A DNA stretch of 64,000 nt from an uncultured Candidatus Saccharibacteria bacterium (lineage in GTDB: Bacteria; Patescibacteriota; Minisyncoccia; Phycocordibacterales; UBA2100). The translations under genes and the position numbers were made by a program. The stretch is from positions 161,108 through 225,107 of the forward strand of contig CAYNRJ010000002.1 of NCBI GenBank assembly GCA_964399865.1. Reading direction: 5' to 3'. Shown here piece by piece: positions 1-64,000 of the stretch; position 1 is the first letter of the stretch; every line of letters begins with the position of its first letter. The notes beneath the pieces are model-generated. The model ran no database searches. It saw nothing but the letters and a program-made list of their open reading frames with translations, and was not told the DNA's origin.

Positions 1-168
1 ATCAGGAATTTGTGGCAGTGCTTCAAGAAGCGAATAGTGTGAGTGGGTATGCAAATGGACGAAGTCGCGCGCGCTCATCTTCCGATTATACATTCTTTAC
101 AGAGTCGGCATTTCTGAATACAGTGCCGACTGGCTCGTTTGCGGCCAACAGATTGAGGAGCGAGAGGA

Positions 169-366
169 ATGAACACCTCGAAAGATAATGACCCTGCCGG
201 AAAGCAGGACGTTGCGGCTTCGGCTCCGCTCGCGGAGCCCGCGAAACCGGTTTTTCGCGGCCTTCGGAGAGGTAAGTCTCGCAAGAAGGAAAACCTCGAG
301 CATGACCCGTTGCGCTTTGCGGGAGCCGCTCATCGGAGGAGCCGTAAGCGTAAGGGTGGGCAATAG
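169..366 (+). CDS. hypothetical small basic protein (65 aa, Arg/Lys-rich); coding status uncertain
   Basis: ORF in track. No recognisable family. Followed by hairpins and a T-rich stretch before rnhB. Confidence 0.2.
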   Translation: MNTSKDNDPAGKQDVAASAPLAEPAKPVFRGLRRGKSRKKENLEHDPLRFAGAAHRRSRKRKGGQ

Positions 367-442
367 GCGTCATCCCTTGATTTGCCCATGCCCCCAGTTG
401 TCGGGGCGTGGGCAACGTTTTATTGATACTATAGAGAGGACG

Positions 443-1048
443 ATGCAATACTTTATTGGTATTGATGAGGCAGGACGCGGCGCGCTCGCAGGGCCAATTT
501 CAGTAGGAGCTGTACTTCTCTCCTCAGAATTTAATTGGAAAGAAGCGTTCGCACTTGTCACAAAACGAGGTGAACCAAAACTGCGTGATTCAAAGAAGTT
601 GTCTGCGCAGCAAAGAGATATTTTATATGAGTACATTATTTCTCACGGCTCGCTCAAGCACGCATGCGGACTTGTTGATGCGGAAATTGTAGACAAAATA
701 GGGATCGTGAATGCGGCATACGAAGCAGCAGCGATTGCCATAAAGCAGCTCGAAATTCGACCCGAACGTGTAGAGGTACTCCTTGATGCAGGTCTAAAGG
801 TTAGTTCAGAATGGCGTCAGCAATCTTTCGTTCGAGGAGACGAAACCATCCCAGTTATTGCCCTCGCTTCGATCATTGCGAAAGTCACTCGAGATCGACA
901 TATGGAAGGTTTGCCGGCCAAATATGCCCCATATCATTTCGAGGAGCATAAGGGCTATGGAACCTTGGCCCATCGTCGAAGCATCAAGCAATTAGGTCTT
1001 TCTGAGCTTCATCGCGCCACTTTTTGCACGAGGTTGCAAGCTGCCTGA
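443..1048 (+). CDS. rnhB: ribonuclease HII
   Basis: Internal Met MQYFIGIDEAGRGALAGPISVGAV matches the RNase HII N-terminal catalytic motif. The track ORF 188..1048 carries an unlikely N-terminal extension, so the start is taken at 443. Confidence 0.88.
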   Translation: MQYFIGIDEAGRGALAGPISVGAVLLSSEFNWKEAFALVTKRGEPKLRDSKKLSAQQRDILYEYIISHGSLKHACGLVDAEIVDKIGIVNAAYEAAAIAIKQLEIRPERVEVLLDAGLKVSSEWRQQSFVRGDETIPVIALASIIAKVTRDRHMEGLPAKYAPYHFEEHKGYGTLAHRRSIKQLGLSELHRATFCTRLQAA

Positions 1049-1070
1049 ACTTCTGTATAATCTCCCCACT

Positions 1071-1346
1071 ATGGTAGTTCGAATGCGTCGAAATAAGTCG
1101 CAGACCGCCCAGCGGCGTTCTCATCATGCGCTTCTTGGCATGACGACTGGAAAGTGCGAGTGCGGCGCACTCAAGCTTTCTCATCGCGCGTGCCCAGAGT
1201 GTGGCAAGTACAATGGACGCATCGTCATCGACGTCGTTGCTAATGCAAAGCGTGAAGCCCGTCGCACGAAACGCAAACAAACAAATCTCCGTGAGTCAGG
1301 ACAAATAACAGCAGATAGTAAAAAAGAAGAACCTGCGAAATCGTAA
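1071..1346 (+). CDS. rpmF: 50S ribosomal protein L32 with a long basic C-terminal extension
   Basis: RRSHHAL motif and C-x-C...CPECG zinc ribbon typical of bL32. At 91 aa it is longer than the canonical ~57 aa. Confidence 0.75.
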   Translation: MVVRMRRNKSQTAQRRSHHALLGMTTGKCECGALKLSHRACPECGKYNGRIVIDVVANAKREARRTKRKQTNLRESGQITADSKKEEPAKS

Positions 1347-1446
1347 ATCGCACTTTGTGCGACCTGCTCTTTTGCCCATGTTCTCCCCAGAAAATAAACA
1401 TCCTCTTCCTCTCAAAGCTGCAGATATCTGTTAGAGTTATCTCAGT

Positions 1447-2355
1447 ATGGCAAACAGACACTTAGCTCGCTCGGTAGTTCTCCAAGTCCTCTTCGAGCGT
1501 GATACGGCAGCTAATAAAATGACGGCGGCAGATATTGAGTCGCGCCTTGCGGACTACGCAAAGGAATTTGGCGCGCGTGATTCGGACCTGCCGTTCATGA
1601 AGCAGCTCGTCGAGACTGCGATCGCAAAACAGAAAGAAATAGACCAGGTCATCGTGAAGGCTGCACCTGAGTGGCCGCTCGAAAAGATCGCCGTAATTGA
1701 TAGAAACGTCCTACGATTGGGCCTCACTGAACTTTTATTTGCGGATCGTGCCCAAGTGCCAGCAAAAGTAGCGATCAACGAGGCGATAGAGCTCGCGAAG
1801 ACATTCGGAAGCAATAGCTCAGGTCGTTTCGTCAACGGCGTATTGGGCGCTGTCTATATTGAGTTGGGAGAGCCTGGAAAAGAGGACGGAGTACCTCGAA
1901 AGAAAGAGGCTCAGAAATCGGGCCCGATGCCTGTCGAGGAATTGGTCGGAGCAGTCGTGTATGCGCGCGAAAAAGGAGAGGTGTATCTCGCGCTCGTGCA
2001 TGACATTTTCGGCCACTGGACCTTATCAAAAGGAAAACTTCTCGAAGGAGAGTCTCAAGAAGACGGCGTGAAGCGCAAAGTTACGGAGGAAGTCGGACTT
2101 GAAGTTACGGTGGATGAAAAACTCGGAGAGAATGAATACATCGCAAATGATAGTGAGAATGGAGGAAAGAAACGTCGCCATGCCTCGTATTACCTCGCTC
2201 GCACGGACTTCCGCGACATTACACTAAAGCGCACGGGAGGTCTCGACGACGCGCAATGGTTTCCACTTGCTGCGGTAGGGGATCTGAACTTTTATGACGA
2301 CATCTTGCCAGTTGTGACACGTGCGATAAACTTGCTCGCTCAGAAGGAGAAGTAA
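1447..2355 (+). CDS. nusB: NusB antitermination factor fused to a C-terminal NUDIX hydrolase domain
   Basis: N-terminus RHLARSVVLQVLFE... is NusB-like. C-terminal half carries a Nudix box GKLLEGESQEDGVKRKVTEEVGLEV (G-x5-E-x7-R(E/K)-V-x-EE-x-G-L). Confidence 0.8.
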   Translation: MANRHLARSVVLQVLFERDTAANKMTAADIESRLADYAKEFGARDSDLPFMKQLVETAIAKQKEIDQVIVKAAPEWPLEKIAVIDRNVLRLGLTELLFADRAQVPAKVAINEAIELAKTFGSNSSGRFVNGVLGAVYIELGEPGKEDGVPRKKEAQKSGPMPVEELVGAVVYAREKGEVYLALVHDIFGHWTLSKGKLLEGESQEDGVKRKVTEEVGLEVTVDEKLGENEYIANDSENGGKKRRHASYYLARTDFRDITLKRTGGLDDAQWFPLAAVGDLNFYDDILPVVTRAINLLAQKEK

Positions 2356-2356
2356 T

Positions 2357-3043
2357 ATGGATTTTGGTACGTTTGAAGGAAAAATTGGATACACGTTCAA
2401 GAATAAAACGCTGCTGGAGCAGGCGTTCACGCACCGTTCATATTTGAATGAAAATCGCGCAGCGGGGCGTGAACATAACGAACGTTTGGAGTTTTTGGGA
2501 GATGCTGTACTTGAGCTTGTTGTCACGGAATTTTTGTACGCAAAATATCCAGATAAACCAGAAGGGGAATTAACTGCGTTCCGCGCTGCGCTCGTGAACA
2601 CTCAAAGTATTTCTGATGCGGGAGGAAAACTCGGCATGAATGAGTACCTGCTTCTTTCTAAGGGCGAATCAAGAGACACGGGGCGTGCTCGACAAATAAT
2701 TCTGGCGAATGCATTTGAAGCACTTATCGGTGCGATTTATTTGGATTCGGAATATTCTGCCGCTAAAGATTTCATCGCGGCCCAACTTTTCCATAAGACA
2801 GATGAAGTGGTTGAGAAACGTCTCTGGCAGGATGCCAAAAGCCGCCTTCAGGAGATCGCTCAAGAAAAGCAGGGCATTACGCCTGCGTACCAGATGCAGA
2901 GTCAGTCAGGTCCGGATCACGACAAGCAGTTCGTCGTCGGTGCATATATTGGAACCGAAAAATTAGCGACCGGCGAAGGTCGCTCGAAGCAAGAAGCCGA
3001 ACAAGATGCGGCGCAGAAGGCCCTGATCGCCAAAGGCTGGTAA
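2357..3043 (+). CDS. rnc: ribonuclease III
   Basis: ERLEFLGDAVLELVV RNase III signature and a C-terminal dsRBD. Confidence 0.95.
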   Translation: MDFGTFEGKIGYTFKNKTLLEQAFTHRSYLNENRAAGREHNERLEFLGDAVLELVVTEFLYAKYPDKPEGELTAFRAALVNTQSISDAGGKLGMNEYLLLSKGESRDTGRARQIILANAFEALIGAIYLDSEYSAAKDFIAAQLFHKTDEVVEKRLWQDAKSRLQEIAQEKQGITPAYQMQSQSGPDHDKQFVVGAYIGTEKLATGEGRSKQEAEQDAAQKALIAKGW

Positions 3044-3274
3044 AGCCGATTCTTTTTGATACGTTTCTTGCAGGATTGCGCCGCAATCCTTTCAGAGAGG
3101 TGCTCTATGAAAAGGAGTTGGAACGCGCGTAAGCGCCTGAAGTCTCGTACAAGGCAGAGCGATTTGACCCACCGCACCCGAAAGGGAACGAAGCTTCCCG
3201 GCGCCCGAGAAGCGATCAGGATGACCTGGATATTGCTCGCGCTTGAAGCGAATCTCCGCGACTAGTGCGGTTCT

Positions 3275-3309
3275 GGGCCGGACCCGCGCGTCCGGCCCGC
3301 AATCTTTTT
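3275..3309 (+). terminator. rho-independent terminator (GGGCCGGAC/GTCCGGCCC stem plus T-run)
   Basis: Perfect 9-bp GC stem gggccggac-ccgcgc-gtccggccc followed by gcaatcttttt. Confidence 0.6.
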
Positions 3310-3325
3310 GATACAATGGATACCA

Positions 3326-5530
3326 ATGTACTTGAAGAGTATAGAACTCTCGGGTTTTAAATCGTTCGGCAAAAAGACCGAGCTTCGTTTCGGTACGCCG
3401 ATCGCCTCCATCGTTGGTCCAAATGGCTCAGGGAAGTCGAACGTGGCGGAGGCTTTTCGATTCGTCCTCGGCGAGCAGTCGATGAAAGCGATGCGTGGAA
3501 AACGTGGCGAAGATTTGATCTGGGGCGGCTCGCCTGCTCTTCCTCGTGCGAATCGCGGGGCGGTGAAAGTAACTTTTGATAATTCAAAACGACTTCTCGA
3601 TCTCGACTTTAAAGAAGTCGTCATTGAACGCGTCGTCTTTCGTGACGGACAGAACGAATATCTTTTGAATGGTACGCAGGTGCGCCTAAAAGACGTCATT
3701 CGCCTTCTTGCGGGTGCAAATATCGGAGGCTCTGGATACCAGATTATCTCTCAGGGCGAGGCGGATCGCATTTTGAACGCATCTCCGAAAGAGCGTCGAG
3801 AAATGGTGGAAGATGCGCTTGGCCTCAAGCTCTATCAGCACAAAAAGGCAGAAAGTGAGAGAAAGCTTGAAGAGACAGGAATAAATATAGAGAAGACCAA
3901 GTCCCTTCGAAGGGAAATTGCACCGCACTTAAATTTCCTTCGCACACAGGTGGAAAAACTAGAGAAAGCGCGAGAACAAAAAGAAGATCTCGCCGTGAAA
4001 TTGAATGAATATCTTGCCCGAGAATATGCATGGATAAGTCAGGAAGATGCGAGACTTCTTTCTGAAGCCAGGGCCGAAGAAGGGGAATTAAAAACGCTCT
4101 CTAGTCGCGTGGAAGATGCACGAGGAAAGGGAAAACACGGAAGTGGTGCGGAAATACGAGAATTGCAGGAGAGAATCGCAGAGCGCGAGAGAAAGCTCTC
4201 TGACGCTCGAAGAAAAAGCGAAGAACTTGCACGTGAGCTTGGAAGAGCGGAAGGAGCTGCAGAGGCAACGAATGTGACCGTGGAGCAGATGGTAGCAGTA
4301 CCTCATGTACGCACTTTCACACGCGAGATCGACGAGAGTCTCGAATCAGCAGAAAGTACAGAGGACATCAGTTCGGTCCGGAAGATCATTTCGGGTGCGA
4401 GAAGTCGGATCAAAACTTTCCTAGACAATCTCACCAGTACTGCACCGCACACTAATCAGGAAGTAAAAGAGAGAGTGCAATCCCTCACGGATTCCCTATC
4501 ACGCGTCCAAAAAGAAGAGACCTCGCTAGCTGCAGAACTTGAGACATTTAGGAAGAAAATCGCCGAAGTGCGTGAACAAGGCTTTACCGCCGAGCGTGAT
4601 CTTGTTGAATTGGAGGCCGCGGTGCGCGAAGCGCAAGGGAAACTCTCATCGGTGCAATCAGCGCGCGCGAATATCGCTGATGCTCGTCGGCGATTCGAGG
4701 AAGAAGTGCGGGAAGGTGTGGCACTCGGCGCGACACTTCAGGATTGGAAAAATACGGAGATACCGGAAGGTGCACTTTCAGAGGAGCGTTCTGTGCAGGA
4801 AAAACGCCGTCGCGAGATCGAGCGCCTAAAGATCAAAATAGAGGAATCAGGTCTTGGAAACGGCGACGCTATCGTAAAAGAATTCACACAGACAAAAGAG
4901 CGTGAAGAATTCCTTACTCGAGAACTCGCAGACTTGGAGAAATCAGCCGCATCACTCAAAGACATCATCGCAGAATTGGAGAAAACGATAGACGCACGTT
5001 TCCATGATGGTCTGAAGCACATAAACGAAGCTCTCAAAAATTTCTTTGAAAAGTTATTTGGCGGCGGGAGTGCAAAACTCATGGTGGAACAACCTAGGCG
5101 TCTAAATCGCAGTACTGCGGACGAGGACATGGACGATGAGGTAGAGGATGAAATGCCCGAAGAAGAGGAGTTGTATGCCGGGCTTTCAATTGACGTCTCA
5201 ATTCCTCGCAAGAAGATCCGCGGGCTAGAGGTACTTTCGGGTGGTGAAAGAGCGCTTACCTCGATTGCTCTTATCTTTTCAATGACTCAGGTAAATCCCC
5301 CACCATTCCTAATTTTGGACGAGACGGACGCCGCGCTCGATGAAGCCAACAGCCGCCGTTATGCCGATATGATTCGCGAATTAGGAGCGAAGTCCCAGCT
5401 TATCGTTATCACACACAACCGCTCGACGATGGCAGCGGCTGGGGAGCTCTATGGGGTCACAATGGGAAGCGACGGAGTATCAAAACTTTTGTCAGTGAAA
5501 TTAGAGGAAGCAGAGAGGGTTGCGAAATAG
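3326..5530 (+). CDS. smc: SMC-family chromosome segregation ATPase, short hingeless form (~735 aa)
   Basis: N-terminus MYLKSIELSGFKSFG...IVGPNGSGKSNV (Walker A). C-terminus LSGGERALTSIALIFS...LILDETDAALD (signature motif and Walker B). Coiled-coil middle with no recognisable hinge. Track ORF begins at 3308. Confidence 0.85.
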   Translation: MYLKSIELSGFKSFGKKTELRFGTPIASIVGPNGSGKSNVAEAFRFVLGEQSMKAMRGKRGEDLIWGGSPALPRANRGAVKVTFDNSKRLLDLDFKEVVIERVVFRDGQNEYLLNGTQVRLKDVIRLLAGANIGGSGYQIISQGEADRILNASPKERREMVEDALGLKLYQHKKAESERKLEETGINIEKTKSLRREIAPHLNFLRTQVEKLEKAREQKEDLAVKLNEYLAREYAWISQEDARLLSEARAEEGELKTLSSRVEDARGKGKHGSGAEIRELQERIAERERKLSDARRKSEELARELGRAEGAAEATNVTVEQMVAVPHVRTFTREIDESLESAESTEDISSVRKIISGARSRIKTFLDNLTSTAPHTNQEVKERVQSLTDSLSRVQKEETSLAAELETFRKKIAEVREQGFTAERDLVELEAAVREAQGKLSSVQSARANIADARRRFEEEVREGVALGATLQDWKNTEIPEGALSEERSVQEKRRREIERLKIKIEESGLGNGDAIVKEFTQTKEREEFLTRELADLEKSAASLKDIIAELEKTIDARFHDGLKHINEALKNFFEKLFGGGSAKLMVEQPRRLNRSTADEDMDDEVEDEMPEEEELYAGLSIDVSIPRKKIRGLEVLSGGERALTSIALIFSMTQVNPPPFLILDETDAALDEANSRRYADMIRELGAKSQLIVITHNRSTMAAAGELYGVTMGSDGVSKLLSVKLEEAERVAK

Positions 5531-5597
5531 CGCAAAAGGCGCTTGGATTATGTTGGGCTCGGTCTGTAGAGGCGCACACCTGCGGCTCGCCGACTAG

Positions 5598-6059
5598 ATG
5601 GAGATCGCAATGTACATTGATCAGGTGACTTCGACGTTTACGGCGCTCATGATGTTCATCGTGACTGCTCTTGGGTGGGTGATTGTAATTGTTTCAAGGC
5701 GAGAGGCTGTAGACGGGGCGATGTCATTTATCGGATTGCTGAGTGGAATTTTCACTGCAGTCGCCGTCAGTCAGATCTTCGTGGCGGAGTGGTTCCCTAC
5801 GCAATTCCTATGGGCGCTCGCCTCAATTTCAAATGCCCTGCTTTTTTTGTCGAGTATTCGACTCGTCATATTTCTCGATTCGAAGCGGGGAGAGAAGTAT
5901 CGCGAAGAAGTAAGGGCTCGACACGAGTTTGATCGCAGGGCGAGGGAAGGTTCCGCAGACTTCGCTCGGCGTGCGGAGGCAACAGCTCCCGCCTTCGTCG
6001 AGATGATGGCGGAAACGAGAAGTAGGCCGCTTCCGCCTGAACGCCTGAAGAAGCCGTAA
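5598..6059 (+). CDS. hypothetical membrane protein
   Basis: Three predicted TM helices at the N-terminus and a charged C-terminal tail. Confidence 0.5.
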   Translation: MEIAMYIDQVTSTFTALMMFIVTALGWVIVIVSRREAVDGAMSFIGLLSGIFTAVAVSQIFVAEWFPTQFLWALASISNALLFLSSIRLVIFLDSKRGEKYREEVRARHEFDRRAREGSADFARRAEATAPAFVEMMAETRSRPLPPERLKKP

Positions 6060-6092
6060 CCAGACCCACCGCCTTCGGCGAGGAACACTTGG

Positions 6093-6129
6093 GCCGGCGG
6101 GGACAGCCTCCCCGCCGGCTTTGATTTTT
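6093..6129 (+). terminator. rho-independent terminator
   Basis: gccggcgggg-acagcct-ccccgccggc (10-bp stem) followed by tttgattttt. Confidence 0.65.
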
Positions 6130-6158
6130 GGGGGATTTCTGGTAGAGTACCGCGACAT

Positions 6159-6563
6159 ATGTTGAAGATCCGAATGCAGAGAACTGGGCGCATAAATATG
6201 CCCTCTTTTCGCGTAATAGTTACCGAACACGCCCGTAGCGCTAAGACGGGTAATTTCGTTGAGAAAGTTGGTACATACAATCCAAAAACAAAAGAACGAA
6301 ATCTTGATATCGAGCGGATCAAGTACTGGATGTCAGTTGGCGCACAGCCGTCAGCAACTCTCCACAACATGCTCATCACTTTGGGCGCTATAAAGGGTAA
6401 GAAAATAAACGTTCTTCCTAAAAAGACTCCACCTAAGAAAGAGGAGGTAGCGGGAGAGGCTGCAGCTCCCGCAGCAGCAGAACCAGCTGCCGAGAAGGCC
6501 CCAGAAGCAGCTCCAGCTGAAGTAAGCACAGGAAGTGGAGAAGAGGTAAAGGCAGCAGCGTAG
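6159..6563 (+). CDS. rpsP: 30S ribosomal protein S16 with an Ala/Pro/Glu-rich C-terminal tail
   Basis: FRVIVTEHARSAKTGNFVEKVGTYNP...YWMSVGAQPS matches bS16. Confidence 0.9.
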   Translation: MLKIRMQRTGRINMPSFRVIVTEHARSAKTGNFVEKVGTYNPKTKERNLDIERIKYWMSVGAQPSATLHNMLITLGAIKGKKINVLPKKTPPKKEEVAGEAAAPAAAEPAAEKAPEAAPAEVSTGSGEEVKAAA

Positions 6564-6566
6564 GTC

Positions 6567-6575
6567 TGGTATACT
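6567..6575 (+). promoter_or_regulatory. extended -10 element TGGTATACT
   Basis: tggtatact lies ~32 nt upstream of the KH-protein ATG. The same 9-mer recurs upstream of other genes in the window. Confidence 0.4.
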
Positions 6576-6606
6576 CTAAGGAATTAGCCGAGCTAGCAAT
6601 ACTGAC

Positions 6607-6945
6607 ATGGAACAAGATCAGCAATTTCTCGAATACGTTGTTAAGGCATTGGTAGATCATCCGAACGATATAAAAATAAATCGTACGGTCGACGAAATGG
6701 GTGTACTCCTCACGCTCTCTGTCCATCAAGATGATATGGGTAAGGTCATCGGACGCTCAGGTCAGACGGCAAAGGCTATCCGCACCGTCCTCCGTGTTGT
6801 CGGGATGAAAAATGACGCCCGCGTCAATTTGAAGATCGAAGAACCAGAAGGTAGTGAGAGAAGCATGGAGCGAAGCGCCCCAGCTACTCCATATCAGCGC
6901 GATACGACCGTTGACGACGTCATCAAAGACTTGAAGGGAGAATAG
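6607..6945 (+). CDS. khpA: KH-domain RNA-binding protein (KhpA/YlqC-like) with a C-terminal extension
   Basis: GKVIGRSGQTAKAIRTVL KH GXXG loop. Sits between rpsP and trmD as in other bacteria. Confidence 0.8.
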   Translation: MEQDQQFLEYVVKALVDHPNDIKINRTVDEMGVLLTLSVHQDDMGKVIGRSGQTAKAIRTVLRVVGMKNDARVNLKIEEPEGSERSMERSAPATPYQRDTTVDDVIKDLKGE

Positions 6946-6964
6946 GGGTCGCTCAGTGGAATGC

Positions 6965-7044
6965 GTTCTTTTCCGTCGCTATCTGCCGCTGCTGCGGCAG
7001 CGCTCGGTCTCGGCGTCGCCACGCCTGCGAAGCCGGAAAAGAGC
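6965..7044. repeat. long imperfect hairpin repeat, copy A
   Basis: Core ctgccgctgctgcggcagcgctcggtctcggcg is ~85% identical to the core at 14826-14878. Outer stem cttttccg/cggaaaag. Confidence 0.5.
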
Positions 7045-7079
7045 GCACACCACCTCGCTTGAAGGTTGGCCAAAATCAT

Positions 7080-7727
7080 ATGATCCACTTTCACATAGTC
7101 ACTCTATTTCAGGACTCAATTGAGCCCTATTTAAAGAGCTCGATACTAGGACGTGCGCAGGAGAGTAAGAAGATAAAGGTCACCTCGTACGATCCGAAGA
7201 AGTTCACGCGCGATAAGTATGGTCGCGTGGACCGTCGTCCATACGGTGGGGGACCTGGAATGGTGCTCGAGCCGGACGGCATGCTCCGTGCTATTGAAAA
7301 AGCAAAAGGGAAAAGAAAAGCGGAAGTGATATTTTTTTCTACTGATGGGAAACTTTTCGATGAGGAGATGGCGAAGAAACTTTCCAAGAAGAAAGATATT
7401 GTGCTTATCTGCGGACACTACGAAGGTGTAGATGAAAGAGTGGCCAAGGTTTCGAAAGCAAAGAAAGTCTCGATGGGCCCGTATGTCTTAACGGGAGGCG
7501 AGCTTCCGGCCGCGACCCTTATTGATGCTGTCTCACGCTTCGTGCCCGGTGTTTTAGGCAAAGCAGAATCCCTGGAAGCTTCCCGTGTCTCAAGTCCCGA
7601 GGTGTACACGCGCCCGGAGGTCCTCGTCTGGAAAGGGAAGAAATACCGTGTGCCGAAGGTCCTTTTGACTGGCCACCACGCTAAAATAGAGGAGTGGAAA
7701 AAGGCTAAAAGGGCCTCGTTGACATAA
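7080..7727 (+). CDS. trmD: tRNA (guanine37-N1)-methyltransferase
   Basis: GRVDRRPYGGGPGMVL and LICGHYEGVDERV motifs of the TrmD SPOUT fold. Start taken at MIHFHIV (track ORF begins at 7059). Confidence 0.9.
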   Translation: MIHFHIVTLFQDSIEPYLKSSILGRAQESKKIKVTSYDPKKFTRDKYGRVDRRPYGGGPGMVLEPDGMLRAIEKAKGKRKAEVIFFSTDGKLFDEEMAKKLSKKKDIVLICGHYEGVDERVAKVSKAKKVSMGPYVLTGGELPAATLIDAVSRFVPGVLGKAESLEASRVSSPEVYTRPEVLVWKGKKYRVPKVLLTGHHAKIEEWKKAKRASLT

Positions 7728-7737
7728 ATAGCTCGTT

Positions 7738-7746
7738 TGGTATACT
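7738..7746 (+). promoter_or_regulatory. extended -10 TGGTATACT upstream of the rpoB leader
   Basis: tttggtatactcc lies ~165 nt upstream of the rpoB start. The leader contains several short hairpins. Confidence 0.4.
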
Positions 7747-7884
7747 CCTCGCACATTTGCCTGTAGCTGATTGAGTCATTGTTGCGCTTTCAAGCAATGA
7801 AGTTTACCGAAAGGTGACTTTGCATCGAGAGATGCGTTTTAATAAAAAAACTTAATAAAAGGAGAACACACATACGGCAGAGGA

Positions 7885-10800
7885 GTGCCGCATGGGTGCC
7901 TTGTTGTAACAATGGCAAAAACAAAAGCGCGACCGCAGAAGTATTTTGGCAAGTTTCGGGAACCACTCGTTAAGCTTCCGAATCTCGTCGAAAGCCAGCT
8001 CGCATCTTTCCGTGAATTCGTGGACGGAGGTGCAGAGCGTGTATTTAAAGAATTTTCTCCAATTGCTGATCACTCCAGCAAGAAGTTCGAGCTCAAGCTC
8101 GTAAAATTTACGTTCGGCGATCTTCGCTGGGACGAACACTACGCAAAAAAGAACATGCGCACCTACGAGGCTCCTCTCTCGATGGTCGTTAAATTGAAGA
8201 ACAAGACAAGCGGCTCAGAAAAAGAGCAGGAGATCTTCCTCGCTGATTTTCCATGGATGACTCCACACGGTACGTTCATCATTAACGGTGTTGAACGCAT
8301 CATCGTCCCTCAGCTCGCACGTTCCTACGGCGTGTTTTTCGAATCAGTCCCTTACAAGGGTAAGAATTACTTTGCAGCGAAAGTTATCCCAGCTCGCGGC
8401 GTATGGATAGAAGTAGAGTCCGACCCAGACGGTGGAATTTACGTCAAAATTGACCGTAAACGCCGTTTCCCAGTGACTTCTCTCCTCCGTGTTCTTGGTC
8501 TCGCGACAGACAAAGAGATTCTCGGTCGTTTTAAAGGTGCTTCGAACGCTGCGGTGACGACTACACTTGGTCATGATCATGCAAAGACTCAGGAAGAGGC
8601 GTATGTAGAGATATACCGCCGTCTTCGTGATGGTGATATCGCAACACCTGAGAGCGCACGCACTCATGTCGACGCTATTCTTTCACCTGAACGATACGAT
8701 TTCTCTCGTGTCGGTCGTTTCCATTTCAATCGTCGTTTCGGACAGGGGATCACAGAAAAAGATCTCTTGAATGCAACTCTTAACCTCGACGATGTCATTC
8801 GTATCGTTACTCACATCGCAGATTTGAATGCAGATCCAGCTGCAATGCCTGACGATATCGACCACCTCGGATTCCGCCGTGTTCGTTTCGTTGGAGAACT
8901 CCTCGAGCAGAGAATGCGCGTAGGTCTCTCTCGTATGAAGCGCAACATTCAGGACAGAATGGCGATGGTGGACGCTGAGACAACTCTTCCAGTCCAGTTC
9001 GTGAACCCTCGCCCATTCCAGGCCGCTGTTCGCGAATTTTTCACCACAGACCAGCTCTCACAGCTGATGCAGCAGTACAACATTCTCGATGAAATAGAAC
9101 ACCTTCGTACACTTTCGACTCTTGGCCGTGGAGGTCTCACATCCGAACGTGCAGGTCTTGAAGTGCGCGATGTGCACTCATCTCACTACGGTCGCGTGTG
9201 TCCAATTCACACACCAGAAGGTAAGAACATCGGTCTCGTTCTTCACATGTCGCTCTACACACGTCCGAACGAGTTCGGCATCATGGAGACGCCATACGCG
9301 AAAGTTGAGAAGGGTGTCATCACCACAAAGATCCAATACTTGAACGCGATTGAAGAAGAGCAGTACGCAATTGCGCACGCTGCAACTCCGCGTGAAGACA
9401 GTGGCCGCATCACCGCGAAATTCGCTGAAGTCCGCAAAGAAGGGAAGCCAACACTCGTTCGACGTGAGGACGTTGATTTCATGGAGGTTTCTCCAAACCA
9501 ACCATTCTCTGTCGCGACGTCCCTCATTCCATTCGTTGAAAATAACGACGCAAACCGCGCACTCATGGGTTCGAACATGCAAAAACAGGCAGTTCCACTC
9601 GTCGTTCCTGAGGCTCCGCTCGTAGCTACCGGCGTTGAGAGCGCAGCAGCACGCGACTCAGGTCGCCTCATTCTCGCCGAAGACGCAGGAGAAGTTGTGT
9701 ACGCTGATGCACAGAAAGTATCTGTGAAAAATGCTGCAGGTAAGACAAAAGAGTATCCTCTCGTAAACTTCTCACGAACAAACGGCTTTACGACATTCCA
9801 CCAGCGCCCAGCTGTCACTGTGGGGGACACAGTTAAGAAAGGCGGAGTGCTTGCAGACTCTTCGACTTCAGTCGGGGGTCAGCTCGCGATCGGCCAAAAT
9901 GTCCGTGTCGCATTCCTCCCGTGGTTCGGAGCAAACTTCGAAGACGCTATCGTCATTTCTGAACGTCTCGCAAAAGACGCACGCTTCACTTCTATTCACA
10001 TGGAAGAGTTCGTTTGCGTCGTCCGCGATACAAAGCTTGGTCCGGAAGTAACAACTCACGACATTCCAAACGTCAGCGAATTCAAACTCCGCAACTTGGA
10101 TGAGGAAGGTGTTATCCGCATCGGTGCAGAAGTTCGCCCTGGCGACATCTTGGTTGGCAAAGTAACTCCAAAAGGCGAGACGCAGCTCACTCCTGAAGAG
10201 CGCCTCCTTCACGCAATTTTCGGTGAGAAGGCAAAGGATGTGAAGGACACATCACTCCGCATGGAAGGTGGAAAGCGCGGACGCGTTGTCGGAGTCAAAG
10301 TATTTTCTCGTGAAAGTGGCGATCAGCTCGAAAGCGGCGTCATCTCACGCGTGCACGTAGAAGTCGCACAGCTCCGCACGATCTCTGTCGGCGATAAGCT
10401 CGCAGGTCGTCACGGTAACAAGGGTGTCATCTCCCGCATTCTTCCAGAAGAAGACATGCCATTCGATGAGAACGGCAACCCTGTAGACATCATTCTCACT
10501 CCACTCGGCGTGCCATCCCGTATGAACCTCGGTCAGATTTTGGAACTCCACCTTGGTCTCGCAGCAGAAATGCTCGGTTACCAGGCAGTCGTTCCGTCAT
10601 TCTCCGGAGCATCAGAACAAGAGATTCGCGAGGAGCTCGCGAAAGCCGGCGTTCGTGAAGATGGTAAGCGCATCCTCTTTGACGGTCGCACAGGCGAAGC
10701 CTTCGCTCAGCCTGTTGCCGTGGGATACATGTACATGTTGAAGCTTCACCACATGGTGGAGGACAAGATCCACATGCGCTCTATCGGTCCTTACTCACTT

Positions 10801-11085
10801 ACGACCCAGCAGCCGCTCGGTGGAAAGGCGCAGAACGGAGGTCAGCGTGTTGGAGAAATGGAAGTATGGGCATTCCTCGGCTACGGCGCCGCATACTCTC
10901 TCCGTGAAATTCTCACCATCAAATCAGACGACATCCTCGGACGAAGTGCAGCATTCGACGCGATCGTTTCCGGCAAGCGTATTGAAGAGTCGAATACGCC
11001 AGCCACGTTTAACGTTCTCGTTCGTCACCTTCGTGGTCTTGGTATTGACATCGAATTTATCGAGCGATCAGGAGGTCTAAAATAA
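7885..11085 (+). CDS. rpoB: DNA-directed RNA polymerase beta subunit (short, 1066 aa)
   Basis: GDKLAGRHGNKGVIS and other rpoB signatures. Likely true start is MAKTKARPQ at ~7912. Confidence 0.97.
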   Translation: MPHGCLVVTMAKTKARPQKYFGKFREPLVKLPNLVESQLASFREFVDGGAERVFKEFSPIADHSSKKFELKLVKFTFGDLRWDEHYAKKNMRTYEAPLSMVVKLKNKTSGSEKEQEIFLADFPWMTPHGTFIINGVERIIVPQLARSYGVFFESVPYKGKNYFAAKVIPARGVWIEVESDPDGGIYVKIDRKRRFPVTSLLRVLGLATDKEILGRFKGASNAAVTTTLGHDHAKTQEEAYVEIYRRLRDGDIATPESARTHVDAILSPERYDFSRVGRFHFNRRFGQGITEKDLLNATLNLDDVIRIVTHIADLNADPAAMPDDIDHLGFRRVRFVGELLEQRMRVGLSRMKRNIQDRMAMVDAETTLPVQFVNPRPFQAAVREFFTTDQLSQLMQQYNILDEIEHLRTLSTLGRGGLTSERAGLEVRDVHSSHYGRVCPIHTPEGKNIGLVLHMSLYTRPNEFGIMETPYAKVEKGVITTKIQYLNAIEEEQYAIAHAATPREDSGRITAKFAEVRKEGKPTLVRREDVDFMEVSPNQPFSVATSLIPFVENNDANRALMGSNMQKQAVPLVVPEAPLVATGVESAAARDSGRLILAEDAGEVVYADAQKVSVKNAAGKTKEYPLVNFSRTNGFTTFHQRPAVTVGDTVKKGGVLADSSTSVGGQLAIGQNVRVAFLPWFGANFEDAIVISERLAKDARFTSIHMEEFVCVVRDTKLGPEVTTHDIPNVSEFKLRNLDEEGVIRIGAEVRPGDILVGKVTPKGETQLTPEERLLHAIFGEKAKDVKDTSLRMEGGKRGRVVGVKVFSRESGDQLESGVISRVHVEVAQLRTISVGDKLAGRHGNKGVISRILPEEDMPFDENGNPVDIILTPLGVPSRMNLGQILELHLGLAAEMLGYQAVVPSFSGASEQEIREELAKAGVREDGKRILFDGRTGEAFAQPVAVGYMYMLKLHHMVEDKIHMRSIGPYSLTTQQPLGGKAQNGGQRVGEMEVWAFLGYGAAYSLREILTIKSDDILGRSAAFDAIVSGKRIEESNTPATFNVLVRHLRGLGIDIEFIERSGGLK

Positions 11086-11097
11086 ATAAAAATTAAT

Positions 11098-14000
11098 ATG
11101 AAGAAAAAAGACGTCATTCCCGCAGATTTCGAAGCAGTCGCAATGCGACTCGCTTCTCCTGATCGTGTCGCTGAATGGAGCTGGGGCGAGATCACAAAGC
11201 CTGAGACCATCAACTACCGCACACAGCGCCCTGAGAAGAACGGTCTCTTCGATGAGCGCGTATTCGGTCCTGAAAAGGATTACGAATGTTACTGCGGTAA
11301 ATACCGTGGTATCCGTTTCCGCGGCATCGTGTGTGAGAAGTGTGGTGTTGAGATCACACGCGCAGTCGTTCGCCGTGAACGCATGGGCCACATTGATCTC
11401 GCAACTCCGGTCGCACACATTTGGTTCCTTCGTGGAATTCCATCTCGTATCGCACTCGTCTTAGGCCTATCCGCTGCAGAAGTTGAAAAGGTTGTGTACT
11501 TCGCTGGATATATCGTTACGTCCGTCGAGGAGCAGGAACGCGCACGCCTCCTCAAAGATCTCGAACAAGAATTCAGCACAAAAAATAAATCAGCTGCAAA
11601 CGCTGATGTAAAAACTGAGCTCAAGGAAAAGGCTCAGAAAGCGAAGAAAGAGATCGAGTCCATCCGTGAAGGTGTAGTTCTCGACGAAGCTGCATATCAC
11701 CTCTATGCCGTGAAATACGGAGCAATGTTCCGCGCAGCAATTGGCGCTGAAGCTCTCTACACGATCCTCAAACAGATCAATATTGATACGTTCATCGAAC
11801 GTTTGAAGAAAGAGTACGCAGAAGCAGGAGCGGCTGAACGCGACAAATTGCGAAAGCGCCTCGGCCTCGCAGAATCCCTCCAGCGCGCAGGTGTCCGCCC
11901 AGAGTGGATGTTCATGACACGTCTTCCAGTTGTTCCACCGGCACTCCGCCCCATGGTCGCTCTTGAAGGTGGTCGTCATGCATCTTCCGACCTCAACGAC
12001 TTGTACCGCCGTGTCATCAACCGAAACAATCGTCTCAAGCGCTTGCAGGCGATTCACGCGCCAGAAGTCATTCTCCGCAACGAAAAGCGCATCCTTCAGG
12101 AAGCAGTAGACGCGCTCCTCGACAACTCAATGCGTCGTGGAAGCGGAGTCCTCGGCATCCTCGGTGGTCGCCGTCGCGCTCTGAAGTCTCTCGCTGATTA
12201 CTTGAAAGGTAAGCACGGATACCTCCGTCAGAACCTTCTCGGTAAACGTGTCGACTACTCAGGTCGCTCGGTCATCGTTGTCGGTCCTAATCTCGCGCTT
12301 GATGAGTGTGGTCTTCCAAAGCACATGGTGCTTGAACTCTTCCGACCATTCGTTATTCAGGGACTTCTCGCACAGGAACTCGCATACAACATCCGTGGCG
12401 CAGGCCGACTTATCGAAGACGAAGCACCAGAAGTGTGGCCAATTCTTGAAAACGCGATCAAAGACAAATACGTTCTTCTAAACCGCGCGCCTACACTTCA
12501 CCGCCAGTCAATCCAGGCGTTCCGCCCAGTTCTAATTGAAGGTAACGCTATCCAGGTGCATCCACTCGTATGTCCTGCATACAACGCAGACTTCGACGGA
12601 GACGCAATGGCCGTCCACGTGCCGCTCTCAGAAGCTGCACAGAAAGAAGCAGGCATGATCATGTCTGCAAACAAGAACATCTTGAAACCAGGTTCAGGCG
12701 ATGTTGTCGTTGCATCTAAGCTTCTCGATATCGTCCTCGGCTGCTACTGGATGACAAGGGGAGTCGCAGGTCTTAAAGGAGAGGGAACTGCATTCCCTTC
12801 TACAAATGCCGCGATCACCGCGCATGACTTCGGTGTCATCGATCTCCGCGCGAAAGTAAAAGTCCTTCCTGGAGACAGTAAGAAATACGCACACTTCGAA
12901 GGTAAGGTTTTCGAGACGACCGTTGGTCGCCTTCTATTCAACTCTGTCCTCCCATCGGATTTTGCGTTCGTCAACGAAGAGATCACGAACAAGCGCATGG
13001 GTGCTCTCGTGCAGGAGCTCGTCGTTAAGTACAAGCTCGACGGTATTCCAAAGATCCTCGACAAGATAAAAGGATTCGGATTCCGCTACGCAACACATGC
13101 AGGTATCACCTGGTCCATCTCTGACGTTGTTGTTCCAAAAATTAAGGAAGAACTCGTTCAGGCAGGACGTGAAGCAGCTGCGCGCGAACAGGAGAACTTC
13201 ATGCAAGGTCTTCTTACAGAAGTTGAACGCCGCCGCATGACTGTTGAGATCTGGGGCAAAATGTCGAACGAACTCCGAAAGCACGTTGTCGACACACTCG
13301 ATGCAACAGGCCCAGTTCACGACATGATCACATCAGGCGCTCGAGGTTCCGTAGTCCAATTACACCAGATGGCCGGTATGAAAGGTCTCATCACAAACCC
13401 ACGTGGAGAGATCATCGAATTCCCTATCACATCATCCTTGAAAGAAGGTCTTACACCGATCGAGTATTTCATCTCGACTCACGGTGCTCGTAAGGGTCTT
13501 GCCGACACCGCGCTCAACACAGCACGTGCCGGTTACCTCACACGCCGCCTCTTCGACGTTGCGCATGACGTAGTGACTCTCGAAGATGACTGTGGCACGA
13601 AGGAGGGCATCATCATTGATCGTCCAGGTAAAGAAAATATTGGAGGCAGCTTCGCTGACCGTGTCACAGGACGCGTGCTCGCAGAAGATACTGCAGGCTT
13701 CAAGCGCGGAACACTTCTTACACGCGACGATGCGAAGAAGGTGGAGGCAAGCGATGCTACAAAGGCAGTCGTTCGTTCTCCGATCACATGTAAAGTAGCC
13801 CGCGGCGTATGTCGCCAGTGCTACGGTATGGATCTCACAACCGGCGAGATGGTAGATGTGGGAGAGGCAGTCGGTGTCATCGCAGCACAAGCTATCGGTG
13901 AACCAGGTACTCAGCTCACAATGCGTACATTCCACTCAGGAGGTGTCGCTACAGTGGGTGGAGACATCACAATGGGTCTTCCACGCGTTGAAGAAGTCTT

Positions 14001-14793
14001 CGAATGCCGTATGCCAAAAGCTCCGGCATCCCTCGCTCGTGTTGCAGGAACGGTTTCTGGCATCAGAAAAGAAGGTCCGGACACTATCCTCACGATCCTT
14101 CCTGATGGCGCATCTCTTGCGAAAACAGCTAAGGCCGCAAAGAAAGAGACTGAGTACGTCATTCACCCACTCCGTACGCTTATCGTCAAAGAAGGGAGTC
14201 ATGTAGAGAAAGGCGACTTCCTCACTGACGGATCTGCAGATCTTGAAGAGCTCTTCCTCCTCGCAGGAAAAGAGGCAGCTCAGGATTACATCATCGGAGA
14301 GATCACACGCATCTACGAACTACAGGGAGTTTCAACCGGACGTAAGCACCTCGAAATCATCGTGAAGCAGATGTTCAGCCGTGTATCTGTTTCTCATTCA
14401 GGTGACACAGGAGTCTCAGCGGGTGAGATCATCGCAGACTTCGAATTCGAACGCATCAACAAGGTGCAGAAAGAATCCGAAGGTGAAGGAGCGAAATCCA
14501 AACAGCTTCTCCTCGGTATCACAGAAGTTTCTCTCACGCGTGCATCCTTCCTCTCAGCAATCTCATTCCAGAACACACCTCGTAAACTCGCAGAAGCAGC
14601 AGTTTCCGGTGCGGTGGACCGCCTCATTGGTCTTAAGGAGAACGTTATCATCGGTCGCCTCATTCCAGCAGGTACTGGCTTCAAGGGCAGTAAGAAGCAC
14701 ACAATGATCGCGCAGATGGAAACGGATCTCGCGTCTCAGGCACCGAGAGAGGAAACGGATTCTCAGAAGCAGAAGGAGTCGATGGAGAGATAA
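11098..14793 (+). CDS. rpoC: DNA-directed RNA polymerase beta' subunit
   Basis: NADFDGDAMAVHVPLS catalytic motif and zinc-binding CYCGKYRGIRFRGIVCEKC. Confidence 0.97.
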   Translation: MKKKDVIPADFEAVAMRLASPDRVAEWSWGEITKPETINYRTQRPEKNGLFDERVFGPEKDYECYCGKYRGIRFRGIVCEKCGVEITRAVVRRERMGHIDLATPVAHIWFLRGIPSRIALVLGLSAAEVEKVVYFAGYIVTSVEEQERARLLKDLEQEFSTKNKSAANADVKTELKEKAQKAKKEIESIREGVVLDEAAYHLYAVKYGAMFRAAIGAEALYTILKQINIDTFIERLKKEYAEAGAAERDKLRKRLGLAESLQRAGVRPEWMFMTRLPVVPPALRPMVALEGGRHASSDLNDLYRRVINRNNRLKRLQAIHAPEVILRNEKRILQEAVDALLDNSMRRGSGVLGILGGRRRALKSLADYLKGKHGYLRQNLLGKRVDYSGRSVIVVGPNLALDECGLPKHMVLELFRPFVIQGLLAQELAYNIRGAGRLIEDEAPEVWPILENAIKDKYVLLNRAPTLHRQSIQAFRPVLIEGNAIQVHPLVCPAYNADFDGDAMAVHVPLSEAAQKEAGMIMSANKNILKPGSGDVVVASKLLDIVLGCYWMTRGVAGLKGEGTAFPSTNAAITAHDFGVIDLRAKVKVLPGDSKKYAHFEGKVFETTVGRLLFNSVLPSDFAFVNEEITNKRMGALVQELVVKYKLDGIPKILDKIKGFGFRYATHAGITWSISDVVVPKIKEELVQAGREAAAREQENFMQGLLTEVERRRMTVEIWGKMSNELRKHVVDTLDATGPVHDMITSGARGSVVQLHQMAGMKGLITNPRGEIIEFPITSSLKEGLTPIEYFISTHGARKGLADTALNTARAGYLTRRLFDVAHDVVTLEDDCGTKEGIIIDRPGKENIGGSFADRVTGRVLAEDTAGFKRGTLLTRDDAKKVEASDATKAVVRSPITCKVARGVCRQCYGMDLTTGEMVDVGEAVGVIAAQAIGEPGTQLTMRTFHSGGVATVGGDITMGLPRVEEVFECRMPKAPASLARVAGTVSGIRKEGPDTILTILPDGASLAKTAKAAKKETEYVIHPLRTLIVKEGSHVEKGDFLTDGSADLEELFLLAGKEAAQDYIIGEITRIYELQGVSTGRKHLEIIVKQMFSRVSVSHSGDTGVSAGEIIADFEFERINKVQKESEGEGAKSKQLLLGITEVSLTRASFLSAISFQNTPRKLAEAAVSGAVDRLIGLKENVIIGRLIPAGTGFKGSKKHTMIAQMETDLASQAPREETDSQKQKESMER

Positions 14794-14797
14794 GAGG

Positions 14798-14911
14798 CGA
14801 CTTTATCCGACGAGCCTCTCTCGGGTCGCTGTCTGCGGCTGCTGCCGCAGCGCTCGGGCTCGGCGCCGCCGCGCCTGTGCAGACCCTCGAAAGGCTCGTC
14901 GGTCTAAAGTC
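14798..14911. repeat. long imperfect hairpin repeat, copy B
   Basis: Outer stems gacttta..taaagtc and ccgacgagcc..ggctcgtcgg. Apical core ctgcggctgctgccgcagcgctcgggctcggcg is homologous to copy A, with compensatory C/G swaps that keep the stem paired. Confidence 0.5.
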
Positions 14912-14971
14912 TTGGGAGGAGGGCTGGGATAATACAATGCATTCTTTCCTGGAAAGGCGCATAATGTTCAC

Positions 14972-16693
14972 ATGTCCGACACTGTAGAGCGAATTAAAGA
15001 CAAACTTCCCATCGTGGATGTTGTGTCGCAATACGTGAAGCTTGAAAGGAGTGGCACAAATATGCGTGCGCGCTGTCCATTCCACGCGGAGCGCTCGCCG
15101 TCTTTTTTCGTCTCGCCTGATCGCGGTACGTATCACTGCTTCGGTTGTAATGTGGGAGGTGACATCTTCTCATTCGTGGAGCAGATTGAAGGACTCGATT
15201 TCAAGGGTGCTCTAAAAATCCTCGCTGAGAAAGCGGGGGTCACTATCGAATACGATCGGGGTCGTCCGGAGGAGCGTAACGAAAAAGATAGACTGTTCGA
15301 ACTACTCGAAGTAGCGACGATATTCTATTCATCGCGTTTGAATGAAGGGGCTAAAAAGTACCTGAAAGAGCGGGGAATTAACGACGAAACGATAAAGGAA
15401 TTTCGCATCGGATGGGCAGGGGATTCGTGGAGCGAAGCGTCCACCTATTTCCGCGAAAAGAAATTCTCCGAAAGGGAAATCGTCGACGCAGGTCTCGCTA
15501 AGAAAGGCGACCGGGGGCTAACGGATAAATTCCGTAATCGCATCATGTTCCCTATCGCAGATTCCGCGGGGCGCATTGTCGGCTTCTCTGGGCGCATCTT
15601 TGGGGCAGATGCTTCTCCTGATGCGCCGAAGTACTTAAATAGTCCCGAGACTCCCCTTTTCCATAAATCTAAAATCCTCTACGGTTTCGACAAGGCAAAA
15701 CAGGCGATGAGGAAGAACATGTGCGCCGTCCTCGTAGAAGGGCAGATGGATCTCCTTGCGTCCCATCAGGCCGGCTGGACGAATACTGTCGCAGTTTCTG
15801 GAACAGCGTTTACCGCAGAGCACGGGGCCCTTATACGTCGTATGACGGATAATCTCGTTATAGCGCTCGACCCGGATGAAGCGGGGTTTAAAGCCGCTGC
15901 GCGTGCGGCAAGAGCTGCTTTACAAGGAAATCTAAATGTGAAAGTCGCACATTTGCCTCCTGAGCTAGACCCCGCTGATCTTATTCAGAAAGAGGGGAAG
16001 GAGGCCTGGAGTAAAGCGATCCGCGAATCCAAAGACATAATTGTTTTCCTCCTTGATGTTCTTGAAAGCCATGCAAAAAATAAAGACGGTTTTCGACGCT
16101 CTGTGGAAACAGTCGTCCTTCCGTTTCTCTCTGATGTTTCGAGTCCTATCGCACGTGAAAGTTATCTCCGGGAGATAGCGGGTCGCCTCGGCGTCTCTGA
16201 GAGAGCTGTAGGTGAAGCTCTCGCGAAATTACCAACACAAAAAGATGTCGCTGGTGCACCGCAAGAGACCCAGCCAGCCACCACTCTTCATTCTGATCCG
16301 AATGCGATGAATAGAGTTAAACAAGCCTTCTCAATTCTTCTGTGGCAAGGGAAACAGCAAAAACCAGATATAGATTTGGCAGCCTTCAAGAAAGAATTCG
16401 AAGAAGCCGTAGGCGAAGAGACCTTGAAAGCTCTTCAATCACTCGAGCTGGCTGAGCAAGAATCCCTTCGCTTCTCCGCGGAGAGATTGTATGGCAAAAG
16501 TAATGCGATTAAACAAGAAGCGAGCACACTTCTCCGGGTAATCCTGCTCGACAGGCTCTCAATTGAGCACTCCGCGGCGACTGCCGCCCTAAAGGCAGCC
16601 GAAGCTCGGGGGGATGACGCTCAGGTGGGTGTGTATATGTCTGTGGTTAAACTGTTGACAGCGCGCATTGCGAAATTGCACACATCAGTGTAA
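14972..16693 (+). CDS. dnaG: DNA primase
   Basis: CHC2 zinc finger CPFHAERSPSFFV...YHCFGC and Toprim EGQMD. Upstream of rpoD as in the conserved dnaG-rpoD operon. Confidence 0.92.
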   Translation: MSDTVERIKDKLPIVDVVSQYVKLERSGTNMRARCPFHAERSPSFFVSPDRGTYHCFGCNVGGDIFSFVEQIEGLDFKGALKILAEKAGVTIEYDRGRPEERNEKDRLFELLEVATIFYSSRLNEGAKKYLKERGINDETIKEFRIGWAGDSWSEASTYFREKKFSEREIVDAGLAKKGDRGLTDKFRNRIMFPIADSAGRIVGFSGRIFGADASPDAPKYLNSPETPLFHKSKILYGFDKAKQAMRKNMCAVLVEGQMDLLASHQAGWTNTVAVSGTAFTAEHGALIRRMTDNLVIALDPDEAGFKAAARAARAALQGNLNVKVAHLPPELDPADLIQKEGKEAWSKAIRESKDIIVFLLDVLESHAKNKDGFRRSVETVVLPFLSDVSSPIARESYLREIAGRLGVSERAVGEALAKLPTQKDVAGAPQETQPATTLHSDPNAMNRVKQAFSILLWQGKQQKPDIDLAAFKKEFEEAVGEETLKALQSLELAEQESLRFSAERLYGKSNAIKQEASTLLRVILLDRLSIEHSAATAALKAAEARGDDAQVGVYMSVVKLLTARIAKLHTSV

Positions 16694-16806
16694 AGTAAGC
16701 GGCCTTGTCCTCTAACGTCATTTAAGCAAGGAAATACGAGGAAAAAAGAGGTTTTTCATATAGTTTCCTATCTCTCGAAGGGAGGGCGGATCCTTAACGT
16801 GGATGT

Positions 16807-18045
16807 ATGGTGAAGAAAGGAAAAAGCAAAAAAACAGCGACGAAAAAAACTTCAGGGACAAAGAAGGCGTCTAAAGCTGCATCAAAATCGACGCGTGTCA
16901 GCAAAGTGACTTCTGGAAAGAAGGCGAAAAATTCTGCCAGCGCGAGCGCAAAGAATGCGGGCTCTCGTGCAAAACAACACGGCAAAGTTGAGAATCTTAT
17001 AACGCTTGGTCGCGAGCGCGGATACATCACGTACGACGAAATTTTGCGCGAGTTTCCAACGATCGAAGACAACGTGCTTCTTCTCGAAGAGATCTATGAT
17101 CGTTTCAGCACGGCAGGAATAGACGTCCTCGAAGGAGGAGGAATGCTCGAAGATAATTCTGCAGATACAGTTCTCGAAAAGAAAAAGTTGCAGCACCGCC
17201 GATCTGATGCGGGCTTTGATTCCGTGCAGATGTATCTTCGTGAGATCGGTCAGTACCCACTCTTGAATGGTCAGCAGGAGAAAGACCTCGCGAAGCGAAT
17301 ACTCCAGAGCGACGACGAAGCTCGCGGGATTCTTGCTCGCTCCAACCTTCGTCTCGTCGTTTCTATTGCAAAGAAATATGTAAACCGCTCTCCGGACCTC
17401 ACTCTTCTCGACCTCATTCAGGAAGGGAACCTCGGTCTATTCAAGGCCGTTGATAAATTTGATTACACAAAGGGATACAAATTCTCGACGTACGCAACGT
17501 GGTGGATCCGTCAGGCGATCACTCGTGCTCTTGCAGACCAGTCTCGCACAATTCGTATTCCAGTCCACATGGTGGAAACTATCGCTAAGTACAAGCAGAA
17601 AGTGCGTGAACTCTCTCAGCATCTTGGCCGCGACCCGCTTCCAGAAGAGATCGCCGCAGAAATGGGTATTGAAGTAGACAAGATCTACACGATTCAGAAG
17701 ATCAACCAGGACACAGTATCCCTCGAATCTCCTGTTGGTGAGGATGATGACGAACGCTCCACACTCGGAAGCTTTATCGCTGACGATACTATTGCATCCC
17801 CAGACCAGGACGCCTCACGCAGAATTCTTGGCGAACAAATGGGTGAGATTCTCGATGAGCTTTCTCCAAAGGAGCGCAAGATTCTAGAAATGAGGAATGG
17901 ACTAACCGACGAAGGTATCTGCTTCACTCTTGAAGAGGTAGGACGTGAATTCGGCGTCACCCGTGAACGTATCCGTCAGATCGAGGCGAAAGCACTGGAG
18001 CGCATCCGCTTCCACGAAAAAGCAAAACAGCTGAGGAGTTACTAA
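16807..18045 (+). CDS. rpoD: RNA polymerase sigma factor RpoD/SigA with a Lys-rich N-terminal tail
   Basis: Region 2 [19 protein letters not shown]...[15 protein letters not shown] and region 4 [20 protein letters not shown]. Confidence 0.93.
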
Positions 18046-18049
18046 GCTC

Positions 18050-18078
18050 CTTCCTTAGGAGAGAAGGGAAGGTGGAAA
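18050..18078. terminator. putative bidirectional terminator between convergent rpoD and GNAT genes
   Basis: ccttcctt-aggagag-aagggaagg imperfect hairpin, flanked by A/T-rich sequence. Confidence 0.35.
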
Positions 18079-18083
18079 AGAAT

Positions 18084-18632
18084 TTATTCAACCGGAGTCT
18101 TTGGCAGGAGCATCTTTAAGGATGTTCGATGTGCGCCGCTCTTTAACGTTTCCGTGCCGCTTATGCCTGTTTCCACAAAACCCCATTTTTTATAAACGCT
18201 CCGGGCATTTTCATTGTAGTCGACGACCCATAGTGCAGTATCGTGAGTAGGGTTTAAAACAGTTTGCGCCTGCTTCCATAGTAATGCTCCAATTCCAGTA
18301 CGTTTCTTATCTGGTAGCACGTGGATGCGTGCAAGTAGATTCTCATCAGGCCCAGTTCTCACGCGACAATACCCGACAATAGTATTTCCATCTTTGGCGA
18401 CAAATTGATAAAGATTTGCTTCTGGTTTAATCAAATCTTCTCGATGTCTTTGAAGCCCCTCAGAGGTAAATTCCTCCTTGTAACGTTCCTCTATATCTTC
18501 CCTCGTAATTCCACGTTCTTCGTTCACGTATGTTGTCAAAAGACTGGCACGCATTAGCTCTTGGATGCCCGGAGCATCGCCAGCAGTTGCTGGGGTAACC
18601 GCTATTTGAGGCAATTTCTCTACGCTCTCCAT
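18084..18632 (-). CDS. GNAT family N-acetyltransferase
   Basis: VGYCRV...RTGIGALLW...VYKKWGF acetyl-CoA binding motifs. Confidence 0.8.
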   Translation of the reverse strand: MESVEKLPQIAVTPATAGDAPGIQELMRASLLTTYVNEERGITREDIEERYKEEFTSEGLQRHREDLIKPEANLYQFVAKDGNTIVGYCRVRTGPDENLLARIHVLPDKKRTGIGALLWKQAQTVLNPTHDTALWVVDYNENARSVYKKWGFVETGISGTETLKSGAHRTSLKMLLPKTPVE

Positions 18633-18675
18633 TACTCAATGCTACCGTTCGCATTGCATTTATCCAAATAAATCA

Positions 18676-18701
18676 AGCGGCCGGGCATGAGTATGTCCGG
18701 C
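18676..18701 (-). terminator. rho-independent terminator (minus strand)
   Basis: cggccgggcat-gagt-atgtccggccg stem with one mismatch. On the minus strand it is followed by cttgatttatttgg. Confidence 0.5.
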
Positions 18702-18723
18702 CGTATTTGCGTTGCGGCTCCCA

Positions 18724-19038
18724 TCAATTGAGCCGCAGTTCGTCGCCGATAAGGCGGATTTCGGCGGGTGTAATGAGCCCCACATGAGCCACTTCAACAG
18801 AGCGCACGGGAGCTACGAGTTCACGCTTCCAGAAGTCCAGAAACCGCAGCAGTTTTGGAAATCGGGGAGCGAGATCGTATTCCTGCCATAAATAAAGCTG
18901 AAGAATGCTGGGATGGTCGAGGCGACCGTAGAAAATCTTCGCGGTCGTTAGTCCATAGCCCTCCAGTTGTCGCCGAAAATCGCGAGACGAAGTCATCACC
19001 GCCTCCATATTTATTTGGAGCATTCCGAAGCTCCCCAA
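18724..19038 (-). CDS. hypothetical protein (104 aa)
   Basis: ORF with a plausible start. No family recognised. Confidence 0.4.
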   Translation of the reverse strand: MGSFGMLQINMEAVMTSSRDFRRQLEGYGLTTAKIFYGRLDHPSILQLYLWQEYDLAPRFPKLLRFLDFWKRELVAPVRSVEVAHVGLITPAEIRLIGDELRLN

Positions 19039-19080
19039 ATCGATGCTATACCTCTCCTTTGACTTTGTTAAGAGAGGGTT

Positions 19081-19416
19081 CTAGATAACCGTTGTTCGGT
19101 CAGTTGTAACGGTCGTTGTTGTCGCAACAGGGGTGGGTGTTTGTGCTGCGGCGATACGATGCTTTGCGAACTCGTCTTCTACTTGGCGTTTTTCGCGCTT
19201 GAGGTTCGAAAGATACATTTGGTCACGAATGACGCTTGGAAGAAGAATAAGAAGCGTCACAAGAGCGCCACAAAGAATGGAGCCGATGAGAACGAGGGCG
19301 AGGGAAGCGGTGATTTCCCATTGTAGAAAATTCACCGTCACAGTAGTTACGTTTTGAAGGGCAAATATGACTGACAGTCCGCCAACAATAACTCCCAGTA
19401 TCAAGGAAAATATCAT
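19081..19416 (-). CDS. LapA-like (DUF1049) membrane protein
   Basis: N-terminal TM helix with FALQNV..VTV.FL.W pattern, then a second TM, as in the LapA/YciS family. Confidence 0.55.
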   Translation of the reverse strand: MIFSLILGVIVGGLSVIFALQNVTTVTVNFLQWEITASLALVLIGSILCGALVTLLILLPSVIRDQMYLSNLKREKRQVEDEFAKHRIAAAQTPTPVATTTTVTTDRTTVI

Positions 19417-19544
19417 AAAAATATTCGGATGAGCTTTTAATGGTCAGCATTCATGAAGACGTTCCGGGACACGCGCCCCTTACCATTCTTCATGTCATAT
19501 GTGCATCAAAGCACGGAGCGTATGAACTTCAGATGAATTTTATT

Positions 19545-19585
19545 TTAAAAAACGAACGGTCGGGGAGCCGAAGCACCCCGACCGC
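19545..19585 (-). terminator. rho-independent terminator (minus strand)
   Basis: Minus-strand cggtcggggtgcttcggctccccgaccg (9-10 bp stem, UUCG-containing loop) followed by ttcgttttttaaaa. Confidence 0.65.
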
Positions 19586-19870
19586 ATCGCCTGCGTGTCA
19601 GCTAGGTCCGAAAGTCACGGAGGACGTATCCCTCCGCCGTGCCGACCGTCGGCGGCCTTTCGCTCGGAGGCATCGTGAAGATGCTCCTCGAACTCTGCTC
19701 GTTCTCCCTCGGCTTGCCGTGGAGCGAAGGCCTCCCATGGTGATCGTCAGGATTTCCACCCTGGCGATCGCTGTTCTTACGCATAGGCGTTTCTCCCTTG
19801 TTCACGACCACACCTAATTTGCGGTCGCGTGTCAATGGTACACCTTCACACTAAAATTGGCCAGGTCGTC
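19586..19870 (-). ncRNA. candidate structured small RNA (or small Pro/Arg/Gly-rich ORF) of unknown family
   Basis: GC-rich block in an otherwise ~50% GC region. It contains numerous short GC hairpins (ccgccg..cggcgg, ggagg..cctcc, cagg-guggaaau-ccug), ends in a strong terminator, and its only ORF (77 aa) starts at TTG. No RNase P, tmRNA, SRP or 6S motifs were found. Confidence 0.3.
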
Positions 19871-19873
19871 TTT

Positions 19874-19882
19874 GGTATACTC
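19874..19882 (+). promoter_or_regulatory. extended -10 TGGTATACT, leaderless start
   Basis: tggtatact ends ~6 nt before the ATG of the nuclease gene, implying a leaderless mRNA. Confidence 0.45.
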
Positions 19883-19887
19883 CGCGC

Positions 19888-20730
19888 ATGACGAATGCTC
19901 ATCCAAAAGGTAAATATCCGATCACGCACTGGAGTCATTCCTCTCTGATGTCGTTCCTCCGTAACCCTCTCGCATGGTACAAGCGCTATGTTGAAGGTAT
20001 ATATGACACGCCCTCATCTCCCGCTGGAATTATTGGCCGTGCAGGCCATGTGGCACTCCAACATTTCTATGGTGGTATCGCGAAGGATGGAGCAGTAGAG
20101 CTTGGCCTCGAGTATCTTAGAAGCGTCCCGGATTTTGAGATAAATTTTGGCGTTGCAAAGACAAAGCGCGACAAAAAGAAGAAGCGTCTCTCTATGGAGC
20201 GCGATTACTTGCAGGCAGTATCTTTTTATCTTGAGAAGCCGCCTAAGTACGATGTCCTCGGGATTGAAGTGAAAGCGATGGCAAAAGTGGAAGGGTTACC
20301 GATTCCCATCAAGGCAGTGTCGGATCTCGTGGTGCGTTCAAAAATAGATCCGAAAGCACTCGATGTTGTAGACCACAAATTCGTGGATTCTTTTAGCTCT
20401 CTCAGGGGGCAAAAAACGCTCTTCGTTATTCAAGCGCTTTTTAATTACTACACTGTAAGAGAGAAATATGGAAAGGAAGTGCGCCGATTCATTCTCCATG
20501 AATGCAAAAAACGCAGGAACGCCGACGGTAGCGCACAGATGAGGAGATACGTCATCAACTTTGATGAGAGCAGTGAAGATATTGCTGTTTTTCACCGACT
20601 TCTGAAGGATGCAACCGCCGAAATTACTCGGAAGAGGTTATACCTTCCGAATCCTTCAGATATGTTCGAAGGAGAGAATTCCTTTGATATCTATCGTCTG
20701 GGTCTCATCGAAGACGAGTCTGGCAATTGA
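19888..20730 (+). CDS. PD-(D/E)xK nuclease superfamily protein (RecB/Cas4-like fold without the Fe-S Cys cluster)
   Basis: N-terminus HWSHSSLMSFLRNPLAWYKRYVEG resembles the RecB-family nuclease N-terminal motif. VSDLVV and VVDHKF fit motifs II/III (D...D-x-K). Confidence 0.55.
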   Translation: MTNAHPKGKYPITHWSHSSLMSFLRNPLAWYKRYVEGIYDTPSSPAGIIGRAGHVALQHFYGGIAKDGAVELGLEYLRSVPDFEINFGVAKTKRDKKKKRLSMERDYLQAVSFYLEKPPKYDVLGIEVKAMAKVEGLPIPIKAVSDLVVRSKIDPKALDVVDHKFVDSFSSLRGQKTLFVIQALFNYYTVREKYGKEVRRFILHECKKRRNADGSAQMRRYVINFDESSEDIAVFHRLLKDATAEITRKRLYLPNPSDMFEGENSFDIYRLGLIEDESGN

Positions 20731-20733
20731 TTT

Positions 20734-21507
20734 TTAGAGGGCAGCGTCGATCAAGTTCTTAACCGTATTGTACTGCTGCGCGCCCTGAATTGCCGTCTGG
20801 TTCTTGCCGACAATCATGATGGAATGCGGCGTACCATTGCCTCCCGCATCGAATGCTTCGTTCAAATCGGTTTCAACTTTGCTGGCGTATTTACTTGTCG
20901 CAAGACACTCCTCAAATTGAGCGACGTCTAGCCCAAGTTCCGATGCGATGTCTGACAACTGGCCAGCGTCTGTCGTACTGCGTGGTGTTTTTTCGGCATA
21001 GTACGGCTTACCGTCAGCACCCGTAGGGACTGGGGATGGCGTGTTGTATACGCCGATGTCGAGGGAGTTGTTTGACTTGGTTGCTGCGTACACCATGTCA
21101 GTGTACTCCCAGAAGATGTCATTTCCGCCCTGTTCTGCGGCGCACTCAAGCGCTTCAGCTTCTTTTGGCGCTTTCGGATGGAGCTGAGCGAGTGGGAAAT
21201 GACGGTAGACCCACGCAACCTCGTTCGGGCTGTACTCGCTCACAATCTGCTGCAGGGTCTGATGGAAGCTCTTACAGAAAGGGCATTCAGTGTCGGAGTA
21301 CTCAACGATGACAACTTTTGCATCCTTGTCTCCGCGAATATGATCGTCGTTTTGCACAGTGCGGACTTTTTTCACCACCTCACTTCCATTTGATGTTCCT
21401 GGGGCCGCTGGTCCACCCGCATTTGAGAAATACACAGCGCCTGCGATAAGAGCACCGGCGATTACTATTGCCATTGGAATGCCCATTGAAGATCGTGATG
21501 AGTCCAT
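20734..21507 (-). CDS. membrane-anchored DsbA-family thiol:disulfide oxidoreductase
   Basis: N-terminal TM helix, CPFC active site (EYSDTECPFCKSFH) and a thioredoxin fold. Paralog of 35610..36347. Confidence 0.82.
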   Translation of the reverse strand: MDSSRSSMGIPMAIVIAGALIAGAVYFSNAGGPAAPGTSNGSEVVKKVRTVQNDDHIRGDKDAKVVIVEYSDTECPFCKSFHQTLQQIVSEYSPNEVAWVYRHFPLAQLHPKAPKEAEALECAAEQGGNDIFWEYTDMVYAATKSNNSLDIGVYNTPSPVPTGADGKPYYAEKTPRSTTDAGQLSDIASELGLDVAQFEECLATSKYASKVETDLNEAFDAGGNGTPHSIMIVGKNQTAIQGAQQYNTVKNLIDAAL

Positions 21508-21537
21508 ACTGTAAGAATTAATTCTAAATGTATGGCG

Positions 21538-21546
21538 AGTATACCA
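21538..21546 (-). promoter_or_regulatory. extended -10 TGGTATACT (minus strand)
   Basis: Reverse complement of agtatacca, ~30 nt upstream of the dsbA-like start at 21507. Confidence 0.4.
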
Positions 21547-21579
21547 TAACGAAAAAAGCGGCTCTTAGCCGCTTTAAAA

Positions 21580-22080
21580 TTACCTGCTACGAACCTTAAG
21601 TTTCGTCTGTTTTTTCTTGTTTATCTTAGGAAGCCGGATCATGAGGATGCCGTGCTTCTCGCTAGCCTCCGCCATATCTACGTCTACCTCTTCGGGAAGG
21701 AGAATGGTACGTGAAAATGACCCCCAATAGAGCTCGCGCTGGAAATAATGCTCCTCTTGAACCTCTCTCTCATCTTCTCGTTGGCCACTTATAGTCAACA
21801 TCTCCCTTGTGAGAGAAATATCTATAGAAGTAGGGTGTACGCCGGCAACGAGTGCCTTTACTACGATCGCGTCAGGGGTTTGATATACGTCTACCGCAAG
21901 TTCTCCCGCAGGTTCATCGCTCACTGGAGCTGCGTGCTCTTCGCGTCGAATGATATGTGCATGACGTTCTTCTCCTTCTCCCTCAAATACGGCTCTCGCA
22001 GACTTTGGTTCATCAAAATAGTCGTCGTATTTCTCATCAGTGCCGATGAGTCGTGAGAAAAAAGATGGTTTCTTTTGCAT
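21580..22080 (-). CDS. Hsp20/alpha-crystallin small heat shock protein
   Basis: ACD domain with a C-terminal GILMIRLPK motif. Confidence 0.85.
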   Translation of the reverse strand: MQKKPSFFSRLIGTDEKYDDYFDEPKSARAVFEGEGEERHAHIIRREEHAAPVSDEPAGELAVDVYQTPDAIVVKALVAGVHPTSIDISLTREMLTISGQREDEREVQEEHYFQRELYWGSFSRTILLPEEVDVDMAEASEKHGILMIRLPKINKKKQTKLKVRSR

Positions 22081-22086
22081 AGTGAA

Positions 22087-22788
22087 TTAAAAATGTCTCT
22101 TTACCAGCGGATGGATTCGCTTAATGTATTCTAGCACGGCCAGAAGCACGATAAGTCCGATCCACACACATCCGAACGTCCAAAGTAGGCGTTCTTCTGC
22201 GGTATTCAGTATAAGAAAGTTGAAAGCGCTATGCAAAACACCGGCGAGGATAACTCCGGCGAACGTGAAGAGCCTTCGTTTCCGTTTAGATTTATAAAAT
22301 GCGAGTCCGATAGCAACGCCGATGACTGCTGAAGAGAGAACATGAAGAAGCATTGCTCCGACGAATCGCAGATTTCCAGTCATAAGGGTCTGCGTGAAGG
22401 TTTCTCCGGAAAGTGGTGAGAGTAAAAAGAGCGCATTCTCTGCCGCCGCAAAGCCGAGAGCAACTGTCACCATATAAATGACAGGGTCTATGGGTTCGTC
22501 ATCTTCGCGGCGGCCGAGGACCGTGATTCTGGCCGCAAAATACTTCAATATTTCTTCAATAAACGACCATACCGTAAAGACGATCGTCGTACTTACAAGG
22601 AATCCTGCCGCAAACTGTTGAATGGGAATGGTAACTCCTACCGTCACCATGCCTGCGAGAAATGCGAACGCAAGAAGTCGCTTCGGCTCGGGGTGTTTTC
22701 TATCTTCACGCAGCCAAAACCATAGCCACGCGAGAGCAGGGAACACGCCGCCCGCGGTCGCCCAAAGGATTGCTGGAAATTCCCCCAT
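22087..22788 (-). CDS. PrsW-family intramembrane metalloprotease
   Basis: Multi-TM protein with EEILKYF and FAAAENALF motifs (the EExxK / FxxxE core of PrsW/YpdC). Confidence 0.72.
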   Translation of the reverse strand: MGEFPAILWATAGGVFPALAWLWFWLREDRKHPEPKRLLAFAFLAGMVTVGVTIPIQQFAAGFLVSTTIVFTVWSFIEEILKYFAARITVLGRREDDEPIDPVIYMVTVALGFAAAENALFLLSPLSGETFTQTLMTGNLRFVGAMLLHVLSSAVIGVAIGLAFYKSKRKRRLFTFAGVILAGVLHSAFNFLILNTAEERLLWTFGCVWIGLIVLLAVLEYIKRIHPLVKRHF

Positions 22789-22839
22789 TCCCGCTATTGT
22801 CGCACATCTCTAGCGTCTACGACGCGCTCCTTGTGTACT

Positions 22840-25014
22840 TCAGTTTGCAGGCCACTTAGCAACCATGATGAGGTCAGCATCTTTCCACGGTAGTTCTTTC
22901 CAAATTGCTTCTGTCACGAACGGCATGAATGGGTGGAGTAGTCGAAGAGACATATCGAGAATCTCTGTGAGAGCACGTTTGCGGGATTCAGCCGCTTCAC
23001 CGCCATCTTTAATGATCGGTTTAGACTCCTCAAGAATTTCATCGGCAAATCGGTGCCAGAGGTAGTGATAGATCTTATCTCCAGCGAGATCCAATCGAAA
23101 TGCATCAATATTATCCGATACCTCTTTCGCCACGGCTCGCGCCTCATCCAAGAGCTTCTCGTCGGGCGCAGTGAGGTGGGACCTCACTGCAAGGTCCATG
23201 TCGGCGGTGCTTTCGAGGACGAAGCGGGTAATGTTCCAGACTTTATTCGCAAAATGTTTGTACCCGCGCACTTTATCCTCCGACAATTTCACGTCATTTC
23301 CAGGTGCTGCGCCGATGATAAGGGAGAGGCGAGTGGCGTCTGCTCCGTATTTTTCGATCATGTCCAAGGGGTCAATGATGTTACCGAGAGACTTCGACAT
23401 TTTTCTTCCTTGCCCATCGCGCACGAGGCCATGAAGGTATACCTGCTTGAACGGCACTTCACCGACCAGGAAACCACTCATGAGGATCATGCGTGCAACC
23501 CAGAAGAAAAGAATGTCGTACCCAGTCTCGAGCACGCTCGTCGGGTGATACGTTTTCAAATCAGCGGTCTTTTCCGGCCAGCCAAGCGTGGAGAATGTCC
23601 AAAGTCCGGATGAAAACCAAGTGTCGAGTACGTCTGGGTCTTGCTCCCATCCTGCGCCCGGCGAAGTAACGCCCACTTTAATTTCATCACCTTTATACCA
23701 AACAGGAATTCGGTGTCCGAACCAAATCTGACGCGAGATGCACCAATCGCGAAGATTATCGATCCAGTGGTAGTAGATCTTCTCGAATCTTTCTGGATTT
23801 ATTTTTGTTGCGCCACTTTCAACGGCTTCTCGCATCGCCTCCTTTAGAGTCCGCTCTTTTCCGTCAGGAAATTTTGCCTTTTTGTTCACCATCACAAACC
23901 ACTGCTTCTTTATCTGCGGTTCAATGAGTCCGCCACCGCGGCTATTTGTTGCGACGTTGTGGACATACTTTTCATCCACTTTCACGATAAGTCCCTTCGC
24001 TTTTAGTTTTTCGACGATAAGAGGGCGTGCCTTTTTGATGTGCTGACCCGCAAGTTCGCCTGCGATAGGAAGGAGAATGCCGCGTTCATCTATGACTGGC
24101 TCAATATCAAGTTTGTGTCTCTGTGCTATCTCAAAGTCGACGACTGAGTGTGCCGGAGTTATCGTCATGACGCCAGAGCCCACCTCCATATCCGCAGCCT
24201 CGTCTTTAATGACGGTTGCCTTGATCGGGCCGTTGATCCACTCAAGATCTATCTGCTGTCTGTGTTTGTACTCCGCGTATCGTTTGTCGTCCGGATGCAT
24301 CACGACGTACTTGTCACCGAATTTTGTTTCTGGACGCACCGTACCGATCACGAACGGACCATACTGAAAGTAGTAGAAGGGATCTGTCTGTTCAACATAT
24401 TCCATTTCATCGTCCGAAACTGTCGTCTGTAATTTTGGATCCCAATTTACGATTCGGTTACCGCGTTCAATTAGGCCTGCATCATACATGCGGATGAATG
24501 CTTCCATGACCGCCTTGTAACGCATCTCATCCATCGTGTAAGCGTATCGGCTCCAATCGAGAGAAGAGCCCATCTTTTTGGTTTGATTGATGATCGTCGC
24601 TTTTGATTCGTCTGTGAACGCGTCGATTCGTTTCAATAATTCCTCGCGACCGATATCATGTCGTGTTTTCTTTTCCTTCTTATACATTTCTGCCTCCACT
24701 TTTGCTTGCGTCGCAATCGCGGCCGAGTCTGTGCCAGGAATCCAAAGCGTCTTGTATCCGCGCATGCGGTGATAGCGAATGAGGATATCTTCAATCGCAA
24801 GCATTGCGGCGTGTCCCATGTGAAGCGTTCCGGTGACGTTCGGTGGTGGAAGTACTATTGAATACGGCTCGGCGTCTGCTTTTGTCACCCCCTTCTCAAC
24901 GCAGGTATCAGGATTCGTGTAGCCACTCCTCTCCCATGCCTCGAGCATCTCCGGTTCGCGGCTCTTGGGGTCGTATGGCTTAAGGAATATTTCTGGCGCC
25001 TTAAAAGGTTCCAT
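22840..25014 (-). CDS. valS: valine--tRNA ligase (short form lacking the C-terminal coiled coil)
   Basis: PPNVTGTLHMGHA (HIGH) and KMSKSLGN (KMSKS) motifs with a CP1 editing domain. Start taken at MEPFKAPEIF (track ORF extends to 25101). Confidence 0.93.
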   Translation of the reverse strand: MEPFKAPEIFLKPYDPKSREPEMLEAWERSGYTNPDTCVEKGVTKADAEPYSIVLPPPNVTGTLHMGHAAMLAIEDILIRYHRMRGYKTLWIPGTDSAAIATQAKVEAEMYKKEKKTRHDIGREELLKRIDAFTDESKATIINQTKKMGSSLDWSRYAYTMDEMRYKAVMEAFIRMYDAGLIERGNRIVNWDPKLQTTVSDDEMEYVEQTDPFYYFQYGPFVIGTVRPETKFGDKYVVMHPDDKRYAEYKHRQQIDLEWINGPIKATVIKDEAADMEVGSGVMTITPAHSVVDFEIAQRHKLDIEPVIDERGILLPIAGELAGQHIKKARPLIVEKLKAKGLIVKVDEKYVHNVATNSRGGGLIEPQIKKQWFVMVNKKAKFPDGKERTLKEAMREAVESGATKINPERFEKIYYHWIDNLRDWCISRQIWFGHRIPVWYKGDEIKVGVTSPGAGWEQDPDVLDTWFSSGLWTFSTLGWPEKTADLKTYHPTSVLETGYDILFFWVARMILMSGFLVGEVPFKQVYLHGLVRDGQGRKMSKSLGNIIDPLDMIEKYGADATRLSLIIGAAPGNDVKLSEDKVRGYKHFANKVWNITRFVLESTADMDLAVRSHLTAPDEKLLDEARAVAKEVSDNIDAFRLDLAGDKIYHYLWHRFADEILEESKPIIKDGGEAAESRKRALTEILDMSLRLLHPFMPFVTEAIWKELPWKDADLIMVAKWPAN

Positions 25015-25428
25015 ATCGCGCCATCGTATCAGGGTTTCGTGCCTTGAAAAAGCTGCGATATAGTTCTCGTATGGATGGAATTCCAAGTGGGCGGAAAGCA
25101 TCTCTAGAATGGGATCAAAGAGGCGATGCGGTAGCGTATGAGGAGGTACCGGAAGAAGTGAGAGAGCTATGCATGGACGTATTGATGAAACAACCTTCTG
25201 TCTATACTCCTTTGCGTTTTAGAAAAGTCGACTACGGTAATGAAGTGGTTGAATACATCGGAATTTTCGAACCGGACGGAGCAGATATTATTCCTCCGAA
25301 TTCTCATGACCAAAATACGCTTGTCGTGAGTGTCCGGGTTGAAAAGGGGAAGGTGGAAAGTGCAAGAATTCGGAGCAGGCCTCTGTGGTACAGAGAATAG
25401 CGAATGCGATGCATGGTAAAATGAGAGC

Positions 25429-26433
25429 ATGTCGATGGAAGACGGACCGGGCGGTAAACCGGATTCGAGATTGCGCATTAAACACCGTGAACCCGCAAAA
25501 CAACCTGAAGAACCTCGGTTGCGCATTAGCCCGAGTTTTTATAAGCAACCCGCACTTCCTAAACCGGAGCCACGATTACTCATCAAATACCACCCAAGAT
25601 CTGCCGAAAATAAAGAATCAGGTGACGAAGAATCTCCGCTTTTAACAAGAGATATTGAATTCGGCGATTTCGGCGCGGGGATCGGAGACTTGAATACAGA
25701 TGGATTCGAAGCGCGACTCAGCGGATTTAACGATCCGGAGCAGGACGCTTTCGCAATAAGCGCGGATAGGAAAGTGTTTGCCGTGGCAGATGGCCTTGGT
25801 GGCGCTGGCGCAGGATCGCCGGAAATAACGGCCGCGTGGTCCCGTGCAGTCGCAGAGGCCGTAGCTGCGCACGGGAATATCGCATCGCTCACCGATGAGA
25901 AAGTCTTTAATGAGTTTGCTGCAAATGTAAAAAAGGAATTGGAGCGCAAAGGTCTAAGTTTCGAGAGTAAGTCTCGCGTGCGCAGTAGAGTATCGGGGAC
26001 GAAAACTACCCTCTCTGCAGTCGAAAGAATCGGAAGGGAAGAATTCTCAGTATTCATCATGGGTGATTCACCTGTGTATGTGATCGATGCCAAGAATAAG
26101 CGCATTATTCGATCGTATGGAGAAGATTTCGCGAGCGGGGGCGGCGACTCTCCTATGAGAGAGAACGTGATTGGTATGAATCAGGATGGGAGCTTGATTC
26201 CGTTGAACGAGGAGAATCGCCACTCGATTATCAATGAGAAAATTACGGTCAAGCCGGGTGAATTGTTGGTTATAGGGTCTGATTACCTGAGTAAGAATGA
26301 AGGCATGTTAGGCGAGCACATCGGTCTAAGTCCGGAGGATTTTCATGCACTCGCAACCCGTAAGGACGGTCATGAAAAAGATGACGCGACAATGATCGTG
26401 ATTGATCCGGAGAAATTGGAGTGGAAAGAATAA
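25429..26433 (+). CDS. PP2C-family Ser/Thr protein phosphatase
   Basis: FAVADGLGGAGAG matches the PP2C metal-binding motif. Pro-rich N-terminal region. Confidence 0.78.
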   Translation: MSMEDGPGGKPDSRLRIKHREPAKQPEEPRLRISPSFYKQPALPKPEPRLLIKYHPRSAENKESGDEESPLLTRDIEFGDFGAGIGDLNTDGFEARLSGFNDPEQDAFAISADRKVFAVADGLGGAGAGSPEITAAWSRAVAEAVAAHGNIASLTDEKVFNEFAANVKKELERKGLSFESKSRVRSRVSGTKTTLSAVERIGREEFSVFIMGDSPVYVIDAKNKRIIRSYGEDFASGGGDSPMRENVIGMNQDGSLIPLNEENRHSIINEKITVKPGELLVIGSDYLSKNEGMLGEHIGLSPEDFHALATRKDGHEKDDATMIVIDPEKLEWKE

Positions 26434-26464
26434 GGTCGGCCATTTTCGTGCAATACTTTCGAGT

Positions 26465-26806
26465 ATGACCGAGCATCATTTGCATAAGCGCAAACGCATA
26501 TCGCGCGGGCTGGAGCCGTTTCCGGCCCGGACTCTGTGGCTGAGGCTTCTGGATCGCACAGTACTTTTTGTGGGTATCGCGGGACCCCTCATGACAATCC
26601 CACAGATAGTAAAAATATTTGCGTATCAGGACGCTGCTGGCGTTTCGGTCATATCTTGGGCGACATTTGCTGTCTTTGATATACCGTGGATCTTGTACGG
26701 ACTCTCTCACAACGATCGTCCGATTCTGATTACGTATACTCTATGGCTCATCATGAATAGTATCGTCGTTGTCGGCGCGCTGATGTACGGGAACGGTCTT
26801 TTGTAA
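26465..26806 (+). CDS. semiSWEET-like PQ-loop membrane protein (3 TM)
   Basis: Three TM helices with a PQ motif in TM1 (GPLMTIPQIVKIF) and ~113 aa length, consistent with bacterial semiSWEET/MtN3 half-transporters. Confidence 0.5.
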   Translation: MTEHHLHKRKRISRGLEPFPARTLWLRLLDRTVLFVGIAGPLMTIPQIVKIFAYQDAAGVSVISWATFAVFDIPWILYGLSHNDRPILITYTLWLIMNSIVVVGALMYGNGLL

Positions 26807-26807
26807 T

Positions 26808-28007
26808 TTATTCTCCAAGAACAAGAGATCCGTTTGCGCGGAGGGAATCGCGATCCGCAAATTCTTTTTTGAGAGCGTGGAAATAGCCGGCGAGCGCGAT
26901 CATAACGGCATTGTCGGTCGCAAATTGGGGAGGGGAGACGAGGACCTTTCCCTTTGCGGAATGCTCTAACATCTTTTTTGCAAACTCCGCTTTGATATGG
27001 GTGTTAGCAGACACGCCGCCGCCTAAAATTATTGTCTCGGCGCCGTACTCTTCCGCGGCTTTAGATGTCTTTCCTATTAGGACATCGGCGGCGGCGTCCT
27101 CAAACTCGCGTGCGATTTCCTTTTTCAAGTCATCCGAAACCGGTGTATTTTTTTCTACCATCCGAAGCACTGCCGTTTTTAATCCCGCGAACGAAAAATC
27201 ATAATCCGCGCTGTCCATCATCGGCCGCGGTAGGGTAATGCGATGAGATGTCATCTCATCGCTCTCCATTCCTGACTCTTGATTCTTGTTTCTTGCCTCC
27301 GCAGCCAATCGGCTGATATGCGGGCCGCCCGGGTATGGAAGTCCGATCATTCGAGCCACTTTATCGAACGCTTCACCCACAGCGTCGTCTCGTGTCTCGC
27401 CGATGATTTTGTAGTGCATCCACTCACGCATGAGGATAAGCTCGGTGTGTCCGCCGGAAATAAGTAGGGCGAGTGCGGGAAAACTCACATCGTGCATTTT
27501 TTGCTCCTCGGTGTGTTCCATCATGGATACGATGATATGGCCCTCCATATGATTCGTTGCGACAATAGGCACATTCCATGCAAGTGAAAGTGCCCGCGCA
27601 AAATTAACCCCGACCCAAAGAGCGGGCTCAAGTCCCGGACCGTACGTCACCGCGATAGCATCAATGTTTGGTTTTGCGTGCGTTTTGAGAAAAGGAATGA
27701 GGAGTGCACCGAGATCAATATTCTGCTCCAGAAGCGCATGTAATTCTTCTTCAGGTACGGAAACGTCTGCACTCTTCAGTTCTCCCGCTTCCTTCAGTGC
27801 GAGCTCAAGCATCGGAACACTATTCTTTTGGTGCTCACGCTTCGCAAGATTAGGGAATACACCCCCGTATTTTGCGTGCATGGCGGCTTGTGTTGCGAGC
27901 GCGTTCCCCAGCACTCGAGATTTGAAATTCGCACCAAAATCGCCCTCTGCCTCAATGAGGCAAACGGCGGTCTCATCACAAGAAGTTTCTATTCCGAGAA
28001 TTTTCAT
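26808..28007 (-). CDS. tsaD: tRNA N6-adenosine threonylcarbamoyltransferase
   Basis: ILGIETSCDETAVCL and the HxxGH-type metal site of the Kae1/TsaD family. Contains an internal insertion. Confidence 0.9.
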   Translation of the reverse strand: MKILGIETSCDETAVCLIEAEGDFGANFKSRVLGNALATQAAMHAKYGGVFPNLAKREHQKNSVPMLELALKEAGELKSADVSVPEEELHALLEQNIDLGALLIPFLKTHAKPNIDAIAVTYGPGLEPALWVGVNFARALSLAWNVPIVATNHMEGHIIVSMMEHTEEQKMHDVSFPALALLISGGHTELILMREWMHYKIIGETRDDAVGEAFDKVARMIGLPYPGGPHISRLAAEARNKNQESGMESDEMTSHRITLPRPMMDSADYDFSFAGLKTAVLRMVEKNTPVSDDLKKEIAREFEDAAADVLIGKTSKAAEEYGAETIILGGGVSANTHIKAEFAKKMLEHSAKGKVLVSPPQFATDNAVMIALAGYFHALKKEFADRDSLRANGSLVLGE

Positions 28008-28017
28008 GTATCGGATA

Positions 28018-28350
28018 CTACGGCATCTCGTTAATGCCACTTACTTTTACACCTTTTTCTATTTCGCCCGCTTTCTTGAGCTGTTGAACAAAGTCGAGCA
28101 TTAGACGTGCAGTATCCTTGCCGATTCGTGATGTGTAGATCTTTTTATCTTTTTCGCTTATGAAGATTACTACACCTCGATGTTCGTCAGTGAACGAGTC
28201 GTTGACATACCTCATGTCTGACAGATCTTTAAATGCGAATACAACAAATGGAGTGTCGGGTAGGGTAAATGTATCTTCAAATACATCAGGCACCCAGGAA
28301 AGATTCTTTCTCTCTCTTTTTTTATTGAACCTTATTTTATCGAGAGCCAT
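28018..28350 (-). CDS. hypothetical protein (110 aa)
   Basis: ORF only. Confidence 0.4.
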   Translation of the reverse strand: MALDKIRFNKKRERKNLSWVPDVFEDTFTLPDTPFVVFAFKDLSDMRYVNDSFTDEHRGVVIFISEKDKKIYTSRIGKDTARLMLDFVQQLKKAGEIEKGVKVSGINEMP

Positions 28351-28380
28351 ATATACAGCCTACTAAGTAAGAAATATGAC

Positions 28381-28455
28381 TGGTGCGCGATGGGGGGATC
28401 GAACCCTCGGCCTACCCCACGTCAAGGGGTCGCTCTACCACTGAGCTAATCGCGC
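28381..28455 (-). tRNA. tRNA-Val (anticodon GAC), CCA encoded
   Basis: Hand-folded cloverleaf: acceptor GCGCGAU/AUCGCGC, D-arm GCUC-AGUGGUA-GAGC, anticodon arm ACCCC-UUGACGU-GGGGU, T-arm GAGGG-UUCGAUC-CCCCC, then A-CCA. Confidence 0.8.
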
Positions 28456-28564
28456 CCTACTCCGCTCCGGCATAAGCCGGAGCTACGAAGGGTAAGCATA
28501 CCAAGACGCGTTACTCACCCTTAGTGATTCGCAGAATAGCTTGTTTTTTCGTACTATTCAACCA

Positions 28565-29194
28565 ATGGAGACGATACGACTTTCGGAGGTGGGTCCTGAG
28601 GTTGCGGCGATAAAAGCAGCAGCCGTCCTACGTGCTGGAGGTGTCATCTTGTATCCGACCGACACTCTGTATGGGCTTGGGGCAGATGCGCTTTCTGATG
28701 AAGCTTTGCTCAAGGTACAAAAGATAAAAGGACGCGACGAGAAGAAGCCAGTGCATGCGATTGTCGCAGATATAGAAATGGCGGGAACGTACGGGGTTTT
28801 AAATGATGCAGGTCTCGCGCTTGCTCGCGCATTTTGGCCAGGTCCACTAACGCTTATCCTTAAAAAGAAGCCAGGTACCAGTACGGGCATTGCACGTGGG
28901 CTCGATACATTTGGTGTTCGTGTACCAAAAAACGATTTTTGTCTCGAGCTTGCACAGGAATTCGGGAAACCGTTCACGACGACGAGCGCCAACAAAAGTG
29001 GAGAGGAATCTAAGCTCTCGGTTCCTGAAATTGTTACGCAATTAGGAACGGCGTCAGAAAACATAGACCTCATTATTGATGCAGAGGAATTGCCTCCATC
29101 TCTACCCTCAACGATTGTTGATGTGCACTCCTCGAATTCCGTCATACTCCGAGAAGGAGCGATCTCATCCGAAACAATCAAGGATGTATCGTAG
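28565..29194 (+). CDS. tsaC: L-threonylcarbamoyladenylate synthase (YrdC/Sua5 family)
   Basis: YPTDTLYGLGADA signature. Start taken at METIRLSEV. Confidence 0.87.
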   Translation: METIRLSEVGPEVAAIKAAAVLRAGGVILYPTDTLYGLGADALSDEALLKVQKIKGRDEKKPVHAIVADIEMAGTYGVLNDAGLALARAFWPGPLTLILKKKPGTSTGIARGLDTFGVRVPKNDFCLELAQEFGKPFTTTSANKSGEESKLSVPEIVTQLGTASENIDLIIDAEELPPSLPSTIVDVHSSNSVILREGAISSETIKDVS

Positions 29195-29277
29195 GTACAT
29201 ATTGTTTTTTCAAAACGAGTAGGCTATGGTCAGGGGAGAAGACAGCGAACGGGTTCGCATGTCATGAGGAGAACTCG

Positions 29278-29529
29278 ATGGCTTTCGTTGCAATTGATTG
29301 GCCCTCCAACCTGCAGACCCGCGCCGAGCGAGAAGCTCGATCAAAGGGGCTCTATGAGGCGGTTCAGGCGGATCTCGAAGCGTCCCATCCGGGGGAATAT
29401 GTCATATTCCACGCAGTGACCGGCGAACATCTGGTCGACGACAAGGCGGCGGCTCTCTACGGTAAAGCCGACGAGAAGTGGGGTAAGGACGCCCCCACCT
29501 TATGTATGAGGGTGCGTAGTCGCACCTAG
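29278..29529 (+). CDS. hypothetical protein (83 aa)
   Basis: ORF only. A GC hairpin follows it. Confidence 0.35.
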   Translation: MAFVAIDWPSNLQTRAEREARSKGLYEAVQADLEASHPGEYVIFHAVTGEHLVDDKAAALYGKADEKWGKDAPTLCMRVRSRT

Positions 29530-29685
29530 ATCTTCAGCGCAAGAGAACATGGGGGTACAGGCTTTCGCTTGCACCCCCTCTCTGTATCTACCCGAACAGT
29601 TTTTCGACGCACTTGTTATTGAGTGTCCCTCGTATTCTCCCCAAAAGGCGTTAGAATTGCGGCATATCATTTTATTACAGAACAC

Positions 29686-30195
29686 ATGAAAAATTTCAGT
29701 ACGAATACCTGGATTATTATTGGAGTCGCAGTTGTCGTTCTTGTCGGAGGCGCTTGGTGGCTCATGGCTCGAGACACCGCGGAGAATGAAAATAATGACG
29801 CTGAAACAAATACTGAAGAAGAGATCGAAGATTCAGATGCTGCTTCCGCTCCAATCGACACCACAACAGTAAATACGACAGTCTCAAACGATGCTTCTAT
29901 TTCTGTTGCCGATCAAAGCGCAGGGACGACCGTGTCTGTTTCTTCCGTAACATTTGCAGAAATCGGTTGGATCGCCATTCGTGATGACCGTGGTTGGACA
30001 CTCGGTGCAAGTCGTTTTCCTGCTGGAACACATTCGAACGTAAAGGTTGAGTTGCTTCGCGGAACAACCGCGGGGGAAAGGTACCAGGTACTTCTATACG
30101 TAGACGACGGAGATGGCGCATTTGATCTCGACAATGAAATTCTCGTAACAAAGAGCGATGGCAGTGTCGCCGGCGCGATGTTTACGGCTAAGTAA
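29686..30195 (+). CDS. hypothetical membrane-anchored protein with a Thr/Ser-rich linker
   Basis: Start at MKNFSTNTWIIIG signal-anchor, then a low-complexity region and a C-terminal beta-rich domain. Confidence 0.45.
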   Translation: MKNFSTNTWIIIGVAVVVLVGGAWWLMARDTAENENNDAETNTEEEIEDSDAASAPIDTTTVNTTVSNDASISVADQSAGTTVSVSSVTFAEIGWIAIRDDRGWTLGASRFPAGTHSNVKVELLRGTTAGERYQVLLYVDDGDGAFDLDNEILVTKSDGSVAGAMFTAK

Positions 30196-30220
30196 AAACC
30201 GCGAAAATCCCCACCCGCAC

Positions 30221-30248
30221 TTGTCAAATCCCAATAAGTGGGTATAAT
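30221..30248 (+). promoter_or_regulatory. sigma70-type promoter TTGTCA-N16-TATAAT, leaderless
   Basis: ttgtcaaatcccaataagtgggtataat. The -10 ends 6 nt before the ATG at 30254. Confidence 0.6.
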
Positions 30249-30253
30249 CAGGC

Positions 30254-31306
30254 ATGGGTGTCAAAATCATCAAAGAAGGATTCACCTTCGACGACGTACT
30301 TATCCGGCCTGCTGCAAGCAGAATGGAGCCTTCCGAGGCGTCGCTTAAAACTGTCATTGCCGGGGTAGAGCTCTCTGTCCCGTTCCTTTCTGCTGCCATG
30401 GATCGCGTGACAGAGCCTGCTATGGCAATAGCTCTAGGGAAACTTGGCGGCTTAGGAGTACTCCATCGCAACGTCTCCGTGGAAGATCAGGTCAAGATGG
30501 TTCGCGAAGTAAAAAGCGCGGGCGTTAAAGTCGCGGCTGCCTGTGGTCCTTTTGCAGTTGACCGAGCGAAGGCTCTCGATGACGCAGAATGTGACGTCAT
30601 CGTTATCGATTGCGCACACGGTCATAATTTAAATGTTGTAGAAAGTGCAAAGAAAATAAAGCAAAGTCTCAAGCACGCAAAAATGATATTCGGTAACATC
30701 GCAACCGCAGAAGCTGCGAAAGCTGCGTGCGCATTCGCCGATGCTATTAAAGTTGGTGTGGGTCCTGGCTCCATTTGTACGACACGCATCATCTCGGGTG
30801 TTGGCGTCCCTCAGCTTTCAGCGATCCTTGATGTCGTCTCGGTCGCCGCGAAGAAAAAAGTTCCTGTAATTGCTGACGGAGGAATCCGCACGTCAGGAGA
30901 TATCGCAAAGGCGCTTGCCGCTGGAGCTTCCGCAGTCATGATTGGAAACCTGCTCGCCGGAACTGACGAAGCGCCAGGAAAAGTGGTAGAAAAGGACGGA
31001 AGAAAATTCAAGGAATATCGTGGCATGGGATCTGCTTCGGTTATAAAGAGCGCTGCTGGCCAGGAGCGTTATTTCACTCATGGAAGAAAAGCGGTCGCAG
31101 AGGGAGTTGAAGCTCTCGTCTCATACAAAGGACCCGTTATCGAAGTCATCGCATCCCTCGCGTCCGGTCTACAGGTAGGCATGGGATATGCAGGCGCGAA
31201 GACTATTCCTGAGTTCCACAAGAAAGCAGAATTCATTCGTATCACACACGCATCAATTGCAGAAGGAAAGCCTCATTCGCTCGCACACATTCATTCACAG
31301 GAATAA
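30254..31306 (+). CDS. guaB: IMP dehydrogenase/GMP reductase family protein lacking the CBS subdomain
   Basis: [11 protein letters not shown] catalytic Cys loop and [21 protein letters not shown]. At 350 aa there is no CBS pair. IMPDH versus GuaC cannot be decided from the sequence alone. Confidence 0.85.
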
Positions 31307-31353
31307 TTTCGATTTTTTGGGCACGGTTCCGAGAAGAGAAGTAGTGCGCGAAT

Positions 31354-32310
31354 ATGATGAAGCTACGTGATGTATCAGTCTCAGCAGTCCTTCTCACGGG
31401 CGCGGTTGTTTTCATGTCCCAAACTCCGCTATCTCTGCCGGAGCGTACAGAAATGGAATATCGTCGTCCTCCCGTTTCTTTCACGCCGCAAAGAAATGCG
31501 ACGATACTTTTTGGTGGGGATTTGATGTTTGACCGAAGTGTCAGACAAGTGATGGAGCGCGAGGGCGCGGATTTTATTTTCTCTTGCATGACTGAGACTC
31601 TGGAAGAGCCCGATCTTGTTGTTGCAAACCTTGAAGGCCCCATCACTGAATATCCCTCTATGTCAGTCGGAAGTGTCATTGGTTCTCCGCAAAACTTTAC
31701 ATTCACATTCCCGACCGAAACCGCCTCCATGCTAGCGCGTCACAACATCTCTCTAGTGAATCTGGGAAATAATCACATACGAAATTTCGGCAGCGAAGGG
31801 GTTGTGCAGACAAAACGGTTTCTTGATGAGGCCAATGTCCGTTATTTCGGGACACCGGATGTGCCTGAGCATGAGCGAGTTGCCGAGCTAGAGATAGGAG
31901 GTATTCCATTTTCTTTTGTAAATTGGAGCGATTGGACTAGTGAGGATGTTGAGTCGGTTATAGCAGAGATCAAGAAAGCGGCTGAAAGCGATAGAGTGAC
32001 CGTTGTGTACACACATTGGGGAGAGGAATACATAGAACCGACACCACGTGTTAAAGATCTTGCGCGCGCCTTTGTAGATGCAGGGGCGGAGATAGTGATC
32101 GGATCGCACCCACATGTCGTTCAGGAACATGAGATGTACCACGGGAAGTACGTGTACTATTCCTTGGGAAATTTTGTATTTGATCAGTACTGGAATGATG
32201 AGGTCAGTACCGGACTTTTACTTAAAGTCACTTTTTCAAAAGACGGCGTGAGTGGAGTAAGGGAAATCCCGATCAAACTCGGGCGTGATCGAAGGACGTG
32301 CCTTCTATAA
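31354..32310 (+). CDS. CapA-family metallophosphatase (poly-gamma-glutamate capsule synthesis-like)
   Basis: ILFGGDLMFDR, NLEGPIT, LVNLGNNH and VIGSHPHVVQ motifs of the PGA_cap family. Confidence 0.75.
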   Translation: MMKLRDVSVSAVLLTGAVVFMSQTPLSLPERTEMEYRRPPVSFTPQRNATILFGGDLMFDRSVRQVMEREGADFIFSCMTETLEEPDLVVANLEGPITEYPSMSVGSVIGSPQNFTFTFPTETASMLARHNISLVNLGNNHIRNFGSEGVVQTKRFLDEANVRYFGTPDVPEHERVAELEIGGIPFSFVNWSDWTSEDVESVIAEIKKAAESDRVTVVYTHWGEEYIEPTPRVKDLARAFVDAGAEIVIGSHPHVVQEHEMYHGKYVYYSLGNFVFDQYWNDEVSTGLLLKVTFSKDGVSGVREIPIKLGRDRRTCLL

Positions 32311-33450
32311 TTCTCCGTTTTTTATTGCCCTGCGGACTTTTGCGGCGAGCGCATTGAAATAATGCACGTTGTGCATGGTCGCCAATTTCATGCCGCTTAA
32401 TTCTCGCGCGCGGAGTAGATGTGCGATGTAACTGCGTGAGTATGATGCACACACGTCGCACGTACACGTTTTATCAATCGCGCCCGTGTCTTTAAGAAAT
32501 GTCGGTTTTCGGAGGTCCAGTCTTCCCTTTGAAGTAAAAAGTATTCCACGGCGTGCGTAATGCGTGGGCGCTATGCAATCAAACGTATCCATCCCGCTCT
32601 CAGCGAGAATTTCGAAATCCTCCGGGTGTCCGATACCAAGCGCATGACGTGGTTTTCCTTCTGGTAATATGTCTACCGCCCACCCCATTAACTTTCCCAT
32701 TCCGAGCTTGTCGTAGCCGTATTCACCGCCAATTGCAAAACCTTCAAAAGGAAGCGCTCCGATCACCGTCGCGCTTTCTTCTCGTAGGTCGCGATGCGAT
32801 CCTCCTTGTACTATGCCGTACATTGCTTGCGCATTGGACCGTCTTGCGTCGAGGGACTTCTTTGCCCAACGATGCGTTTTTTCAAGAGAGGTGTGCATGT
32901 ATTCTTTTGTTGCAGAAGGGGACGGGCATTCATCGAATGCGAGGATGATGTCGGCGCCGAGCGCTTCCTGAATGTGTATGGATTCCTTTGGGCCAAGAAA
33001 GAGTTCTTTGCCATCGATAGGGGAGCGGAAATGAACACCATCATCAGTGATCTTTAAATGGACTGGCTGCATATCCCTCTCCACCATTTTTCCGGTCGGC
33101 GTCTTAAGGATCTTCCCGATGCCGTGGTCTTTTCCAAACCCAAGGCTATATACCTGGAAACCGCCGGAATCTGTCATCATCGGCTTTTTCCAATTCATAA
33201 ACTTATGCAGCCCACCGGCTTTTTTGACAATTTTTTCGCCAGGCGCGAGGTGTAAGTGATACGTATTCGCAATGAGCGCAGGTGTACCTGCTTCTTCAAC
33301 TTCTTCGCTATCGAGCATCCGTACAGTGGCATGTGTAGCGACAGTAATGAATGCGGGTGTTTCGATCTCGCCGTGAGGCGTAGAAATAACGCCAAGTCGC
33401 GCCCGACTCTTCTTCGATTTCTTCAATATCTTGAACCCAAACGATTTCAT
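32305..33450 (-). CDS. tgt: queuine tRNA-ribosyltransferase
   Basis: MMTDSGGFQVYSL catalytic motif and zinc site CTCDVC...H. Confidence 0.92.
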   Translation of the reverse strand: MKSFGFKILKKSKKSRARLGVISTPHGEIETPAFITVATHATVRMLDSEEVEEAGTPALIANTYHLHLAPGEKIVKKAGGLHKFMNWKKPMMTDSGGFQVYSLGFGKDHGIGKILKTPTGKMVERDMQPVHLKITDDGVHFRSPIDGKELFLGPKESIHIQEALGADIILAFDECPSPSATKEYMHTSLEKTHRWAKKSLDARRSNAQAMYGIVQGGSHRDLREESATVIGALPFEGFAIGGEYGYDKLGMGKLMGWAVDILPEGKPRHALGIGHPEDFEILAESGMDTFDCIAPTHYARRGILFTSKGRLDLRKPTFLKDTGAIDKTCTCDVCASYSRSYIAHLLRARELSGMKLATMHNVHYFNALAAKVRRAIKNGEL

Positions 33451-33537
33451 CGGGACAGCATACCTGAACTTATCCGTAATCAGAAACAGAATAGTACGAT
33501 TGCTAAATGACCGAAAAATACGTACTATGCCTCAGAT

Positions 33538-33611
33538 TGCGGGATCGTCTAATGGTAGGACTACTGCCTCTGGAGCAGTGTATCTTGGTTCGAATCCAAG
33601 TCCCGCAGCCA
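33538..33611 (+). tRNA. tRNA-Gln (anticodon CUG), U1:A72, CCA encoded
   Basis: Hand-folded: acceptor UGCGGGA/UCCCGCA, D-arm GUCU-AAUGGUA-GGAC, anticodon arm ACUGC-CUCUGGA-GCAGU, T-arm CUUGG-UUCGAAU-CCAAG, then G-CCA. Confidence 0.85.
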
Positions 33612-33693
33612 CCACATGCTAAGTCAGGTGACTGACATGCATCAGGTCTCTATTCCGAAAAGGCATACCCGCTGAGTGCGGCATTCAAGACAG

Positions 33694-33721
33694 AAAAGTC
33701 GCCCCGAAATGGGCGACTTTT
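33694..33721. terminator. bidirectional rho-independent terminator
   Basis: aaaagtcgccc-cgaaat-gggcgactttt perfect 11-bp stem with T-runs on both strands, between tRNA-Gln (+) and the recombinase (-). Confidence 0.7.
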
Positions 33722-33724
33722 CTG

Positions 33725-35017
33725 TTATTCGAGCGTTATCTTTTTATCCTTCAGAAACAGTTTGCTTTGGAGGCATCCGAGCAATTCGCGCTTCTCTATA
33801 AGAGTTCCTTCTCTCAATAAGTACTTTGTGTAATTTCGTACATCCACATCAATAGCTATTTTGTCCTGCTTGTGTCCGAGCACACCTGATCTAAATTTGT
33901 TGAAGCGTTTTATCTCATCTTCGATTCTTGTTCTTACCCCAAGCTCGTCTAAGTTTACTGTATCCATTAATCCGATGAGTTCTTCAATCAGACTCGGCTC
34001 GTTTATCGGAGAATTCTTGCAGTCTATGTTTCGTGCCTTTGTGCAGAAGTAATACACGTGTCGATTCACGCCGCCATCTTTCAGTTTTTTGAATTTTTCG
34101 TCGGCTGATATCCCTGATCCACAGTGTCCGCATCGTATGAGTCTCGTAAAGGCGAACTCTTTGCTCTCAGTCTTTGGTATGTAGTTCGCATTCAGCGTCA
34201 TCTGTACTTTCATGAACAATTCTTTATCTATAATCGGCACATGTTTTCCTGTGTACCACTGTCCAGCACCTACTGGGTATTCAAAGTCTCCGTAGTAGAA
34301 CGGATTCCGTAAAATGATGTAAACATTTGCAAGCACAAGTGGTTTACCACGATGCGTCTTGAAGTCGATCTCTTTCAACCATCGGTATAATTTACGTCCG
34401 CTCCATTGTTCGTGTGCAACTTTCTCGAACATTTGCTTGATGACAGGCCCACGTTTTGGATCGATTCTGCACTGGCATTTTTTGTCGACATGTTTTTCGT
34501 TCAAGTATCCTGTCGGTGCAACTCCGGGTCTCCATCCCATTTCACATCTAGTGCGAAGTCCACGCTTCACATTTACTGCTTTGTTATCGTTCTCAAGTTT
34601 CGCCTGACTCCCCAGAATCATCAGAAGGAATTTCTCATTCGGGTTGTTGGTGAACTTCTGCCCATACGTGCGTATCTCGTGCAGGAGTTTCTGATCCATC
34701 AGATCTACGACCGACCCCAAATCTCCAGCATTTCTACTTAATCTATCTGGTGCCCATGTGAGTATTGCGTTGAATTTCTTCGAGCGTATATCCTCGATCA
34801 TTTGGTTGTACACAGGGCGTTGCCCAACCTCCTTTGAAGAGTGGGCCTCTCGTTTTATCTCGACAATATGCAGATGCTCTCGTTCAGCCAGTACCTGCAT
34901 TTCCTTTACTTGCGACTCTATTGAAAGCGCTTGCTTATCCTCCGCTTCGGTACTCTTACGGGCATAGAGGCAGTAGCGTAAAGCCTCTTGTGGTTGTGTT
35001 TTTTCCATATACCACAA
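33725..35017 (-). CDS. large serine recombinase (resolvase/invertase N-terminal domain, recombinase domain and zinc ribbon)
   Basis: CLYARKSTEAEDKQALSIESQ catalytic Ser region. C-terminal CGHCGSG...YYFC zinc ribbon and coiled coil. Confidence 0.88.
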   Translation of the reverse strand: MWYMEKTQPQEALRYCLYARKSTEAEDKQALSIESQVKEMQVLAEREHLHIVEIKREAHSSKEVGQRPVYNQMIEDIRSKKFNAILTWAPDRLSRNAGDLGSVVDLMDQKLLHEIRTYGQKFTNNPNEKFLLMILGSQAKLENDNKAVNVKRGLRTRCEMGWRPGVAPTGYLNEKHVDKKCQCRIDPKRGPVIKQMFEKVAHEQWSGRKLYRWLKEIDFKTHRGKPLVLANVYIILRNPFYYGDFEYPVGAGQWYTGKHVPIIDKELFMKVQMTLNANYIPKTESKEFAFTRLIRCGHCGSGISADEKFKKLKDGGVNRHVYYFCTKARNIDCKNSPINEPSLIEELIGLMDTVNLDELGVRTRIEDEIKRFNKFRSGVLGHKQDKIAIDVDVRNYTKYLLREGTLIEKRELLGCLQSKLFLKDKKITLE

Positions 35018-35131
35018 GAGATGACGCGATGGCCCTTAGGAGTCTAGGACGCATCAGTTGGTAACTGGGTGCCCAAATACCCCCCATGGGGTAGGTTTTT
35101 TCTTTATGAATTCCAGCTATACTATTCAGTA

Positions 35132-35545
35132 ATGACCTCTTGGTTTTCAATAATCGGAAAAGTGCTGCTTATCTTTGGACTTGTAGCCTTTTTGTCCCTT
35201 GGCATTTTTAGCGTGTCGAGTTCGACCATGAGCACGATGAACAGCAACGCAAACTGTCCTTTCGGTGGTCACTCAATAGTTATCTGTAAGATGAATCCGA
35301 TGGAACATATAGAGGAGTGGCAGAGCATGTTCACGATGCTACCAGCTCAAGACCTACTTTCGCTCCTTTTTGCACTCTTTGCACTTCTCGCTATAAGCAA
35401 ACTTAGATTCTGGAGTAAATTTTCAACACCTGAACCACCCCTTTTGCTTTCAAAGAATCAATACGCTCTTACAAACAGTTTTCGGATATTTGATCCGCTT
35501 AAGGAGGCGTTTTCAAGCGGAATTTTAAATCCCAAGATTTTCTAA
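35132..35545 (+). CDS. hypothetical membrane protein
   Basis: Start at MTSWFSIIGK. Two TM helices. Confidence 0.4.
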   Translation: MTSWFSIIGKVLLIFGLVAFLSLGIFSVSSSTMSTMNSNANCPFGGHSIVICKMNPMEHIEEWQSMFTMLPAQDLLSLLFALFALLAISKLRFWSKFSTPEPPLLLSKNQYALTNSFRIFDPLKEAFSSGILNPKIF

Positions 35546-35609
35546 ATAGTGTTTCTTTCTGTTAGGCAGTGCTTATCGGGCGCTGGCTTTATTAATTTAA
35601 TTTTATTCT

Positions 35610-36347
35610 ATGGAAGAAACAACACAACCACAACCAAAAACGCTTCTCACCATGCCAGTTGCAGTAATCATTGCCGGAGCACTTATTGCCGGTGCAGTTA
35701 TCTACAGCGGCAGCAAAACAGAGAGCCGAGAAGCGGCTAACAATCCGCAACAGCAGGTCGCCGCACAACAGACCGGTGATCTCGAGGCAATGAAACCGGT
35801 GTCAAAAGAAGATCATATACGAGGTAATCCGGATGCGCCGGTAAAGATTGTCGAATACTCGGACACCGAGTGCCCATTCTGCAAACGATTCCACCCGACC
35901 CTGCAACAGGTCATGGATGAATACGGCAAGAGCGGCAAAGTCGCGTGGGTATATCGGCACTTTCCACTCGATCAACTACACTCGAAAGCCCGCAAGGAAT
36001 CAGAGGCAACGGAATGTGCGGCGGAGCTTGGAGGCAATGATAAGTTCTGGGCGTACTTGGATCGGCTTATGGAAGTCACTCCGGCAAACAATGGACTCGA
36101 TCCGGCCGAGCTTCCGAAGATCGCACAGTATGTCGGTCTTGATACAGCCAAGTTCAATGAATGCCTCTCAAGCGGTAAGTACGCAAAGAAAATTGAGGAG
36201 CACGTGCAGAATGCAGTCGCTACCGGCGGCAACGGTACGCCGTGGAGCATTGTCGTAGGATCGAACGGCAAGAAGTATCCGCTCTCTGGAGCACAACCGT
36301 ACACGGCAGTAAAACAGCTCATTGATTCTGCTCTCGCTGGCAAGTAA
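35610..36347 (+). CDS. membrane-anchored DsbA-family thiol:disulfide oxidoreductase
   Basis: EYSDTECPFCKRFH is the CPFC active site. About 60% identical to the 20734..21507 product. Confidence 0.85.
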   Translation: MEETTQPQPKTLLTMPVAVIIAGALIAGAVIYSGSKTESREAANNPQQQVAAQQTGDLEAMKPVSKEDHIRGNPDAPVKIVEYSDTECPFCKRFHPTLQQVMDEYGKSGKVAWVYRHFPLDQLHSKARKESEATECAAELGGNDKFWAYLDRLMEVTPANNGLDPAELPKIAQYVGLDTAKFNECLSSGKYAKKIEEHVQNAVATGGNGTPWSIVVGSNGKKYPLSGAQPYTAVKQLIDSALAGK

Positions 36348-36352
36348 CGAGT

Positions 36353-36886
36353 ATGCAAGCCTTACTCAGCGTATTAAAAACGAGACGTTCACTGCTCATT
36401 GCGGTATGTGTGGCCGTATTCGTTTTTGCGCTCGCAGTGTGGCTACCCAATTTGCAGCTTCTAGCTACATTTTGGACTGATTCCGACGTGTCCATTACCG
36501 ACAAGGTTGCATTGTCATTGAAGCTCATTCCCTCAATCGCGACTAACTTCACCCTTCTCTCTGCCCTTTATACCGTTGTGATCGCGGTGCTCGCCGGAAT
36601 CAATGCGGCACTTATCACCGAACTGATCCGGACACGACGGATGGCAGTAGACGGAGTAGCTGCCGGTGGAGCAGGAATCATCGCAGGAGCGCTTGGTATC
36701 GGTTGTGCCGCATGTGGTTCGCTGATTATTACCGCGCTAGTCGGAACAAGCGTGGGAGCAACTCTAGTCGCTTTCTTACCGCTTGGAGACAATGAGTTCG
36801 GACTTATCGGCGTCGGCTTACTCGGCTATTCTATGTATCTCTTGACGAAGCAAATTAACAAAACAACGTGTGAAATAACAATATGA
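36353..36886 (+). CDS. hypothetical 4-TM membrane protein with an intramembrane CxxC
   Basis: GIGCAACGSL within a TM segment. Located between two DsbA genes. Confidence 0.45.
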   Translation: MQALLSVLKTRRSLLIAVCVAVFVFALAVWLPNLQLLATFWTDSDVSITDKVALSLKLIPSIATNFTLLSALYTVVIAVLAGINAALITELIRTRRMAVDGVAAGGAGIIAGALGIGCAACGSLIITALVGTSVGATLVAFLPLGDNEFGLIGVGLLGYSMYLLTKQINKTTCEITI

Positions 36887-37545
36887 AAATGAAAAGTACC
36901 TATATCTGGCTCGGCGTGGGTGTTGTAATTATTGGCGCTCTGTTCATTTCCGCAAAGTTTCTTGATAAGACTCCCGCTCCCGCAGTATCGGGTCCTGAAA
37001 CAACAAACATACTGGCGGTAGTGGCAGATGACCACATGAAAGGAAATCCGGACGCGAAAGTGACACTCGTCGAATACCTCGACTTTGAATGCGAGGCATG
37101 TGGCGCGTACTATCCGCTTATCAAACAACTTGGTGCGGAATTCCCGAACGACCTCCGTGTCGTGACGCGCTACTTCCCACTGCCCGGGCACAAGAACAGC
37201 ATGACTGCGGCAATTGCAGTCGAAGCGGCGTCAAAGCAAGATAAGTATTGGGAGATGCACGACAAGCTCTTCGAGACGCAAGAGACGTGGGGCAACAAAC
37301 AGATGCCGACGCCGCAAGTCTTTGAGCAATACGCACAAAAGATTGGTCTCGACATGGAAAAATTCAAGGCCGATGTGGCTGATCCTGCGACGAAAGCTCG
37401 GGTACAGCGCGATTTCGACGCGAGCGAGAAGCTCGGCAACAACGCTACCCCCTCTCTCTTTGTGAACGGGAAGAAGATACAGAATCCCAAAAGTTACGAG
37501 GCGTTCAAGCAGCTTATTCAATCGGAAATTGATAAAGCAAATTGA
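36883..37545 (+). CDS. DsbA-family thioredoxin-fold protein (CEAC active site)
   Basis: LVEYLDFECEACGAYYP CxxC motif and a signal anchor. Confidence 0.8.
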   Translation: MKMKSTYIWLGVGVVIIGALFISAKFLDKTPAPAVSGPETTNILAVVADDHMKGNPDAKVTLVEYLDFECEACGAYYPLIKQLGAEFPNDLRVVTRYFPLPGHKNSMTAAIAVEAASKQDKYWEMHDKLFETQETWGNKQMPTPQVFEQYAQKIGLDMEKFKADVADPATKARVQRDFDASEKLGNNATPSLFVNGKKIQNPKSYEAFKQLIQSEIDKAN

Positions 37546-38113
37546 TAGTATGACCCTTGACGCCTACTCAACCATCCTCGTATCCGGTTCAATCGCGATG
37601 TTTGCGGCACTTCTCGGGGCATGCATGGCATATTTCGCGTCACTCACCGCACGGAAAAAGTTGAGAGATATTCCGTACGAATATTACCTATCCGCTCTCG
37701 CTGCCATCTCACTCATTGCCATCGCGGGATCGTTAACCTATCAGCTCGTATACCTGACTCCGGTCTGCGAATTGTGCTGGTGGCAGCGCATCTTTCTGTA
37801 TCCGGTGAGCGTAATAACGCTTGTGGCGTTATGGTACAAGACGCGTGAGACACACGTAACGGTCGCGATACTTGCTGCGTTCGGGTTGTGGTATGCGCTC
37901 TACCATTACTATTATCATTTTCAGGGATTCGTTCTTGGTAATACACTGACGCTTCCGTGCTCGTACGGCGGACTCATGCCTGCGTGCACGGACTCGCCGA
38001 TCCTAGTGTTTGGATTCGCAACCATTCCTTTCATGGGCATCATGGTCTTCGGCAGTATACTGATGCTGTCAGGCCTTGCCTTTGGAACGCTATACCGAAC
38101 TCACAGCAAATAA
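37529..38113 (+). CDS. dsbB: DsbB/BdbC-family disulfide bond formation protein B
   Basis: PVCELCWWQRIFLYP (C-x-x-C-x-x-Q-R) and a second Cys pair LPCSYGGLMPAC. Four TM helices. Confidence 0.75.
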   Translation: MIKQIDSMTLDAYSTILVSGSIAMFAALLGACMAYFASLTARKKLRDIPYEYYLSALAAISLIAIAGSLTYQLVYLTPVCELCWWQRIFLYPVSVITLVALWYKTRETHVTVAILAAFGLWYALYHYYYHFQGFVLGNTLTLPCSYGGLMPACTDSPILVFGFATIPFMGIMVFGSILMLSGLAFGTLYRTHSK

Positions 38114-38165
38114 TTATTCTCGCAGTTATTAAATAAACACATCAAAGCTCAGTAATATAGTTCTT

Positions 38166-39386
38166 ATGGAATTACTATCGTACCTTTGGCAGTACATCGT
38201 CCAAACATTCGGTCTCATCATCGCGTACGGAGCCGCAGCGGTTCTGTTGTTTCTTCTGTTGCGCCGGTTTCATTCGTGGAAGATAACGGCCGCGCTGGTC
38301 GCGATTTTCATCGGTATCTCGATCGCGTTCTATCTTCCGAATGGCCTCCCGAATAGTTTGCAATATCCATTGAGCTTACAGACATTCGGTCCGAGTGAGG
38401 GCCCCGTGCTTCCGTTCAAGAATGTCGTACAGTTTTTCAGGAATTTCAATTCGTTTGAACGGATAAAAAACATCGCAAAGAATCCTGCCGATTTACCGCC
38501 GCCGTTAAACCGCACCGAGCCGCAAGTGGTTAAGATCGAGTTGACAACAAAAGAAGTTATCGCGGACATCGCGCCCGGAGTCACGCTCAATTACTGGACC
38601 TTCAACGGTACTGTGCCGGGGCCGTTCCTGCGCGCTCGCGAAGGCGACACGGTGGAACTCACGCTCACAAACGATACGACCAGCCTCCACGTGCACAATA
38701 TAGATTTGCATGCGGTCAACGGCCCTGGCGGAGGTGCCGGGGCGACTAACGTCGCTCCCGGGGAATCGAAGACTTTCCGTTTCAAAGCGCTCAACCCCGG
38801 CCTCTATGTGTACCACTGTGCCCATCCCAATGTGCCAAGCCATATGACGCACGGACTCTACGGGCTTATCCTCATCGAATCGAAAGAGGGATTGCCGCCT
38901 GTCGACAAGGAATTTTACGTCATGCAGGGAGAATTCTACACCTCGGGCGCTTTGGGCCGGAAGGGACTACAGCTCTTCGATGCGCAGGCGATGCTCGATG
39001 GGAAACCGCAGTACGTCGTGTTCAACGGAAAGACAGGCGCTCTTACAGACGTCATGAACGTAGACGTCGGCGAAACCGTGCGGCTCTATGTGGGAAATGG
39101 CGGTGTCAACCTCGTTTCGAGTTTCCACGTCATAGGCGAAGTGTTCGACAAAGTATATAGAGAGGGAGACATAGTGAGCCCCCCCGCGCGAAGCGTTCAG
39201 ACGACTCTCATTCCGGCAGGTGGTGCAGCTGTCGTCGAGTTCAAAGCCGACTATCCAGGTAACTACGTGCTTGTCGACCATGCACTCGCGAGAGTCGACC
39301 GCGGTGCATGGGGCCTGCTTAAAGTTGAAGGTGAACCTGATCCGAAAGTATTCGACGGAAAAATTGAAAGCGGAGGCGGGCATTAA
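38166..39386 (+). CDS. copper-containing nitrite reductase family (NirK-like) two-domain multicopper oxidase, membrane anchored
   Basis: HVHNIDLHAVNG (type 2 Cu His ligands) and YVYHCAHP...HMTHGLYG (type 1 Cu Cys/His/Met). Confidence 0.8.
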   Translation: MELLSYLWQYIVQTFGLIIAYGAAAVLLFLLLRRFHSWKITAALVAIFIGISIAFYLPNGLPNSLQYPLSLQTFGPSEGPVLPFKNVVQFFRNFNSFERIKNIAKNPADLPPPLNRTEPQVVKIELTTKEVIADIAPGVTLNYWTFNGTVPGPFLRAREGDTVELTLTNDTTSLHVHNIDLHAVNGPGGGAGATNVAPGESKTFRFKALNPGLYVYHCAHPNVPSHMTHGLYGLILIESKEGLPPVDKEFYVMQGEFYTSGALGRKGLQLFDAQAMLDGKPQYVVFNGKTGALTDVMNVDVGETVRLYVGNGGVNLVSSFHVIGEVFDKVYREGDIVSPPARSVQTTLIPAGGAAVVEFKADYPGNYVLVDHALARVDRGAWGLLKVEGEPDPKVFDGKIESGGGH

Positions 39387-39869
39387 TAAAAACAGTTACT
39401 TACTATTTGTGGAAAATACAACATCAGAAAGGAACGATGCTTCGGCAGTGAATAAGGCAAGGTTGCCGTGACTGAAGCAGAAATAGATACCTACCTTAAA
39501 GACTCAAAAGCTACTCCTCCGAAGGACGTAAAGATGGAGGACTTCAGAAGACAGATAAGCGATCAGCTCAAACAACAAAAATTCCAGCAGGAGGCACAGA
39601 AGTGGGTATCCGATCTTACCGCAAGTGCGAAGATAAAGTATTACGTAAATTACTAATCTTAATCATTCATAATTTTATGAACATTCAACTCGTATTAAAA
39701 GCATTAAAAGATCATGCAAAAGAAGAAATTCGTATCCACAAGGAAATATTCAGTGAGGCTGGTGGAGATGTGAAAGACCTGGTCGAAAAACACTTGAGTG
39801 ACACCATGGCGATTCACAAAGCTTTCTGGAAAAAACTCAAGAAAGCCGTTGAAAAATAACAAATCACTT

Positions 39870-40281
39870 ATGAATGAACACTTAGATAAAATTCAACAAA
39901 AAAGTCGCTGTCACAGTAATCTTAGCTATTCTACTTTTTGTTTTCGGTTGGTATGTTGTCAACGATAAAAACATGGCTCAAAGAGTTGATGGTCAGGACG
40001 AAAGTACAGTTATCAATACACAGCCAGAAGTAAAATCTTATACGCTGGCCGAAGTCGCCACACATAATTCTGAGACAGATTGTTAGATGGCAATCGAGGG
40101 CAACGTCTACGATGCGACTAAATTTATTCCCAGTCATCCTGGAGACAAGGCTATTCTCAACGGATGTGGGAAAGACGCGACCGTGCTTTTTCACGAACGA
40201 CCTACAAACGATAGGGGACCTCACCCCGCACAGGCAAAAGCCGCTCTTGATCAGTTTTATATAGGTGAGCTAAAACAGTAA
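39870..40281 (+). pseudogene. cytochrome b5-like heme-binding protein, disrupted
   Basis: A heme-binding HPGD motif (canonical cyt b5 HPGG) follows the stop. An in-frame TAG sits where the conserved Trp is expected (...SETDC*MAIEGNVYD). A +1 frame change at an A6 run (39898-39903) separates MNEHLDKIQQK from the TM anchor KKVAVTVILAILLFVF. Confidence 0.55.
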
Positions 40282-40434
40282 ATTGCCATAGTGTCTGTTT
40301 GGGGTGAATGGTACGTACTATCTCAACAAAAAGCTCAATTCTTGTTGGGAATAAAAAAGGTATAAAAACCCTTTATCTTAAGCCATTGTATGGAGTTGAA
40401 AATGGCGGGTTAGCTTTGGTAAAATTAAGAATCC

Positions 40435-41610
40435 ATGAATTCAATAATTCCGTTCGTGATCGGGGGTATCCTAATGGCCACCATCCCCCTCGTAAGTGGA
40501 AAAATATTAACAAACGAATCAAAGCAAGAGGTACAAGCACAGGAAAATGCAAGTACTGAACAGAAAGAGGTCGCCGAGTACGAAATCAAGCCCGGCGACA
40601 CTTTTGCAAATATATTAGGGTCTTTCAAAGTGCCTTATGATCAGGCATTAGCAATCATGAATTCCTCAAAAGAGGTGTTCGACTTTACCAAGATTCAAGC
40701 CGGCAGGGTTATTAAGCTGGTATTTATAAATGAGGCGTTCGCGGCTGTTGAGTATCCGCTCACGAGCGAAACTATAGTTATCGTTGTTAAGGATCAGGAT
40801 ACCTTCAAAGCAACAACAAAGCCCATTCCATACGAGTTACAGAACGTAGCCGCCAACGGAACTATTGCCGATTCGCTCTTTGTTGCCGCTCAAAATGCGG
40901 GCATTGAGGATAAGATCACTATGGAGCTTGCCGATATCTTTTCAAGCGATATCGACTTTGCGACTGACATCCGCGATGGTGATTCATTTTCGGTTGTCTA
41001 CCAAAAACGTTCGTTAGACGGCAAGGATGCTGGAGCTGGAAATATACTAGCGGCTCGATTCACAAACGATGGCACGACATACACCGCATTCCGTTATAAC
41101 GATGAATTTTATGATGCTGAAGGAAGATCACTCGCACGTCAGTTTCTTAAATCTCCTCTTAACTACGCTCACATAAGCTCCGGATACAGCTATCAGCGGA
41201 CGAATCCGGTAACCAAACAAGTAACTCCTCACCGAGCGATCGATTATGCCGCCGACGCAGGTACACCGGTCATTGCCACTGCTGATGGAAAAGTAACAAC
41301 GGCAGGATCAAAGGGTGGATTAGGTATTACCGTGGAGTTGAAGCATGGCAATTATCTCACGCAATACGCGCACCTTTCAAAGATCGCTAAAGGCATTAAA
41401 AACGGTGCTGATGTGGTTCAAGGTGATGTTATCGGCTATGTAGGATCGACGGGTATATCAACGGGCCCGCATCTGCAATATGCGATGTTCGAAAATAGCA
41501 ATCCCATAAACCCTCAAACTGCTGATTTCCCGCGAGGAGATTCACTGGCAGATTCAGAAAAGGAGAATTTCACTGCGACCAAAAATAAACTTCAAGGTCT
41601 ATTTAAGTAG
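40435..41610 (+). CDS. M23-family metallopeptidase with an N-terminal TM anchor
   Basis: HRAIDYAADAGTPVIATADGKV...GNYLTQYAHLS matches the LytM/M23 HxxxD ... HxH motifs. Confidence 0.85.
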   Translation: MNSIIPFVIGGILMATIPLVSGKILTNESKQEVQAQENASTEQKEVAEYEIKPGDTFANILGSFKVPYDQALAIMNSSKEVFDFTKIQAGRVIKLVFINEAFAAVEYPLTSETIVIVVKDQDTFKATTKPIPYELQNVAANGTIADSLFVAAQNAGIEDKITMELADIFSSDIDFATDIRDGDSFSVVYQKRSLDGKDAGAGNILAARFTNDGTTYTAFRYNDEFYDAEGRSLARQFLKSPLNYAHISSGYSYQRTNPVTKQVTPHRAIDYAADAGTPVIATADGKVTTAGSKGGLGITVELKHGNYLTQYAHLSKIAKGIKNGADVVQGDVIGYVGSTGISTGPHLQYAMFENSNPINPQTADFPRGDSLADSEKENFTATKNKLQGLFK

Positions 41611-41649
41611 GCAGGTTTTCCACATATTGATTTGACTCTATACCCCCTA

Positions 41650-41658
41650 GGGGGTATA
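41650..41658 (+). promoter_or_regulatory. -10-like element GGGTATACT upstream of csoR
   Basis: ccctagggggtatacttg is immediately upstream of the csoR ORF. The preceding cccctaggggg palindrome could be a CsoR operator. Confidence 0.35.
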
Positions 41659-41659
41659 C

Positions 41660-41944
41660 TTGTTGTATATGAAATACATGGACGAAAAAAGTAAGGCGAA
41701 GGTGGTTCGCCGACTCAAGCTTCTTGAAGGCCAAATTCGGGGGCTTCAAAAAATGGTTGATGCTGACACCTATTGCATAGATGTGATTACCCAAACATCA
41801 GCAGTAAAACAGGGGTTGTCGAATGTCGAAGACCTGCTCCTTGAGAATCATCTGGAGCACTGTGTGCATAATCAGATGCATTCCGGTCAGGCGACGAAAG
41901 CAAAGAACGAAATTATCAAAGTGTATAAGCTCAAACGAAAATAA
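41660..41944 (+). CDS. csoR: CsoR/RcnR-family copper-sensing repressor
   Basis: W-x-Y-C ... H ... C signature (DTYCIDVITQ...HLEHCVHNQM). Confidence 0.8.
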   Translation: MLYMKYMDEKSKAKVVRRLKLLEGQIRGLQKMVDADTYCIDVITQTSAVKQGLSNVEDLLLENHLEHCVHNQMHSGQATKAKNEIIKVYKLKRK

Positions 41945-41949
41945 TTTAT

Positions 41950-44262
41950 ATGGTGACAACAAACACATACAAAGTTAGAGGGATGCACTGCGCGAGCTGT
42001 GTCACCCTCATCCAAAACAAAGTAGCGAAAGTACCCGGTGTCGAATCCGTATCGGTCGGGCTCGCTCAGGAAAAAGCAAAGGTTGTTTTTTCTGGTACGG
42101 TGCTTCCGGTCGAGTCGCTCAACAATGCGATTTCTCCGTTTGGCTATACCCTTGAGGATACTGCAAAGTCCGCAGCTGAAATGAACATGTCGGCCGAGGA
42201 TCACGCTCGCATGGATCACTCCGGAGCGAACGCTGGAGAAAGAAACATGGCCCTTGAAATGAAATTTGTGATCCCGATGGTCATTTTCTCGTTCGTTATG
42301 ATGTTTTGGGACGTGCTCTCCGACAATAGCATCATTCCTGCAATGCCCGAAACGATCTATGAAGCATTCCATCACCTCATGCCAATCTTTGCGACTTTTG
42401 TTCTCTTTGGTATTGGGCGCAGGTACATTAAAGCAACATGGATATTCTTGAAAACTGGCATCGCCAATATGGACGTGCTTGTTGGTATTTCCACTATTGT
42501 CGCCTTTTTATACTCTTTCGCCGTCACTGCTTTTGAAGCACCTCTCTCCCGTTTTGTAGATGTAAGTTCAAATTTTTACGATGTCGTCATCATTGTCATC
42601 GGTCTCATTGCACTTGGCCAGTTCCTTGAGGCGCGAGCAAAACGAAAGACCAACGAAGCTCTCCAGAAACTGGCGCAACTTACCAGCAAGTTTGCGGTAG
42701 TCGAACGGAACGGCAAGGAACTTGAAATACCGATTGAAAAAGTCGAGGTTGGCGATGTAGTGGTCGTTAAGCCGAATGAACGTATACCTGTCGACGGCAA
42801 GGTCGTATATGGCTCATCGAGCGTGGACGAATCCAACCTCACCGGAGAGTCGGTGCCTGTGGATAAGCTTTCTGGTGCCGCCGTGTTTGCTGGGACACAG
42901 AATTTTCAAGGACTTCTCAAGGTGCAGGTTGAAAAAGATATGAAGGATACCGCTCTCGCTCATATCATAACCATTGTTGATAACGCACAGAATTCAAAGG
43001 CTCCGATTGAGAAAATTGCCGATCGGATTTCTGGCTACTTCGTGTACATAGTGATCGTGATTGCGGTTATTACGTTTGCTTCGTGGATGATTTTTGGACC
43101 CGGAGCTTTTGGTCTTTCTAAAGCATTCGCTCTGGCCCTCTCAACTACGATGGCCGTCTTGGTAATTGCCTGCCCGTGCTCGCTCGGTCTTGCGACACCG
43201 ACCGCAATCATTACTGGCGTTGGTACCGGTGCCCGGCGCGGCATTCTCATCAAGAACGCGGAGAGTCTTGAAAAGCTCTCAAAGGTAAGTGCAATCGTGT
43301 TCGACAAGACCGGAACACTTACCGAGAACAAACTCTCGATCGAAGGTATTTATTGCAAGGACGAAAACCATATCTGTGACGTGGAGGATACCGCCTTCAA
43401 GCAGTCCCTCATTTACTCCATGACAAAATCCTCAAAGCATCCAGTTTCGGCAAGCATCGCAAGCTGGCTGAAGGATGCGAAAGCAAAAAGCGTCGCTATA
43501 TCGGATATCAAAGAAGTGCCCGGCAAAGGTCTTACCGCCTCGTGGAGCGGCATGACGTATTATCTCGGCTCAATTGCCTATGTGGGCGAGATAACGAAGC
43601 AGACCGAAAAACAGATCAGAAAAGATTTCCACGACGGACGATTCGAGAGCGGACGTGAACTCTATCTCTCGAATGACAAAGAGGTGCTGTCACTTGTAAA
43701 GATTCACGACACGGTTAAAGCTGAGGCGAAAACAGAAATTGCCAAACTGAAATCGCTCGGCCTCAAGGTTATTATGGCAACTGGTGATCACAAAAAGACC
43801 GGAGAAGCCGTAGGTCGCGAGCTTGGAATCGACGAAGTGTTTTCTGACGTAAAGCCGGAGAATAAATTGAACATAGTATCAGATCTGCAAAAACAAGGTT
43901 TCAAAGTGGCAATGATTGGAGACGGGGTGAACGACTCTCCGGCACTCGCACAAGCCGATGTTGCGATCTCAATGAGCGACGGATCAGATATTGCTATTGA
44001 AAGCTCGGACATCGTGCTTCTGAAGGGTGACATCGGCAAAGTAGCAGAAGCGGTCAATCTTGCAAAGAAAACCAACCGCACCATTTGGCAGAATCTCATA
44101 TGGTCATTCGGATACAATTCGGTTGGTATTCCGGTGGCCGCAGGAATCCTCTTTCCGTTTTATGGATGGACGCTTAGTCCGGCGATTGCAGGAGCAATTA
44201 TGGCATTCGAGAGCGTAACGGTCGTAATGAATTCACTTCGTCTTAAAAATGCCAAACTCTAA
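41950..44262 (+). CDS. copA: copper-translocating P1B-type ATPase
   Basis: N-terminal HMA GMHCASCV, TM CPC motif (ACPCSLGLATP), DKTGTLT and GDGVNDSPAL. Confidence 0.95.
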   Translation: MVTTNTYKVRGMHCASCVTLIQNKVAKVPGVESVSVGLAQEKAKVVFSGTVLPVESLNNAISPFGYTLEDTAKSAAEMNMSAEDHARMDHSGANAGERNMALEMKFVIPMVIFSFVMMFWDVLSDNSIIPAMPETIYEAFHHLMPIFATFVLFGIGRRYIKATWIFLKTGIANMDVLVGISTIVAFLYSFAVTAFEAPLSRFVDVSSNFYDVVIIVIGLIALGQFLEARAKRKTNEALQKLAQLTSKFAVVERNGKELEIPIEKVEVGDVVVVKPNERIPVDGKVVYGSSSVDESNLTGESVPVDKLSGAAVFAGTQNFQGLLKVQVEKDMKDTALAHIITIVDNAQNSKAPIEKIADRISGYFVYIVIVIAVITFASWMIFGPGAFGLSKAFALALSTTMAVLVIACPCSLGLATPTAIITGVGTGARRGILIKNAESLEKLSKVSAIVFDKTGTLTENKLSIEGIYCKDENHICDVEDTAFKQSLIYSMTKSSKHPVSASIASWLKDAKAKSVAISDIKEVPGKGLTASWSGMTYYLGSIAYVGEITKQTEKQIRKDFHDGRFESGRELYLSNDKEVLSLVKIHDTVKAEAKTEIAKLKSLGLKVIMATGDHKKTGEAVGRELGIDEVFSDVKPENKLNIVSDLQKQGFKVAMIGDGVNDSPALAQADVAISMSDGSDIAIESSDIVLLKGDIGKVAEAVNLAKKTNRTIWQNLIWSFGYNSVGIPVAAGILFPFYGWTLSPAIAGAIMAFESVTVVMNSLRLKNAKL

Positions 44263-45274
44263 CTTTATGAAAACTTACACCTTACATGTTTCCGGCACTC
44301 ACTGTGCGGCATGCAAAATCTTTATTGAGGACACTTTGAATGAACAAATCGGTATCAATCGTGCCAACGTCGATTTAAAGCACGAAACCGTCTCAATCGA
44401 CACTACTCTCAATGAAAGCCAGCACAAACTTGCGGAGATATTGACTGAAAAAATAGAGCACAACGGCTATGCTCTTTCTGTTGAAAAGCAAGCTAAAGAG
44501 AGAAAAGATAACGGCATCATTTGGCAGGCATTGCCGATTGGCCTTGCGTTTCTCGCTCTCTTTTTCATAGTGCAAAAGTCAGGAATATTAAACTTTGGTC
44601 TGGGTGGCACGGTGACACCGGTAACCAGTTTTATCATCGGCCTCGTTGCCTCGGTTTCGAGCTGTCTTGCGGTGGTTGGAGGATTGGTACTCTCCCTTTC
44701 CGCCACAGTGTCTCAGGACAAAATAAGCGACGTAAAGCCGATGATGCTTTTTCATGGAGGACGGCTTGTAAGTTTTGCGGTACTTGGTGGTGTTCTCGGT
44801 GCTATCGGGAGTGCGATTGGAATAAGCTTTACGATCACCGCAATACTTGGAATCCTTGCATCAGTCGTGATGATTGTACTTGGACTTAACCTCGTAGGTG
44901 TGTTTCAGAAGAATGTGATCGCCTTGCCTTCCGGATTCTTTAGTTTCTTCCGCAAAGTGGAACATAAAACGATAGCTCCATTTCTTGTGGGTGTTGGGAC
45001 TTTCTTCTTGCCTTGTGGGTTTACTCAGGCGATGCAGGTTGCGGCGCTTTCAAGCGGTTCGTTTCTGTCGGGGCTACTCATCATGACGGCTTTTGCTCTT
45101 GGTACACTTCCAATGCTCGCGCTCCTGTCATTCGGTTCAGCATCATTCGCGCAATCAAAACACGCTCCGCTCTTTTTCAAATCAGCGGGGGTTGTCGTGA
45201 TTGGCCTTGGAGCATTTGCGCTTCTCGCAGGGCTTGCGGGACTGGGTGTAATTGATCCTTTATTTAACATATAA
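44249..45274 (+). CDS. HMA-domain protein fused to a CcdA/DsbD-like multi-TM domain
   Basis: N-terminal VSGTHCAACKIF heavy-metal-associated domain. TM Cys residues (SSCLAV, LPCGFTQ). Overlaps the copA stop, so it is operonic. Confidence 0.6.
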   Translation: MPNSNFMKTYTLHVSGTHCAACKIFIEDTLNEQIGINRANVDLKHETVSIDTTLNESQHKLAEILTEKIEHNGYALSVEKQAKERKDNGIIWQALPIGLAFLALFFIVQKSGILNFGLGGTVTPVTSFIIGLVASVSSCLAVVGGLVLSLSATVSQDKISDVKPMMLFHGGRLVSFAVLGGVLGAIGSAIGISFTITAILGILASVVMIVLGLNLVGVFQKNVIALPSGFFSFFRKVEHKTIAPFLVGVGTFFLPCGFTQAMQVAALSSGSFLSGLLIMTAFALGTLPMLALLSFGSASFAQSKHAPLFFKSAGVVVIGLGAFALLAGLAGLGVIDPLFNI

Positions 45275-45291
45275 TTTTATTAGTCAATTTT

Positions 45292-45681
45292 ATGCAAAAA
45301 AACACAATCATATCCATTATCATCAGCATTGCACTCGTCGGGGGGACTCTTTACTTTGTTTCCGACAGGTCGACTCCCTCGGGTACACAATCTCAGAATG
45401 TCGAGATTAGAGATGGCGTGCAGTATGTGACCGTAACCGCAAAGGGCGGTTATTCTCCTCGTACTACTCAACTCAAAGGAGGACTGCCGACTAAATTAGT
45501 AGTGAAGACAGATGGCACCTACGATTGTACTGCGTCGCTCATTGTTCGTTCAGTTGGATTCCAGAAAATATTGCAGCCGACAGGAGAGGAAATCATTGAC
45601 TTGGGCACTCCAAAATCTGGAGAGAAAGTTCAAGGGATATGCGGTATGGGAATGTATAACTTTGCGGTAAACTTTAATTAA
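45292..45681 (+). CDS. secreted beta-rich protein with a Cys/Met motif (CGMGM); possible Cu(I)-binding protein
   Basis: Signal anchor. No His. Conserved-looking DCTASLIV and QGICGMGMYNF. Lies in the cop operon. Confidence 0.4.
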   Translation: MQKNTIISIIISIALVGGTLYFVSDRSTPSGTQSQNVEIRDGVQYVTVTAKGGYSPRTTQLKGGLPTKLVVKTDGTYDCTASLIVRSVGFQKILQPTGEEIIDLGTPKSGEKVQGICGMGMYNFAVNFN

Positions 45682-46101
45682 ATGATCTCAAGAAAACTAA
45701 AAATTATTTTCTTGATTGCCATTCCAGCCTTTATCATTCACGGTCTGGAAGAAATTCTTACAGGATTTTACAATACCGATTCACAGGTAGATTTTTGGCT
45801 TGGCAGTTTAAATTCTTTACCAACACCACAGGCGACTTTTATACTACTCCAAATTGCGATCGCAGTGATTCTAGTTATCGGCTATCTCTTATTACTTGGA
45901 CCTAAATGGCAATTGCGAGTAATGTTCATACCGGGCATTGTCTTTATCTACGAGTTGCATCATTTGTATAAAGCCGTCACTGTCGGTGGGTATTACCCAG
46001 GATTAGTCACCGCACTATTGCTCTACGTTATCGGGTTCCTTTTCTGGAGAGAATTATTGAAAAATGTTGTCGCAAGGACTGATGTAGCAAAAAGGAGCTA
46101 A
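45682..46101 (+). CDS. HXXEE-domain membrane protein
   Basis: IHGLEEILTGFY matches the HXXEE motif (PF13787-like). Four TM helices. Confidence 0.55.
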   Translation: MISRKLKIIFLIAIPAFIIHGLEEILTGFYNTDSQVDFWLGSLNSLPTPQATFILLQIAIAVILVIGYLLLLGPKWQLRVMFIPGIVFIYELHHLYKAVTVGGYYPGLVTALLLYVIGFLFWRELLKNVVARTDVAKRS

Positions 46102-46114
46102 GATAGCTTTAATT

Positions 46115-46528
46115 ATGAACCAGACTAAGATGTGTAAAAAGTGCAACGGCACGGAGTTGTATATGTTTGACGAAAATCATATACAAACATGCGATGCATG
46201 TTGCACTCACTCAGAAGGCTGGTGGAAGTTGGAGAAGCGTTACGGCAGTGACAACGGAAAATATGCCTGCAAAAGAGGGTGCGGGACGATAGCTGATAAA
46301 CCAACTCTGGCACAATCAATGACAAGACGCATGCCGAAGCCTCGGAGCGAAGAAGATCTCATGGAACTCACCAAAGAGGCTCTTGCCGATGTCCTCGGCC
46401 GAGAACCCACAAAGCAGGAAATTTTACGCGCTCACGCTGGCTTCAAACGCATGGCATTCATGATGTATGAACATTTGCAGCATCAAGAGAGGCAAAATAC
46501 CACGCCACAGGACGAACAGAATAGTTGA
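46115..46528 (+). CDS. hypothetical Cys-rich (zinc-ribbon-like) protein
   Basis: CKKCNGT...CDACCTH...CKRGCG cysteine cluster. Confidence 0.4.
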   Translation: MNQTKMCKKCNGTELYMFDENHIQTCDACCTHSEGWWKLEKRYGSDNGKYACKRGCGTIADKPTLAQSMTRRMPKPRSEEDLMELTKEALADVLGREPTKQEILRAHAGFKRMAFMMYEHLQHQERQNTTPQDEQNS

Positions 46529-46567
46529 GTGTTTTTTACTAAGACACTGCCTCGTTAAAAAGAGTCT

Positions 46568-46780
46568 TTAAAAATCCATCAAGTCGTTCACTCTCAGACC
46601 GAGCGCTCGTGCGATCTTCTGCATATTTGTGAGAGTAATATTTTTCTCAGCCCGCTCAATCATTCCGATGTACGTTCTGTGGACGCCTGCAAGCTGGCCT
46701 AGTCGTTCTTGGGAAATACCCTTTTTGTCGCGCTCCTCGCGCACTCGCTTGCCAAATTTTTGGAGAATTTGCCTGTTCAT
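46568..46780 (-). CDS. XRE-family helix-turn-helix transcriptional regulator
   Basis: ISQERLGQLAGVHRTYIGMIERAEKNITL matches the Cro/CI-type HTH. Confidence 0.85.
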   Translation of the reverse strand: MNRQILQKFGKRVREERDKKGISQERLGQLAGVHRTYIGMIERAEKNITLTNMQKIARALGLRVNDLMDF

Positions 46781-46836
46781 ACCTACACAAACAAGTGTAG
46801 GTAGTCGCTAACTTTGGTTCTACATACTATAGTTAG

Positions 46837-46921
46837 CGCACTGAATACGCACTAAGTCCAGACTGTTGGCAACTCCTCCCAGGCCCCTTCGCAAGGTCCA
46901 TAATGTATGCTAACTATAGTA
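46837..46921. promoter_or_regulatory. pair of palindromic operator-like sites in a divergent promoter region
   Basis: catactatagttagc (46837-51) and its exact reverse complement gctaactatagtatg (46907-21) each contain the palindrome AACTATAGTT. An additional perfect hairpin cctacac-aaacaa-gtgtagg lies at 46786-46805. Confidence 0.5.
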
Positions 46922-46952
46922 TGCATTACCCGATAACACATTTATTAGCTTT

Positions 46953-47498
46953 ATGAGCCAAAAACGTTGGATAGTAGCATTGGCAATTGCAGTCCTTCTG
47001 GCAGCCTCTGGCGGCGCATACTACTGGTACACCGGCACTCCGCAGTACGCCCTTGGGCAAGTCAAGAAAGCGTACGAGACGCACGATACGGACCTTGCCT
47101 TCAAGTACATAGACTTCGATTCGGTATTTGACAGCTTCTGGTCTGACATCCAAAAGCAGTTAACCGAAGAGGCTACGAAAACCGAGAACGAATGGGAGGC
47201 ATTCGGGACGATGATCGGGCAAGGCATCGTTCAGAACATGAAACCAATGCTCAAGGATCGGCTTAAAACAGAATTGACCGATGCGGTCCGAAATACTGAG
47301 CAGGTCGAAGATAACAATCTGTCAAAGTTGGCAGAGACGTATTCACTCAGGCAGGAAGGCAAAATTGCCATTGTCGAAGGCGATAGCCCCCTGAAGCTGC
47401 ACCTTGAAAAGCGAAGTGAGCATCATTGGCGCGTTGTTGCGATAAAGGGCTGGACTGCGGACATGGGTTCGGAAGCGGCAACAACAACCGAACAGTAA
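46953..47498 (+). CDS. hypothetical membrane-anchored protein
   Basis: Signal anchor and an acidic soluble domain. Confidence 0.45.
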   Translation: MSQKRWIVALAIAVLLAASGGAYYWYTGTPQYALGQVKKAYETHDTDLAFKYIDFDSVFDSFWSDIQKQLTEEATKTENEWEAFGTMIGQGIVQNMKPMLKDRLKTELTDAVRNTEQVEDNNLSKLAETYSLRQEGKIAIVEGDSPLKLHLEKRSEHHWRVVAIKGWTADMGSEAATTTEQ

Positions 47499-47499
47499 T

Positions 47500-48285
47500 A
47501 TGGCCCTCTTTACCTTCGTCAGTTCGTTTCTCGAAAAACGCAAAGGCCTCAAAGAGTATCAAGAATTACTCAATCGTTTCTTGAGCGATGGCGTTCTCTC
47601 AGACGATGAAAAACGACAGCTCAAAGATATGCAGACACAATTTGAGCTGTCCGACGATGACGTGCGAAAACTGCAGCAAATCGGTGCTTCAAATGCATTC
47701 AAACAAATCGCATCCGATGAGCGCATTACCGAAGACGAGAAAAAGTCGCTTGAGGCGATCGTTACTCACTTCGGGCTCGACTTTAAAGACATCTCGTTCG
47801 ATCAAAAAGCCTTTAACAAGTACTATACCCTCGCTCTCATCGAACAAGGCATTCTGCCCACCATCAAGGAAGGTAATCACGATCTCAATATCCTATTCAA
47901 AGACGGAGAGATTTTGCACTACGGTCAGTCCGCGACGCTTCGCAAACTCAAACGGGTCACCACGCGCGTCAATTACGGTGGTTTTACCGCCTCCATCAAA
48001 ATCACCAAGGGCGTACGATATCGCGCAGGAACTATCGGTGTTGGAGCACAAACAACGGAGACCCTCGCAGAAGAGGACACCGGCGGCTTCTACCTCACCA
48101 ATCAACGTGTCGGATACATCGGTAGCCGCAAGCATTTCTCACTGCCGTACAGTAAGATAGGTTCGTTCGAGCTGCGTTCCGAAGGTCTCTATATCTTCAA
48201 GGACGGCAAAGAAGTCCCGTACATTCTCACCATGGACGATTACGAAGTGCCGCTTGCCATCGTCTCCCATATCCTCAACGACTAG
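47500..48285 (+). CDS. hypothetical protein with a bacterial PH-like (bPH_2/YdbT-like) C-terminal domain
   Basis: GFYLTNQRVGYIG...FSLPYSKIGSFEL resembles the bPH_2 motif. Confidence 0.45.
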   Translation: MALFTFVSSFLEKRKGLKEYQELLNRFLSDGVLSDDEKRQLKDMQTQFELSDDDVRKLQQIGASNAFKQIASDERITEDEKKSLEAIVTHFGLDFKDISFDQKAFNKYYTLALIEQGILPTIKEGNHDLNILFKDGEILHYGQSATLRKLKRVTTRVNYGGFTASIKITKGVRYRAGTIGVGAQTTETLAEEDTGGFYLTNQRVGYIGSRKHFSLPYSKIGSFELRSEGLYIFKDGKEVPYILTMDDYEVPLAIVSHILND

Positions 48286-48478
48286 TCCGACGTCTTTTGC
48301 TTTTCTTCCTAAATGGCAGTGACGGTTGGTTATGGTGTTTGGCAGACGCTTTTTCTATTTTCCGCAGCAGCTGTATGCACACGCCCAGGAGTCTCTGAAC
48401 GTATTTAATGTTCTCAATGTCCTCTGGGCGCATCACCCAAGGGATGACACAGAGGTCCGAATATGCCGAGTTGGCAAC

Positions 48479-49972
48479 TTAAAAGCGAGTATCCATCCGC
48501 AACGGATGCCAACTCTCGCCATCATCCCATCTGTTTGGACTGAGATCGATGACCAAAAATTGTGGTGCGCCTCGGTCGAATTGAATTGCGTGGTGAGCGA
48601 CGAGCGTGAACGCATCAACGAGGTCGTCGTGTCGTTCAACACCAAAGCCGACAATTTGGCGTATTAGTGCCTCTGCACCATGCCTTGGAAACTTGATCTT
48701 CCCGCTCTGGATCATCGCTGAGATAGAGATGAGGCGCGAGCGTTTGTCAGCGCTCACTTTGATGCCCTCCACGTTTAGAGCGTCATGTGTCAATTGGTCG
48801 ACTACCGCTTTTTGATACCCAACTTCTTCAACTAGAATATGTGAGGAGTATATTTTCTTGTTTGCGTCGCTGATATCTTTAATCTGTTTTATCGTCTCCG
48901 GAAAATTCATGCGCTTGTTGATGATGTTGGGAAGGATGTAGACGCAGAAATTTTCATCATGGCTAATGAGCGCACTCACCATCGCGGTATAGTCAGCGGT
49001 TTCCTTTTGAGAGATTGCCAGATCAACACCGGTGAATATGCCGTGATAGGTATCTCGCCGCTGGGGGAGCGCATCGTAGTAGTGGATCCATGTTTTCTGT
49101 ATAACCTGATCTTCGTCGGGGACGATTCGTAGGAGATACTCTCGTTGCCAGGCATACTCGTTGCCACTTTTCATTTTCTCCTCGGCGATAGCTTCCTGCG
49201 TAGGGTACTTACCTGGCCAGGCAACAGCACCTTCGGTCGTTAACAGTGGGAACATTTTGAAGATTCCATTACGCTGCCCCTCATCGATATCTCGCCGTAG
49301 CCGCATGACCAAAGAATCTTCGTGTAGAAGATTGCCCACCACTACAAACCGGGTACCGCGATCACCGAGTGGCATCACTTCGCCGCAAAGCCAGTTATAT
49401 ATCTTTTGCCGATTCTCGTACGTTTTGACCGACGCCATATCCTCAAGGTCGTCACAGATAATGAGGTCGGGACGGTGCTGGTTGTGGCGAAGACCACGAA
49501 TACTTTGCTCAGTCGAGACCGCCATGATTTTTGCTTTCAGTTGCGGAAACACTAAAGCCGAAGCACCCCACTCACCGTTTTCTTCTTGAAAGGGTCCGAG
49601 GTCGTTGCGTAGCAAACTATTGCTCTCTAATTCGCGCTTCAAGTTAATGAGGTGTTGCTTGGCTTGAGTCTGCGTTTGGCAGATGATAAGCACGAATTTC
49701 TTTTGTTGCACGCCGAGCATGGCCCAGAGGGAGTATGAAAAGGTAACAAGGGTTGATTTACCGGAACCGCGAAAAGCGACAATGACCACGAGCTTGTTCG
49801 CACTATCTTCGGTAATGCGAAATATGTCCTTTTGGAATTCAGCTATGGGATACGTGACGTAGTGGGAGAAATACACGTAAAAGAACATGAGATGACTCTC
49901 GCGGGTCACCGTGCGTCTCACTAAACGATCCCGTGCGATCGCCTCGAATGTTACGGTATCATTCGTTTCCAT
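48479..49972 (-). CDS. terL: phage terminase large subunit
   Basis: Walker A AFRGSGKST, LIICDDLEDM Walker B-like ATPase core and a C-terminal RNase H-like nuclease. Confidence 0.85.
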   Translation of the reverse strand: METNDTVTFEAIARDRLVRRTVTRESHLMFFYVYFSHYVTYPIAEFQKDIFRITEDSANKLVVIVAFRGSGKSTLVTFSYSLWAMLGVQQKKFVLIICQTQTQAKQHLINLKRELESNSLLRNDLGPFQEENGEWGASALVFPQLKAKIMAVSTEQSIRGLRHNQHRPDLIICDDLEDMASVKTYENRQKIYNWLCGEVMPLGDRGTRFVVVGNLLHEDSLVMRLRRDIDEGQRNGIFKMFPLLTTEGAVAWPGKYPTQEAIAEEKMKSGNEYAWQREYLLRIVPDEDQVIQKTWIHYYDALPQRRDTYHGIFTGVDLAISQKETADYTAMVSALISHDENFCVYILPNIINKRMNFPETIKQIKDISDANKKIYSSHILVEEVGYQKAVVDQLTHDALNVEGIKVSADKRSRLISISAMIQSGKIKFPRHGAEALIRQIVGFGVERHDDLVDAFTLVAHHAIQFDRGAPQFLVIDLSPNRWDDGESWHPLRMDTRF

Positions 49973-50357
49973 GGCTTTTGAGATTTACATCTGCAAGCTC
50001 CAGTGCCTTTCGCACTAGTTCTTTCTGTTCCGGCGAGAGTTCCTGAATCGTATTAACGGTACCCTCGATTTCGACCCGCGTTTTATATGACGGGTGGTGA
50101 TGTTTGAGCCAGTACATGATCGCGGCAAAGTTCCTGTCCTTGACTGCGCCAATGAGCTGGCTTTCTGCTAAGTCGTTTACAAGGAGTCGACCATCAAAAA
50201 TGGCTTCATCTATTTTCTTGGCGAAATCTCCATCTTCATTTTTCCATCGATAGAAGGTCCAGCGGCTGATACCGAGTTTTTCACACGCAATCTGCACGAT
50301 TGGCGTTTTCTTTAGTTGCTCGAGCAATGCCTCTTTTGTCTGTTCTGTCTTTTTCAT
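49959..50357 (-). CDS. terminase small subunit-like HTH protein
   Basis: IACEKLGISRWTFYRWK helix-turn-helix. Immediately upstream of and overlapping terL. Start taken at MKKTEQTKEAL. Confidence 0.55.
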   Translation of the reverse strand: MKKTEQTKEALLEQLKKTPIVQIACEKLGISRWTFYRWKNEDGDFAKKIDEAIFDGRLLVNDLAESQLIGAVKDRNFAAIMYWLKHHHPSYKTRVEIEGTVNTIQELSPEQKELVRKALELADVNLKSHGNE

Positions 50358-51118
50358 ATGCGCTTCGCTTTCTTGCCCGTCATTTTTTCCCAACGCTTGA
50401 TGATGGTCTGGCAGTACTCGGAGTCGAGTTCGATACCGAAACAACGGCGTTTGGTCTGCTCGCACGCCAAGAGGGTCGTGCCGCTCCCAAGGAAGCCGTC
50501 AAAGATTACGTCGCCCATACTAGTGCTGTTGAAAACAAGTCGTCGTACGAGTCCGATTGGTTTGGTGGTCGGATGCAATTTGCTCTTGTTGGGGCGTGGG
50601 TAAAAGAGTACTGATTTATCTTTGGAACGGCGGAAATGATGCGTGCCATACCAGCCATACACGATGAGTTCGTGCTGTGGGGCGTAGTCCAATCTGCCGA
50701 TGACCGACTGCTGCTTTACCCACACAAGTAGCTGTGCAATCTTGAATCCGCTGTCAGCCATGCCGTCGCGCAACGACCACACCATCTTGTCGGCGTTGAA
50801 GATGTATGCGCTGTTTTTCTTGGCGAGGTATGGCACCAACGCCTTCAACCACTCCTTGCTGAATTGGCGGTACTCGTCATCCGATTGCAACTGGTCGCCA
50901 ACGATGTCCTTGTCTTTGGTGAGCGTGCGAAAGTTGCGTTTGGATTCGGCAACCGCAACCCCATATGGAGGATCGGTGCAGAGCACATTGACGCGCTCAT
51001 CGCCAAGCAACTTCTTGAGAAGCTTCGCATCGCGACAATCTCCTTGCGCGAGTCTATGCTCTCCGAGCTGCCAGATACTAGCGGAGCTTTTTTGATTTTT
51101 GTCTGGTGAGTTTTTCAT
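50354..51118 (-). CDS. DNA methyltransferase (N6-adenine/N4-cytosine, beta class)
   Basis: Motif IV DPPYG precedes motif I FDGFLGSGTT. Confidence 0.9.
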   Translation of the reverse strand: MKNSPDKNQKSSASIWQLGEHRLAQGDCRDAKLLKKLLGDERVNVLCTDPPYGVAVAESKRNFRTLTKDKDIVGDQLQSDDEYRQFSKEWLKALVPYLAKKNSAYIFNADKMVWSLRDGMADSGFKIAQLLVWVKQQSVIGRLDYAPQHELIVYGWYGTHHFRRSKDKSVLFYPRPNKSKLHPTTKPIGLVRRLVFNSTSMGDVIFDGFLGSGTTLLACEQTKRRCFGIELDSEYCQTIIKRWEKMTGKKAKRI

Positions 51119-52355
51119 AGCGGCGTATTACCAAGTCAACGAATATCGGCTCGCGTTCGACCAAGTACGCAGAGCGCTTGAGCTGTTCACATGCCACGAG
51201 CAAGCTGCCCGAGCCACCAAAACAGTCGAGAATGATGTCGCCGGGCTTTGTGCAGCGTCGCAGAGCTTTCTCATGGAGCATCGGCGGCTTCTCGGTGGGG
51301 TGCTGGTAGTCGGTGCCGTTGAGGCGTTTGACCATCCAAATGTCGATCATGTCGTAGATGTCCTCCAGCGTGCGGTTGCCAGTACCGATCTCTTTGTTGA
51401 ACACCTCAGACAAATTCAATACTTTCTCACTCAAGTACGGCCTACCGACCGTGCCGTACACGCACGGCTCGTATTGCTTGTTGAAAGCGACTTGTGGTGT
51501 AGGTGTTGAGTTGTTCTTTACCCACAAGCACACACGCTTGTTGGCGATGCCGAGTTCGGCATACAGCGTCTGCAAGAGCCATATGTACTTCTGATCACAG
51601 TACGTGAATACGTGCGCGTCCTTGTCGAGAACCGACAGCGCATTCTCAAGCGCCATCTTGAGGAACTTTTTGTATTCATTGTCCGGCTTCGCGTCATCGA
51701 CCGTGCCGCCGTAGTTACGCTTGCCGCCGATGCCTTTGTTGTAGTCGAGCGAAATATTGTATGGAGGATCTTGGAGAATGGACTGTGCTTTCTTACCGCC
51801 CATCAATTTATTGAGCACGTCAGGATCGGTGCTATCGCCGCAGATAATGCGGTGCGTGCCGAGTTGGTACAGTTCGCCCAACTTGGATTTCGGCTTTTTG
51901 ATTTTCTCCAGCTCCTTCTCGATATCAAACTCATCGTCCTCGACCTCGAGATCATCGAAGATGTGTGCCATATCGGTGTCGTCGAAGCCGCTTACAAGGA
52001 GCGTATCGATGTCGAAGTTGTCCGCGAGTGCTTGCCAGTCCCAATCGCCATGGATGCGGTTGCTTCCAAGGAGATACTGGTCGTATTCCTTTTGTGTCAG
52101 CTTGCGGTTTGGCACGCGCACGGGAATGCTCTCGTGCTCGCGTCCCAAGAGCTTGAGCACCATGAGACGTTGGTGACCGGCGATCACGGTGTTGTCGGCA
52201 TCGACGACCGGCAATTCGACGAGGTCAAACTTTTTGAGTGAGCGCTTCAAGTCCTCGATCTGCTTCGGCGACATCGTGCGCGGATTTTTTATGTTGGGCA
52301 CGAGGTCGCTAATCTTGCATTCGGCCGTGTGCCATTGAAGTCTTTGCTGTGCCAT
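51078..52355 (-). CDS. ParB-like nuclease N-terminal domain fused to a DNA methyltransferase
   Basis: N-terminal ParB/Srx fold (PVVDADNTVIAGHQRLMVLK). Then DPPYN and DCFGGSGS methyltransferase motifs. Confidence 0.88.
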   Translation of the reverse strand: MAQQRLQWHTAECKISDLVPNIKNPRTMSPKQIEDLKRSLKKFDLVELPVVDADNTVIAGHQRLMVLKLLGREHESIPVRVPNRKLTQKEYDQYLLGSNRIHGDWDWQALADNFDIDTLLVSGFDDTDMAHIFDDLEVEDDEFDIEKELEKIKKPKSKLGELYQLGTHRIICGDSTDPDVLNKLMGGKKAQSILQDPPYNISLDYNKGIGGKRNYGGTVDDAKPDNEYKKFLKMALENALSVLDKDAHVFTYCDQKYIWLLQTLYAELGIANKRVCLWVKNNSTPTPQVAFNKQYEPCVYGTVGRPYLSEKVLNLSEVFNKEIGTGNRTLEDIYDMIDIWMVKRLNGTDYQHPTEKPPMLHEKALRRCTKPGDIILDCFGGSGSLLVACEQLKRSAYLVEREPIFVDLVIRRYEKLTRQKSKKLR

Positions 52356-52439
52356 ATATCTCTATCTGCAGAGATTTCAGCGGCAACAATAAAATGGCTC
52401 TACGCATAGCGTGAGATGCTGAGAAAATCAGAAAACGCC

Positions 52440-52470
52440 CGCTGAGATTTCAGCGGTTGCAACAATGAGT
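52440..52470 (-). terminator. rho-independent terminator (minus strand)
   Basis: Minus-strand ccgctga-aatc-tcagcgg followed by gcgttttctgatttt. Confidence 0.45.
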
Positions 52471-52477
52471 ACTCCTC

Positions 52478-53299
52478 TCAGTTCTCTTCAGAATCTTCTT
52501 CTTGGATCGCATTATCAAGCAATCTACCTCCTGAGCGATGGAGCTCACCACCACCGCGCAGAATGGATTCTGATCTGAGCTTGCACTTGAGCTGGTAGCC
52601 GCAGTGGGGGTCGTAGAAATTGAAGGGACTGTCGGCAATCCCGAGCGCTGACGAAAGTTTTTGTGCTAGTGCCTGTTTGTTTTTCTGGAGTGCTGCTTTT
52701 GTTATGTTAAGTGAGCGGGACAAATTCTCCGTCGTCGGTACCATCATCTTTTTCTGCTCTGCGATAATGGATAGCTGGAGGAGAAGACCCCATTGCTTAT
52801 CTGGTTTACGGTCGCGCGTATTCTTGCGCGCAAAGCCGAGATCCGAATAATCGCAGTCTCGCATTCGGTTTCCTTTATAGAAGACCGAGAGCGTATAGAG
52901 ATCCTTGAAGCGTAATTCAAGATGTTCCCATCGTGTATCACTCGGCAACTCAACTACAGCGCGTTTCGATTCGATAATTTCAAGATCTCGAGGGATTGGT
53001 GATACTGCCCATTCTGGCCGGGAAGGAATAGTAAGTGGTGTGGCAGCTGCTTTCATGGCGATGTCGAACCGCGACATATCTTCCACGGCAGCCTGCATCA
53101 TTCGGTGAAATCGCGTTAGCGATTCCAATGCAGGAGCCATGGATAGCATCATGCGTTTTTGAGATTCGTGCAAATTAGCTAGTGTTTGTGCATATGGCGC
53201 TATCATACGGGCGGCATACGTGGCATATCGTTCAGCATCGTGCTGAGCGTTTGTGAACAGTGAAAGTGTATTGGATCTGAGCACGGGGAAGGTCGACAT
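52478..53299 (-). CDS. hypothetical protein (273 aa), divergent from the repressor gene
   Basis: ORF only. No family recognised. Confidence 0.45.
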   Translation of the reverse strand: MSTFPVLRSNTLSLFTNAQHDAERYATYAARMIAPYAQTLANLHESQKRMMLSMAPALESLTRFHRMMQAAVEDMSRFDIAMKAAATPLTIPSRPEWAVSPIPRDLEIIESKRAVVELPSDTRWEHLELRFKDLYTLSVFYKGNRMRDCDYSDLGFARKNTRDRKPDKQWGLLLQLSIIAEQKKMMVPTTENLSRSLNITKAALQKNKQALAQKLSSALGIADSPFNFYDPHCGYQLKCKLRSESILRGGGELHRSGGRLLDNAIQEEDSEEN

Positions 53300-53321
53300 G
53301 CTTCCATTCTAACACTAGTTG

Positions 53322-53348
53322 ACAGTTGTGGACAAGGGTGTATCATTT
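53322..53348 (+). promoter_or_regulatory. sigma70-type promoter TTGACA-N16-TATCAT
   Basis: ttgacagttgtggacaagggtgtatcat ends 6 nt before the ATG at 53354. Confidence 0.5.
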
Positions 53349-53353
53349 CTCGT

Positions 53354-53971
53354 ATGAACCGGACCACAAAGAAGGACTTAGAAGGCTACGCTCTTATACG
53401 CAATCAGATCATGCATACCGGTGTTACGCCCTCCCTGCGTGAGATTGGGAGGGCTATTGGATACGTATCACCGCGCTCTGTACAGCTCATGTTGAAGCGA
53501 CTCCAAGTTCGAGGGCTTCTTTTGTATGAGGGGGGCGTTATTAAGCTTTCCTCGAAGAAAACCCCAACGATGTCGGAGCAGACAGTGAATGTTCCGTTGG
53601 TTGGTTCGGTTGCGTGCGGCCTACCGTCGCTTGCAGAGCAAGATGTTGAGGCGCTTATCCCGATTTCAACGCGCATTGCACGGCCCGGGCATACATACTT
53701 TCTGCTTCGTGCTGTCGGAACATCGATGAACAAGTCGGGCATCAATGATGGTGACCTGGCGCTAGTGCGTCAGCAGCCGAGCGCCAGCGACGGAGAGAAA
53801 GTAGTGGCCCTCATCAACGACGAGGCGACGATCAAACATCTCCATCACGAGGAGGGGGTGATTGTGCTCAAGCCGAACTCTACGGATCCGGCGCACAAGC
53901 CGATAGTTCTTTCAGACGAATTTATTATTCAGGGAGTTGTTACCGCAACACTCCCTGCCAATCTCTATTAG
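53354..53971 (+). CDS. LexA/CI-like repressor with an S24 peptidase domain
   Basis: N-terminal winged HTH. C-terminal S24 VGSVACGLP...AVGTSMNKSGINDGDLALV (Ser-Lys dyad). Confidence 0.85.
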   Translation: MNRTTKKDLEGYALIRNQIMHTGVTPSLREIGRAIGYVSPRSVQLMLKRLQVRGLLLYEGGVIKLSSKKTPTMSEQTVNVPLVGSVACGLPSLAEQDVEALIPISTRIARPGHTYFLLRAVGTSMNKSGINDGDLALVRQQPSASDGEKVVALINDEATIKHLHHEEGVIVLKPNSTDPAHKPIVLSDEFIIQGVVTATLPANLY

Positions 53972-53973
53972 GT

Positions 53974-54201
53974 ATGGCAAAAAACATACACACCGTTTAT
54001 AACTCCGACCGCGAACGCTGGGAGAATAAGGCCGAAGGCAAAAGCGACCCGCTCTCAACGCATCGTACAAAAGAGAATGCGCTCAATGCGGGCGAGAAGA
54101 TCGCCGAGACAAAACACGTTGAGCATTTTATTCACGGCAAGGATGGCAAGATCCAAGAGCGTAACAGCTACGGCAACGATCCGTTCCCACCGCGTGGGTA
54201 A
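53974..54201 (+). CDS. DUF2188-family small protein
   Basis: HGKDGKIQERNSYGNDPFPPRG matches the conserved C-terminus of DUF2188. Confidence 0.6.
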   Translation: MAKNIHTVYNSDRERWENKAEGKSDPLSTHRTKENALNAGEKIAETKHVEHFIHGKDGKIQERNSYGNDPFPPRG

Positions 54202-54222
54202 TTATTATTTAAATTCAAAAAT

Positions 54223-54669
54223 ATGGACACAGTCTTTGTTAGTTTTGATTATACGAATGATAAGCACTACAAGTACCTCCTTGAGGCGTGGCACGCCAAT
54301 CCAAAATTCCAGTTTGTTTTTGATGACGGTACGCCAACCGAGATCGACAGCACCAATGTAGGGCGCATCAAAGCTGCACTCACTTCAAAAATAAAGGAGG
54401 CGACTCACACATTGGTTATCGTTGGCAAGCAAGCTAATCAGCGACATTGGAAGAGCGACCTCATTGGTTACAAGAATTGGATTAACTTTGAGGTAAACCG
54501 AAGTATCCAAGAAGGCAAGCGACTTGCTGTTGTGCGTCTTGAACGCTCGTATGATCTGCCCGAAGAACTATCTGGAGGTCAGTATTCATTGGTTGAGGGA
54601 TTCAGCGAGACGAATGTTATGCAGGCGCTGAATACTGCTCCGTACCAACGAGTAACTCGTTATGCCTGA
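54223..54669 (+). CDS. TIR-like domain protein (DUF1863 / MTH538-type, ThsB-like)
   Basis: N-terminus VFVSFDYTNDKHYKYLLEAW and TLVIVGKQANQRHW...NFEVNRS resemble the DUF1863 TIR-like consensus (VFISF.Y..D...). Confidence 0.6.
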   Translation: MDTVFVSFDYTNDKHYKYLLEAWHANPKFQFVFDDGTPTEIDSTNVGRIKAALTSKIKEATHTLVIVGKQANQRHWKSDLIGYKNWINFEVNRSIQEGKRLAVVRLERSYDLPEELSGGQYSLVEGFSETNVMQALNTAPYQRVTRYA

Positions 54670-55258
54670 TTCTGTTTCAATTCTCTACGATCACTACAAA
54701 GACACTTGCGCGATAGTCGGCGAGGCGGTAAAGCGGCGTGATCGTGCCATGTTGCTTGTAATCATTGCAGCGGCATTTTTCGCCTTTCAAACAATATTCC
54801 CGAGCGCAGCTGATCTTGCGGTGACCGATTATCTCGGTTTTAAATTCGGACTGACACTCGGGATTAACCTATCTATCATTGGTAATGTGGTCTGGGTGCT
54901 TATTCTTTTGTTTACTTTGCGATACTTTCAAACCGCCGTGTTTGTCGAGCGACAATACGCATATCTCCATCAACTTGAAGATAAGCTAAACGTTGCGATC
55001 GGTCAGGACCTAATCACTCGCGAGGGAAAATCGTATCTTGCTGACTATCCGCGGTTCTCAGATTGGATGTGGATGATCTACACGATCATATTTCCAGCGC
55101 TTTTATTTTTTGTAACCTGCGTCAAGATAGCTGCAGAATGGCTCAGCACATCTGGCGAGGGGGTTACCTTTGGGTTGCTTGTTAATACCGGAATATTCAT
55201 ACTGCTTGCTGTTTCAATCGGACTATACCTTGGCATGTTGCACTTCAAGAAAAAGTGA
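54662..55258 (+). CDS. 4-TM membrane protein, candidate effector
   Basis: Four predicted TM helices. Start overlaps the stop of the TIR-like gene by 8 nt, implying translational coupling. Confidence 0.55.
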   Translation: MPDSVSILYDHYKDTCAIVGEAVKRRDRAMLLVIIAAAFFAFQTIFPSAADLAVTDYLGFKFGLTLGINLSIIGNVVWVLILLFTLRYFQTAVFVERQYAYLHQLEDKLNVAIGQDLITREGKSYLADYPRFSDWMWMIYTIIFPALLFFVTCVKIAAEWLSTSGEGVTFGLLVNTGIFILLAVSIGLYLGMLHFKKK

Positions 55259-55810
55259 CAGAGCAGAAGTTCAAAATAGTGTCACTTTTGTCACTTTTTG
55301 CACCCTACACAGGCCCGACTGAGACGCCTCAATTTGGTACACTGAAAGTTCTCGAAGAACCCTTACACGGCCTCAACTTGTGGGGTTCCAGACTGAGTCA
55401 GTCAGCAAAATGAGCACCGCGAATTTTGCGGCGGGACTTGGATTGGGAGAGGGTCGGAGAACGGGAGTTCTCCGTGGAGGAAGGAATGGGAAAACCGTGG
55501 CGTTTCCCAGGAGTCCTTGTCCCGCGACCCTGTTTTTTTGCAAGCCTTTACAGTAGATGAAGACGTTGTACTGTTCTGCGTATATGAACAGCAATTTTTT
55601 ATATACTCTGTTGGCTGTCGTTGTAATGGGGTTAGCGTTCGCTTTTTATTGGTACTCCTATAGACCAGAGCAGATCAGGAAAAATTGCTATCAAGCGGTC
55701 CTTCAAACATCTGATTTTGACCTAAACTACCGAAGTTGTTTGCGAGACCACGGCCTAGATAAATAAACAAAAAGGGAGCATGAAATTAGGTCCAATTCAA
55801 TTCGCGATAC

Positions 55811-56851
55811 ATGGTAACTCATGAACAGGCAGCAATTTGGGGGAATTTCTGGCAGATATTCCACCTGTCTAAAATGCTTATCTCCGATTACGAAAATATT
55901 CCCACGAAACAAGAACTGTTAAAAAATCTCCCCCAAATTGAAACGGCATATATAGATTCAATTATTGTTCACGTAGCAAAAATTTTTACACGCTCTGATA
56001 ACGAGCCGTTTAGTTTGGCGAAGTTTAAGACACTTTGTCGTGATGAAATCAGAAAAGAAATTGAAGGAGTAGAGGGTGAGTACAAAGATATCATTGGTAA
56101 GATAATTACAAACAGAAACAGGCTTATTGCGCATCTCGATAAAACGTTCTATGAACTTTATTTTTCGAAAAGCGAAATAGAAAGAATGGAACAAGCAATG
56201 AGCACAGGGATGGGGATGAGTTTAAACGACGCAAAGAGTATATACGCCTCAATGCCCCGAACCGCAGACAAAAGCAAAGAACGGTATTCTTTTGGCGACT
56301 TTAGAGAAGATTTCCCACGTATAAAGGCGATGATAGATAAGCTCGAAGATATTTGGGGTAGATCAATGCCATTTGTGGAATCGGGAGTCCGAGCGACAGA
56401 AAGAAATGCCTCTGCCTTTTTATCGCTTTCATTACGTTTTGCTAAAGAGTATCTCAAACAATTAAAGGCCTTGAGGAAGATACATGGAGAAGCTGAGATT
56501 CAAGAATTAAATGAACTAACTGTTCATCATAGAGCACTCTGGACAGCACTTATAGTTGAAATTAGGAAATTGTTCGGTGCATCTTTCAAAGGGTACAAAA
56601 ATTATTCTTTAAGAGAAATTGATTTCTTTAAAAATGAACCTCATAAAACAAAAATTGATACTGTGTATGGCAATCATATAATTCAAAGAATTTTGAAAAC
56701 AAGTAATAATTTTACTGTTCACCTCAGTCAAGAGCAGGAGGTTCCGTTAGATATAGTGCAAATTTGTAATTCCAATCTTGAGGATTTACTTACTCAACTT
56801 CAAGAGCCAATGGAAGCTTTTAGAAACACTCTCGAGCCTGAGGGAGTTTGA
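55811..56851 (+). CDS. hypothetical Abi/HEPN-like protein (Rx4-6H motif)
   Basis: NRNRLIAHLD contains the R-x5-H HEPN-type motif. AT-rich gene composition. Confidence 0.35.
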   Translation: MVTHEQAAIWGNFWQIFHLSKMLISDYENIPTKQELLKNLPQIETAYIDSIIVHVAKIFTRSDNEPFSLAKFKTLCRDEIRKEIEGVEGEYKDIIGKIITNRNRLIAHLDKTFYELYFSKSEIERMEQAMSTGMGMSLNDAKSIYASMPRTADKSKERYSFGDFREDFPRIKAMIDKLEDIWGRSMPFVESGVRATERNASAFLSLSLRFAKEYLKQLKALRKIHGEAEIQELNELTVHHRALWTALIVEIRKLFGASFKGYKNYSLREIDFFKNEPHKTKIDTVYGNHIIQRILKTSNNFTVHLSQEQEVPLDIVQICNSNLEDLLTQLQEPMEAFRNTLEPEGV

Positions 56852-56857
56852 AAAGTT

Positions 56858-57661
56858 ATGAGCAAAAATCAATTAACCCGAGTTCAACATTTTGTTCCGA
56901 GATTCATTCTAAAAAGATTTATTAGTTCAGGTAAGTTCAAGTTGGTTGATAAGAGATACGAAAAGTCCTCCCAGAGAACTCCCAAAGGGAGTATGTATAA
57001 GGAATATTTTTATGAACACGATGATTTTAACCCAAATGAAGTTGAGGATCTGCTCGCATCAAGAGAGGGTATATATGCTCCGATAATTGAAAAAATAATT
57101 TCAAGACAGGAACTTACTCTCAAAGAGCATCGGACGCTAATAGAATTTCGACATATCACATACTACAGATCAAATGAGTTTATAGGTTTCCATACATACA
57201 AGAAAAATAGAGGAGAGAGAAGCTCTGACCAAAGACTAGATTGGTTACGGATTAATGGAATATTTGGCTCCGATATCACAGATAAAAACATCAAAAGGTC
57301 TCAGCTTAAAGCTATCCAGAGCGTTATTAGTAAAAAAGATTCGGCTTATCAGATAAGTTCGGTTACCCCAATATGTCTTGTCGCTATAGCGAAAGACAGA
57401 AAGTTTGTTATTGGTGACAATGGTTCTATTTCAATGGGAGATGAATTTGAAGGAATGACGGTTATTGTCATATCGCCAACTCATGCCCTCGCTTTTCCAC
57501 GAGCAAGTACAGCACTTGAATTGATGAAAAAGATTGGAGTTACCAGCCAAACATCTACGATTGTGCGTTTAGAGATTGATAACGACCTCGTTGATACACT
57601 TAATGAGCGTATTGTTGATAATGCCTTCGAGTATTATATTGACCCGAACGCCCGTGCGTAG
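56858..57661 (+). CDS. DUF4238-like protein
   Basis: N-terminus VQHFVPRFILKRF resembles the DUF4238 H-h-V-P-x-F-h-L-k-x-F motif. Sits 6 nt downstream of the preceding gene. Confidence 0.5.
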   Translation: MSKNQLTRVQHFVPRFILKRFISSGKFKLVDKRYEKSSQRTPKGSMYKEYFYEHDDFNPNEVEDLLASREGIYAPIIEKIISRQELTLKEHRTLIEFRHITYYRSNEFIGFHTYKKNRGERSSDQRLDWLRINGIFGSDITDKNIKRSQLKAIQSVISKKDSAYQISSVTPICLVAIAKDRKFVIGDNGSISMGDEFEGMTVIVISPTHALAFPRASTALELMKKIGVTSQTSTIVRLEIDNDLVDTLNERIVDNAFEYYIDPNARA

Positions 57662-57669
57662 GATAAAAG

Positions 57670-57696
57670 AGTTCCAATATCGTCCATGACCCCCAG
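57670..57696 (+). repeat. intergenic direct repeat copy 1 (aGTTCCAAyATCGTCCATGACCCCCAG family)
   Basis: agttccaatatcgtccatgacccccag, ~25 nt upstream of the 57720 ATG. Confidence 0.5.
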
Positions 57697-57719
57697 TTAA
57701 TAAAGAATCAAAAAAGATT

Positions 57720-57971
57720 ATGGAATTATCTGAAAACCAATGTCCAAGTTGTGCCTATGATCTTGGTTTTAGGGCATGGGATAGCGAATCGCCTTCTTTG
57801 GAGATATGTCCGTCATGTGGAATTCAATTTGGTTATGACGATATGGCCGGCGGAGATGTTCAGAAAAGAAAGAAGCTTTATGTGAATTGGAAAGCAGCTT
57901 GGAACGCAAACGAAAGACAGCCCCTCAATAAACGGCAGATCCTAGATGTTATAAACGCTAGTTTGATTTAG
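57720..57971 (+). CDS. small zinc-ribbon protein
   Basis: CPSCAY...CPSCG motifs. Confidence 0.45.
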   Translation: MELSENQCPSCAYDLGFRAWDSESPSLEICPSCGIQFGYDDMAGGDVQKRKKLYVNWKAAWNANERQPLNKRQILDVINASLI

Positions 57972-57974
57972 AAT

Positions 57975-58001
57975 AGTTCCAACATCGTCCATGACCCCCA
58001 G
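57975..58001 (+). repeat. intergenic direct repeat copy 2
   Basis: agttccaacatcgtccatgacccccag, followed by cggtatact (58005-58012) and the dgkA ATG at 58020, a leaderless arrangement. Confidence 0.55.
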
Positions 58002-58019
58002 CACGGTATACTGATTTTT

Positions 58020-58364
58020 ATGAAGTACTGGATTAAGCGATTGTCGCATCCGTTTCGAGGATTGTATTATGCATTCACCCACGACAGTGCAATCCAAATC
58101 GAAACAGTTCTCGCTATAGTAGGCCTGCCAACTGTTTATTTCTTATTCAACCTTTCTGAAAGTGAATTACTATTACTGGTATTCTGTTGGTTTTTTGTAA
58201 TGGTTGCCGAGCTTCAGAACTCAGCAATTGAAATAGCACTTACTAAAATTCACCCTGAGCACGACGAGGCGATTGGGCGTAGCAAGGATCTCGCTTCAGC
58301 GGCGGTGGTCTGGGCAGCAACTTTTGGACTCGTGTGCCTTGCATTCGTGATTTTTAATAATTAG
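58020..58364 (+). CDS. dgkA: diacylglycerol kinase / undecaprenol kinase family protein
   Basis: VMVAELQNSAIEIALTKIHPEHDEAIGRSKDLASAAV matches the DgkA E-x-x-N-(T/S)-A-I-E motif. Three TM helices. Confidence 0.8.
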   Translation: MKYWIKRLSHPFRGLYYAFTHDSAIQIETVLAIVGLPTVYFLFNLSESELLLLVFCWFFVMVAELQNSAIEIALTKIHPEHDEAIGRSKDLASAAVVWAATFGLVCLAFVIFNN

Positions 58365-58373
58365 CATAGGAAA

Positions 58374-58395
58374 ATTCCAAACTCGTCCATGATCC
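58374..58395 (+). repeat. intergenic direct repeat copy 3 (degenerate)
   Basis: attccaaactcgtccatgatcc. Confidence 0.4.
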
Positions 58396-58410
58396 TTAAC
58401 GGTTGATTTT

Positions 58411-58836
58411 ATGAAAGCAACACCTGCTCTAATACCGGAATGTAAAGTTAGGGATTTTGAGAAAAGCATAGACTTCTATACTCGATTGGCCGAATTCAAA
58501 GTTTTGTACGATAGGCCAGAAGAGAAATTTGCGATGCTCGATAGAGATGGTGCGAGGCTTATGATCGAACTCCTGGAAGCTCAGGACAGGTGGGCAGTTG
58601 GCAAGCGAGAGTATCCGCTTGGCCAGGGGATTAATTTTCAAATTGAAGTAGAGAACGTTGAGGCACTATATAAGAATTTTAATGATGCAATATATCCGAT
58701 ATTCTTTGAGATGGAAGAGAAGTGGTATCGTCGAGTCGACGTGGAGGTCGGTAATCGGCAGTTCTTAGTACAAGATCCTGATGGGTATCTCTTGCGCTTC
58801 TTCCAAGATTTAGGTGCTAGACTGATCCAGAAATAA
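58411..58836 (+). CDS. glyoxalase/bleomycin-resistance (VOC) family protein
   Basis: Paired beta-alpha-beta-beta-beta modules and overall similarity to the bleomycin-resistance/glyoxalase I fold. Confidence 0.7.
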   Translation: MKATPALIPECKVRDFEKSIDFYTRLAEFKVLYDRPEEKFAMLDRDGARLMIELLEAQDRWAVGKREYPLGQGINFQIEVENVEALYKNFNDAIYPIFFEMEEKWYRRVDVEVGNRQFLVQDPDGYLLRFFQDLGARLIQK

Positions 58837-58905
58837 TTGAAGCTTCGGGTCAGATCCCAATCCTCAGCGAATCAAAACACAACGATTTCTTGATATAGTG
58901 TATTT

Positions 58906-59205
58906 ATGGAGAAAATCCGAGCCAAAGGTTTGGAATCCAAGCTATCTTACTCTGATGAGCAGATGGCCCTAGTTCGTGTGCTCGTGCAAGATGAAGCGTG
59001 CAGCACCGAAATGCTCAATCAACTTACAGGAATTCCTATCGGCTCGATCAGTGGTTTGTGTAAAAAACTCGATATCGAACGTCCTCTTAATTTCGGCGGA
59101 GGAAAAACAGGAGCCATACGTCGCGCGCGAGCGATGCCTCTTATAAGGAGAAAATACGGAGCGCAAATAGAGGCGCTTTTTGGAGTTAAGAATGACTTAG
59201 AATAA
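58906..59205 (+). CDS. hypothetical protein (99 aa)
   Basis: ORF only. Possible HTH. Confidence 0.4.
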   Translation: MEKIRAKGLESKLSYSDEQMALVRVLVQDEACSTEMLNQLTGIPIGSISGLCKKLDIERPLNFGGGKTGAIRRARAMPLIRRKYGAQIEALFGVKNDLE

Positions 59206-59209
59206 GCAT

Positions 59210-59253
59210 AGCTCCAACATCGCCTCTCTATGGAGGCAGGTCCATGACCCCGG
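59210..59253 (+). repeat. intergenic direct repeat copy 4 (with a 17-nt insertion)
   Basis: agctccaacatcgcc[tctctatggaggcagg]tccatgaccccgg, followed by tggtacaat (59269-77) and the ATG at 59284. Confidence 0.45.
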
Positions 59254-59283
59254 TACGAACGAAGCAAATGGTACAATTCCGAC

Positions 59284-59823
59284 ATGACTGAACTTGATCA
59301 AAAAGGGCAGGAAGAGTTCGTGTTTGATTTCCTCGTGAAGCATCCGCTCGCGACCCTCAGCACCGTTTCTCCAATCGACGAACCTGACTCCGCGGTCGTA
59401 TACACAAGGGTAAAGAGTGATCTCACGTGCTATTTCGGCACGCGCTCGAATACTGAAAAGGTTACGAACATCACTCAAAATCCCAGTGTTGCCTTGATGA
59501 TAGCGGACGAGCAGAGTCTTGAGACAGTACAGCTCCGTGGTACGGCAAGCGTCGTTACCTCGCCGGAAGAAGTCCATGAAGTAATGGAAGCTCTACGCAA
59601 CATTACGGATAAAGAGAAATCAAAATGGATGGGGTACACAGAGAAGTTATCTCGAGGTGCCTTTAAGTTTGACGTATCGCGCTGGATGCCTCCTGTAGGG
59701 CAACTTGAGGGCGGATCGTATGTGTTCATTAAGGTAGTGCCGAAATCCTTGCGCTATCGACGCTATGATTCCGATTGGAAGACGGGGAAGAAGTATACAG
59801 AGTATCTGATACAGAAAGCGTAA
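59284..59823 (+). CDS. pyridoxamine 5'-phosphate oxidase-like FMN-binding protein
   Basis: Split-barrel PNPOx-like pattern (general stress protein 26 family). Confidence 0.6.
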   Translation: MTELDQKGQEEFVFDFLVKHPLATLSTVSPIDEPDSAVVYTRVKSDLTCYFGTRSNTEKVTNITQNPSVALMIADEQSLETVQLRGTASVVTSPEEVHEVMEALRNITDKEKSKWMGYTEKLSRGAFKFDVSRWMPPVGQLEGGSYVFIKVVPKSLRYRRYDSDWKTGKKYTEYLIQKA

Positions 59824-59830
59824 AGTAGGC

Positions 59831-60169
59831 ATGCGTATCTGGGATATTCATCCAAAGCATCTGTGCCGCAAGCATCTCCTTGGGGAACATCGAGAGCTCC
59901 ATGGCTTGTGGAACATTCTGACCAAACACAACGGAAAGGGTGGATATTCACATCATCCAGAGACTCGAAGGTGGGTAGGAAAAACTCGCGCGCTCTATGC
60001 GCGGCATGAAGCACTTGTTATAGAAATGACTCGTCGAGGATATGTCCATCGGTCTCCTCTAGATAAGCGACTCGCGAGGGGAAGTGGTGATCAGAAAGTT
60101 CTCATCGATTCAATCCCTGCACAGAAGATCCGTTTGAATCAGAAGCCTTGTGATTGCAGATTCGACTGA
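59831..60169 (+). CDS. pyrimidine-dimer DNA glycosylase (T4 endonuclease V/DenV-like)
   Basis: HLLGEHRELHGLWNILTKHNGKGGYSHHPE aligns with the DenV L..HL..EYRELP region. Confidence 0.65.
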   Translation: MRIWDIHPKHLCRKHLLGEHRELHGLWNILTKHNGKGGYSHHPETRRWVGKTRALYARHEALVIEMTRRGYVHRSPLDKRLARGSGDQKVLIDSIPAQKIRLNQKPCDCRFD

Positions 60170-60821
60170 ACTCGTCTATGTGTACATTTCGGAGAACCCC
60201 TTATGTCTCAGTAAACATGGTATTTTACTGAGGATGGGTCTTGACTCACAACCGCAAAGAAGTTTGGATTTGGAACAGACAGAGCAGGAGCGCATTTTTA
60301 ATGAGCTTACGGACGGTGTTAAAAACGATGAGGGATTCAAGAAATTCCTCGGACCTGAATATCGCGACCTCGACGAGGCGATCGGCCCATTGATATATTC
60401 GCTATGGAAGAAACAGCTGGTGAAGACCAGGGCAAGTTGTTCCGGTCACGTAGGGCCTTCGCATTTAGATGCTGGAAGAGCTGTGACGCCAGGCAATTTC
60501 GTATATCGAAATGGATATATTCTGTTTGAAGATATGGATGAGGAACGCACGGAGAAATTCTTCCAGCTAGTTGAGAGACTCAGAAGCGAATATCCTTTCA
60601 TATCAATCCAAAAAAGTGACAAACAGCCAGAGTGGAAGAGTCATACAGTGAAACTTTTGATGGATGATATCGCTGTTATCACAAAACTTCCTGTACCAGA
60701 AACCTCATGGCCTCGTGAGGTAAAGGAAATTCCGATTCCGCTTGCTGAAGAGCGATTCAAGCTCTTTCGTGAGGCGTGGAAGAAGCTTGCACTTGAAGTG
60801 ATGCGTACGTCCGCTGAATAG
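60150..60821 (+). CDS. hypothetical protein
   Basis: ORF only. Confidence 0.4.
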   Translation: MIADSTELVYVYISENPLCLSKHGILLRMGLDSQPQRSLDLEQTEQERIFNELTDGVKNDEGFKKFLGPEYRDLDEAIGPLIYSLWKKQLVKTRASCSGHVGPSHLDAGRAVTPGNFVYRNGYILFEDMDEERTEKFFQLVERLRSEYPFISIQKSDKQPEWKSHTVKLLMDDIAVITKLPVPETSWPREVKEIPIPLAEERFKLFREAWKKLALEVMRTSAE

Positions 60822-60847
60822 CTAGATCACTAGTGTAGAATACGAAG

Positions 60848-61168
60848 ATGGGGATTTTCAGAAAATACGTGGAATATGCGAACGATAATCCACAGGGGTT
60901 GTGGTTCAAGAAGAGGCCATTCGGGTGGGGATGGGTCCCAGTAAAAAAACAAGGGTGGGCAGTACTCGGATTGTATATTCTTGCAGTTACTTTTTTTGCT
61001 CTAACAATCGACGAGAATTCGTCGACGAGAGAAGTCATATTTACTTTTCTCCTTCCTGTCGCCTTACTCACCGCCACACTTATTAGGATTTGCTACATGA
61101 AGGGCGAGAGACCGACGTGGTCTTGGGGGTTTCCTGATACTGATAATAAAGACGGACTGTCACAATAG
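60848..61168 (+). CDS. hypothetical small membrane protein
   Basis: Two TM helices. Confidence 0.4.
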   Translation: MGIFRKYVEYANDNPQGLWFKKRPFGWGWVPVKKQGWAVLGLYILAVTFFALTIDENSSTREVIFTFLLPVALLTATLIRICYMKGERPTWSWGFPDTDNKDGLSQ

Positions 61169-61181
61169 AAAAGCAGGGACG

Positions 61182-61880
61182 TTAGTCCCTGCTCAGTATC
61201 GGCCACCTGGTTTCGTTCGGGTCGATCGGACCCCACGCGGTCCACTTTGTCACGCCGCAATCGTCGTGTTCACGAACGATGTCCGGAGGCCACAGCGGCT
61301 CCTGGAGGTCGACCCTGACCTCGAAGATCGCTGCATAGCTCCACCACCCCGCGAACACCTTTGATTCGCGACGTTCGAACCGTGGCGCGACCGCGGAAGC
61401 AAAGTCAATTGCCGCAGGCTCCTCCACCATTCCGAGTTCTTCTTGGAGGCCTCCGAGAACCGCCGCGCGAAGCGTCTCGTTCGTTCGAACCGTTTCAGTA
61501 ATAGCGTACGGTTTCGTCGATTCGAGGAGGAGCTTCTTCCTCGGGTAGAATGATCGAATATGCCGCAGTTGCAGGTCCTTCCTTCGGCACGTGATAATTA
61601 CCGCAGCTGTTTTCCGGAACGTGAATGGTCGGGAATAGACATCGTCATACCCCAGCTTCACGTCCCCATCGTTCCATTCTCGAAGAAGATCTTCCGGCGG
61701 CTTCAGGCTGTCGGAAATGAACTTCTCAATATTAACGCCGAGGGACCTCGCGTGAGCAAGAAGGTCTTCGAAGGTCTTGGGCGGTGTTTCTTCCCGCCGC
61801 AGCATGGTCTCGATGCCTTTGATCTCCAAATCACGCGCAAAGTTCTCGAGCAGTTCATCCAAGGTTCTATCGTTGTTCAT
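61182..61880 (-). CDS. hypothetical protein (possible degenerate NUDIX-like)
   Basis: GGLQEELGMVE resembles part of a Nudix box. Weak. Confidence 0.35.
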   Translation of the reverse strand: MNNDRTLDELLENFARDLEIKGIETMLRREETPPKTFEDLLAHARSLGVNIEKFISDSLKPPEDLLREWNDGDVKLGYDDVYSRPFTFRKTAAVIITCRRKDLQLRHIRSFYPRKKLLLESTKPYAITETVRTNETLRAAVLGGLQEELGMVEEPAAIDFASAVAPRFERRESKVFAGWWSYAAIFEVRVDLQEPLWPPDIVREHDDCGVTKWTAWGPIDPNETRWPILSRD

Positions 61881-61954
61881 GGCGGCTCCTTTCCACGTCT
61901 GGAGTCACCCCGTCTCCACAGGTAGCGTACTTATAGAAACCGTTTATGCAAGCG

Positions 61955-63991
61955 TCACAATTCGGGAATTGCGCGGCGGAGATCGCTTAGTCCAGCAGGC
62001 TTCACAATGTAATCGTCAAACCCTGCGGCCGTACTTGCCGGAGAGTTTTTGTCCGCACTGTACCCTGTGAGCGCGATGACCCGCCCTATAAATCCTTGAT
62101 CGCGGAGGGTACGTGAGACTTCGTATCCAGTTATATCAGGTAGACCAATGTCCAGGAGGATGACATCTGGTGAATCACGGAGAGCGCGTTGGATAGTTTG
62201 CCTCCCGTTATATGCGTAGGAAATGATACAGCCCTGGAGTTCGAGAAGTCGACCGATGCCTCCCGCCGCTGCGTCGTTATCATCCGCAACGAGTATTCGG
62301 AGTGCGCGCGAAGCAGGGGAATTTTCGAGTAACTCCGGTGCCCCCACTCCATCCTTCGTGATTTTTTCGGAAGGTGAGGCAAGCGGGAGTCGCACGATAA
62401 AGCGGCTTCCCTTATCTTTCCCCTTACTTTCCGCGGTGACACTTCCCCCGTGACCTTCGACAAAATTCTTTACCAACGCTAATCCGATCCCGAGCCCCTG
62501 TTTGGTGCGCTCCCCTTGTTCAACTTGTTGGAATGGCATGAAAATCGATTCAAGCATTTTCTGCTCAAGACCGATGCCCTCGTCACTAATCTCAACTTCC
62601 GCCTTGTCGTCTACTTTGCGAACCGTCACGCGTATGGTGTCCCCGGCATTCGAATATTTTGATGCATTCGTGAGGAGATTAGAAAATACTTGCTCTATGC
62701 GCACGGCGTCGCCAATGATGCGGGCAGAAGTATCTGCGCCCTTGAATATAAGACGTTGGTGCAGTTCGTGCCGATGATGTTCGGTAGAGACAACAGCATT
62801 TTTGATCGCAGCGATAAGATCAATATTCTCTCGAGCTAAACGCACCTTACTTTCAGAAATTCGCGAGACGTCCAGTAGGTCATCTAGATGCCTTCTTACT
62901 ATATCCATCCGCTCACTCATTGTTGTGAGTGTTTCGATCTCGCTCGTATCCCGGCCGCCTTTAAGCTTAAGGAATTCGATACCGGAGAGGACGGGCGCAA
63001 GAGGGTTGCGTAATTCGTGTGCGAGAATCGCAATGAAATCATTCTTCGCTCTCGACTCAGAACTGACTCTTGCGAGCGCGTTTTTAAGCGTAAATAGTTG
63101 CGATTGGATCAAATTACTATTTACGCGACGATCTTCTTGGAGGGAAACAATGATATAGAAGATTACCGCGAGCGCGATAAGTAAGAGTTCTACCTCATAC
63201 AGGAGATGCGGTGTTACATCTATCGGCGCAGTTGTGAGTATCGTACCCATGATTGCACATATTGAGGTGATGACGATCGCGAGTGTAACGAAGCGGGGTC
63301 GTAAGCGAAGAGCAATCCAGAAAAGCGGCACGAGTAGAAAATAGAGAAGCGAGATCCCAAATACTTCCTCCGTGTCATCGAGGAAATAGACGAGGTTAAT
63401 TGAAATGAGAATGGCGAAAACGGCTAGGATCTCGATTATCTCTGCGGGATGGCGTATGAAATGACGCTTTGAGAACCAGCGGAGAATGAGTGGCGTAACG
63501 GTAAGGATGGAAAATAATGTCGCGACATATGTGTATCCCCACATTGAGAACGAATATGAAATACCACCGAGGATGCTCACTAGTCCAACGAGTGTCGGAT
63601 AGATGAGCGAAATTACAAGAGTGATAGCGACCACGTATCCCATGTCACGCGTACGTCGAAAAATAGGATCAATGCCGACACGACGCAAAAGAGCTGCTCC
63701 AAGTATTGCTTGGAGTGTCGCTCCGATAGGAAGGGCGAATCCATAAGGCTCGGGTACTCCACCGATTATGACGGATAGCGAGGATACTGCTGCTACAACA
63801 GGCCAGAGTCGTAATCCGCCTAAGAAAAGGGCGCCTATCGCTATTCCGTATTCCGGGCGGATATGGGAGTTGAGAGGCAAGAAAGAACTCGACGCGTAGC
63901 TCACCGCTAGATAGGAAATGAAGAGCGCGAAGGCCGTCACCCACTCGTGCTTGTCGTAAAAAGATAAGAACCGAAGGAATCTGGGGTGCAT
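61955..63991 (-). CDS. hybrid sensor histidine kinase/response regulator with an N-terminal multi-TM sensor domain
   Basis: HisKA H-box ILAHELRNPL, HATPase_c N/G boxes and a C-terminal receiver ILVADDN...DVILLDIGLPD. Confidence 0.85.
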   Translation of the reverse strand: MHPRFLRFLSFYDKHEWVTAFALFISYLAVSYASSSFLPLNSHIRPEYGIAIGALFLGGLRLWPVVAAVSSLSVIIGGVPEPYGFALPIGATLQAILGAALLRRVGIDPIFRRTRDMGYVVAITLVISLIYPTLVGLVSILGGISYSFSMWGYTYVATLFSILTVTPLILRWFSKRHFIRHPAEIIEILAVFAILISINLVYFLDDTEEVFGISLLYFLLVPLFWIALRLRPRFVTLAIVITSICAIMGTILTTAPIDVTPHLLYEVELLLIALAVIFYIIVSLQEDRRVNSNLIQSQLFTLKNALARVSSESRAKNDFIAILAHELRNPLAPVLSGIEFLKLKGGRDTSEIETLTTMSERMDIVRRHLDDLLDVSRISESKVRLARENIDLIAAIKNAVVSTEHHRHELHQRLIFKGADTSARIIGDAVRIEQVFSNLLTNASKYSNAGDTIRVTVRKVDDKAEVEISDEGIGLEQKMLESIFMPFQQVEQGERTKQGLGIGLALVKNFVEGHGGSVTAESKGKDKGSRFIVRLPLASPSEKITKDGVGAPELLENSPASRALRILVADDNDAAAGGIGRLLELQGCIISYAYNGRQTIQRALRDSPDVILLDIGLPDITGYEVSRTLRDQGFIGRVIALTGYSADKNSPASTAAGFDDYIVKPAGLSDLRRAIPEL

Positions 63992-64000
63992 AGAACGTAA

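Follow-up and report, generated by a model that had tools for sequence, protein, structure and literature searches.

The question raised by this locus is whether a long palindrome that stands just behind two + strand genes is a signal of the transcripts in which it lies or a piece of DNA with a career of its own. A preliminary description of the window, by which we mean the whole 64,000-nucleotide stretch that was analyzed, had reported two copies of a long hairpin behind a khpA-like gene and rpoC. It had suggested a REP-like element, a processing or attenuator hairpin inside the rpsP-khpA-trmD and rpoC-dnaG transcription units, or a protein-binding site. We found that the hairpin belongs to a multicopy family of palindromic repeats, carried by Paceibacteria-type CPR bacteria, that is gained and lost at orthologous sites and is copied whole, with its arms, and that the tolerated positions are only those that do not break genes, just past stop codons or in frame within proteins. 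The element behaves like selfish mobile DNA and not like a gene-specific RNA signal. The probable explanation is a mobile palindrome of the kind represented by Rickettsia palindromic elements (RPEs) and miniature elements of the MITE type, recognized as a folded single strand by a putative enzyme.

Copy A lies between the khpA-like gene and trmD.

6607..6945, + strand: khpA-like KH-domain gene (ORF list; PF13083 KH_KhpA-B is recorded for the identical protein)
6943-6945, + strand: TAG stop codon of the khpA-like gene, 4-5 nt upstream of copy A
6950..7059, + strand (modeled top strand on +): copy A, full palindromic element of ~110 nt (sequence, folds)
6951..6959, + strand: basal module, 5' half (read directly from the sequence)
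6961..6975, + strand: outer arm, 5' half, pairing with 7034-7048 (sequence, fold)
6983..7000, + strand: hairpin P2, 7-bp stem CTGCCGC/GCGGCAG with the conserved loop TGCT (sequence, fold)
7001..7011, + strand: junction strand CGCTCGGTCTC (family alignments)
7012..7025, + strand: hairpin P3, GGCGT CGCC ACGCC (sequence, fold)
7026..7033, + strand: 3' junction TGCGAAGC (minimum free energy [MFE] fold)
7034..7058, + strand: 3' arm and basal module (sequence, fold)
7080..7727, + strand: trmD (PF01746; orthologue alignment)

At the base of copy A, GC pairs with 7057-7058 and AGTGG with CCACC (7050-7054), and a TC/TC 2x2 loop places 6953-6954 opposite 7055-7056; this base is the semi-conserved CGCTCGGCGG...CCGCCTCGCT motif of the family and was found again at the khpA site of congeners. 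The outer arm is locus specific in sequence and includes one G.U and one A.C. The junction strand CGCTCGGTCTC is pyrimidine rich as read on + and purine rich on the complement, and in the MFE fold the GCGA of the 3' junction can pair with TCGC (6976-6979), which closes the junction. Because the orthologue alignment begins at residue 8 of the ORF that opens with TTG at 7059, we placed the true start of trmD at the ATG at 7080 (MIHFH...), 20 nt past copy A. Copy A scored 94.2 bits with one covariance model (R1) and 91.7 bits with the other (R2). It is base for base the same in three independent public assemblies and is therefore no assembly artifact; this identity in three other assemblies also gives no strain-level sign of current mobility.

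Copy B lies between rpoC and dnaG.

11098..14793, + strand: rpoC (ORF list)
14791-14793, + strand: TAA stop codon of rpoC, 5 nt upstream of copy B
14799..14911, + strand: copy B, full palindromic element of 113 nt (sequence, folds, covariance-model match of 105 bits)
14799..14820, + strand: outer arm, 5' half (GACTTTA plus CCGACGAGCCTCTC), pairing with 14889-14911 (sequence, fold)
14821..14827, + strand: TC/TC 2x2 loop and closing helix (sequence, fold, family helix 2)
14833..14850, + strand: hairpin P2, CTGCGGC TGCT GCCGCAG (sequence, fold, covariation)
14862..14875, + strand: hairpin P3, GGCGC CGCC GCGCC (sequence, fold, covariation)
14972..16693, + strand: dnaG (ORF list; congener comparison)

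The TC/TC loop of copy B sets 14821-14822 opposite 14887-14888 and becomes tandem GA/GA on the complementary strand, and its closing helix pairs GGGTC (14823-14827) with GACCC (14882-14886).

Both copies were found where the preliminary description had put them, and most of what it said of them held. The 26-nt core TCTGCSGCTGCTGCSGCAGCGCTCGG common to the two copies has just two occurrences in the window, where 100 shuffles gave an expectation of 0, and copies A and B fold far better than shuffled sequence both as RNA (z = -4.3 and -5.1) and as DNA (z = -4.9 and -6.3). The apical hairpin keeps its pairing through reciprocal C/G swaps (CTGCCGC/GCGGCAG in A, CTGCGGC/GCCGCAG in B), the outer stems pair in each copy although their sequences are unrelated, each copy sits a few bases 3' of a + strand stop codon (TAG of the khpA-like gene, TAA of rpoC), and neither is followed by the run of T that marks an intrinsic terminator. 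The long hairpin itself needed redrawing: copy A is longer than had been proposed (~6950-7059), and the tip consists of two hairpins, P2 and P3, at a three-way junction.

The full element is ~110-140 bp and has a semi-conserved base, long outer arms, and a GC-rich conserved tip. Comparison of khpA-trmD sites set its ends, with the element beginning 0-4 nt past the stop codon. The base, CGCTCGGCGG ... CCGCCTCGCT, combines GC pairs with a TC/TC 2x2 loop and GGCGG/CCGCC. The outer arms vary in sequence from copy to copy with their pairing retained (>90% in the family alignment). At the tip, P2 (a 7-bp stem with the loop TGCT, UGCU/AGCA on the two strands as RNA) and P3 (consensus GGCGY-CGNC-RCGCC) stand on conserved single strands joined to the long stem, and this arrangement forms the three-way junction. 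Like a MITE, the element is small, noncoding, and bounded by terminal inverted repeats. Searches of Rfam 15 on both strands found no family, ribozymes included; the window matches were two tRNAs only, and near copy A there was a single chance-level match (E = 0.5).

The structure has been kept while the sequence changed. Among 56 copies from the genus, standard pairs filled 94.3% of cells, compared to 60.1% in shuffled alignments and 34 to 47% with slid partners, and 28 of 29 pairs had changed on both sides. P2 was paired in 99.2% of cells with 7/7 pairs covarying, and P3 likewise in 99.2% with 4/5. There are three core subtypes in which the architecture and the P2 loop are constant and the stem sequences are wholly different (for example, CUGCCGC/GCGGCAG versus AUUUUUC/GAAAAAU). 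The earlier claim that compensatory change maintains the structure was thus borne out across 56-95 copies and also between the khpA-trmD orthologues of this genome and congener G017. Template-switch correction can create compensatory change in long palindromes without selection, which counts against the reading we favor. P3 is swapped for a longer inserted hairpin in two copies (G000:C1:422556-422662 and, in G037, L051:7-136), and the tip therefore accommodates expansion at P3.

A DNA search of the whole genome of this ultra-small CPR/Parcubacteria bacterium (906 kb, five contigs) returned nine look-alikes, six of which served to build a covariance model that detected 18 copies. When 56 sequences were used for a second covariance model, the count rose to 22 copies in the genome; all are intergenic, and only A and B are inside the window. 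The preliminary description had proposed a search of this genome and its relatives and a covariance model, and these yielded 20 further genome copies and a stem conserved at an orthologous locus, the reverse of the outcome that it had named as a refutation. The copies in this genome follow ~20 unrelated genes, among them rpoC, khpA, groEL, gyrB, typA, ndk, and pth. With the first model, the family was present in 21 of 24 congeners at 2-17 copies each, and essentially no matches appeared in 16 other families of the same order. In the class, the distribution was patchy under the broader model, which located the family in 33 of 301 genomes (26 of 221 genera), with copies counted up to a maximum of 14 per genome. 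The relatives identified through TrmD are metagenome-assembled genomes labeled Parcubacteria or Paceibacterota. In the literature searched, we found no published account of palindromic repeats in CPR bacteria.

Occupancy of orthologous sites varies, as is typical of MITEs, at both khpA-trmD and rpoC-dnaG. Among 30 congeners, the khpA-trmD site was empty in 7 (spacer of -4 to 16 nt), held a member of the element family in ~13, with differing subtypes and arms, and held unrelated palindromes, CTAG rich and others, in ~9. The spot past the khpA stop codon is therefore an insertion hot spot with polymorphic occupancy. The unrelated palindromes there (in L140, L143, L147, L158, and L160 and also in L061) have CTAG-rich arms (e.g., GCTAGCTTCTAGC), arms of the ACAGTTTACAGT type, or AT-rich arms, so several palindrome families compete for one hot spot. 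Congener G017 carries a clear orthologue of copy A at this site, of the same subtype and with arms ~80% identical. Between the two, one pair has changed on one side and two pairs have changed on both (T-A to A-T, C-G to T-A); pairing was therefore preserved through vertical descent.

Between rpoC and dnaG, the element is present in this genome only (0 of ~29 congeners). Many congeners have a classical U-tract terminator after rpoC instead, and the spacer of several holds extra genes. Canonical U-tract terminators occur in the window and after rpoC in congeners, and for this reason we regard the element as a class separate from terminators. One strong canonical terminator lies just 5' of rpsP (window 6091-6121, a 13-bp GC-rich stem with a T tract), so ordinary intrinsic terminators are in use in this genome. 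Upstream of dnaG we observed a GCATAAT box (window 14959-14965) 6-10 nt 5' of the start codon; it is kept in nearly all of ~30 congeners, and the remaining rpoC-dnaG spacer varies from 80 to 1373 nt. The box is probably the -10 box of a leaderless or very-short-leader dnaG transcript, in which case cotranscription of dnaG with rpoC is not required. In G042, the spacer 3' of rpoC (L292) contains a palindrome with the basal motif of the family (GGGGCTCGG ... CCCGCTCGCTTTGG), long arms, and a plain loop where the two hairpins would be. It could represent a relative of the element family, or its precursor, in tip-less form.

Two other origins for the arms were considered and discarded. The arms are not copied from the host flank, given that those of ~13 species at khpA-trmD all differ and resemble neither the conserved 3' end of khpA nor the 5' end of trmD. 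Insertion of the core into preexisting terminators is unsupported, there being no U tracts after the arms and the basal motif being the element's own. Close copies share arms, and the arms are therefore inherited along with the element. Several marks of transposition were looked for. An apparent TCGCT direct repeat, examined as a target-site duplication, belongs to the palindrome (symmetric TC/TC loop), and occupied and empty khpA-trmD sites have diverged too far for base-by-base alignment. There was no ORF-bearing parent element among ~150 matches, and a search with a loose pattern for paired end motifs 60-4000 nt apart gave noise only. No transposition event was found for the element, which counts against the reading we favor.

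We also sought copies within genes in 80 regions of relatives (~1.5 Mb in total). Five copies lie within long ORFs in three genomes of other genera.

G236: in-frame copies in LeuRS and NifS
G258: in-frame copies in UvrD and TsaD
G193: in-frame copy in Tgt

In each gene the frame stays open, Pfam domains flank the insert on both sides, and in four of the five the element is antisense to the host gene. Insertion that leaves the gene intact is how RPEs behave; it was seen in these relatives and in 0 of the 22 copies of this genome. The LeuRS and NifS copies of G236 are near identical over their full length, arms too, which shows that the element is copied entire. Such in-gene copies are hard to reconcile with a dedicated 3'-untranslated-region RNA signal.

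A coding role for the core was also weighed, with a small protein or a peptide resembling a signal peptide as the product. The reading frame would be on the + strand (MRSFPSLSAAAAAALGLG..., 6961-7062, continuing the khpA frame after the TAG) or on the - strand. Four of the seven differences between the A and B cores are synonymous in the 6961-7062 frame, and the in-gene copies of relatives do lie in translated frames. The synonymous pattern is uninformative, however, because GCN repeats align third positions on both strands. Moreover, the indels that distinguish the subtypes have lengths not divisible by three (P3 of 14 or 12 nt; 1 nt in the junction), copy B lacks a start codon in frame, and rpoC enters the core in a frame other than that of khpA. 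A peptide is barely credible, and for the intergenic copies the frame-breaking indels refute a small ORF. Spurious small ORFs do run through copy A (window 6961-7062 on + and 6894-7094 on -), which gene callers may label hypothetical proteins. The - strand frame of copy A (..FSGFAGVATPRPSAAAAAADSDGKE..) is the frame that is translated in the in-gene copies of relatives (..GLSQADEPRGSAEPVGSDSDP..).

The two strands of the palindrome are not equivalent. For most copies, the strand named top here is sense to the upstream gene, and the bottom strand is complementary to the flanking mRNA. Mismatches in top-strand stems were A.C versus G.U at 45:9, and then at 85:18 in the genus and 29:8 in other genera; on the complement, these A.C mismatches are G.U or G.T wobbles. 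A subfamily to which copy B and the base of copy A belong has UC/UC 2x2 loops that similarly become tandem G.A on the complement. Of 48 copies, 41 folded more stably as the bottom strand, with a mean difference of 6.8 kcal/mol (Wilcoxon p = 2e-7). Because a leading-strand C-to-T bias would give the opposite pattern, the bottom-strand fold looks selected. In copies A and B, the two strands fold about equally well with DNA parameters, which counts against the reading of the element as a mobile palindrome recognized as a folded single strand.

Orientation is biased as well. Among the first 18 copies of this genome, 16 are sense to the upstream ORF, with the model beginning 8-28 nt past the stop codon. 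By GC skew, the top strand is on the G-rich leading strand in 19 of the 22 copies. The relatives show the same preference, 75 of their 95 copies having the top strand on the leading strand as judged from local skew (p = 1e-8). Where genes of relatives stand in close tandem, 21 of 31 copies (68%) are sense to them, and about one-third of all copies in relatives are antisense to neighboring genes. The few cases in which gene direction and replication direction disagree split 4 versus 2, so either direction may underlie the bias, which counts against the reading we favor. A fold that favors the bottom strand, together with a bottom strand on the leading-strand template, is also what is seen with the attC sites of integrons, and this likeness is one of logic only.

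These data bear directly on the possibility that the host selects the element as a sense-mRNA structure. Such a structure could end or attenuate transcription independently of a U tract, block 3' exonucleases, or serve as the site of protein binding or processing. The sense bias just described, here and in the tandem-gene contexts of relatives, is what such a role predicts; copy B also occupies the position of the congeners' canonical terminator after rpoC, and the folds are very stable (-53 and -73 kcal/mol). Yet the mRNA-sense strand is the one that folds worse, with A.C where the complement has G.U and UC/UC where it has GA/GA, which argues against a processing or terminator signal as the primary role. 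Nor do the one-third of relatives' copies that are antisense to their neighbors, or the in-frame copies inside five essential genes, four of them antisense, fit an mRNA signal. Seven of 30 congeners have nothing at khpA-trmD, others have unrelated palindromes there, and the upstream genes have no function in common. We consider host selection for a sense-mRNA element unlikely, although it is the main rival. The first proposal, in which the rpsP-khpA-trmD and rpoC-dnaG units have a processing or attenuator hairpin dedicated to them, did not stand up: the element follows ~20 unrelated genes, many congeners lack it at the same sites, other genera carry it in frame in either orientation, and its better-folding strand is the complement of the mRNA.

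A strand that folds better as the complement of mRNA could also act as RNA itself, either as a small cis-antisense RNA or as an RNA intermediate of transposition, with the junction as a protein-binding or catalytic fold. G.U wobbles, tandem G.A loops, and purine-rich junction strands are typical of structured RNA, and in four of the five in-gene copies the mRNA is the bottom strand. We saw no conserved promoter-like motif beside the copies, however, and a scan of the region did no better than shuffles; most copies sit in codirectional operons with 8-80 nt to the next gene, and neither strand matches an Rfam family. A bottom-strand RNA is thus quite improbable.

The mobile palindrome that we favor would work at the level of DNA. 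In the single-stranded-DNA reading of the three-way junction, the strand that is read is probably the bottom one. We infer that a trans-acting enzyme moves or maintains the element by recognizing the folded bottom strand as single-stranded DNA. By the logic of attC sites, surviving copies would mostly be those whose bottom strand lies on the leading-strand template, where it would rarely become single stranded. In the window, the intercistronic RNA of khpA-trmD and the 3' end of rpoC would only secondarily gain very stable hairpins from the element, and these may stabilize or attenuate the transcripts, though the family would not have been selected for such an RNA effect. Effects on the khpA-trmD and rpoC transcripts would then probably be incidental or secondarily exploited. 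We entertain as a doubtful possibility the more specific proposal that the three-way junction is the working part of an undescribed, Paceibacteria-specific single-stranded-DNA system, whose enzyme would transplant or copy the whole palindrome and in which only copies with their active strand on the leading-strand template would persist. The bottom strand could be read by the single Xer-like tyrosine recombinase of this genome (G000:C1:508844-509668) or else by a structure-specific nuclease or a primase-polymerase.

An enzyme that reads folded single strands was sought among RAYT proteins. This genome encodes one RAYT-like Y1 HUH protein (PF01797, 224 amino acids [aa], with HUH and Y motifs), so the palindrome could be a REP/BIME-type element mobilized by the resident RAYT. 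Many genomes of the class have PF01797 (179 of 301), and so do 13 of the 15 with at least four copies of the element. Across the class, however, it is not associated with the element, as it occurs in 22 of 33 element-bearing and 157 of 268 element-free genomes, and the complete genome G258 (2 contigs) is element rich, with at least nine copies, and has no PF01797. The RAYT-like gene of this genome is bracketed by a different 23-nt hairpin, GCAGTGAGGTnnnACCTCACTGC, of which there are five genome copies. At 110-113 nt, the element is three times the length of a REP, is branched, and has no conserved 5' tetranucleotide at its foot. Mobilization by this RAYT is very improbable, and the element is not a true REP/RAYT system, being without linkage to a RAYT gene. 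Of the REP-like proposal, what remains is the dispersed repeat, which makes it the nearest of the three original options; the defining REP/RAYT features are missing.

The RAYT-like gene itself lies outside the window on the - strand (C1:323095-323769). The 23-nt hairpin, GCAGTGAGGTGGGACCTCACTGC, stands on both of its sides (gene with hairpins, G000:C1:323071-323812 = L277 ~1234-1975), and three more copies are at C1:239654, C1:260419, and C2:184275. This hairpin is likely the cognate REP of the RAYT-like gene, and the two together look like a small classical REP/RAYT system separate from the three-way-junction element.

Integrons offer another enzyme that reads folded strands. In 31 genomes of the genus, the integron integrase model TIGR02249 reached at best 93 bits against a cutoff of 265, and the matches below the cutoff were generic Xer-like recombinases, as in controls. 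We rejected the element as an integron attC site, as there is no integrase, there are no cassette arrays, and the copies are dispersed. The comparison with attC is nevertheless instructive. These sites are imperfect palindromes of 57-141 bp located right after an ORF, they are recognized by structure and not by sequence, only their bottom strand folds productively, and their terminal structure can be branched (PMC5371416). In sedentary chromosomal integrons, the attC bottom strand is on the leading-strand template, which limits folding and stabilizes the array (PMC5371416). The element differs in that it is without integrase or cassette arrays, its neighbors are core housekeeping genes, it conserves the tip where attC conserves the base (R and L boxes), and in-gene copies exist.

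Its closest analogues are RPEs and MITEs. RPE-1 to RPE-10 are palindromic and have inserted in frame into unrelated housekeeping genes (PMC10969869). Like the element, they are ~100-150 bp, nonautonomous, found in reduced genomes without a known transposase, and dispersed both between genes and in frame within genes, where they add peptide. They belong to another phylum, and the likeness drawn here concerns behavior, so that we do not file the element among them. In contrast to RPEs, the element has a GC-rich three-way-junction tip conserved classwide, variable arms, and a strand-asymmetric fold, and its 22 copies in this genome all lie between genes, directly next to stop codons. MITEs such as ERIC/IRU and Neisseria Correia/NEMIS elements share with it the small noncoding form, long inverted arms, insertion polymorphism among relatives, and cotranscription with neighbors. 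Unlike in MITEs, the conserved part of the element is its center, the tip, and not only the ends, and neither a target-site duplication nor a parent insertion sequence with the same ends was found.

Two further systems resemble it in position. The REP/BIME elements of Enterobacteria and Pseudomonas are extragenic palindromes just past stop codons that are recognized as folded single strands by an HUH enzyme, the RAYT, and can stabilize upstream mRNA; unlike the element, REPs are simple hairpins of 20-40 nt, have a conserved 5' tetranucleotide (GTAG-like), and flank their RAYT gene. Rho-independent terminators are likewise GC-rich hairpins past a stop codon, and copy B takes the place of one after rpoC. 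In contrast to them, the element lacks a U tract, is three to four times longer and branched, and also occurs between tightly coupled cistrons and inside genes.

CPR/Patescibacteria have tiny, streamlined genomes, yet they carry dozens of these ~110-bp GC-rich palindromes with a branched tip conserved classwide. Such palindromes are either selfish DNA that has prospered without having been described or a host structure that some reader recognizes. If the doubtful proposal of a dedicated single-stranded-DNA system were true, it would add to HUH/REP-IS200 and IntI/attC a third kind of mobility in which structure is what is read, and it could write loops of 35-40 residues into essential proteins. 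The mismatch spectrum indicates one strand, so the element is a clean system in which to ask which strand of a palindrome is read in vivo. For annotation, its hairpins mimic noncoding RNAs, terminators, and small ORFs, and as in-frame loops they enlarge essential proteins. For protein evolution, it supplies ready-made insertions in LeuRS, UvrD, TsaD, Tgt, and NifS. The LeuRS of G236 (L262:7017-10559), at 1181 aa, has an embedded Ser_hydrolase-like domain (residues 243-350) and a NUDIX domain (558-683) in addition to its in-frame palindromic insert.

Follow-up and report, generated by a model that had tools for sequence, protein, structure and literature searches.

Introduction

Stand-alone bacterial small RNAs (sRNAs) carry their own promoter and Rho-independent terminator, and the dual-function representatives of this group, such as SgrS/SgrT, RNAIII/hld and SR1/SR1P, encode a peptide as well. 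Transcription-attenuation leaders, in turn, comprise riboswitches, T-box leaders and leader-peptide attenuators such as trpL and hisL. For the small RNAs of CPR bacteria, a literature search returned nothing relevant.

Here we analyse a GC-rich block located beside a PD-(D/E)XK nuclease gene within a 64,000-nt stretch of DNA from a Candidatus Kaiserbacteria (Paceibacterota/CPR) genome, referred to below in its full length as the window. An initial annotation had presented the block as a densely structured minus-strand transcript of about 300 nt with its own terminator and without a convincing open reading frame (ORF), that is, as an unclassified non-coding RNA or a cis-regulatory leader. We tentatively favour a different reading, to which we assign a probability of about 0.4, where the block, a small minus-strand unit that is specific to the strain and has a terminator of its own, is the mRNA for a small, hydrophilic orphan protein.

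Results

Genomic context and base composition

The block is held in a gap of 471 nt flanked by two divergent genes, and given this orientation of the LapA and nuclease genes, the gap is a divergent promoter region. The flanking genes are as follows:

19081-19416, minus strand: LapA_dom gene (Pfam E=1.6e-15)
19888-20730, plus strand: PD-(D/E)XK nuclease gene (E=1.4e-10; 280-aa product)

These Pfam matches confirm both flanks, in agreement with the position that the initial annotation gave to the block, between a LapA-like and a nuclease gene. The 280-aa nuclease protein has more than 100 relatives with identities of 72-81%, and those whose source is named are labelled Kaiserbacteria, Paceibacterota or Parcubacteria. 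Its gene looks leaderless, as had been proposed, given that TGGTATACT (19873-19881) is placed only 6 nt ahead of the ATG. The same arrangement is common to many genes in the window, where start signals are of two kinds: TGnTAnnnT followed by an ATG in many genes and GGAG-type Shine-Dalgarno (SD) sites in others.

The GC content reaches 62.5% over positions 19560-19810, compared to a window mean of 48.7% (sd 4.7%, 250-nt windows), and the 250-nt segment starting at 19551 is among those that tie for the highest value in the 64 kb. The block is clearly GC-richer than its surroundings, as first noted, with a content near that of the tRNAs of the window (0.54-0.65). Its sense (minus) strand is purine-rich, with an AT skew of +0.23 and a GC skew of +0.09, the same sign as in the genes of this genome (mean AT skew +0.09, mean GC skew +0.05). 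Two more GC-rich small units that combine an ORF with hairpins are found within the window, at 3107-3265 and 29278-29529.

Terminator and promoter candidates

On the minus strand, the block ends in a predicted terminator and begins near two promoter-like sites:

19547-19589, minus strand: intrinsic terminator, with a stem-loop at 19589-19553 followed by U6 at 19552-19547
19807-19863, minus strand: two overlapping weak promoter-like sites, read from the sequence

The terminator stem-loop reads GGUCGGGG-U-GC / UUCG / GC-U-CCCCGACC on the minus strand, with 12-15 pairs, one U.U mismatch and a UUCG tetraloop. Its predicted energy of -25.8 kcal/mol places it second among the 21 T-run-associated hairpins of the 64-kb window, which substantiates the strong minus-strand terminator with UUCG loop and U-run described previously; a generic terminator scanner missed it (19589-19547) because of the internal mismatch in the stem. 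A stable GC-rich stem-loop with a U-tract directly behind it is the hallmark of an intrinsic terminator, and termination activity is predicted on this ground. Database searches with this element returned solely chance matches to other terminator hairpins.

Located inside a divergent region, a strong terminator of the minus strand implies a transcript of at most about 300 nt that would start between the nuclease gene and the terminator. A minus-strand transcription unit separate from its neighbours is likely, considering the placement of the terminator, the purine skew and the slightly better folding of the minus strand, so that the proposal of a minus-strand transcript of its own, about 300 nt long, is retained.

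The candidate promoters for this unit are TGGCCA (19863-19858)-17-TACCAT (19840-19835) and TTGACA (19835-19830)-17-TGTGGT (19812-19807), both on the minus strand. Neither reaches the 9/12 threshold of the scanner, their hexamers being poor, and neither matches the TGnTAnnnT extended -10 element of the clear promoters of this genome. Every functional reading of the block is weakened by the lack of a good promoter.

The terminator could also belong to the neighbours. The dsbA-like gene (20734-21507, minus strand) converges on the nuclease gene, which ends at 20730 on the plus strand; the 3 nt that separate the two genes contain no terminator, and the next minus-strand terminator downstream of the dsbA-like gene is precisely the one at 19589-19547. 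It might then stop antisense read-through from dsbA/hsp20 across the nuclease gene and insulate the LapA operon, the remainder of the block being filler. We consider this highly improbable: polymerases would have to read on for 1.2 kb along the antisense strand of an expressed gene, the 250 GC-rich nucleotides, the SD-ATG-ORF arrangement and the excess folding described below would be left unexplained, and the block is missing from relatives with the same convergent arrangement.

Open reading frames

The block has three ORFs of at least 50 aa, two on the minus strand (77 and 53 aa) and one on the plus strand (125 aa). The initial annotation had treated the 77-aa frame as the only one, overlooking both a Shine-Dalgarno sequence and an internal ATG at 19784. 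The frames discussed here are:

19602-19835, minus strand: 77-codon ORF with a TTG start; the frame is open from 19850, after a stop at 19853-19851
19602-19784, minus strand: 60-codon alternative reading, from the internal ATG at 19784-19782 to the UAG stop at 19604-19602
19440-19817, plus strand: 125-aa ORF annotated by public gene callers

The product of the 77-codon ORF is hydrophilic and of low complexity, rich in Pro, Arg, Gly and Ser. Within the frame, the sequence AAGGGAGA (19799-19792) contains GGGAG at 19797-19793, 8 nt upstream of the internal ATG, and the UAG stop that both readings share is located 12 nt ahead of the terminator stem. The 60-codon reading displays all the elements of a small gene, namely a ribosome binding site, a start codon and an open frame that closes before the terminator. 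In dinucleotide shuffles of the segment from the nuclease promoter to the terminator, a sense ORF of at least 77 codons is obtained with P=0.026; for an ORF of 50 codons or more that starts at an SD-led ATG and closes ahead of the terminator, P=0.022.

The codon log-odds of the 77-codon frame, 0.09-0.12 per codon, are the best of the six frames. Among true frames they reach just the 6th percentile, and among off-frames, which are non-coding, the top 1%. The GC content at codon positions 1/2/3 is 0.58/0.50/0.71, compared to an average GC3 of 0.51 for the genes of the genome. Considering an SD-ATG-60-codon-stop-terminator arrangement with a chance of about 0.02-0.03 and a codon score within the top 1% of non-coding frames, the statement that the block holds no convincing ORF was too strong. 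A single-sequence AlphaFold2 model of the 60-aa peptide showed no secondary structure (pLDDT 64, pTM 0.14), a result that is uninformative for an orphan. The predicted tryptic peptides of the ORF include QGGNPDDHHGRPSLHGKPR and SIFTMPPSERPPTVGTAEGYVLR, together with LGVVVNK, which is specific to the TTG start.

The 125-aa frame of the plus strand has, as judged from the coordinates, exactly the phase of an antisense shadow of the 77-aa ORF. It is called as a gene on the loci L081 and L086-L088, its 90% cluster has a single member, and neither Pfam nor NCBIfam gave a match to it. Its codon score of -0.08 is below that of 99% of true frames. The annotation of this frame as a gene is probably spurious, in which case automatic pipelines have assigned a 125-aa gene of this genome to the wrong strand.

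Predicted RNA structure

The folding z-scores of the minus strand shift with the boundaries chosen, from -2.9 to -4.6: the value is -4.4 for the full unit with its terminator, -3.95 for 19826-19546, -2.9 for 19600-19869, where the terminator is left out, and -4.6 for the ORF segment, 19602-19835. Most 200-nt windows over 19420-19860 give values of -2.2 to -3.5 on both strands, the plus strand of the block being nearly as negative as the minus strand, which folds slightly better. Across the genome background, 200-nt windows have a mean z of -0.34 (sd 1.27, minimum -4.64) and 4% of them are at or below -3. The block is unusually foldable but not exceptional, within the top 3-4% of the genome background. 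In view of these boundary-dependent values and of this background, the dense structure claimed by the initial annotation is overstated. The further claim that the strand is packed with short perfect hairpins does not hold, given that perfect Watson-Crick hairpins of at least 5 bp number 3 distinct ones, compared to 1.85 +/- 1.6 in dinucleotide shuffles (P=0.15).

Two elements stand out in the predicted fold:

19803-19829, minus strand: 5' stem-loop, present in both the MFE and the centroid structures
19597-19775, minus strand: predicted multi-branched central fold with 59 base pairs and 4 branch points, wholly within the ORF

The 5' stem-loop reads CGCGACCGC / AAAUUAG / GUGUGGUCGUG and has around 10 pairs, 2 of them G.U. 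It would form the 5' end of the transcript if TGGCCA-17-TACCAT is used as promoter, and it would lie inside the promoter if TTGACA-17-TGTGGT is used. The central fold is a single-sequence prediction, and a covariance model of it, run against the window and 88 loci, recovered only itself, the next best matches having E=1.3 and 2.8. The ORF segment is more structured than bona fide small coding genes: ORF52, ORF83, LapA, Usg and four small genes of the VVVTGSG type have fold z-scores between +0.5 and -1.9, no better than shuffled sequences, compared to -4.6 here. This excess is the best remaining argument that points towards a role at the RNA level.

Searches against Rfam 15, with RNase P, tmRNA, SRP and 6S among its families, detected at gathering thresholds 2 tRNAs in the whole window and nothing at the block. 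At E<=10, the region 19300-20000 gave only chance matches to terminator hairpins, for instance BASRCII26 with 21 bits compared to a gathering score of 218, and riboswitch, T-box and leader families were without a match at the block even at this level. ARAGORN detected no tmRNA or tRNA there. These results are in agreement with the initial annotation, which had recognized no RNase P, tmRNA, SRP or 6S signature, and the Rfam comparison it proposed as a check has now given no significant family match to the block.

An sRNA of about 255-285 nt, lineage-specific and non-coding, with its own promoter and terminator and with an ORF that is a by-product of GC-rich, stop-poor sequence, would account for several of these observations. 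The strong terminator, the tRNA-like GC content (62.5%, compared to 48.7% for the window), the z-scores of -4.4, -3.95 and -4.6, beyond those of verified small coding genes, and a peptide with neither homologue nor predicted fold all speak for it. Nevertheless, we regard it as rather unlikely, considering that the structure signal, almost equally strong on the plus strand, ranks no higher than the top 3-4% of the background, that perfect hairpins are at chance level, that Rfam gave no match, that no homologue in sequence or structure, and hence no covariation, was obtained among the 88 loci, that the SD-ATG-ORF-stop geometry has a chance of about 0.02-0.03, and that a clear promoter is absent. 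With this structure signal, hairpins at chance level and no homologue found, the densely structured non-coding RNA first proposed is weakly supported.

Distribution of the block and search for homologues

The comparison set consisted of 80 GTDB species-level loci, fetched via the nuclease gene, together with about 8 additional, distinct assemblies from the closest relatives. No copy of the block was detected in these 80 loci and about 8 assemblies by blastn, nhmmer or tblastn. It is carried solely by four contigs of the same organism, 100% identical and from two studies (Logan assemblies SRR14271372, SRR14271373, SRR13076587 and SRR13076588), and this identity across four samples shows clonality alone.

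The 77/60-aa peptide has no match in Pfam or NCBIfam and no word-sharing candidate among 5.8 billion protein clusters, and phmmer against 1.84 billion representatives retrieved exclusively translated tandem (satellite) repeats. Phage and plasmid DNA collections gave just terminator-hairpin chance matches to the block, and a viral scan for the 77-codon ORF was negative. A metagenome scan for the same ORF produced one match, L085, with 24/28 nt at the SD and ATG and 49% identity over 34 aa, in-frame and colinear with the start of an unrelated high-GC gene. Beyond the anchor, the match has P of about 4e-4, which becomes about 0.1 across the 270 anchors; failing this correction, it was rejected as a homologue and taken as marginal or due to chance. 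The L085 protein has no relatives or family of its own.

Mobile and repeat elements were considered as well. A TIGR-Tas array does not fit the block, which has no tandem repeats, and a miniature mobile element (MITE or repeat) was rejected, the block being single-copy in the window and its ends forming no inverted repeats. Direct repeats on its flanks (8 nt, TGACACGC; 11/15 nt) do not exceed what chance would give, partly by estimate. The block is outside every Rfam family, the small-protein families described below and the mobile-element classes, and has no known relatives.

The hypervariable slot beside the nuclease gene

In the relatives, the order of genes is rpoD, a variable interval, the nuclease gene and dsbA/hsp20. 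The interval between rpoD and the nuclease gene is hypervariable, ranging from 33 nt to more than 2 kb across 80 species, so lineage-specific cargo is to be expected there. The cargo genes of the window (GNAT, Usg-like and LapA-like) recur in some relatives but the GC-rich block does not. At L002, the distance between the LapA and nuclease genes is 170 nt, and the nuclease promoter is the sole part that aligns; the window therefore carries about 300 extra nt.

Many relatives have, immediately upstream of the nuclease gene and divergent from it, a small gene with promoter, SD and terminator. One family of such genes, at L020, L022, L078 and L084, encodes hydrophilic proteins of 47-54 aa ending in VVVTGSGKVLRD, and a second, at L009, L044 and L065, encodes very basic MAKRASQDIKNKK... 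proteins of 39-41 aa; nothing matching either family was found in Pfam. Elsewhere the slot holds small membrane proteins, as at L094, and at L083 an SD-led ORF of 35 codons is followed by hairpins and a terminator.

By eye, the window ORF bears a likeness to the VVVTGSGKVLRD family (MTRDRK...ETPMRK compared to MSDRKAETPRK of L078, and GYVLRD compared to GKVLRD). Membership was rejected, with HMM scores of 1.4-2.1 bits and a rank of 156th or lower among 12,376 ORFs. A family-summed permutation test gave P=0.13, and the DNA local-alignment score is no outlier among 82 loci. The C-terminal motif of the family is VVVTGSGxVLxD, and the window ORF has PTVGTAEGYVLRD, without the TGSG core. The small genes of the slot serve as context for the block, not as evidence of homology.

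Given a slot of this kind, the block might be a relic, that is, foreign or rearranged DNA in a recombination-prone place, for instance a 3' gene end that came, terminator included, from a relative of higher GC content; this terminator may have stayed active, but nothing would be made on purpose. Several features are compatible with such an origin, including the hypervariability itself, the absence of the block from all relatives checked with the roughly 300 extra nt relative to L002, a GC content and a GC3 (0.71) unlike those of the host genome, a frame that is open from the stop at 19853-19851 with no need of a start codon, the missing good promoter and the marginal colinear, in-frame similarity to the start of the high-GC gene at L085. 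Against it, CPR genomes are compact and a non-coding gap of 470 nt is of unusual length for this window, the proper spacing of SD and ATG would have arisen by coincidence, four independent samples share an identical sequence (which, as stated, demonstrates clonality), and a donor sequence appears in none of the collections searched. We consider a relic unlikely.

The block might instead act in cis, as the leader of the LapA-Usg-GNAT operon. Transcription would then begin upstream of the block and be attenuated at the terminator, under the control of either an RNA switch or ribosomes translating the 60-codon upstream ORF. The LapA ATG follows the terminator at a distance of 130 nt on the same strand, the stop of the upstream ORF is 12 nt before the terminator stem, 8-nt complementarities connect 19827-19820 and 19649-19642 to the terminator arms, and in the spacer that follows the terminator LapA lacks a clear promoter of the kind usual in this genome. 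This spacer, however, has its own hairpins and a promoter-like site, TTAAAA-17-TATGAT, the 8-nt complementarities occur at chance number (about 0.8 per 330 nt, an estimate), riboswitch, T-box and leader families are without a match at E<=10, and no regulatory amino acid forms a run in the putative leader peptide. The idea is weakened mainly by the LapA homologues of L002, L007, L048, L065 and L091, which have no similar upstream sequence or structure, the gap at L002 being just 170 nt. Disfavoured by these five relatives, the cis-regulatory leader suggested by the initial annotation is an unlikely identity for the block, and somewhat more so than a relic.

Discussion

Two opposing signals of similar strength are found in the block: an ORF geometry with a chance of about 2-3% and a folding within the top 3-4% of the background. 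The balance is shifted modestly to a small-protein mRNA by the codon usage, the strand skew and the habit of the slot of harbouring small protein genes, which makes this reading somewhat more likely than an sRNA. There is also a list of features that count against coding, and it includes the lack of a peptide homologue and of a predicted fold, the low complexity, a codon score at the 6th percentile and an atypical GC3. To these are added the poor promoters, the choice of the antisense ORF by public gene callers and the z of -4.6.

The base composition, the geometry of ORF, SD and stop, the terminator, the lack of homologues in the collections searched and the variable nature of the slot are direct observations; we infer the promoter, transcription, translation and any function of the peptide from the sequence. 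In the small-protein mRNA that we tentatively prefer, a weak promoter at around 19863-19807 would give a transcript of roughly 255-285 nt, ribosomes would bind at GGGAG (19797-19793) and start at the AUG at 19784 (60 aa) or possibly at the UUG at 19835 (77 aa), and translation would end at the UAG at 19604-19602. RNA polymerase would then be released at the UUCG hairpin and U6 (19589-19547), ahead of the LapA-like gene.

A more elaborate alternative is a new structured or dual-function RNA of one Kaiserbacteria lineage, where the 60-77-codon ORF and the multi-branched fold are both in use. We hold this to be improbable, about as much as a relic. If true, it would count among the first regulatory RNAs of the stand-alone kind to be proposed in a CPR bacterium, and it would adjoin a universally conserved PD-(D/E)XK nuclease gene.

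As a single-lineage orphan, the block matters little on its own. Should transcriptomic or proteomic data for the organism become available, it would make a clean test case for deciding between an sRNA and an orphan small protein in a CPR genome. Of more use is the by-product that, in Kaiserbacteria, the position directly upstream of the conserved nuclease gene is a hypervariable slot, repeatedly occupied by small genes with terminators of their own.

Compared with the known systems, the block resembles transcription-attenuation leaders in having a same-strand terminator upstream of an operon and an upstream ORF that ends just before this terminator. Unlike them, it has no Rfam leader match, no conserved LapA leader and no regulatory codon run, and its antiterminator alternative is without statistical meaning. 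With stand-alone sRNAs, the dual-function ones included, it shares a length of about 250-300 nt, an intergenic location, a 3' GC-rich hairpin with a U-tract, an above-average predicted structure, a lineage-restricted distribution and a possible embedded small ORF. It differs from sRNAs in that the ORF fills almost the whole predicted transcript and in that there is no conservation even in the nearest relatives available.

Among orphan small protein genes (ORFans/sORFs) of variable genomic slots, the nearest to the block are the small genes of this slot, of the VVVTGSGKVLRD and MAKRASQDIKNKK families, which have the same position, the same divergent orientation and a similar size, and their products share with that of the block ORF a hydrophilic, largely disordered-looking character, an SD-led start and an own intrinsic terminator. 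The block, in contrast, shows no significant similarity to either family and has a weaker promoter, a higher GC content relative to its genome and a much more stable predicted RNA fold. The block is of a common type, either a small gene or an sRNA, confined to one lineage, equipped with an intrinsic terminator and placed in a variable slot.

Small GC-rich units elsewhere in the window

Two further small units of high GC content were found in the window.

3051-3314, plus strand: a second small unit of high GC content (57%), with the 2357-3043 gene on one side and the smc-like gene on the other
29278-29529, plus strand: 83-aa ORF (MAFVAIDWPSNLQTRAEREARSKG...) in a GC-rich (59%) intergenic stretch, seemingly absent from the annotation

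The unit at 3051-3314 carries a Shine-Dalgarno (SD) sequence (GAGG) and an ATG at 3107 that opens a basic 52-codon ORF (MKRSWNARKRLKSR...), and it ends in a strong terminator hairpin with a T-run (3274-3299, -24.4 kcal/mol), which ranks third by strength within the window. The codon score of this ORF is marginal (0.03), and searches of Pfam and NCBIfam gave no match. The true ATG of the smc-like gene appears to lie at about 3327. A direct repeat of 12 nt without mismatch, TCTTTTTGATAC, flanks the unit (copies at 3051 and 3303; chance expectation 0.05) and duplicates the downstream TGATACAAT promoter; judging from this flanking promoter repeat, the unit looks like an insertion accompanied by duplication. 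The 83-aa ORF has an SD of GAGGAG, a good codon score (0.21) and a hairpin, GGGGGTACAGGCTTTCGCTTGCACCCCC, on its 3' side at about 29552-29577. It belongs to no Pfam or NCBIfam family and is probably a real small gene.

Strong hairpins and a palindromic intergenic region

Strong secondary structure was also observed at other positions, as listed here together with an adjoining ORF.

6092-6120, plus strand: hairpin GGCCGGCGGGGACAGCCTCCCCGCCGGC with a T-run, 3' of the 5598-6059 ORF
18677-18704, plus strand: 12-bp hairpin GCGGCCGGGCAT/GAGT/ATGTCCGGCCGT, between the GNAT and Usg-like genes
46640-46955, plus strand: AT-richer intergenic region upstream of the gene at 46953
46568-46780, minus strand: 70-aa ORF adjoining the palindromic region 46640-46955

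The 48-nt stretch containing the 6092-6120 hairpin is the strongest of the window, at -30.3 kcal/mol. The strongest folding signal seen in this analysis (z=-5.15) belongs to 46640-46955, which contains long perfect palindromes (ACCTACACAAACAAGTGTAGGT) together with the repeats GCTAACTATAGTA and TACTATAGTTAGC. This region had no match in Rfam, and it looks like a divergent promoter carrying DNA operator palindromes rather than an RNA.

Transcription signals and gene arrangement

GGAG-type Shine-Dalgarno sites are present in a minority of the window genes. In many genes the ATG is preceded, at a distance of 5-9 nt, by the end of an extended -10 box (TGnTAnnnT); examples are those at 19888, 25429, 30254, 32305-33450 (minus strand), 40435, 52478-53299 (minus strand), 53354 and 59284. 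This arrangement suggests that leaderless mRNAs are widespread in this genome. At 20730-20734 the plus-strand nuclease gene meets the minus-strand dsbA-like gene tail to tail, with a gap of only 3 nt and no terminator between them; each transcript would run antisense into the other gene.

A 130-nt spacer separates the terminator of the GC-rich block from the ATG of the LapA-like gene and has competing pairings of its own at 19439-19494 (minus strand): CAUGAAGA/UCUUCAUG, perfect over 8 bp, and AAUGGU/ACCAUU, whose arrangement makes their joint formation as nested helices impossible. These pairings may be due to chance.

Small genes in the rpoD-nuclease interval

Compared with 80 related loci, the rpoD-nuclease interval (18046-19887) is hypervariable across species, ranging from 33 nt to >2 kb, and its cargo differs by genome (GNAT, Usg-like, LapA-like, small ORFs, a 280-aa protein and others). 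On a high-GC metagenome contig (L085, 1336-1446), AACAAGGGAGAGACACCCATGCGCAAGA matches 24/28 nt of the SD and ATG region of the block, and 70 nt beyond it a colinear, in-frame 24/32-nt match falls where an unrelated orphan ORF (MRKTIGRNRRRGSDPVSFRKRPSINCEPLENRLMMA...) begins; once corrected for 270 anchors, the E-value is about 0.1.

Two small genes recur in this slot. A very basic protein of 39-41 aa, MAKRASQDIKNKKSRSRKTKKRLAAKRAMLAARAAKKRR, without a match in Pfam, is encoded on the minus strand in three of the loci (L009, L044 and L065), some 70-100 nt 5' of the nuclease gene. The other encodes a conserved family of small hydrophilic proteins (47-54 aa, C-terminus hVVVTGSGkVLrD), also unmatched in Pfam, present in four Kaiserbacteria-like genomes.

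L020, 2777-3016, minus strand: hVVVTGSGkVLrD family gene
L022, 2702-2938, minus strand: hVVVTGSGkVLrD family gene
L078, 2787-3080, minus strand: hVVVTGSGkVLrD family gene
L084, 2763-2954, minus strand: hVVVTGSGkVLrD family gene

These genes lie directly 5' of the nuclease gene and divergent from it, and all four copies possess an SD and a terminator in addition to a TTGACT promoter.

Follow-up and report, generated by a model that had tools for sequence, protein, structure and literature searches.

Among the described systems closest to the locus reported here are the PICIs and SaPIs, which are phage-derived, integrate site-specifically, encode an integrase, a repressor and TerS, and carry accessory cargo but no structural or lysis genes (PICI core components as defined in PMC10085698). 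These features recur in a 21.8-kb capsid-less terminase island at tRNA-Gln (~33612-55406), whose size is near that of the larger PICIs, within a 64,000-nucleotide stretch of DNA (hereafter, the window) from a Kaiserbacteria-like CPR (ultra-small) bacterium. Unlike PICIs, which use a tyrosine integrase, the window element has a serine integrase, is without an AlpA/Stl-type regulator or a primase-replicase, and has TerL and two methylases in addition; the repressor belongs to the LexA family and the host is a CPR bacterium. The cfPICIs are likewise satellites with their own TerS and TerL, but are defined by capsid, portal, protease, and head-tail adaptor/connector genes as well (PMC10085698), none of which occurs in the window element.

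Integration by a large serine recombinase is shared with two other satellite-type groups, the Vibrio cholerae PLEs and the marine VEIMEs, the latter of which can have TerS, R-M, and Abi-like genes among their cargo (PMC9618062, where the Tycheposons of Prochlorococcus are also mentioned). PLEs and VEIMEs have been shown to be encapsidated, whereas the window element is known from sequence alone; they have no gene content in common with it beyond the recombinase class, and neither a tRNA-mimicking attP arm nor a LexA/TerL/ParB-MTase core is described for them. The PICMIs of Vibrionaceae resemble the small (3-6 kb) members of the family described below in being similarly minimal, with defence cargo and no capsid-remodelling genes, but they integrate beside fis, encode three core excision/replication proteins, and have no terS (PMC10803314), while the window element targets a tRNA and encodes both TerS and TerL. 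Temperate phages with large serine integrases, SPbeta among them, have the same integrase domain architecture and an attP with dyad-like arms; the window element differs in having no virion genes, a tRNA 3' end as target, and one tRNA-mimicking attP arm. Tycheposons also target tRNAs; they are integrative elements of streamlined genomes, where they form tandem arrays and carry niche-adaptive cargo, and the described ones mostly have tyrosine recombinases and replication modules. To our knowledge, no terminase/methylase/LexA core has been described for them; compared by description only, they resemble the window family in tRNA targeting, tandem arrays, and cargo shuttling. No description of this large island family was found in the literature.

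We consider it probable (roughly 0.6) that positions 33612-55406 form one integrated phage-satellite-like mobile element rather than a decaying prophage. An earlier note on this DNA had placed an element at 33538-53971. Its integration at tRNA-Gln stands, while the right boundary moves 1.4 kb further right to ~55406, which brings in three more genes (for a DUF2188 protein, a ThsB-like TIR protein, and a protein of 198 aa) and, at the very end, a conserved non-coding block. Every gene listed in that note was found, most domain matches lying above curated cut-offs. The two ends comprise the following features.

33538-33611, plus strand: tRNA-Gln(CUG), integration target and B arm of attL (ARAGORN and Rfam)
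33608-33632, plus strand: attL junction CAGC/CACC/ACATGCTAAGTCAGGTGAC, core plus conserved P' motif
33690-33725, no strand: bidirectional terminator hairpin with a perfect 15-bp stem, separating the tRNA from the recombinase 3' end
33725-35008, minus strand: large serine recombinase (integrase), 427 aa (Pfam, PHROG)
55259-55406, plus strand: conserved non-coding terminal block (R-block), ending in the attR P arm (alignment of relatives)
55384-55406, plus strand: attR P arm GGTTCCAGACTGAGTCAGTCAGC, 23 nt, imitating the tRNA-Gln 3' half
55407-55444, plus strand: host side of attR (B'), AAAATGAGC, hairpin CACCGCgaattttGCGGcG, then an inverted 14-mer

The left end adjoins the tRNA-Gln 3' end at the conserved P' motif (ACATGCTAAGTCAGGTGAC), and the tRNA, terminator, and recombinase follow one another as first described. 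P' is present as a single copy in the window. Of 80 related recombinase loci, 51 contain it, and in 28 cases it lies 2-5 nt past a called tRNA 3' end. The recombinase contains Resolvase (PF00239), Recombinase (PF07508), and Zn_ribbon_recom (PF13408) domains, all above cut-off, together with the catalytic-serine motif YARKST, and matches the phrog_95 integrase at 8e-62; among solved proteins, the SPbeta YokA integrase is closest to it. It is the putative enzyme that inserted the element at the tRNA-Gln 3' end.

At the right end, 99.9% identity over 17 kb (NirK to R-block) to L001, a locus sampled independently and flanked differently on the right, stops at 55409, and two further relatives (L061 and L062) diverge at the base homologous to the right end in the window. 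The R-block is also single-copy, and no internal att remnants were detected in the window at up to 3 mismatches. The 14-mer of B', unique in the window, is an exact inverted copy of the tRNA-Gln 3' end, and B' resembles the sequence 3' of an unoccupied tRNA-Gln in L005; the flank past the far end has the look of the terminator that originally followed the tRNA. Unoccupied tRNA-Gln sites were found in L004, L005, and L008, and in the first two, where TGT-tRNA-Gln synteny is kept, neither a recombinase nor a junction motif follows the tRNA. Both attL and attR are definable: relatives share the element-side arms and differ in the host-side ones. In L119, at a tRNA-Lys site, the P arm has changed in step with the tRNA that is targeted. 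The predicted attP is …GTCAGTCAGC-CA..-ACATGCTAAGTCAGG and the predicted restored attB is …CCCGCAGC-AAAATGAGCACCGCG; att motifs of the window element were absent from IMG/VR. The comparison with relatives suggested in the earlier note therefore yielded both unoccupied sites (L004, L005) and two placed junctions, in agreement with its claim of an integrated element at tRNA-Gln, and the region is not syntenic in all relatives without att junctions. Since both junctions lie inside the window, structural phage genes past its edge are irrelevant.

The recombinase module (33536-35101) is 99.6-99.8% identical in L052 and L054, again at tRNA-Gln. The host of these loci differs, having its own tRNA-Gln and flanking genes of 68% identity; the tRNA-Gln of L052 carries compensatory stem changes, and the sequence after the tRNA is identical to the window. 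Given this near-identity in different host species at tRNA-Gln and the unoccupied sites in relatives, the module has been recently mobile. L052 and L054 part from the window exactly at 35101, and among second hosts only this 1.5-kb module was seen, not the whole 21.8 kb. Beyond it lies a cargo slot of 13.4 kb, between TerL and the recombinase.

35102-39386, plus strand: cargo part 1, beginning with a hypothetical 158-160-aa protein
35610-36347, plus strand: DsbA-like protein (Pfam), separated from DsbA by a plus-strand hypothetical 177-aa protein
36883-37545, plus strand: DsbA (Pfam)
37529-38113, plus strand: DsbB (Pfam)
38166-39386, plus strand: NirK (equivalog TIGR02376)
39602-41610, plus strand: small ORFs and M23 peptidase (Pfam; precomputed Pfam match on the identical L001 gene)
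40087-40281, plus strand: cytochrome-b5-like 64-aa ORF
40435-41610, plus strand: Csd3-like M23 peptidase (Pfam; PHROG matches confined to the M23 domain)
41660-46528, plus strand: cargo part 2, with CsoR, a CopA-type P1B ATPase, an HMA-DsbD_2 membrane protein, a cupredoxin, an HXXEE protein, and a hypothetical 137-aa protein (Pfam, NCBIfam)
46568-46780, minus strand: XRE-type HTH regulator (Pfam)
46568-46952, minus strand: XRE gene and the region upstream of it, containing two operator-like palindromes and inverted repeats I1, I4, and I5
46953-48285, plus strand: DUF2939 protein (PDC-S55-like) and hypothetical 261-aa protein with a partial PDC-S48 match (Pfam, PADLOC)

Pfam and NCBIfam matches agree with the earlier inventory of two DsbA proteins, DsbB, a NirK-like Cu oxidase, CsoR-CopA-HMA, a cupredoxin, and an M23 peptidase; NirK passes TIGR02376 with 354.5 bits against a cut-off of 296.3. 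The XRE gene with palindromic operators is also present as claimed, GCTAACTATAGTTAGC-like palindromes lying near it at 46806-46838 and 46907-46926. The description of this cargo as metal resistance is too narrow; it is better read as NirK plus a likely electron donor, together with copper-handling and disulfide-bond genes. Across the family, this slot, bounded by the recombinase and by TerL or TerS, is variable and holds 0-11 genes. In L058 and L061 it is filled by orthologues of cargo part 2 (80-94% identity), and cargo order differs among these two loci and the window.

This variable order, the confinement of shared sequence in L052 and L054 to 33536-35101 with divergence at 35101, a GC mosaic along the element (0.43-0.52), assembly breaks on both sides of the recombinase, and the tandem arrays common in the family would all suit a composite island, in which the recombinase, copper/Dsb/NirK, and LexA-methylase-terminase blocks reached a tRNA-Gln hotspot independently of one another and no longer move jointly, present mobility being confined to the recombinase module or to smaller units. 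We find this account doubtful, as the window contains a single P' and a single R-block with no internal att remnant (≤3 mismatches), the variable slot is a family-wide feature, L058 and L061 have copper cargo in that slot as well, and between NirK and the R-block an independent sample with another right flank matches the window at 99.9% over 17 kb.

The remainder of the element consists of a packaging operon, a divergent repressor, and right-end defence-type genes.

48479-49972, minus strand: terminase large subunit TerL (phrog_38 at 2e-80)
49959-50357, minus strand: terminase small subunit TerS, 132 aa as called (phrog_309, 4044, 4102)
50354-51118, minus strand: N6/N4 DNA methyltransferase (Pfam, PHROG 498/620, PADLOC MTase_II)
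51078-52355, minus strand: ParB-domain-methyltransferase fusion (Pfam, PHROG 498/620, PADLOC MTase_II)
52478-53299, minus strand: hypothetical 273-aa protein, first gene of the packaging operon
53354-53971, plus strand: LexA-family repressor, divergent from the packaging operon (TIGR00498)
53974-55258, plus strand: DUF2188 protein (PDC-S16), ThsB-like TIR protein, and hypothetical 198-aa protein (Pfam, PADLOC)

PHROG and Pfam confirm the two terminase subunits and the two methyltransferases, one fused to ParB, that had been reported here. TerL has intact Walker A (AFRGSGKS) and Walker B (DLIICDD) motifs that align to T7 gp19, and is under strong purifying selection (dN 0.07, dS saturated); across TerL, the methyltransferases, LexA, and the cargo genes, dN/dS is 0.02-0.08 or dS is saturated. 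TerS matches phrog_309 at 7e-12, and its longest ORF extends to 50465. The 273-aa protein has no family match in Pfam, PHROG, NCBIfam, or PADLOC, and its position is variable, equivalents in relatives being non-homologous and without similarity. The repressor passes TIGR00498 (137.2 bits, cut-off 110.95), contains Pfam LexA_DNA_bind (winged-helix) and Peptidase_S24 domains, and matches solved LexA structures over its full length. Aligned to E. coli LexA, it keeps the Ser/Lys dyad (Ser in GTSM, Lys in IKHL) and has Cys-Gly instead of Ala-Gly at the cleavage site, as in UmuD. It had been called an S24 repressor, which is correct for the domain; more exactly, it is a full-length LexA-family protein encoded inside the element. 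The same divergent arrangement occurs in L058, L065, L079, L148, L152, L158, and L163. A search for a LexA operator found none definable, and Pfam and PHROG recognised no alpA/merR/stl-type regulator in the element ORFs, LexA and XRE being the only regulators.

As the earlier note had observed, capsid, portal, and tail genes are missing: Pfam and PHROG scans of all element ORFs returned no such family, and no portal, protease, capsid, head-tail adaptor/connector, or lysis gene was found in 33612-55406. Tape-measure, minor-head, and endolysin families were the sole structural-category PHROG matches, all of them through the M23 peptidase domain, and the same library does recognise structural genes in related phage contigs. 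Scans of Pfam, PHROG, and NCBIfam also gave no match to a replication module (primase, helicase, Rep) in any element ORF and no recognisable candidate for a recombination directionality factor in the window. The missing replication module, the absence of TerL from many family members, and the many defence-type genes of the element and its relatives (ThsB-TIR, PDC-S16, PDC-S48/S55-like, and, in relatives, R-M systems) could speak for a non-transducing island that uses TerS, TerL, and the ParB-methylase for phage-packaging interference or DNA processing and spreads by transformation or vesicles. This seems improbable, because a conserved TerS/TerL pair that is complete and has kept its ATPase motifs is a DNA-packaging signature, satellites use TerS for redirection (PMC10085698), and interference and transduction can coexist.

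In JGI metagenomes, >438 relatives of the recombinase were found, and TerL homologues number >3853, most of them from CPR contigs, which reach 631 kb. The family order is P'-recombinase-cargo slot-TerL-TerS-(MTase)-ParB-MTase-variable gene, often followed by a divergent LexA-like repressor and defence-type genes before the P arm. P' and the P arm recur in fixed orientation in many related recombinase loci, with P' to R-block spacings of 2.9-9 kb across the family; P-P' junctions are formed in tandem arrays. Some relatives encode a 68-aa excisionase-like HTH protein (cluster c15; judged by eye from sequence). In IMG/VR phage contigs, genes for portal, protease, major head, adaptor, and tail come after ParB-MTase, TerS, and TerL. 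The packaging module descends from a phage lineage in which it precedes portal, protease, capsid, and tail genes, all of which are absent from the element lineage.

That clearly phage-derived module, and the classification of related contigs as viral by IMG/VR, would be expected of a once-complete temperate phage whose structural genes were deleted and whose terminase and methylase genes are leftovers being lost. Such decay is highly improbable here: the capsid-less layout recurs in dozens of loci at 40-90% TerL identity, compact members have the recombinase gene directly after TerL or TerS, TerL shows the constraint and intact ATPase motifs given above, and in an NJ, midpoint-rooted tree without support values the 16 recombinase-linked TerLs do not mix with the 34 portal-linked ones, the element TerLs being monophyletic. 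Between the options in the earlier note, a capsid-less layout that is kept down to 57% TerL identity, purifying selection with core-gene dN/dS of about 0.03-0.08 or lower, and the separate TerL clade thus favour a satellite/PICI-like or island-type element over a degraded prophage. A vertically inherited, ordinary chromosomal neighbourhood without mobility, to which the many genes of L058 and L061 at 80-94% amino-acid identity in similar order might point, is practically untenable and contradicted by syntenic relatives with unoccupied tRNA-Gln sites, the near-identical recombinase module in a different host, near-identical elements with unrelated flanks, and the seven tRNA target types used by the family.

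For a phage-satellite-like mobile element, the gene content suggests the following life cycle. The element-borne LexA would silence the methylase-TerS-TerL operon, and its self-cleavage upon DNA damage or infection by a helper would end that silencing. The recombinase, with a directionality factor, would then excise the element, and TerS and TerL may load its DNA into procapsids from a hypothetical helper phage of related lineage, and the methylases would shield that DNA once it reaches a new host. Travelling with the element, its cargo would benefit the host: NirK and cupredoxin, genes for copper export and sensing and for disulfide-bond formation, and candidate defence genes.

The region at tRNA-Gln(CUG) very probably holds an integrated serine-recombinase element with ends at window positions ~33612 and 55406 (21.8 kb), a placement that follows from both junctions together with motifs conserved across the recombinase family. 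The large serine recombinase beside the tRNA carries all three hallmark domains, and a metagenome scan with this protein returned >438 relatives, from which 80 loci at 64–94% identity were retained. An element-side motif, P′ (ACATGCTAAGTCAGGTGAC), occurs in 51 of these 80 loci in a single fixed orientation relative to the recombinase. Twenty-eight copies lie 2–5 nt after a called tRNA 3′ end (Gln 19; Asn, Lys, and Arg 2 each; Glu, Leu, and Met 1 each), and further copies follow tRNA-like remnants; this recombinase family integrates site-specifically at tRNA 3′ ends. A right-end block (R-block, GGTTC.AGAC.GAGTCAGTCAGC), always in the same orientation, is found 2.9–9 kb away on the other side of the recombinase. 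In four loci (L087, L100, L126, and L142) a second P′ lies 4 nt past the block, the P-core-P′ order predicted where tandem elements join. Exactly one P′ and one R-block are present in the window:

Features at the element junctions (window coordinates)
33538-33611, tRNA-Gln(CUG)
33614-33632, P′ motif
33690-33725, perfect 15-bp hairpin
55384-55406, R-block

The right end was resolved by comparison with relatives. L001, a contig of an independent sample, matches window positions 38406–55409 at 99.9% identity and is unrelated beyond, and two near-identical sister-lineage elements (L061 and L062, 99.8%) part at the homologous base. The 150 nt before the divergence point form a conserved non-coding block ending …GAGTCAGTCAGC (five loci aligned: the window, L001, L058, L061, and L062). 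This right-end block matches the 3′ half of tRNA-Gln (GGTTCGAATCCAAGTCCCGCAGC) at 17 of 23 positions, and the equivalent arm of a tRNA-Lys-targeting member ends GGGGCAC, like tRNA-Lys; the element-borne arm therefore imitates its target. No tRNA-derived direct repeats were found within the window, as the tRNA copy is too degenerate for a repeat search and the far end is detected only through relatives. Rfam searches of the window and of the conserved terminal block returned two tRNAs only, with the terminal block unmatched, and in IMG/VR one of the P′ and R-block motifs gave a single chance match without related genes and the other none. The junctions read …CCCGCAGC-CACC-ACATGCTAAG… (attL) and …GTCAGTCAGC-AAAA-TGAGCACCGCGAATTTTGCGG… (attR), with a predicted attP of GGTTCCAGACTGAGTCAGTCAGC+CA(CC)+ACATGCTAAGTCAGGTGAC and a predicted attB of GGTTCGAATCCAAGTCCCGCAGC+AAAATGAGCACCGCGAATTTTGCGG. 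Integration at tRNA-Gln, as proposed in the earlier note, stands; the right end it placed at 53971 moves to 55406 on the evidence of the R-block and the L001 divergence.

Two relatives, L004 and L005, keep the synteny of tRNA-Gln with TGT, the gene adjoining it on the host side. Their sites are taken as unoccupied because neither a recombinase nor a P′ motif follows the tRNA, so the empty sites by which integration was to be checked do exist in syntenic genomes. The attR flank (AAA, then a hairpin) resembles the sequence after the unoccupied tRNA-Gln of L005. L004, the nearest of the genomes whose site is unoccupied, has a type III-like restriction-modification set beyond the tRNA (3678–9757), in which a Fic-domain gene separates Mod from Res, and the tRNA-Gln flank is thus variable even without the element.

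Several other features were observed around the right end. An exact inverted copy of a 14-nt tRNA-Gln 3′ segment (AATCCAAGTCCCGC), unique in the window, lies 25 nt outside attR (55431–55444), and the minus strand at 55430–55530 has the sequence GCGGGA…TCCCGC, reminiscent of a gutted tRNA's acceptor stem. The inverted 14-mer may represent the B′ half-site of a symmetric attB, or what is left of an earlier inverted insertion. Inverted similarity of both junctions reached z ~3, with some shuffles scoring higher, and was dropped as a main argument. Immediately right of the element (55811–57661, GC 0.37–0.39) is a pair encoding an AbiU2-like HEPN protein and a DUF4238 protein. Strain L001, 99.9% identical otherwise, lacks the pair and has DUF1801, RibD_C, and LamG genes in its place; this looks like a second variable defence spot adjoining the element. 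A ~33-nt repeat (TAgaAtAGTTCCAAcATCGTCCATGACCCCCAG) at 57664–57696, 57969–58001, and 58367–58399, with an interrupted copy at 59206–59260, begins at the stop codon of each in a row of small, unrelated genes (DUF4238, an 83-aa ORF, diacylglycerol kinase, and a 99-aa ORF). Two near-exact copies compare with 0 expected by chance, and the arrangement looks like a gene-cassette array.

The housekeeping genes left of the tRNA encode TsaD, Sua5, an IMPDH-family protein, PGA_cap, and TGT. The host is a CPR (Patescibacteria) bacterium near Candidatus Kaiserbacteria: the best genome match of TGT (77%) is a Kaiserbacteria metagenome-assembled genome (MAG), and its remaining close matches are all Parcubacteria-type MAGs. 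The exact recombinase protein was also found on contigs of other samples. In two of these loci, L052 and L054, the DNA is 99.6–99.8% identical to window positions 33536–35101 and unrelated outside that interval. The flank of L052 belongs to another organism, where adenosine deaminase takes the place of TGT and the nucleotide identity of the IMPDH gene is 68%. The tRNA-Gln of L052 has its own compensatory changes in the acceptor and anticodon stems relative to the window, so that identity begins only at the last tRNA bases. At least the recombinase module has recently moved between species, each time into the 3′ end of tRNA-Gln. The 55-nt flank of L052 past the recombinase has no match in the window or in the other loci. 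In addition, L052 carries a small ORF, GIY-YIG-like as judged by sequence, between the intact tRNA-Gln and another, interrupted copy of the tRNA 5′ part (1621–2017).

Every gene listed in the earlier note was recovered within the window. The copper oxidase exceeds the curated NirK equivalog threshold, and the XRE regulator has two palindromes upstream; alongside them are CsoR, the CopA-type ATPase, the HMA-DsbD_2 and cupredoxin proteins, an M23 peptidase, DsbB, and two DsbA-like proteins. The terminase small and large subunits (TerS and TerL), a ParB-methyltransferase fusion, and a second methyltransferase were likewise confirmed. The reported absence of virion genes also held: no portal, capsid, or tail family was detected by Pfam or PHROG across all ORFs of the interval, where structural-category PHROG matches are restricted to the M23 peptidase domain.

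Across the family, a variable cargo slot accompanies a conserved operon for packaging and methylation that derives from phages. In compact members (L090, L097, L116, L132, and L140) ParB-methyltransferase-TerS-TerL is followed directly by the recombinase on the same strand; in another group (L066–L069, L074–L078, L082, and L145) the recombinase comes after ParB-methyltransferase-TerS, without TerL; and in a third group 2–11 unrelated genes separate TerL or TerS from the recombinase. The same slot in the window holds 13.4 kb of cargo (35102–48478), and its start explains why L052 and L054 diverge at 35101. Within this widespread family, the window element is a large member, rich in cargo. Judged by sequence only, the genes that relatives have upstream of the methylase resemble restriction-modification systems (type I, IIG, and III), helicases, and TIR proteins, and the equivalent window region encodes a DUF2188 protein (PADLOC PDC-S16), a ThsB-like TIR protein, and an unknown protein. 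The first operon gene (273 aa) has no family or PDB match and no homology to the position-equivalent genes of relatives. Between it and the ParB-methylase gene, two 25-nt direct repeats (GCAGAGATTTCAGCGGCAACAATAA, GCTGAGATTTCAGCGGTTGCAACAA) and a hairpin (CCGCTGAGATTTCAGCGG) at 52356–52477 may be a regulatory, pac, or ParB-binding site. RVT_1 genes with bAvd accessory genes, marks of diversity-generating retroelements, occur within or beside some members (L065 3643–5169 and 15500–20858; L132; L134), and 72 bp of the DUF2939 gene (window 47304–47375) are deleted in-frame in strain L001.

TerL has >3853 homologues at E<1e-10, the named ones almost all from CPR bacteria and on contigs of up to 631 kb, and its Walker A and Walker B motifs line up with the corresponding T7 gp19 motifs. 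In the comparison with phages that the earlier note had called for, the best identity to cultured phages was only ~27%; the window TerL as a single query had no match in IMG/VR, where a profile of homologues was needed. Contigs with TerLs 50–57% identical have the element layout (LexA, methyltransferase, TerS, TerL, then recombinase). Those with TerLs 34–45% identical are phages: Sak4-like and O-like replication genes and a ParB-type methylase come before TerS-TerL, and genes for the portal, head protease, major head protein, head-tail adaptor, and tail proteins come after it. This phage lineage is represented in L156, L176, L183, L184, L198, and ~30 other IMG/VR loci, with the portal fused to a head-morphogenesis domain; IMGVR_UViG_3300025323_000513 is one of the portal-bearing sister phages. 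A neighbour-joining TerL tree (midpoint-rooted, without support values) places all recombinase-linked or element-type sequences on one side and all 34 portal-linked TerLs on the other; the portal-bearing phages thus appear to be the sister group of the element terminases, and are candidate helpers. Compared with its 89% relatives, the window shows a dN of 0.04–0.12 and saturated dS; dN/dS is ~0.02–0.08 for genes with estimable dS (methylases, LexA, and cargo), TerL being saturated and giving no ratio. A degraded prophage, one option of the earlier note for such a capsid-less region, is disfavoured by the split of TerL from the portal-linked clade and by this selection: the capsid-less state is old, monophyletic, and under selection, which argues for a satellite-like lineage, and the satellite or island option is the best supported.

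A 205-aa protein scoring above the LexA equivalog cut-off aligns end-to-end with solved LexA structures and keeps the catalytic Ser and Lys and a Cys-Gly cleavage site. Since its gene lies inside the element boundaries, it is treated as the element's own repressor. As here, LexA-family genes are transcribed divergently from the methylase-terminase operon in seven further loci (L058, L065 (57% TerL), L079, L148, L152, L158, and L163), and no LexA operator was definable, as the upstream regions of the compared loci are too divergent.

The cargo includes NirK, a cupredoxin, a cytochrome-b5-like ORF, a CopA-type ATPase with CsoR, the HMA-DsbD_2 protein, and DsbA/DsbB. Cupredoxins are usual electron donors to NirK, and from their predicted functions these genes look like a self-sufficient kit for making and supplying an extracytoplasmic copper enzyme while controlling copper. 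Two relatives with 89% TerL identity (L058 and L061) carry copper genes in the same slot in other combinations; one pairs a three-domain multicopper oxidase with an RND pump, and another joins CsoR-CopA to FAD and SurA-like genes. Danczak et al. described nirK with cupredoxin in Kaiserbacteria bins and argued against recent acquisition from outside CPR (PMC5581439). The position of NirK on a mobile element agrees with that view and gives a route by which it could spread among CPR bacteria.

Taken together, we tentatively propose, at a probability of roughly 0.4, an ancient CPR-wide lineage of capsid-less satellites with its own complete terminase and protective methylases, a self-encoded LexA switch, and an attP arm imitating the 3′ end of the target tRNA, serving as a main vehicle for respiratory (NirK and its copper supply) and defence genes among ultra-small bacteria. 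In such a lineage, the LexA-family repressor would silence the operon until RecA-stimulated self-cleavage, after which excision would follow. TerS and TerL would then package the element's DNA into procapsids provided by a sister-clade helper phage, and the methylases would guard the DNA against the abundant restriction systems of new hosts. For mobilisation in helper-phage capsids itself we consider the odds even. Family scans of the window ORFs found no replication gene and no directionality factor.

The element acts like a phage satellite but fits the definition of none of the named families. PICIs have an AlpA/Stl regulator and a primase-replicase and cfPICIs a capsid set, all missing here (definitions in PMC10085698). 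PICMIs, considered as a TerS-bearing analogue, were ruled out because they are without terS, and share only the small size of some members of this family (PMC10803314); with PLEs and some VEIMEs the recombinase class is the sole thing in common (PMC9618062). One survey covering horizontal transfer in Patescibacteria speaks of genomic islands and prophages, and not of terminases, recombinases, or tRNA targets (PMC12455944). No description of the element family was found in the literature searched, whose incomplete coverage makes this absence of evidence only.

The genomes of CPR bacteria are tiny, few mobile elements have been recognised in them, and little is known of their phages. If the joint satellite reading is true, this would be the first satellite family in the radiation as far as we are aware, with a core gene set unlike that of any named satellite family. 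The fixed architecture with its cargo slot provides a concrete mechanism for patchy traits in CPR, such as nirK in Kaiserbacteria. The serine recombinase, P′ motif, and tRNA-mimic arm can serve as markers for screening metagenomes for elements and insertion sites, and candidate helpers are indicated by the sister phage clade, which has portal and capsid genes. If packaging is confirmed, satellite biology would reach a new phylum, with a new type that has both terminase subunits and no capsid.
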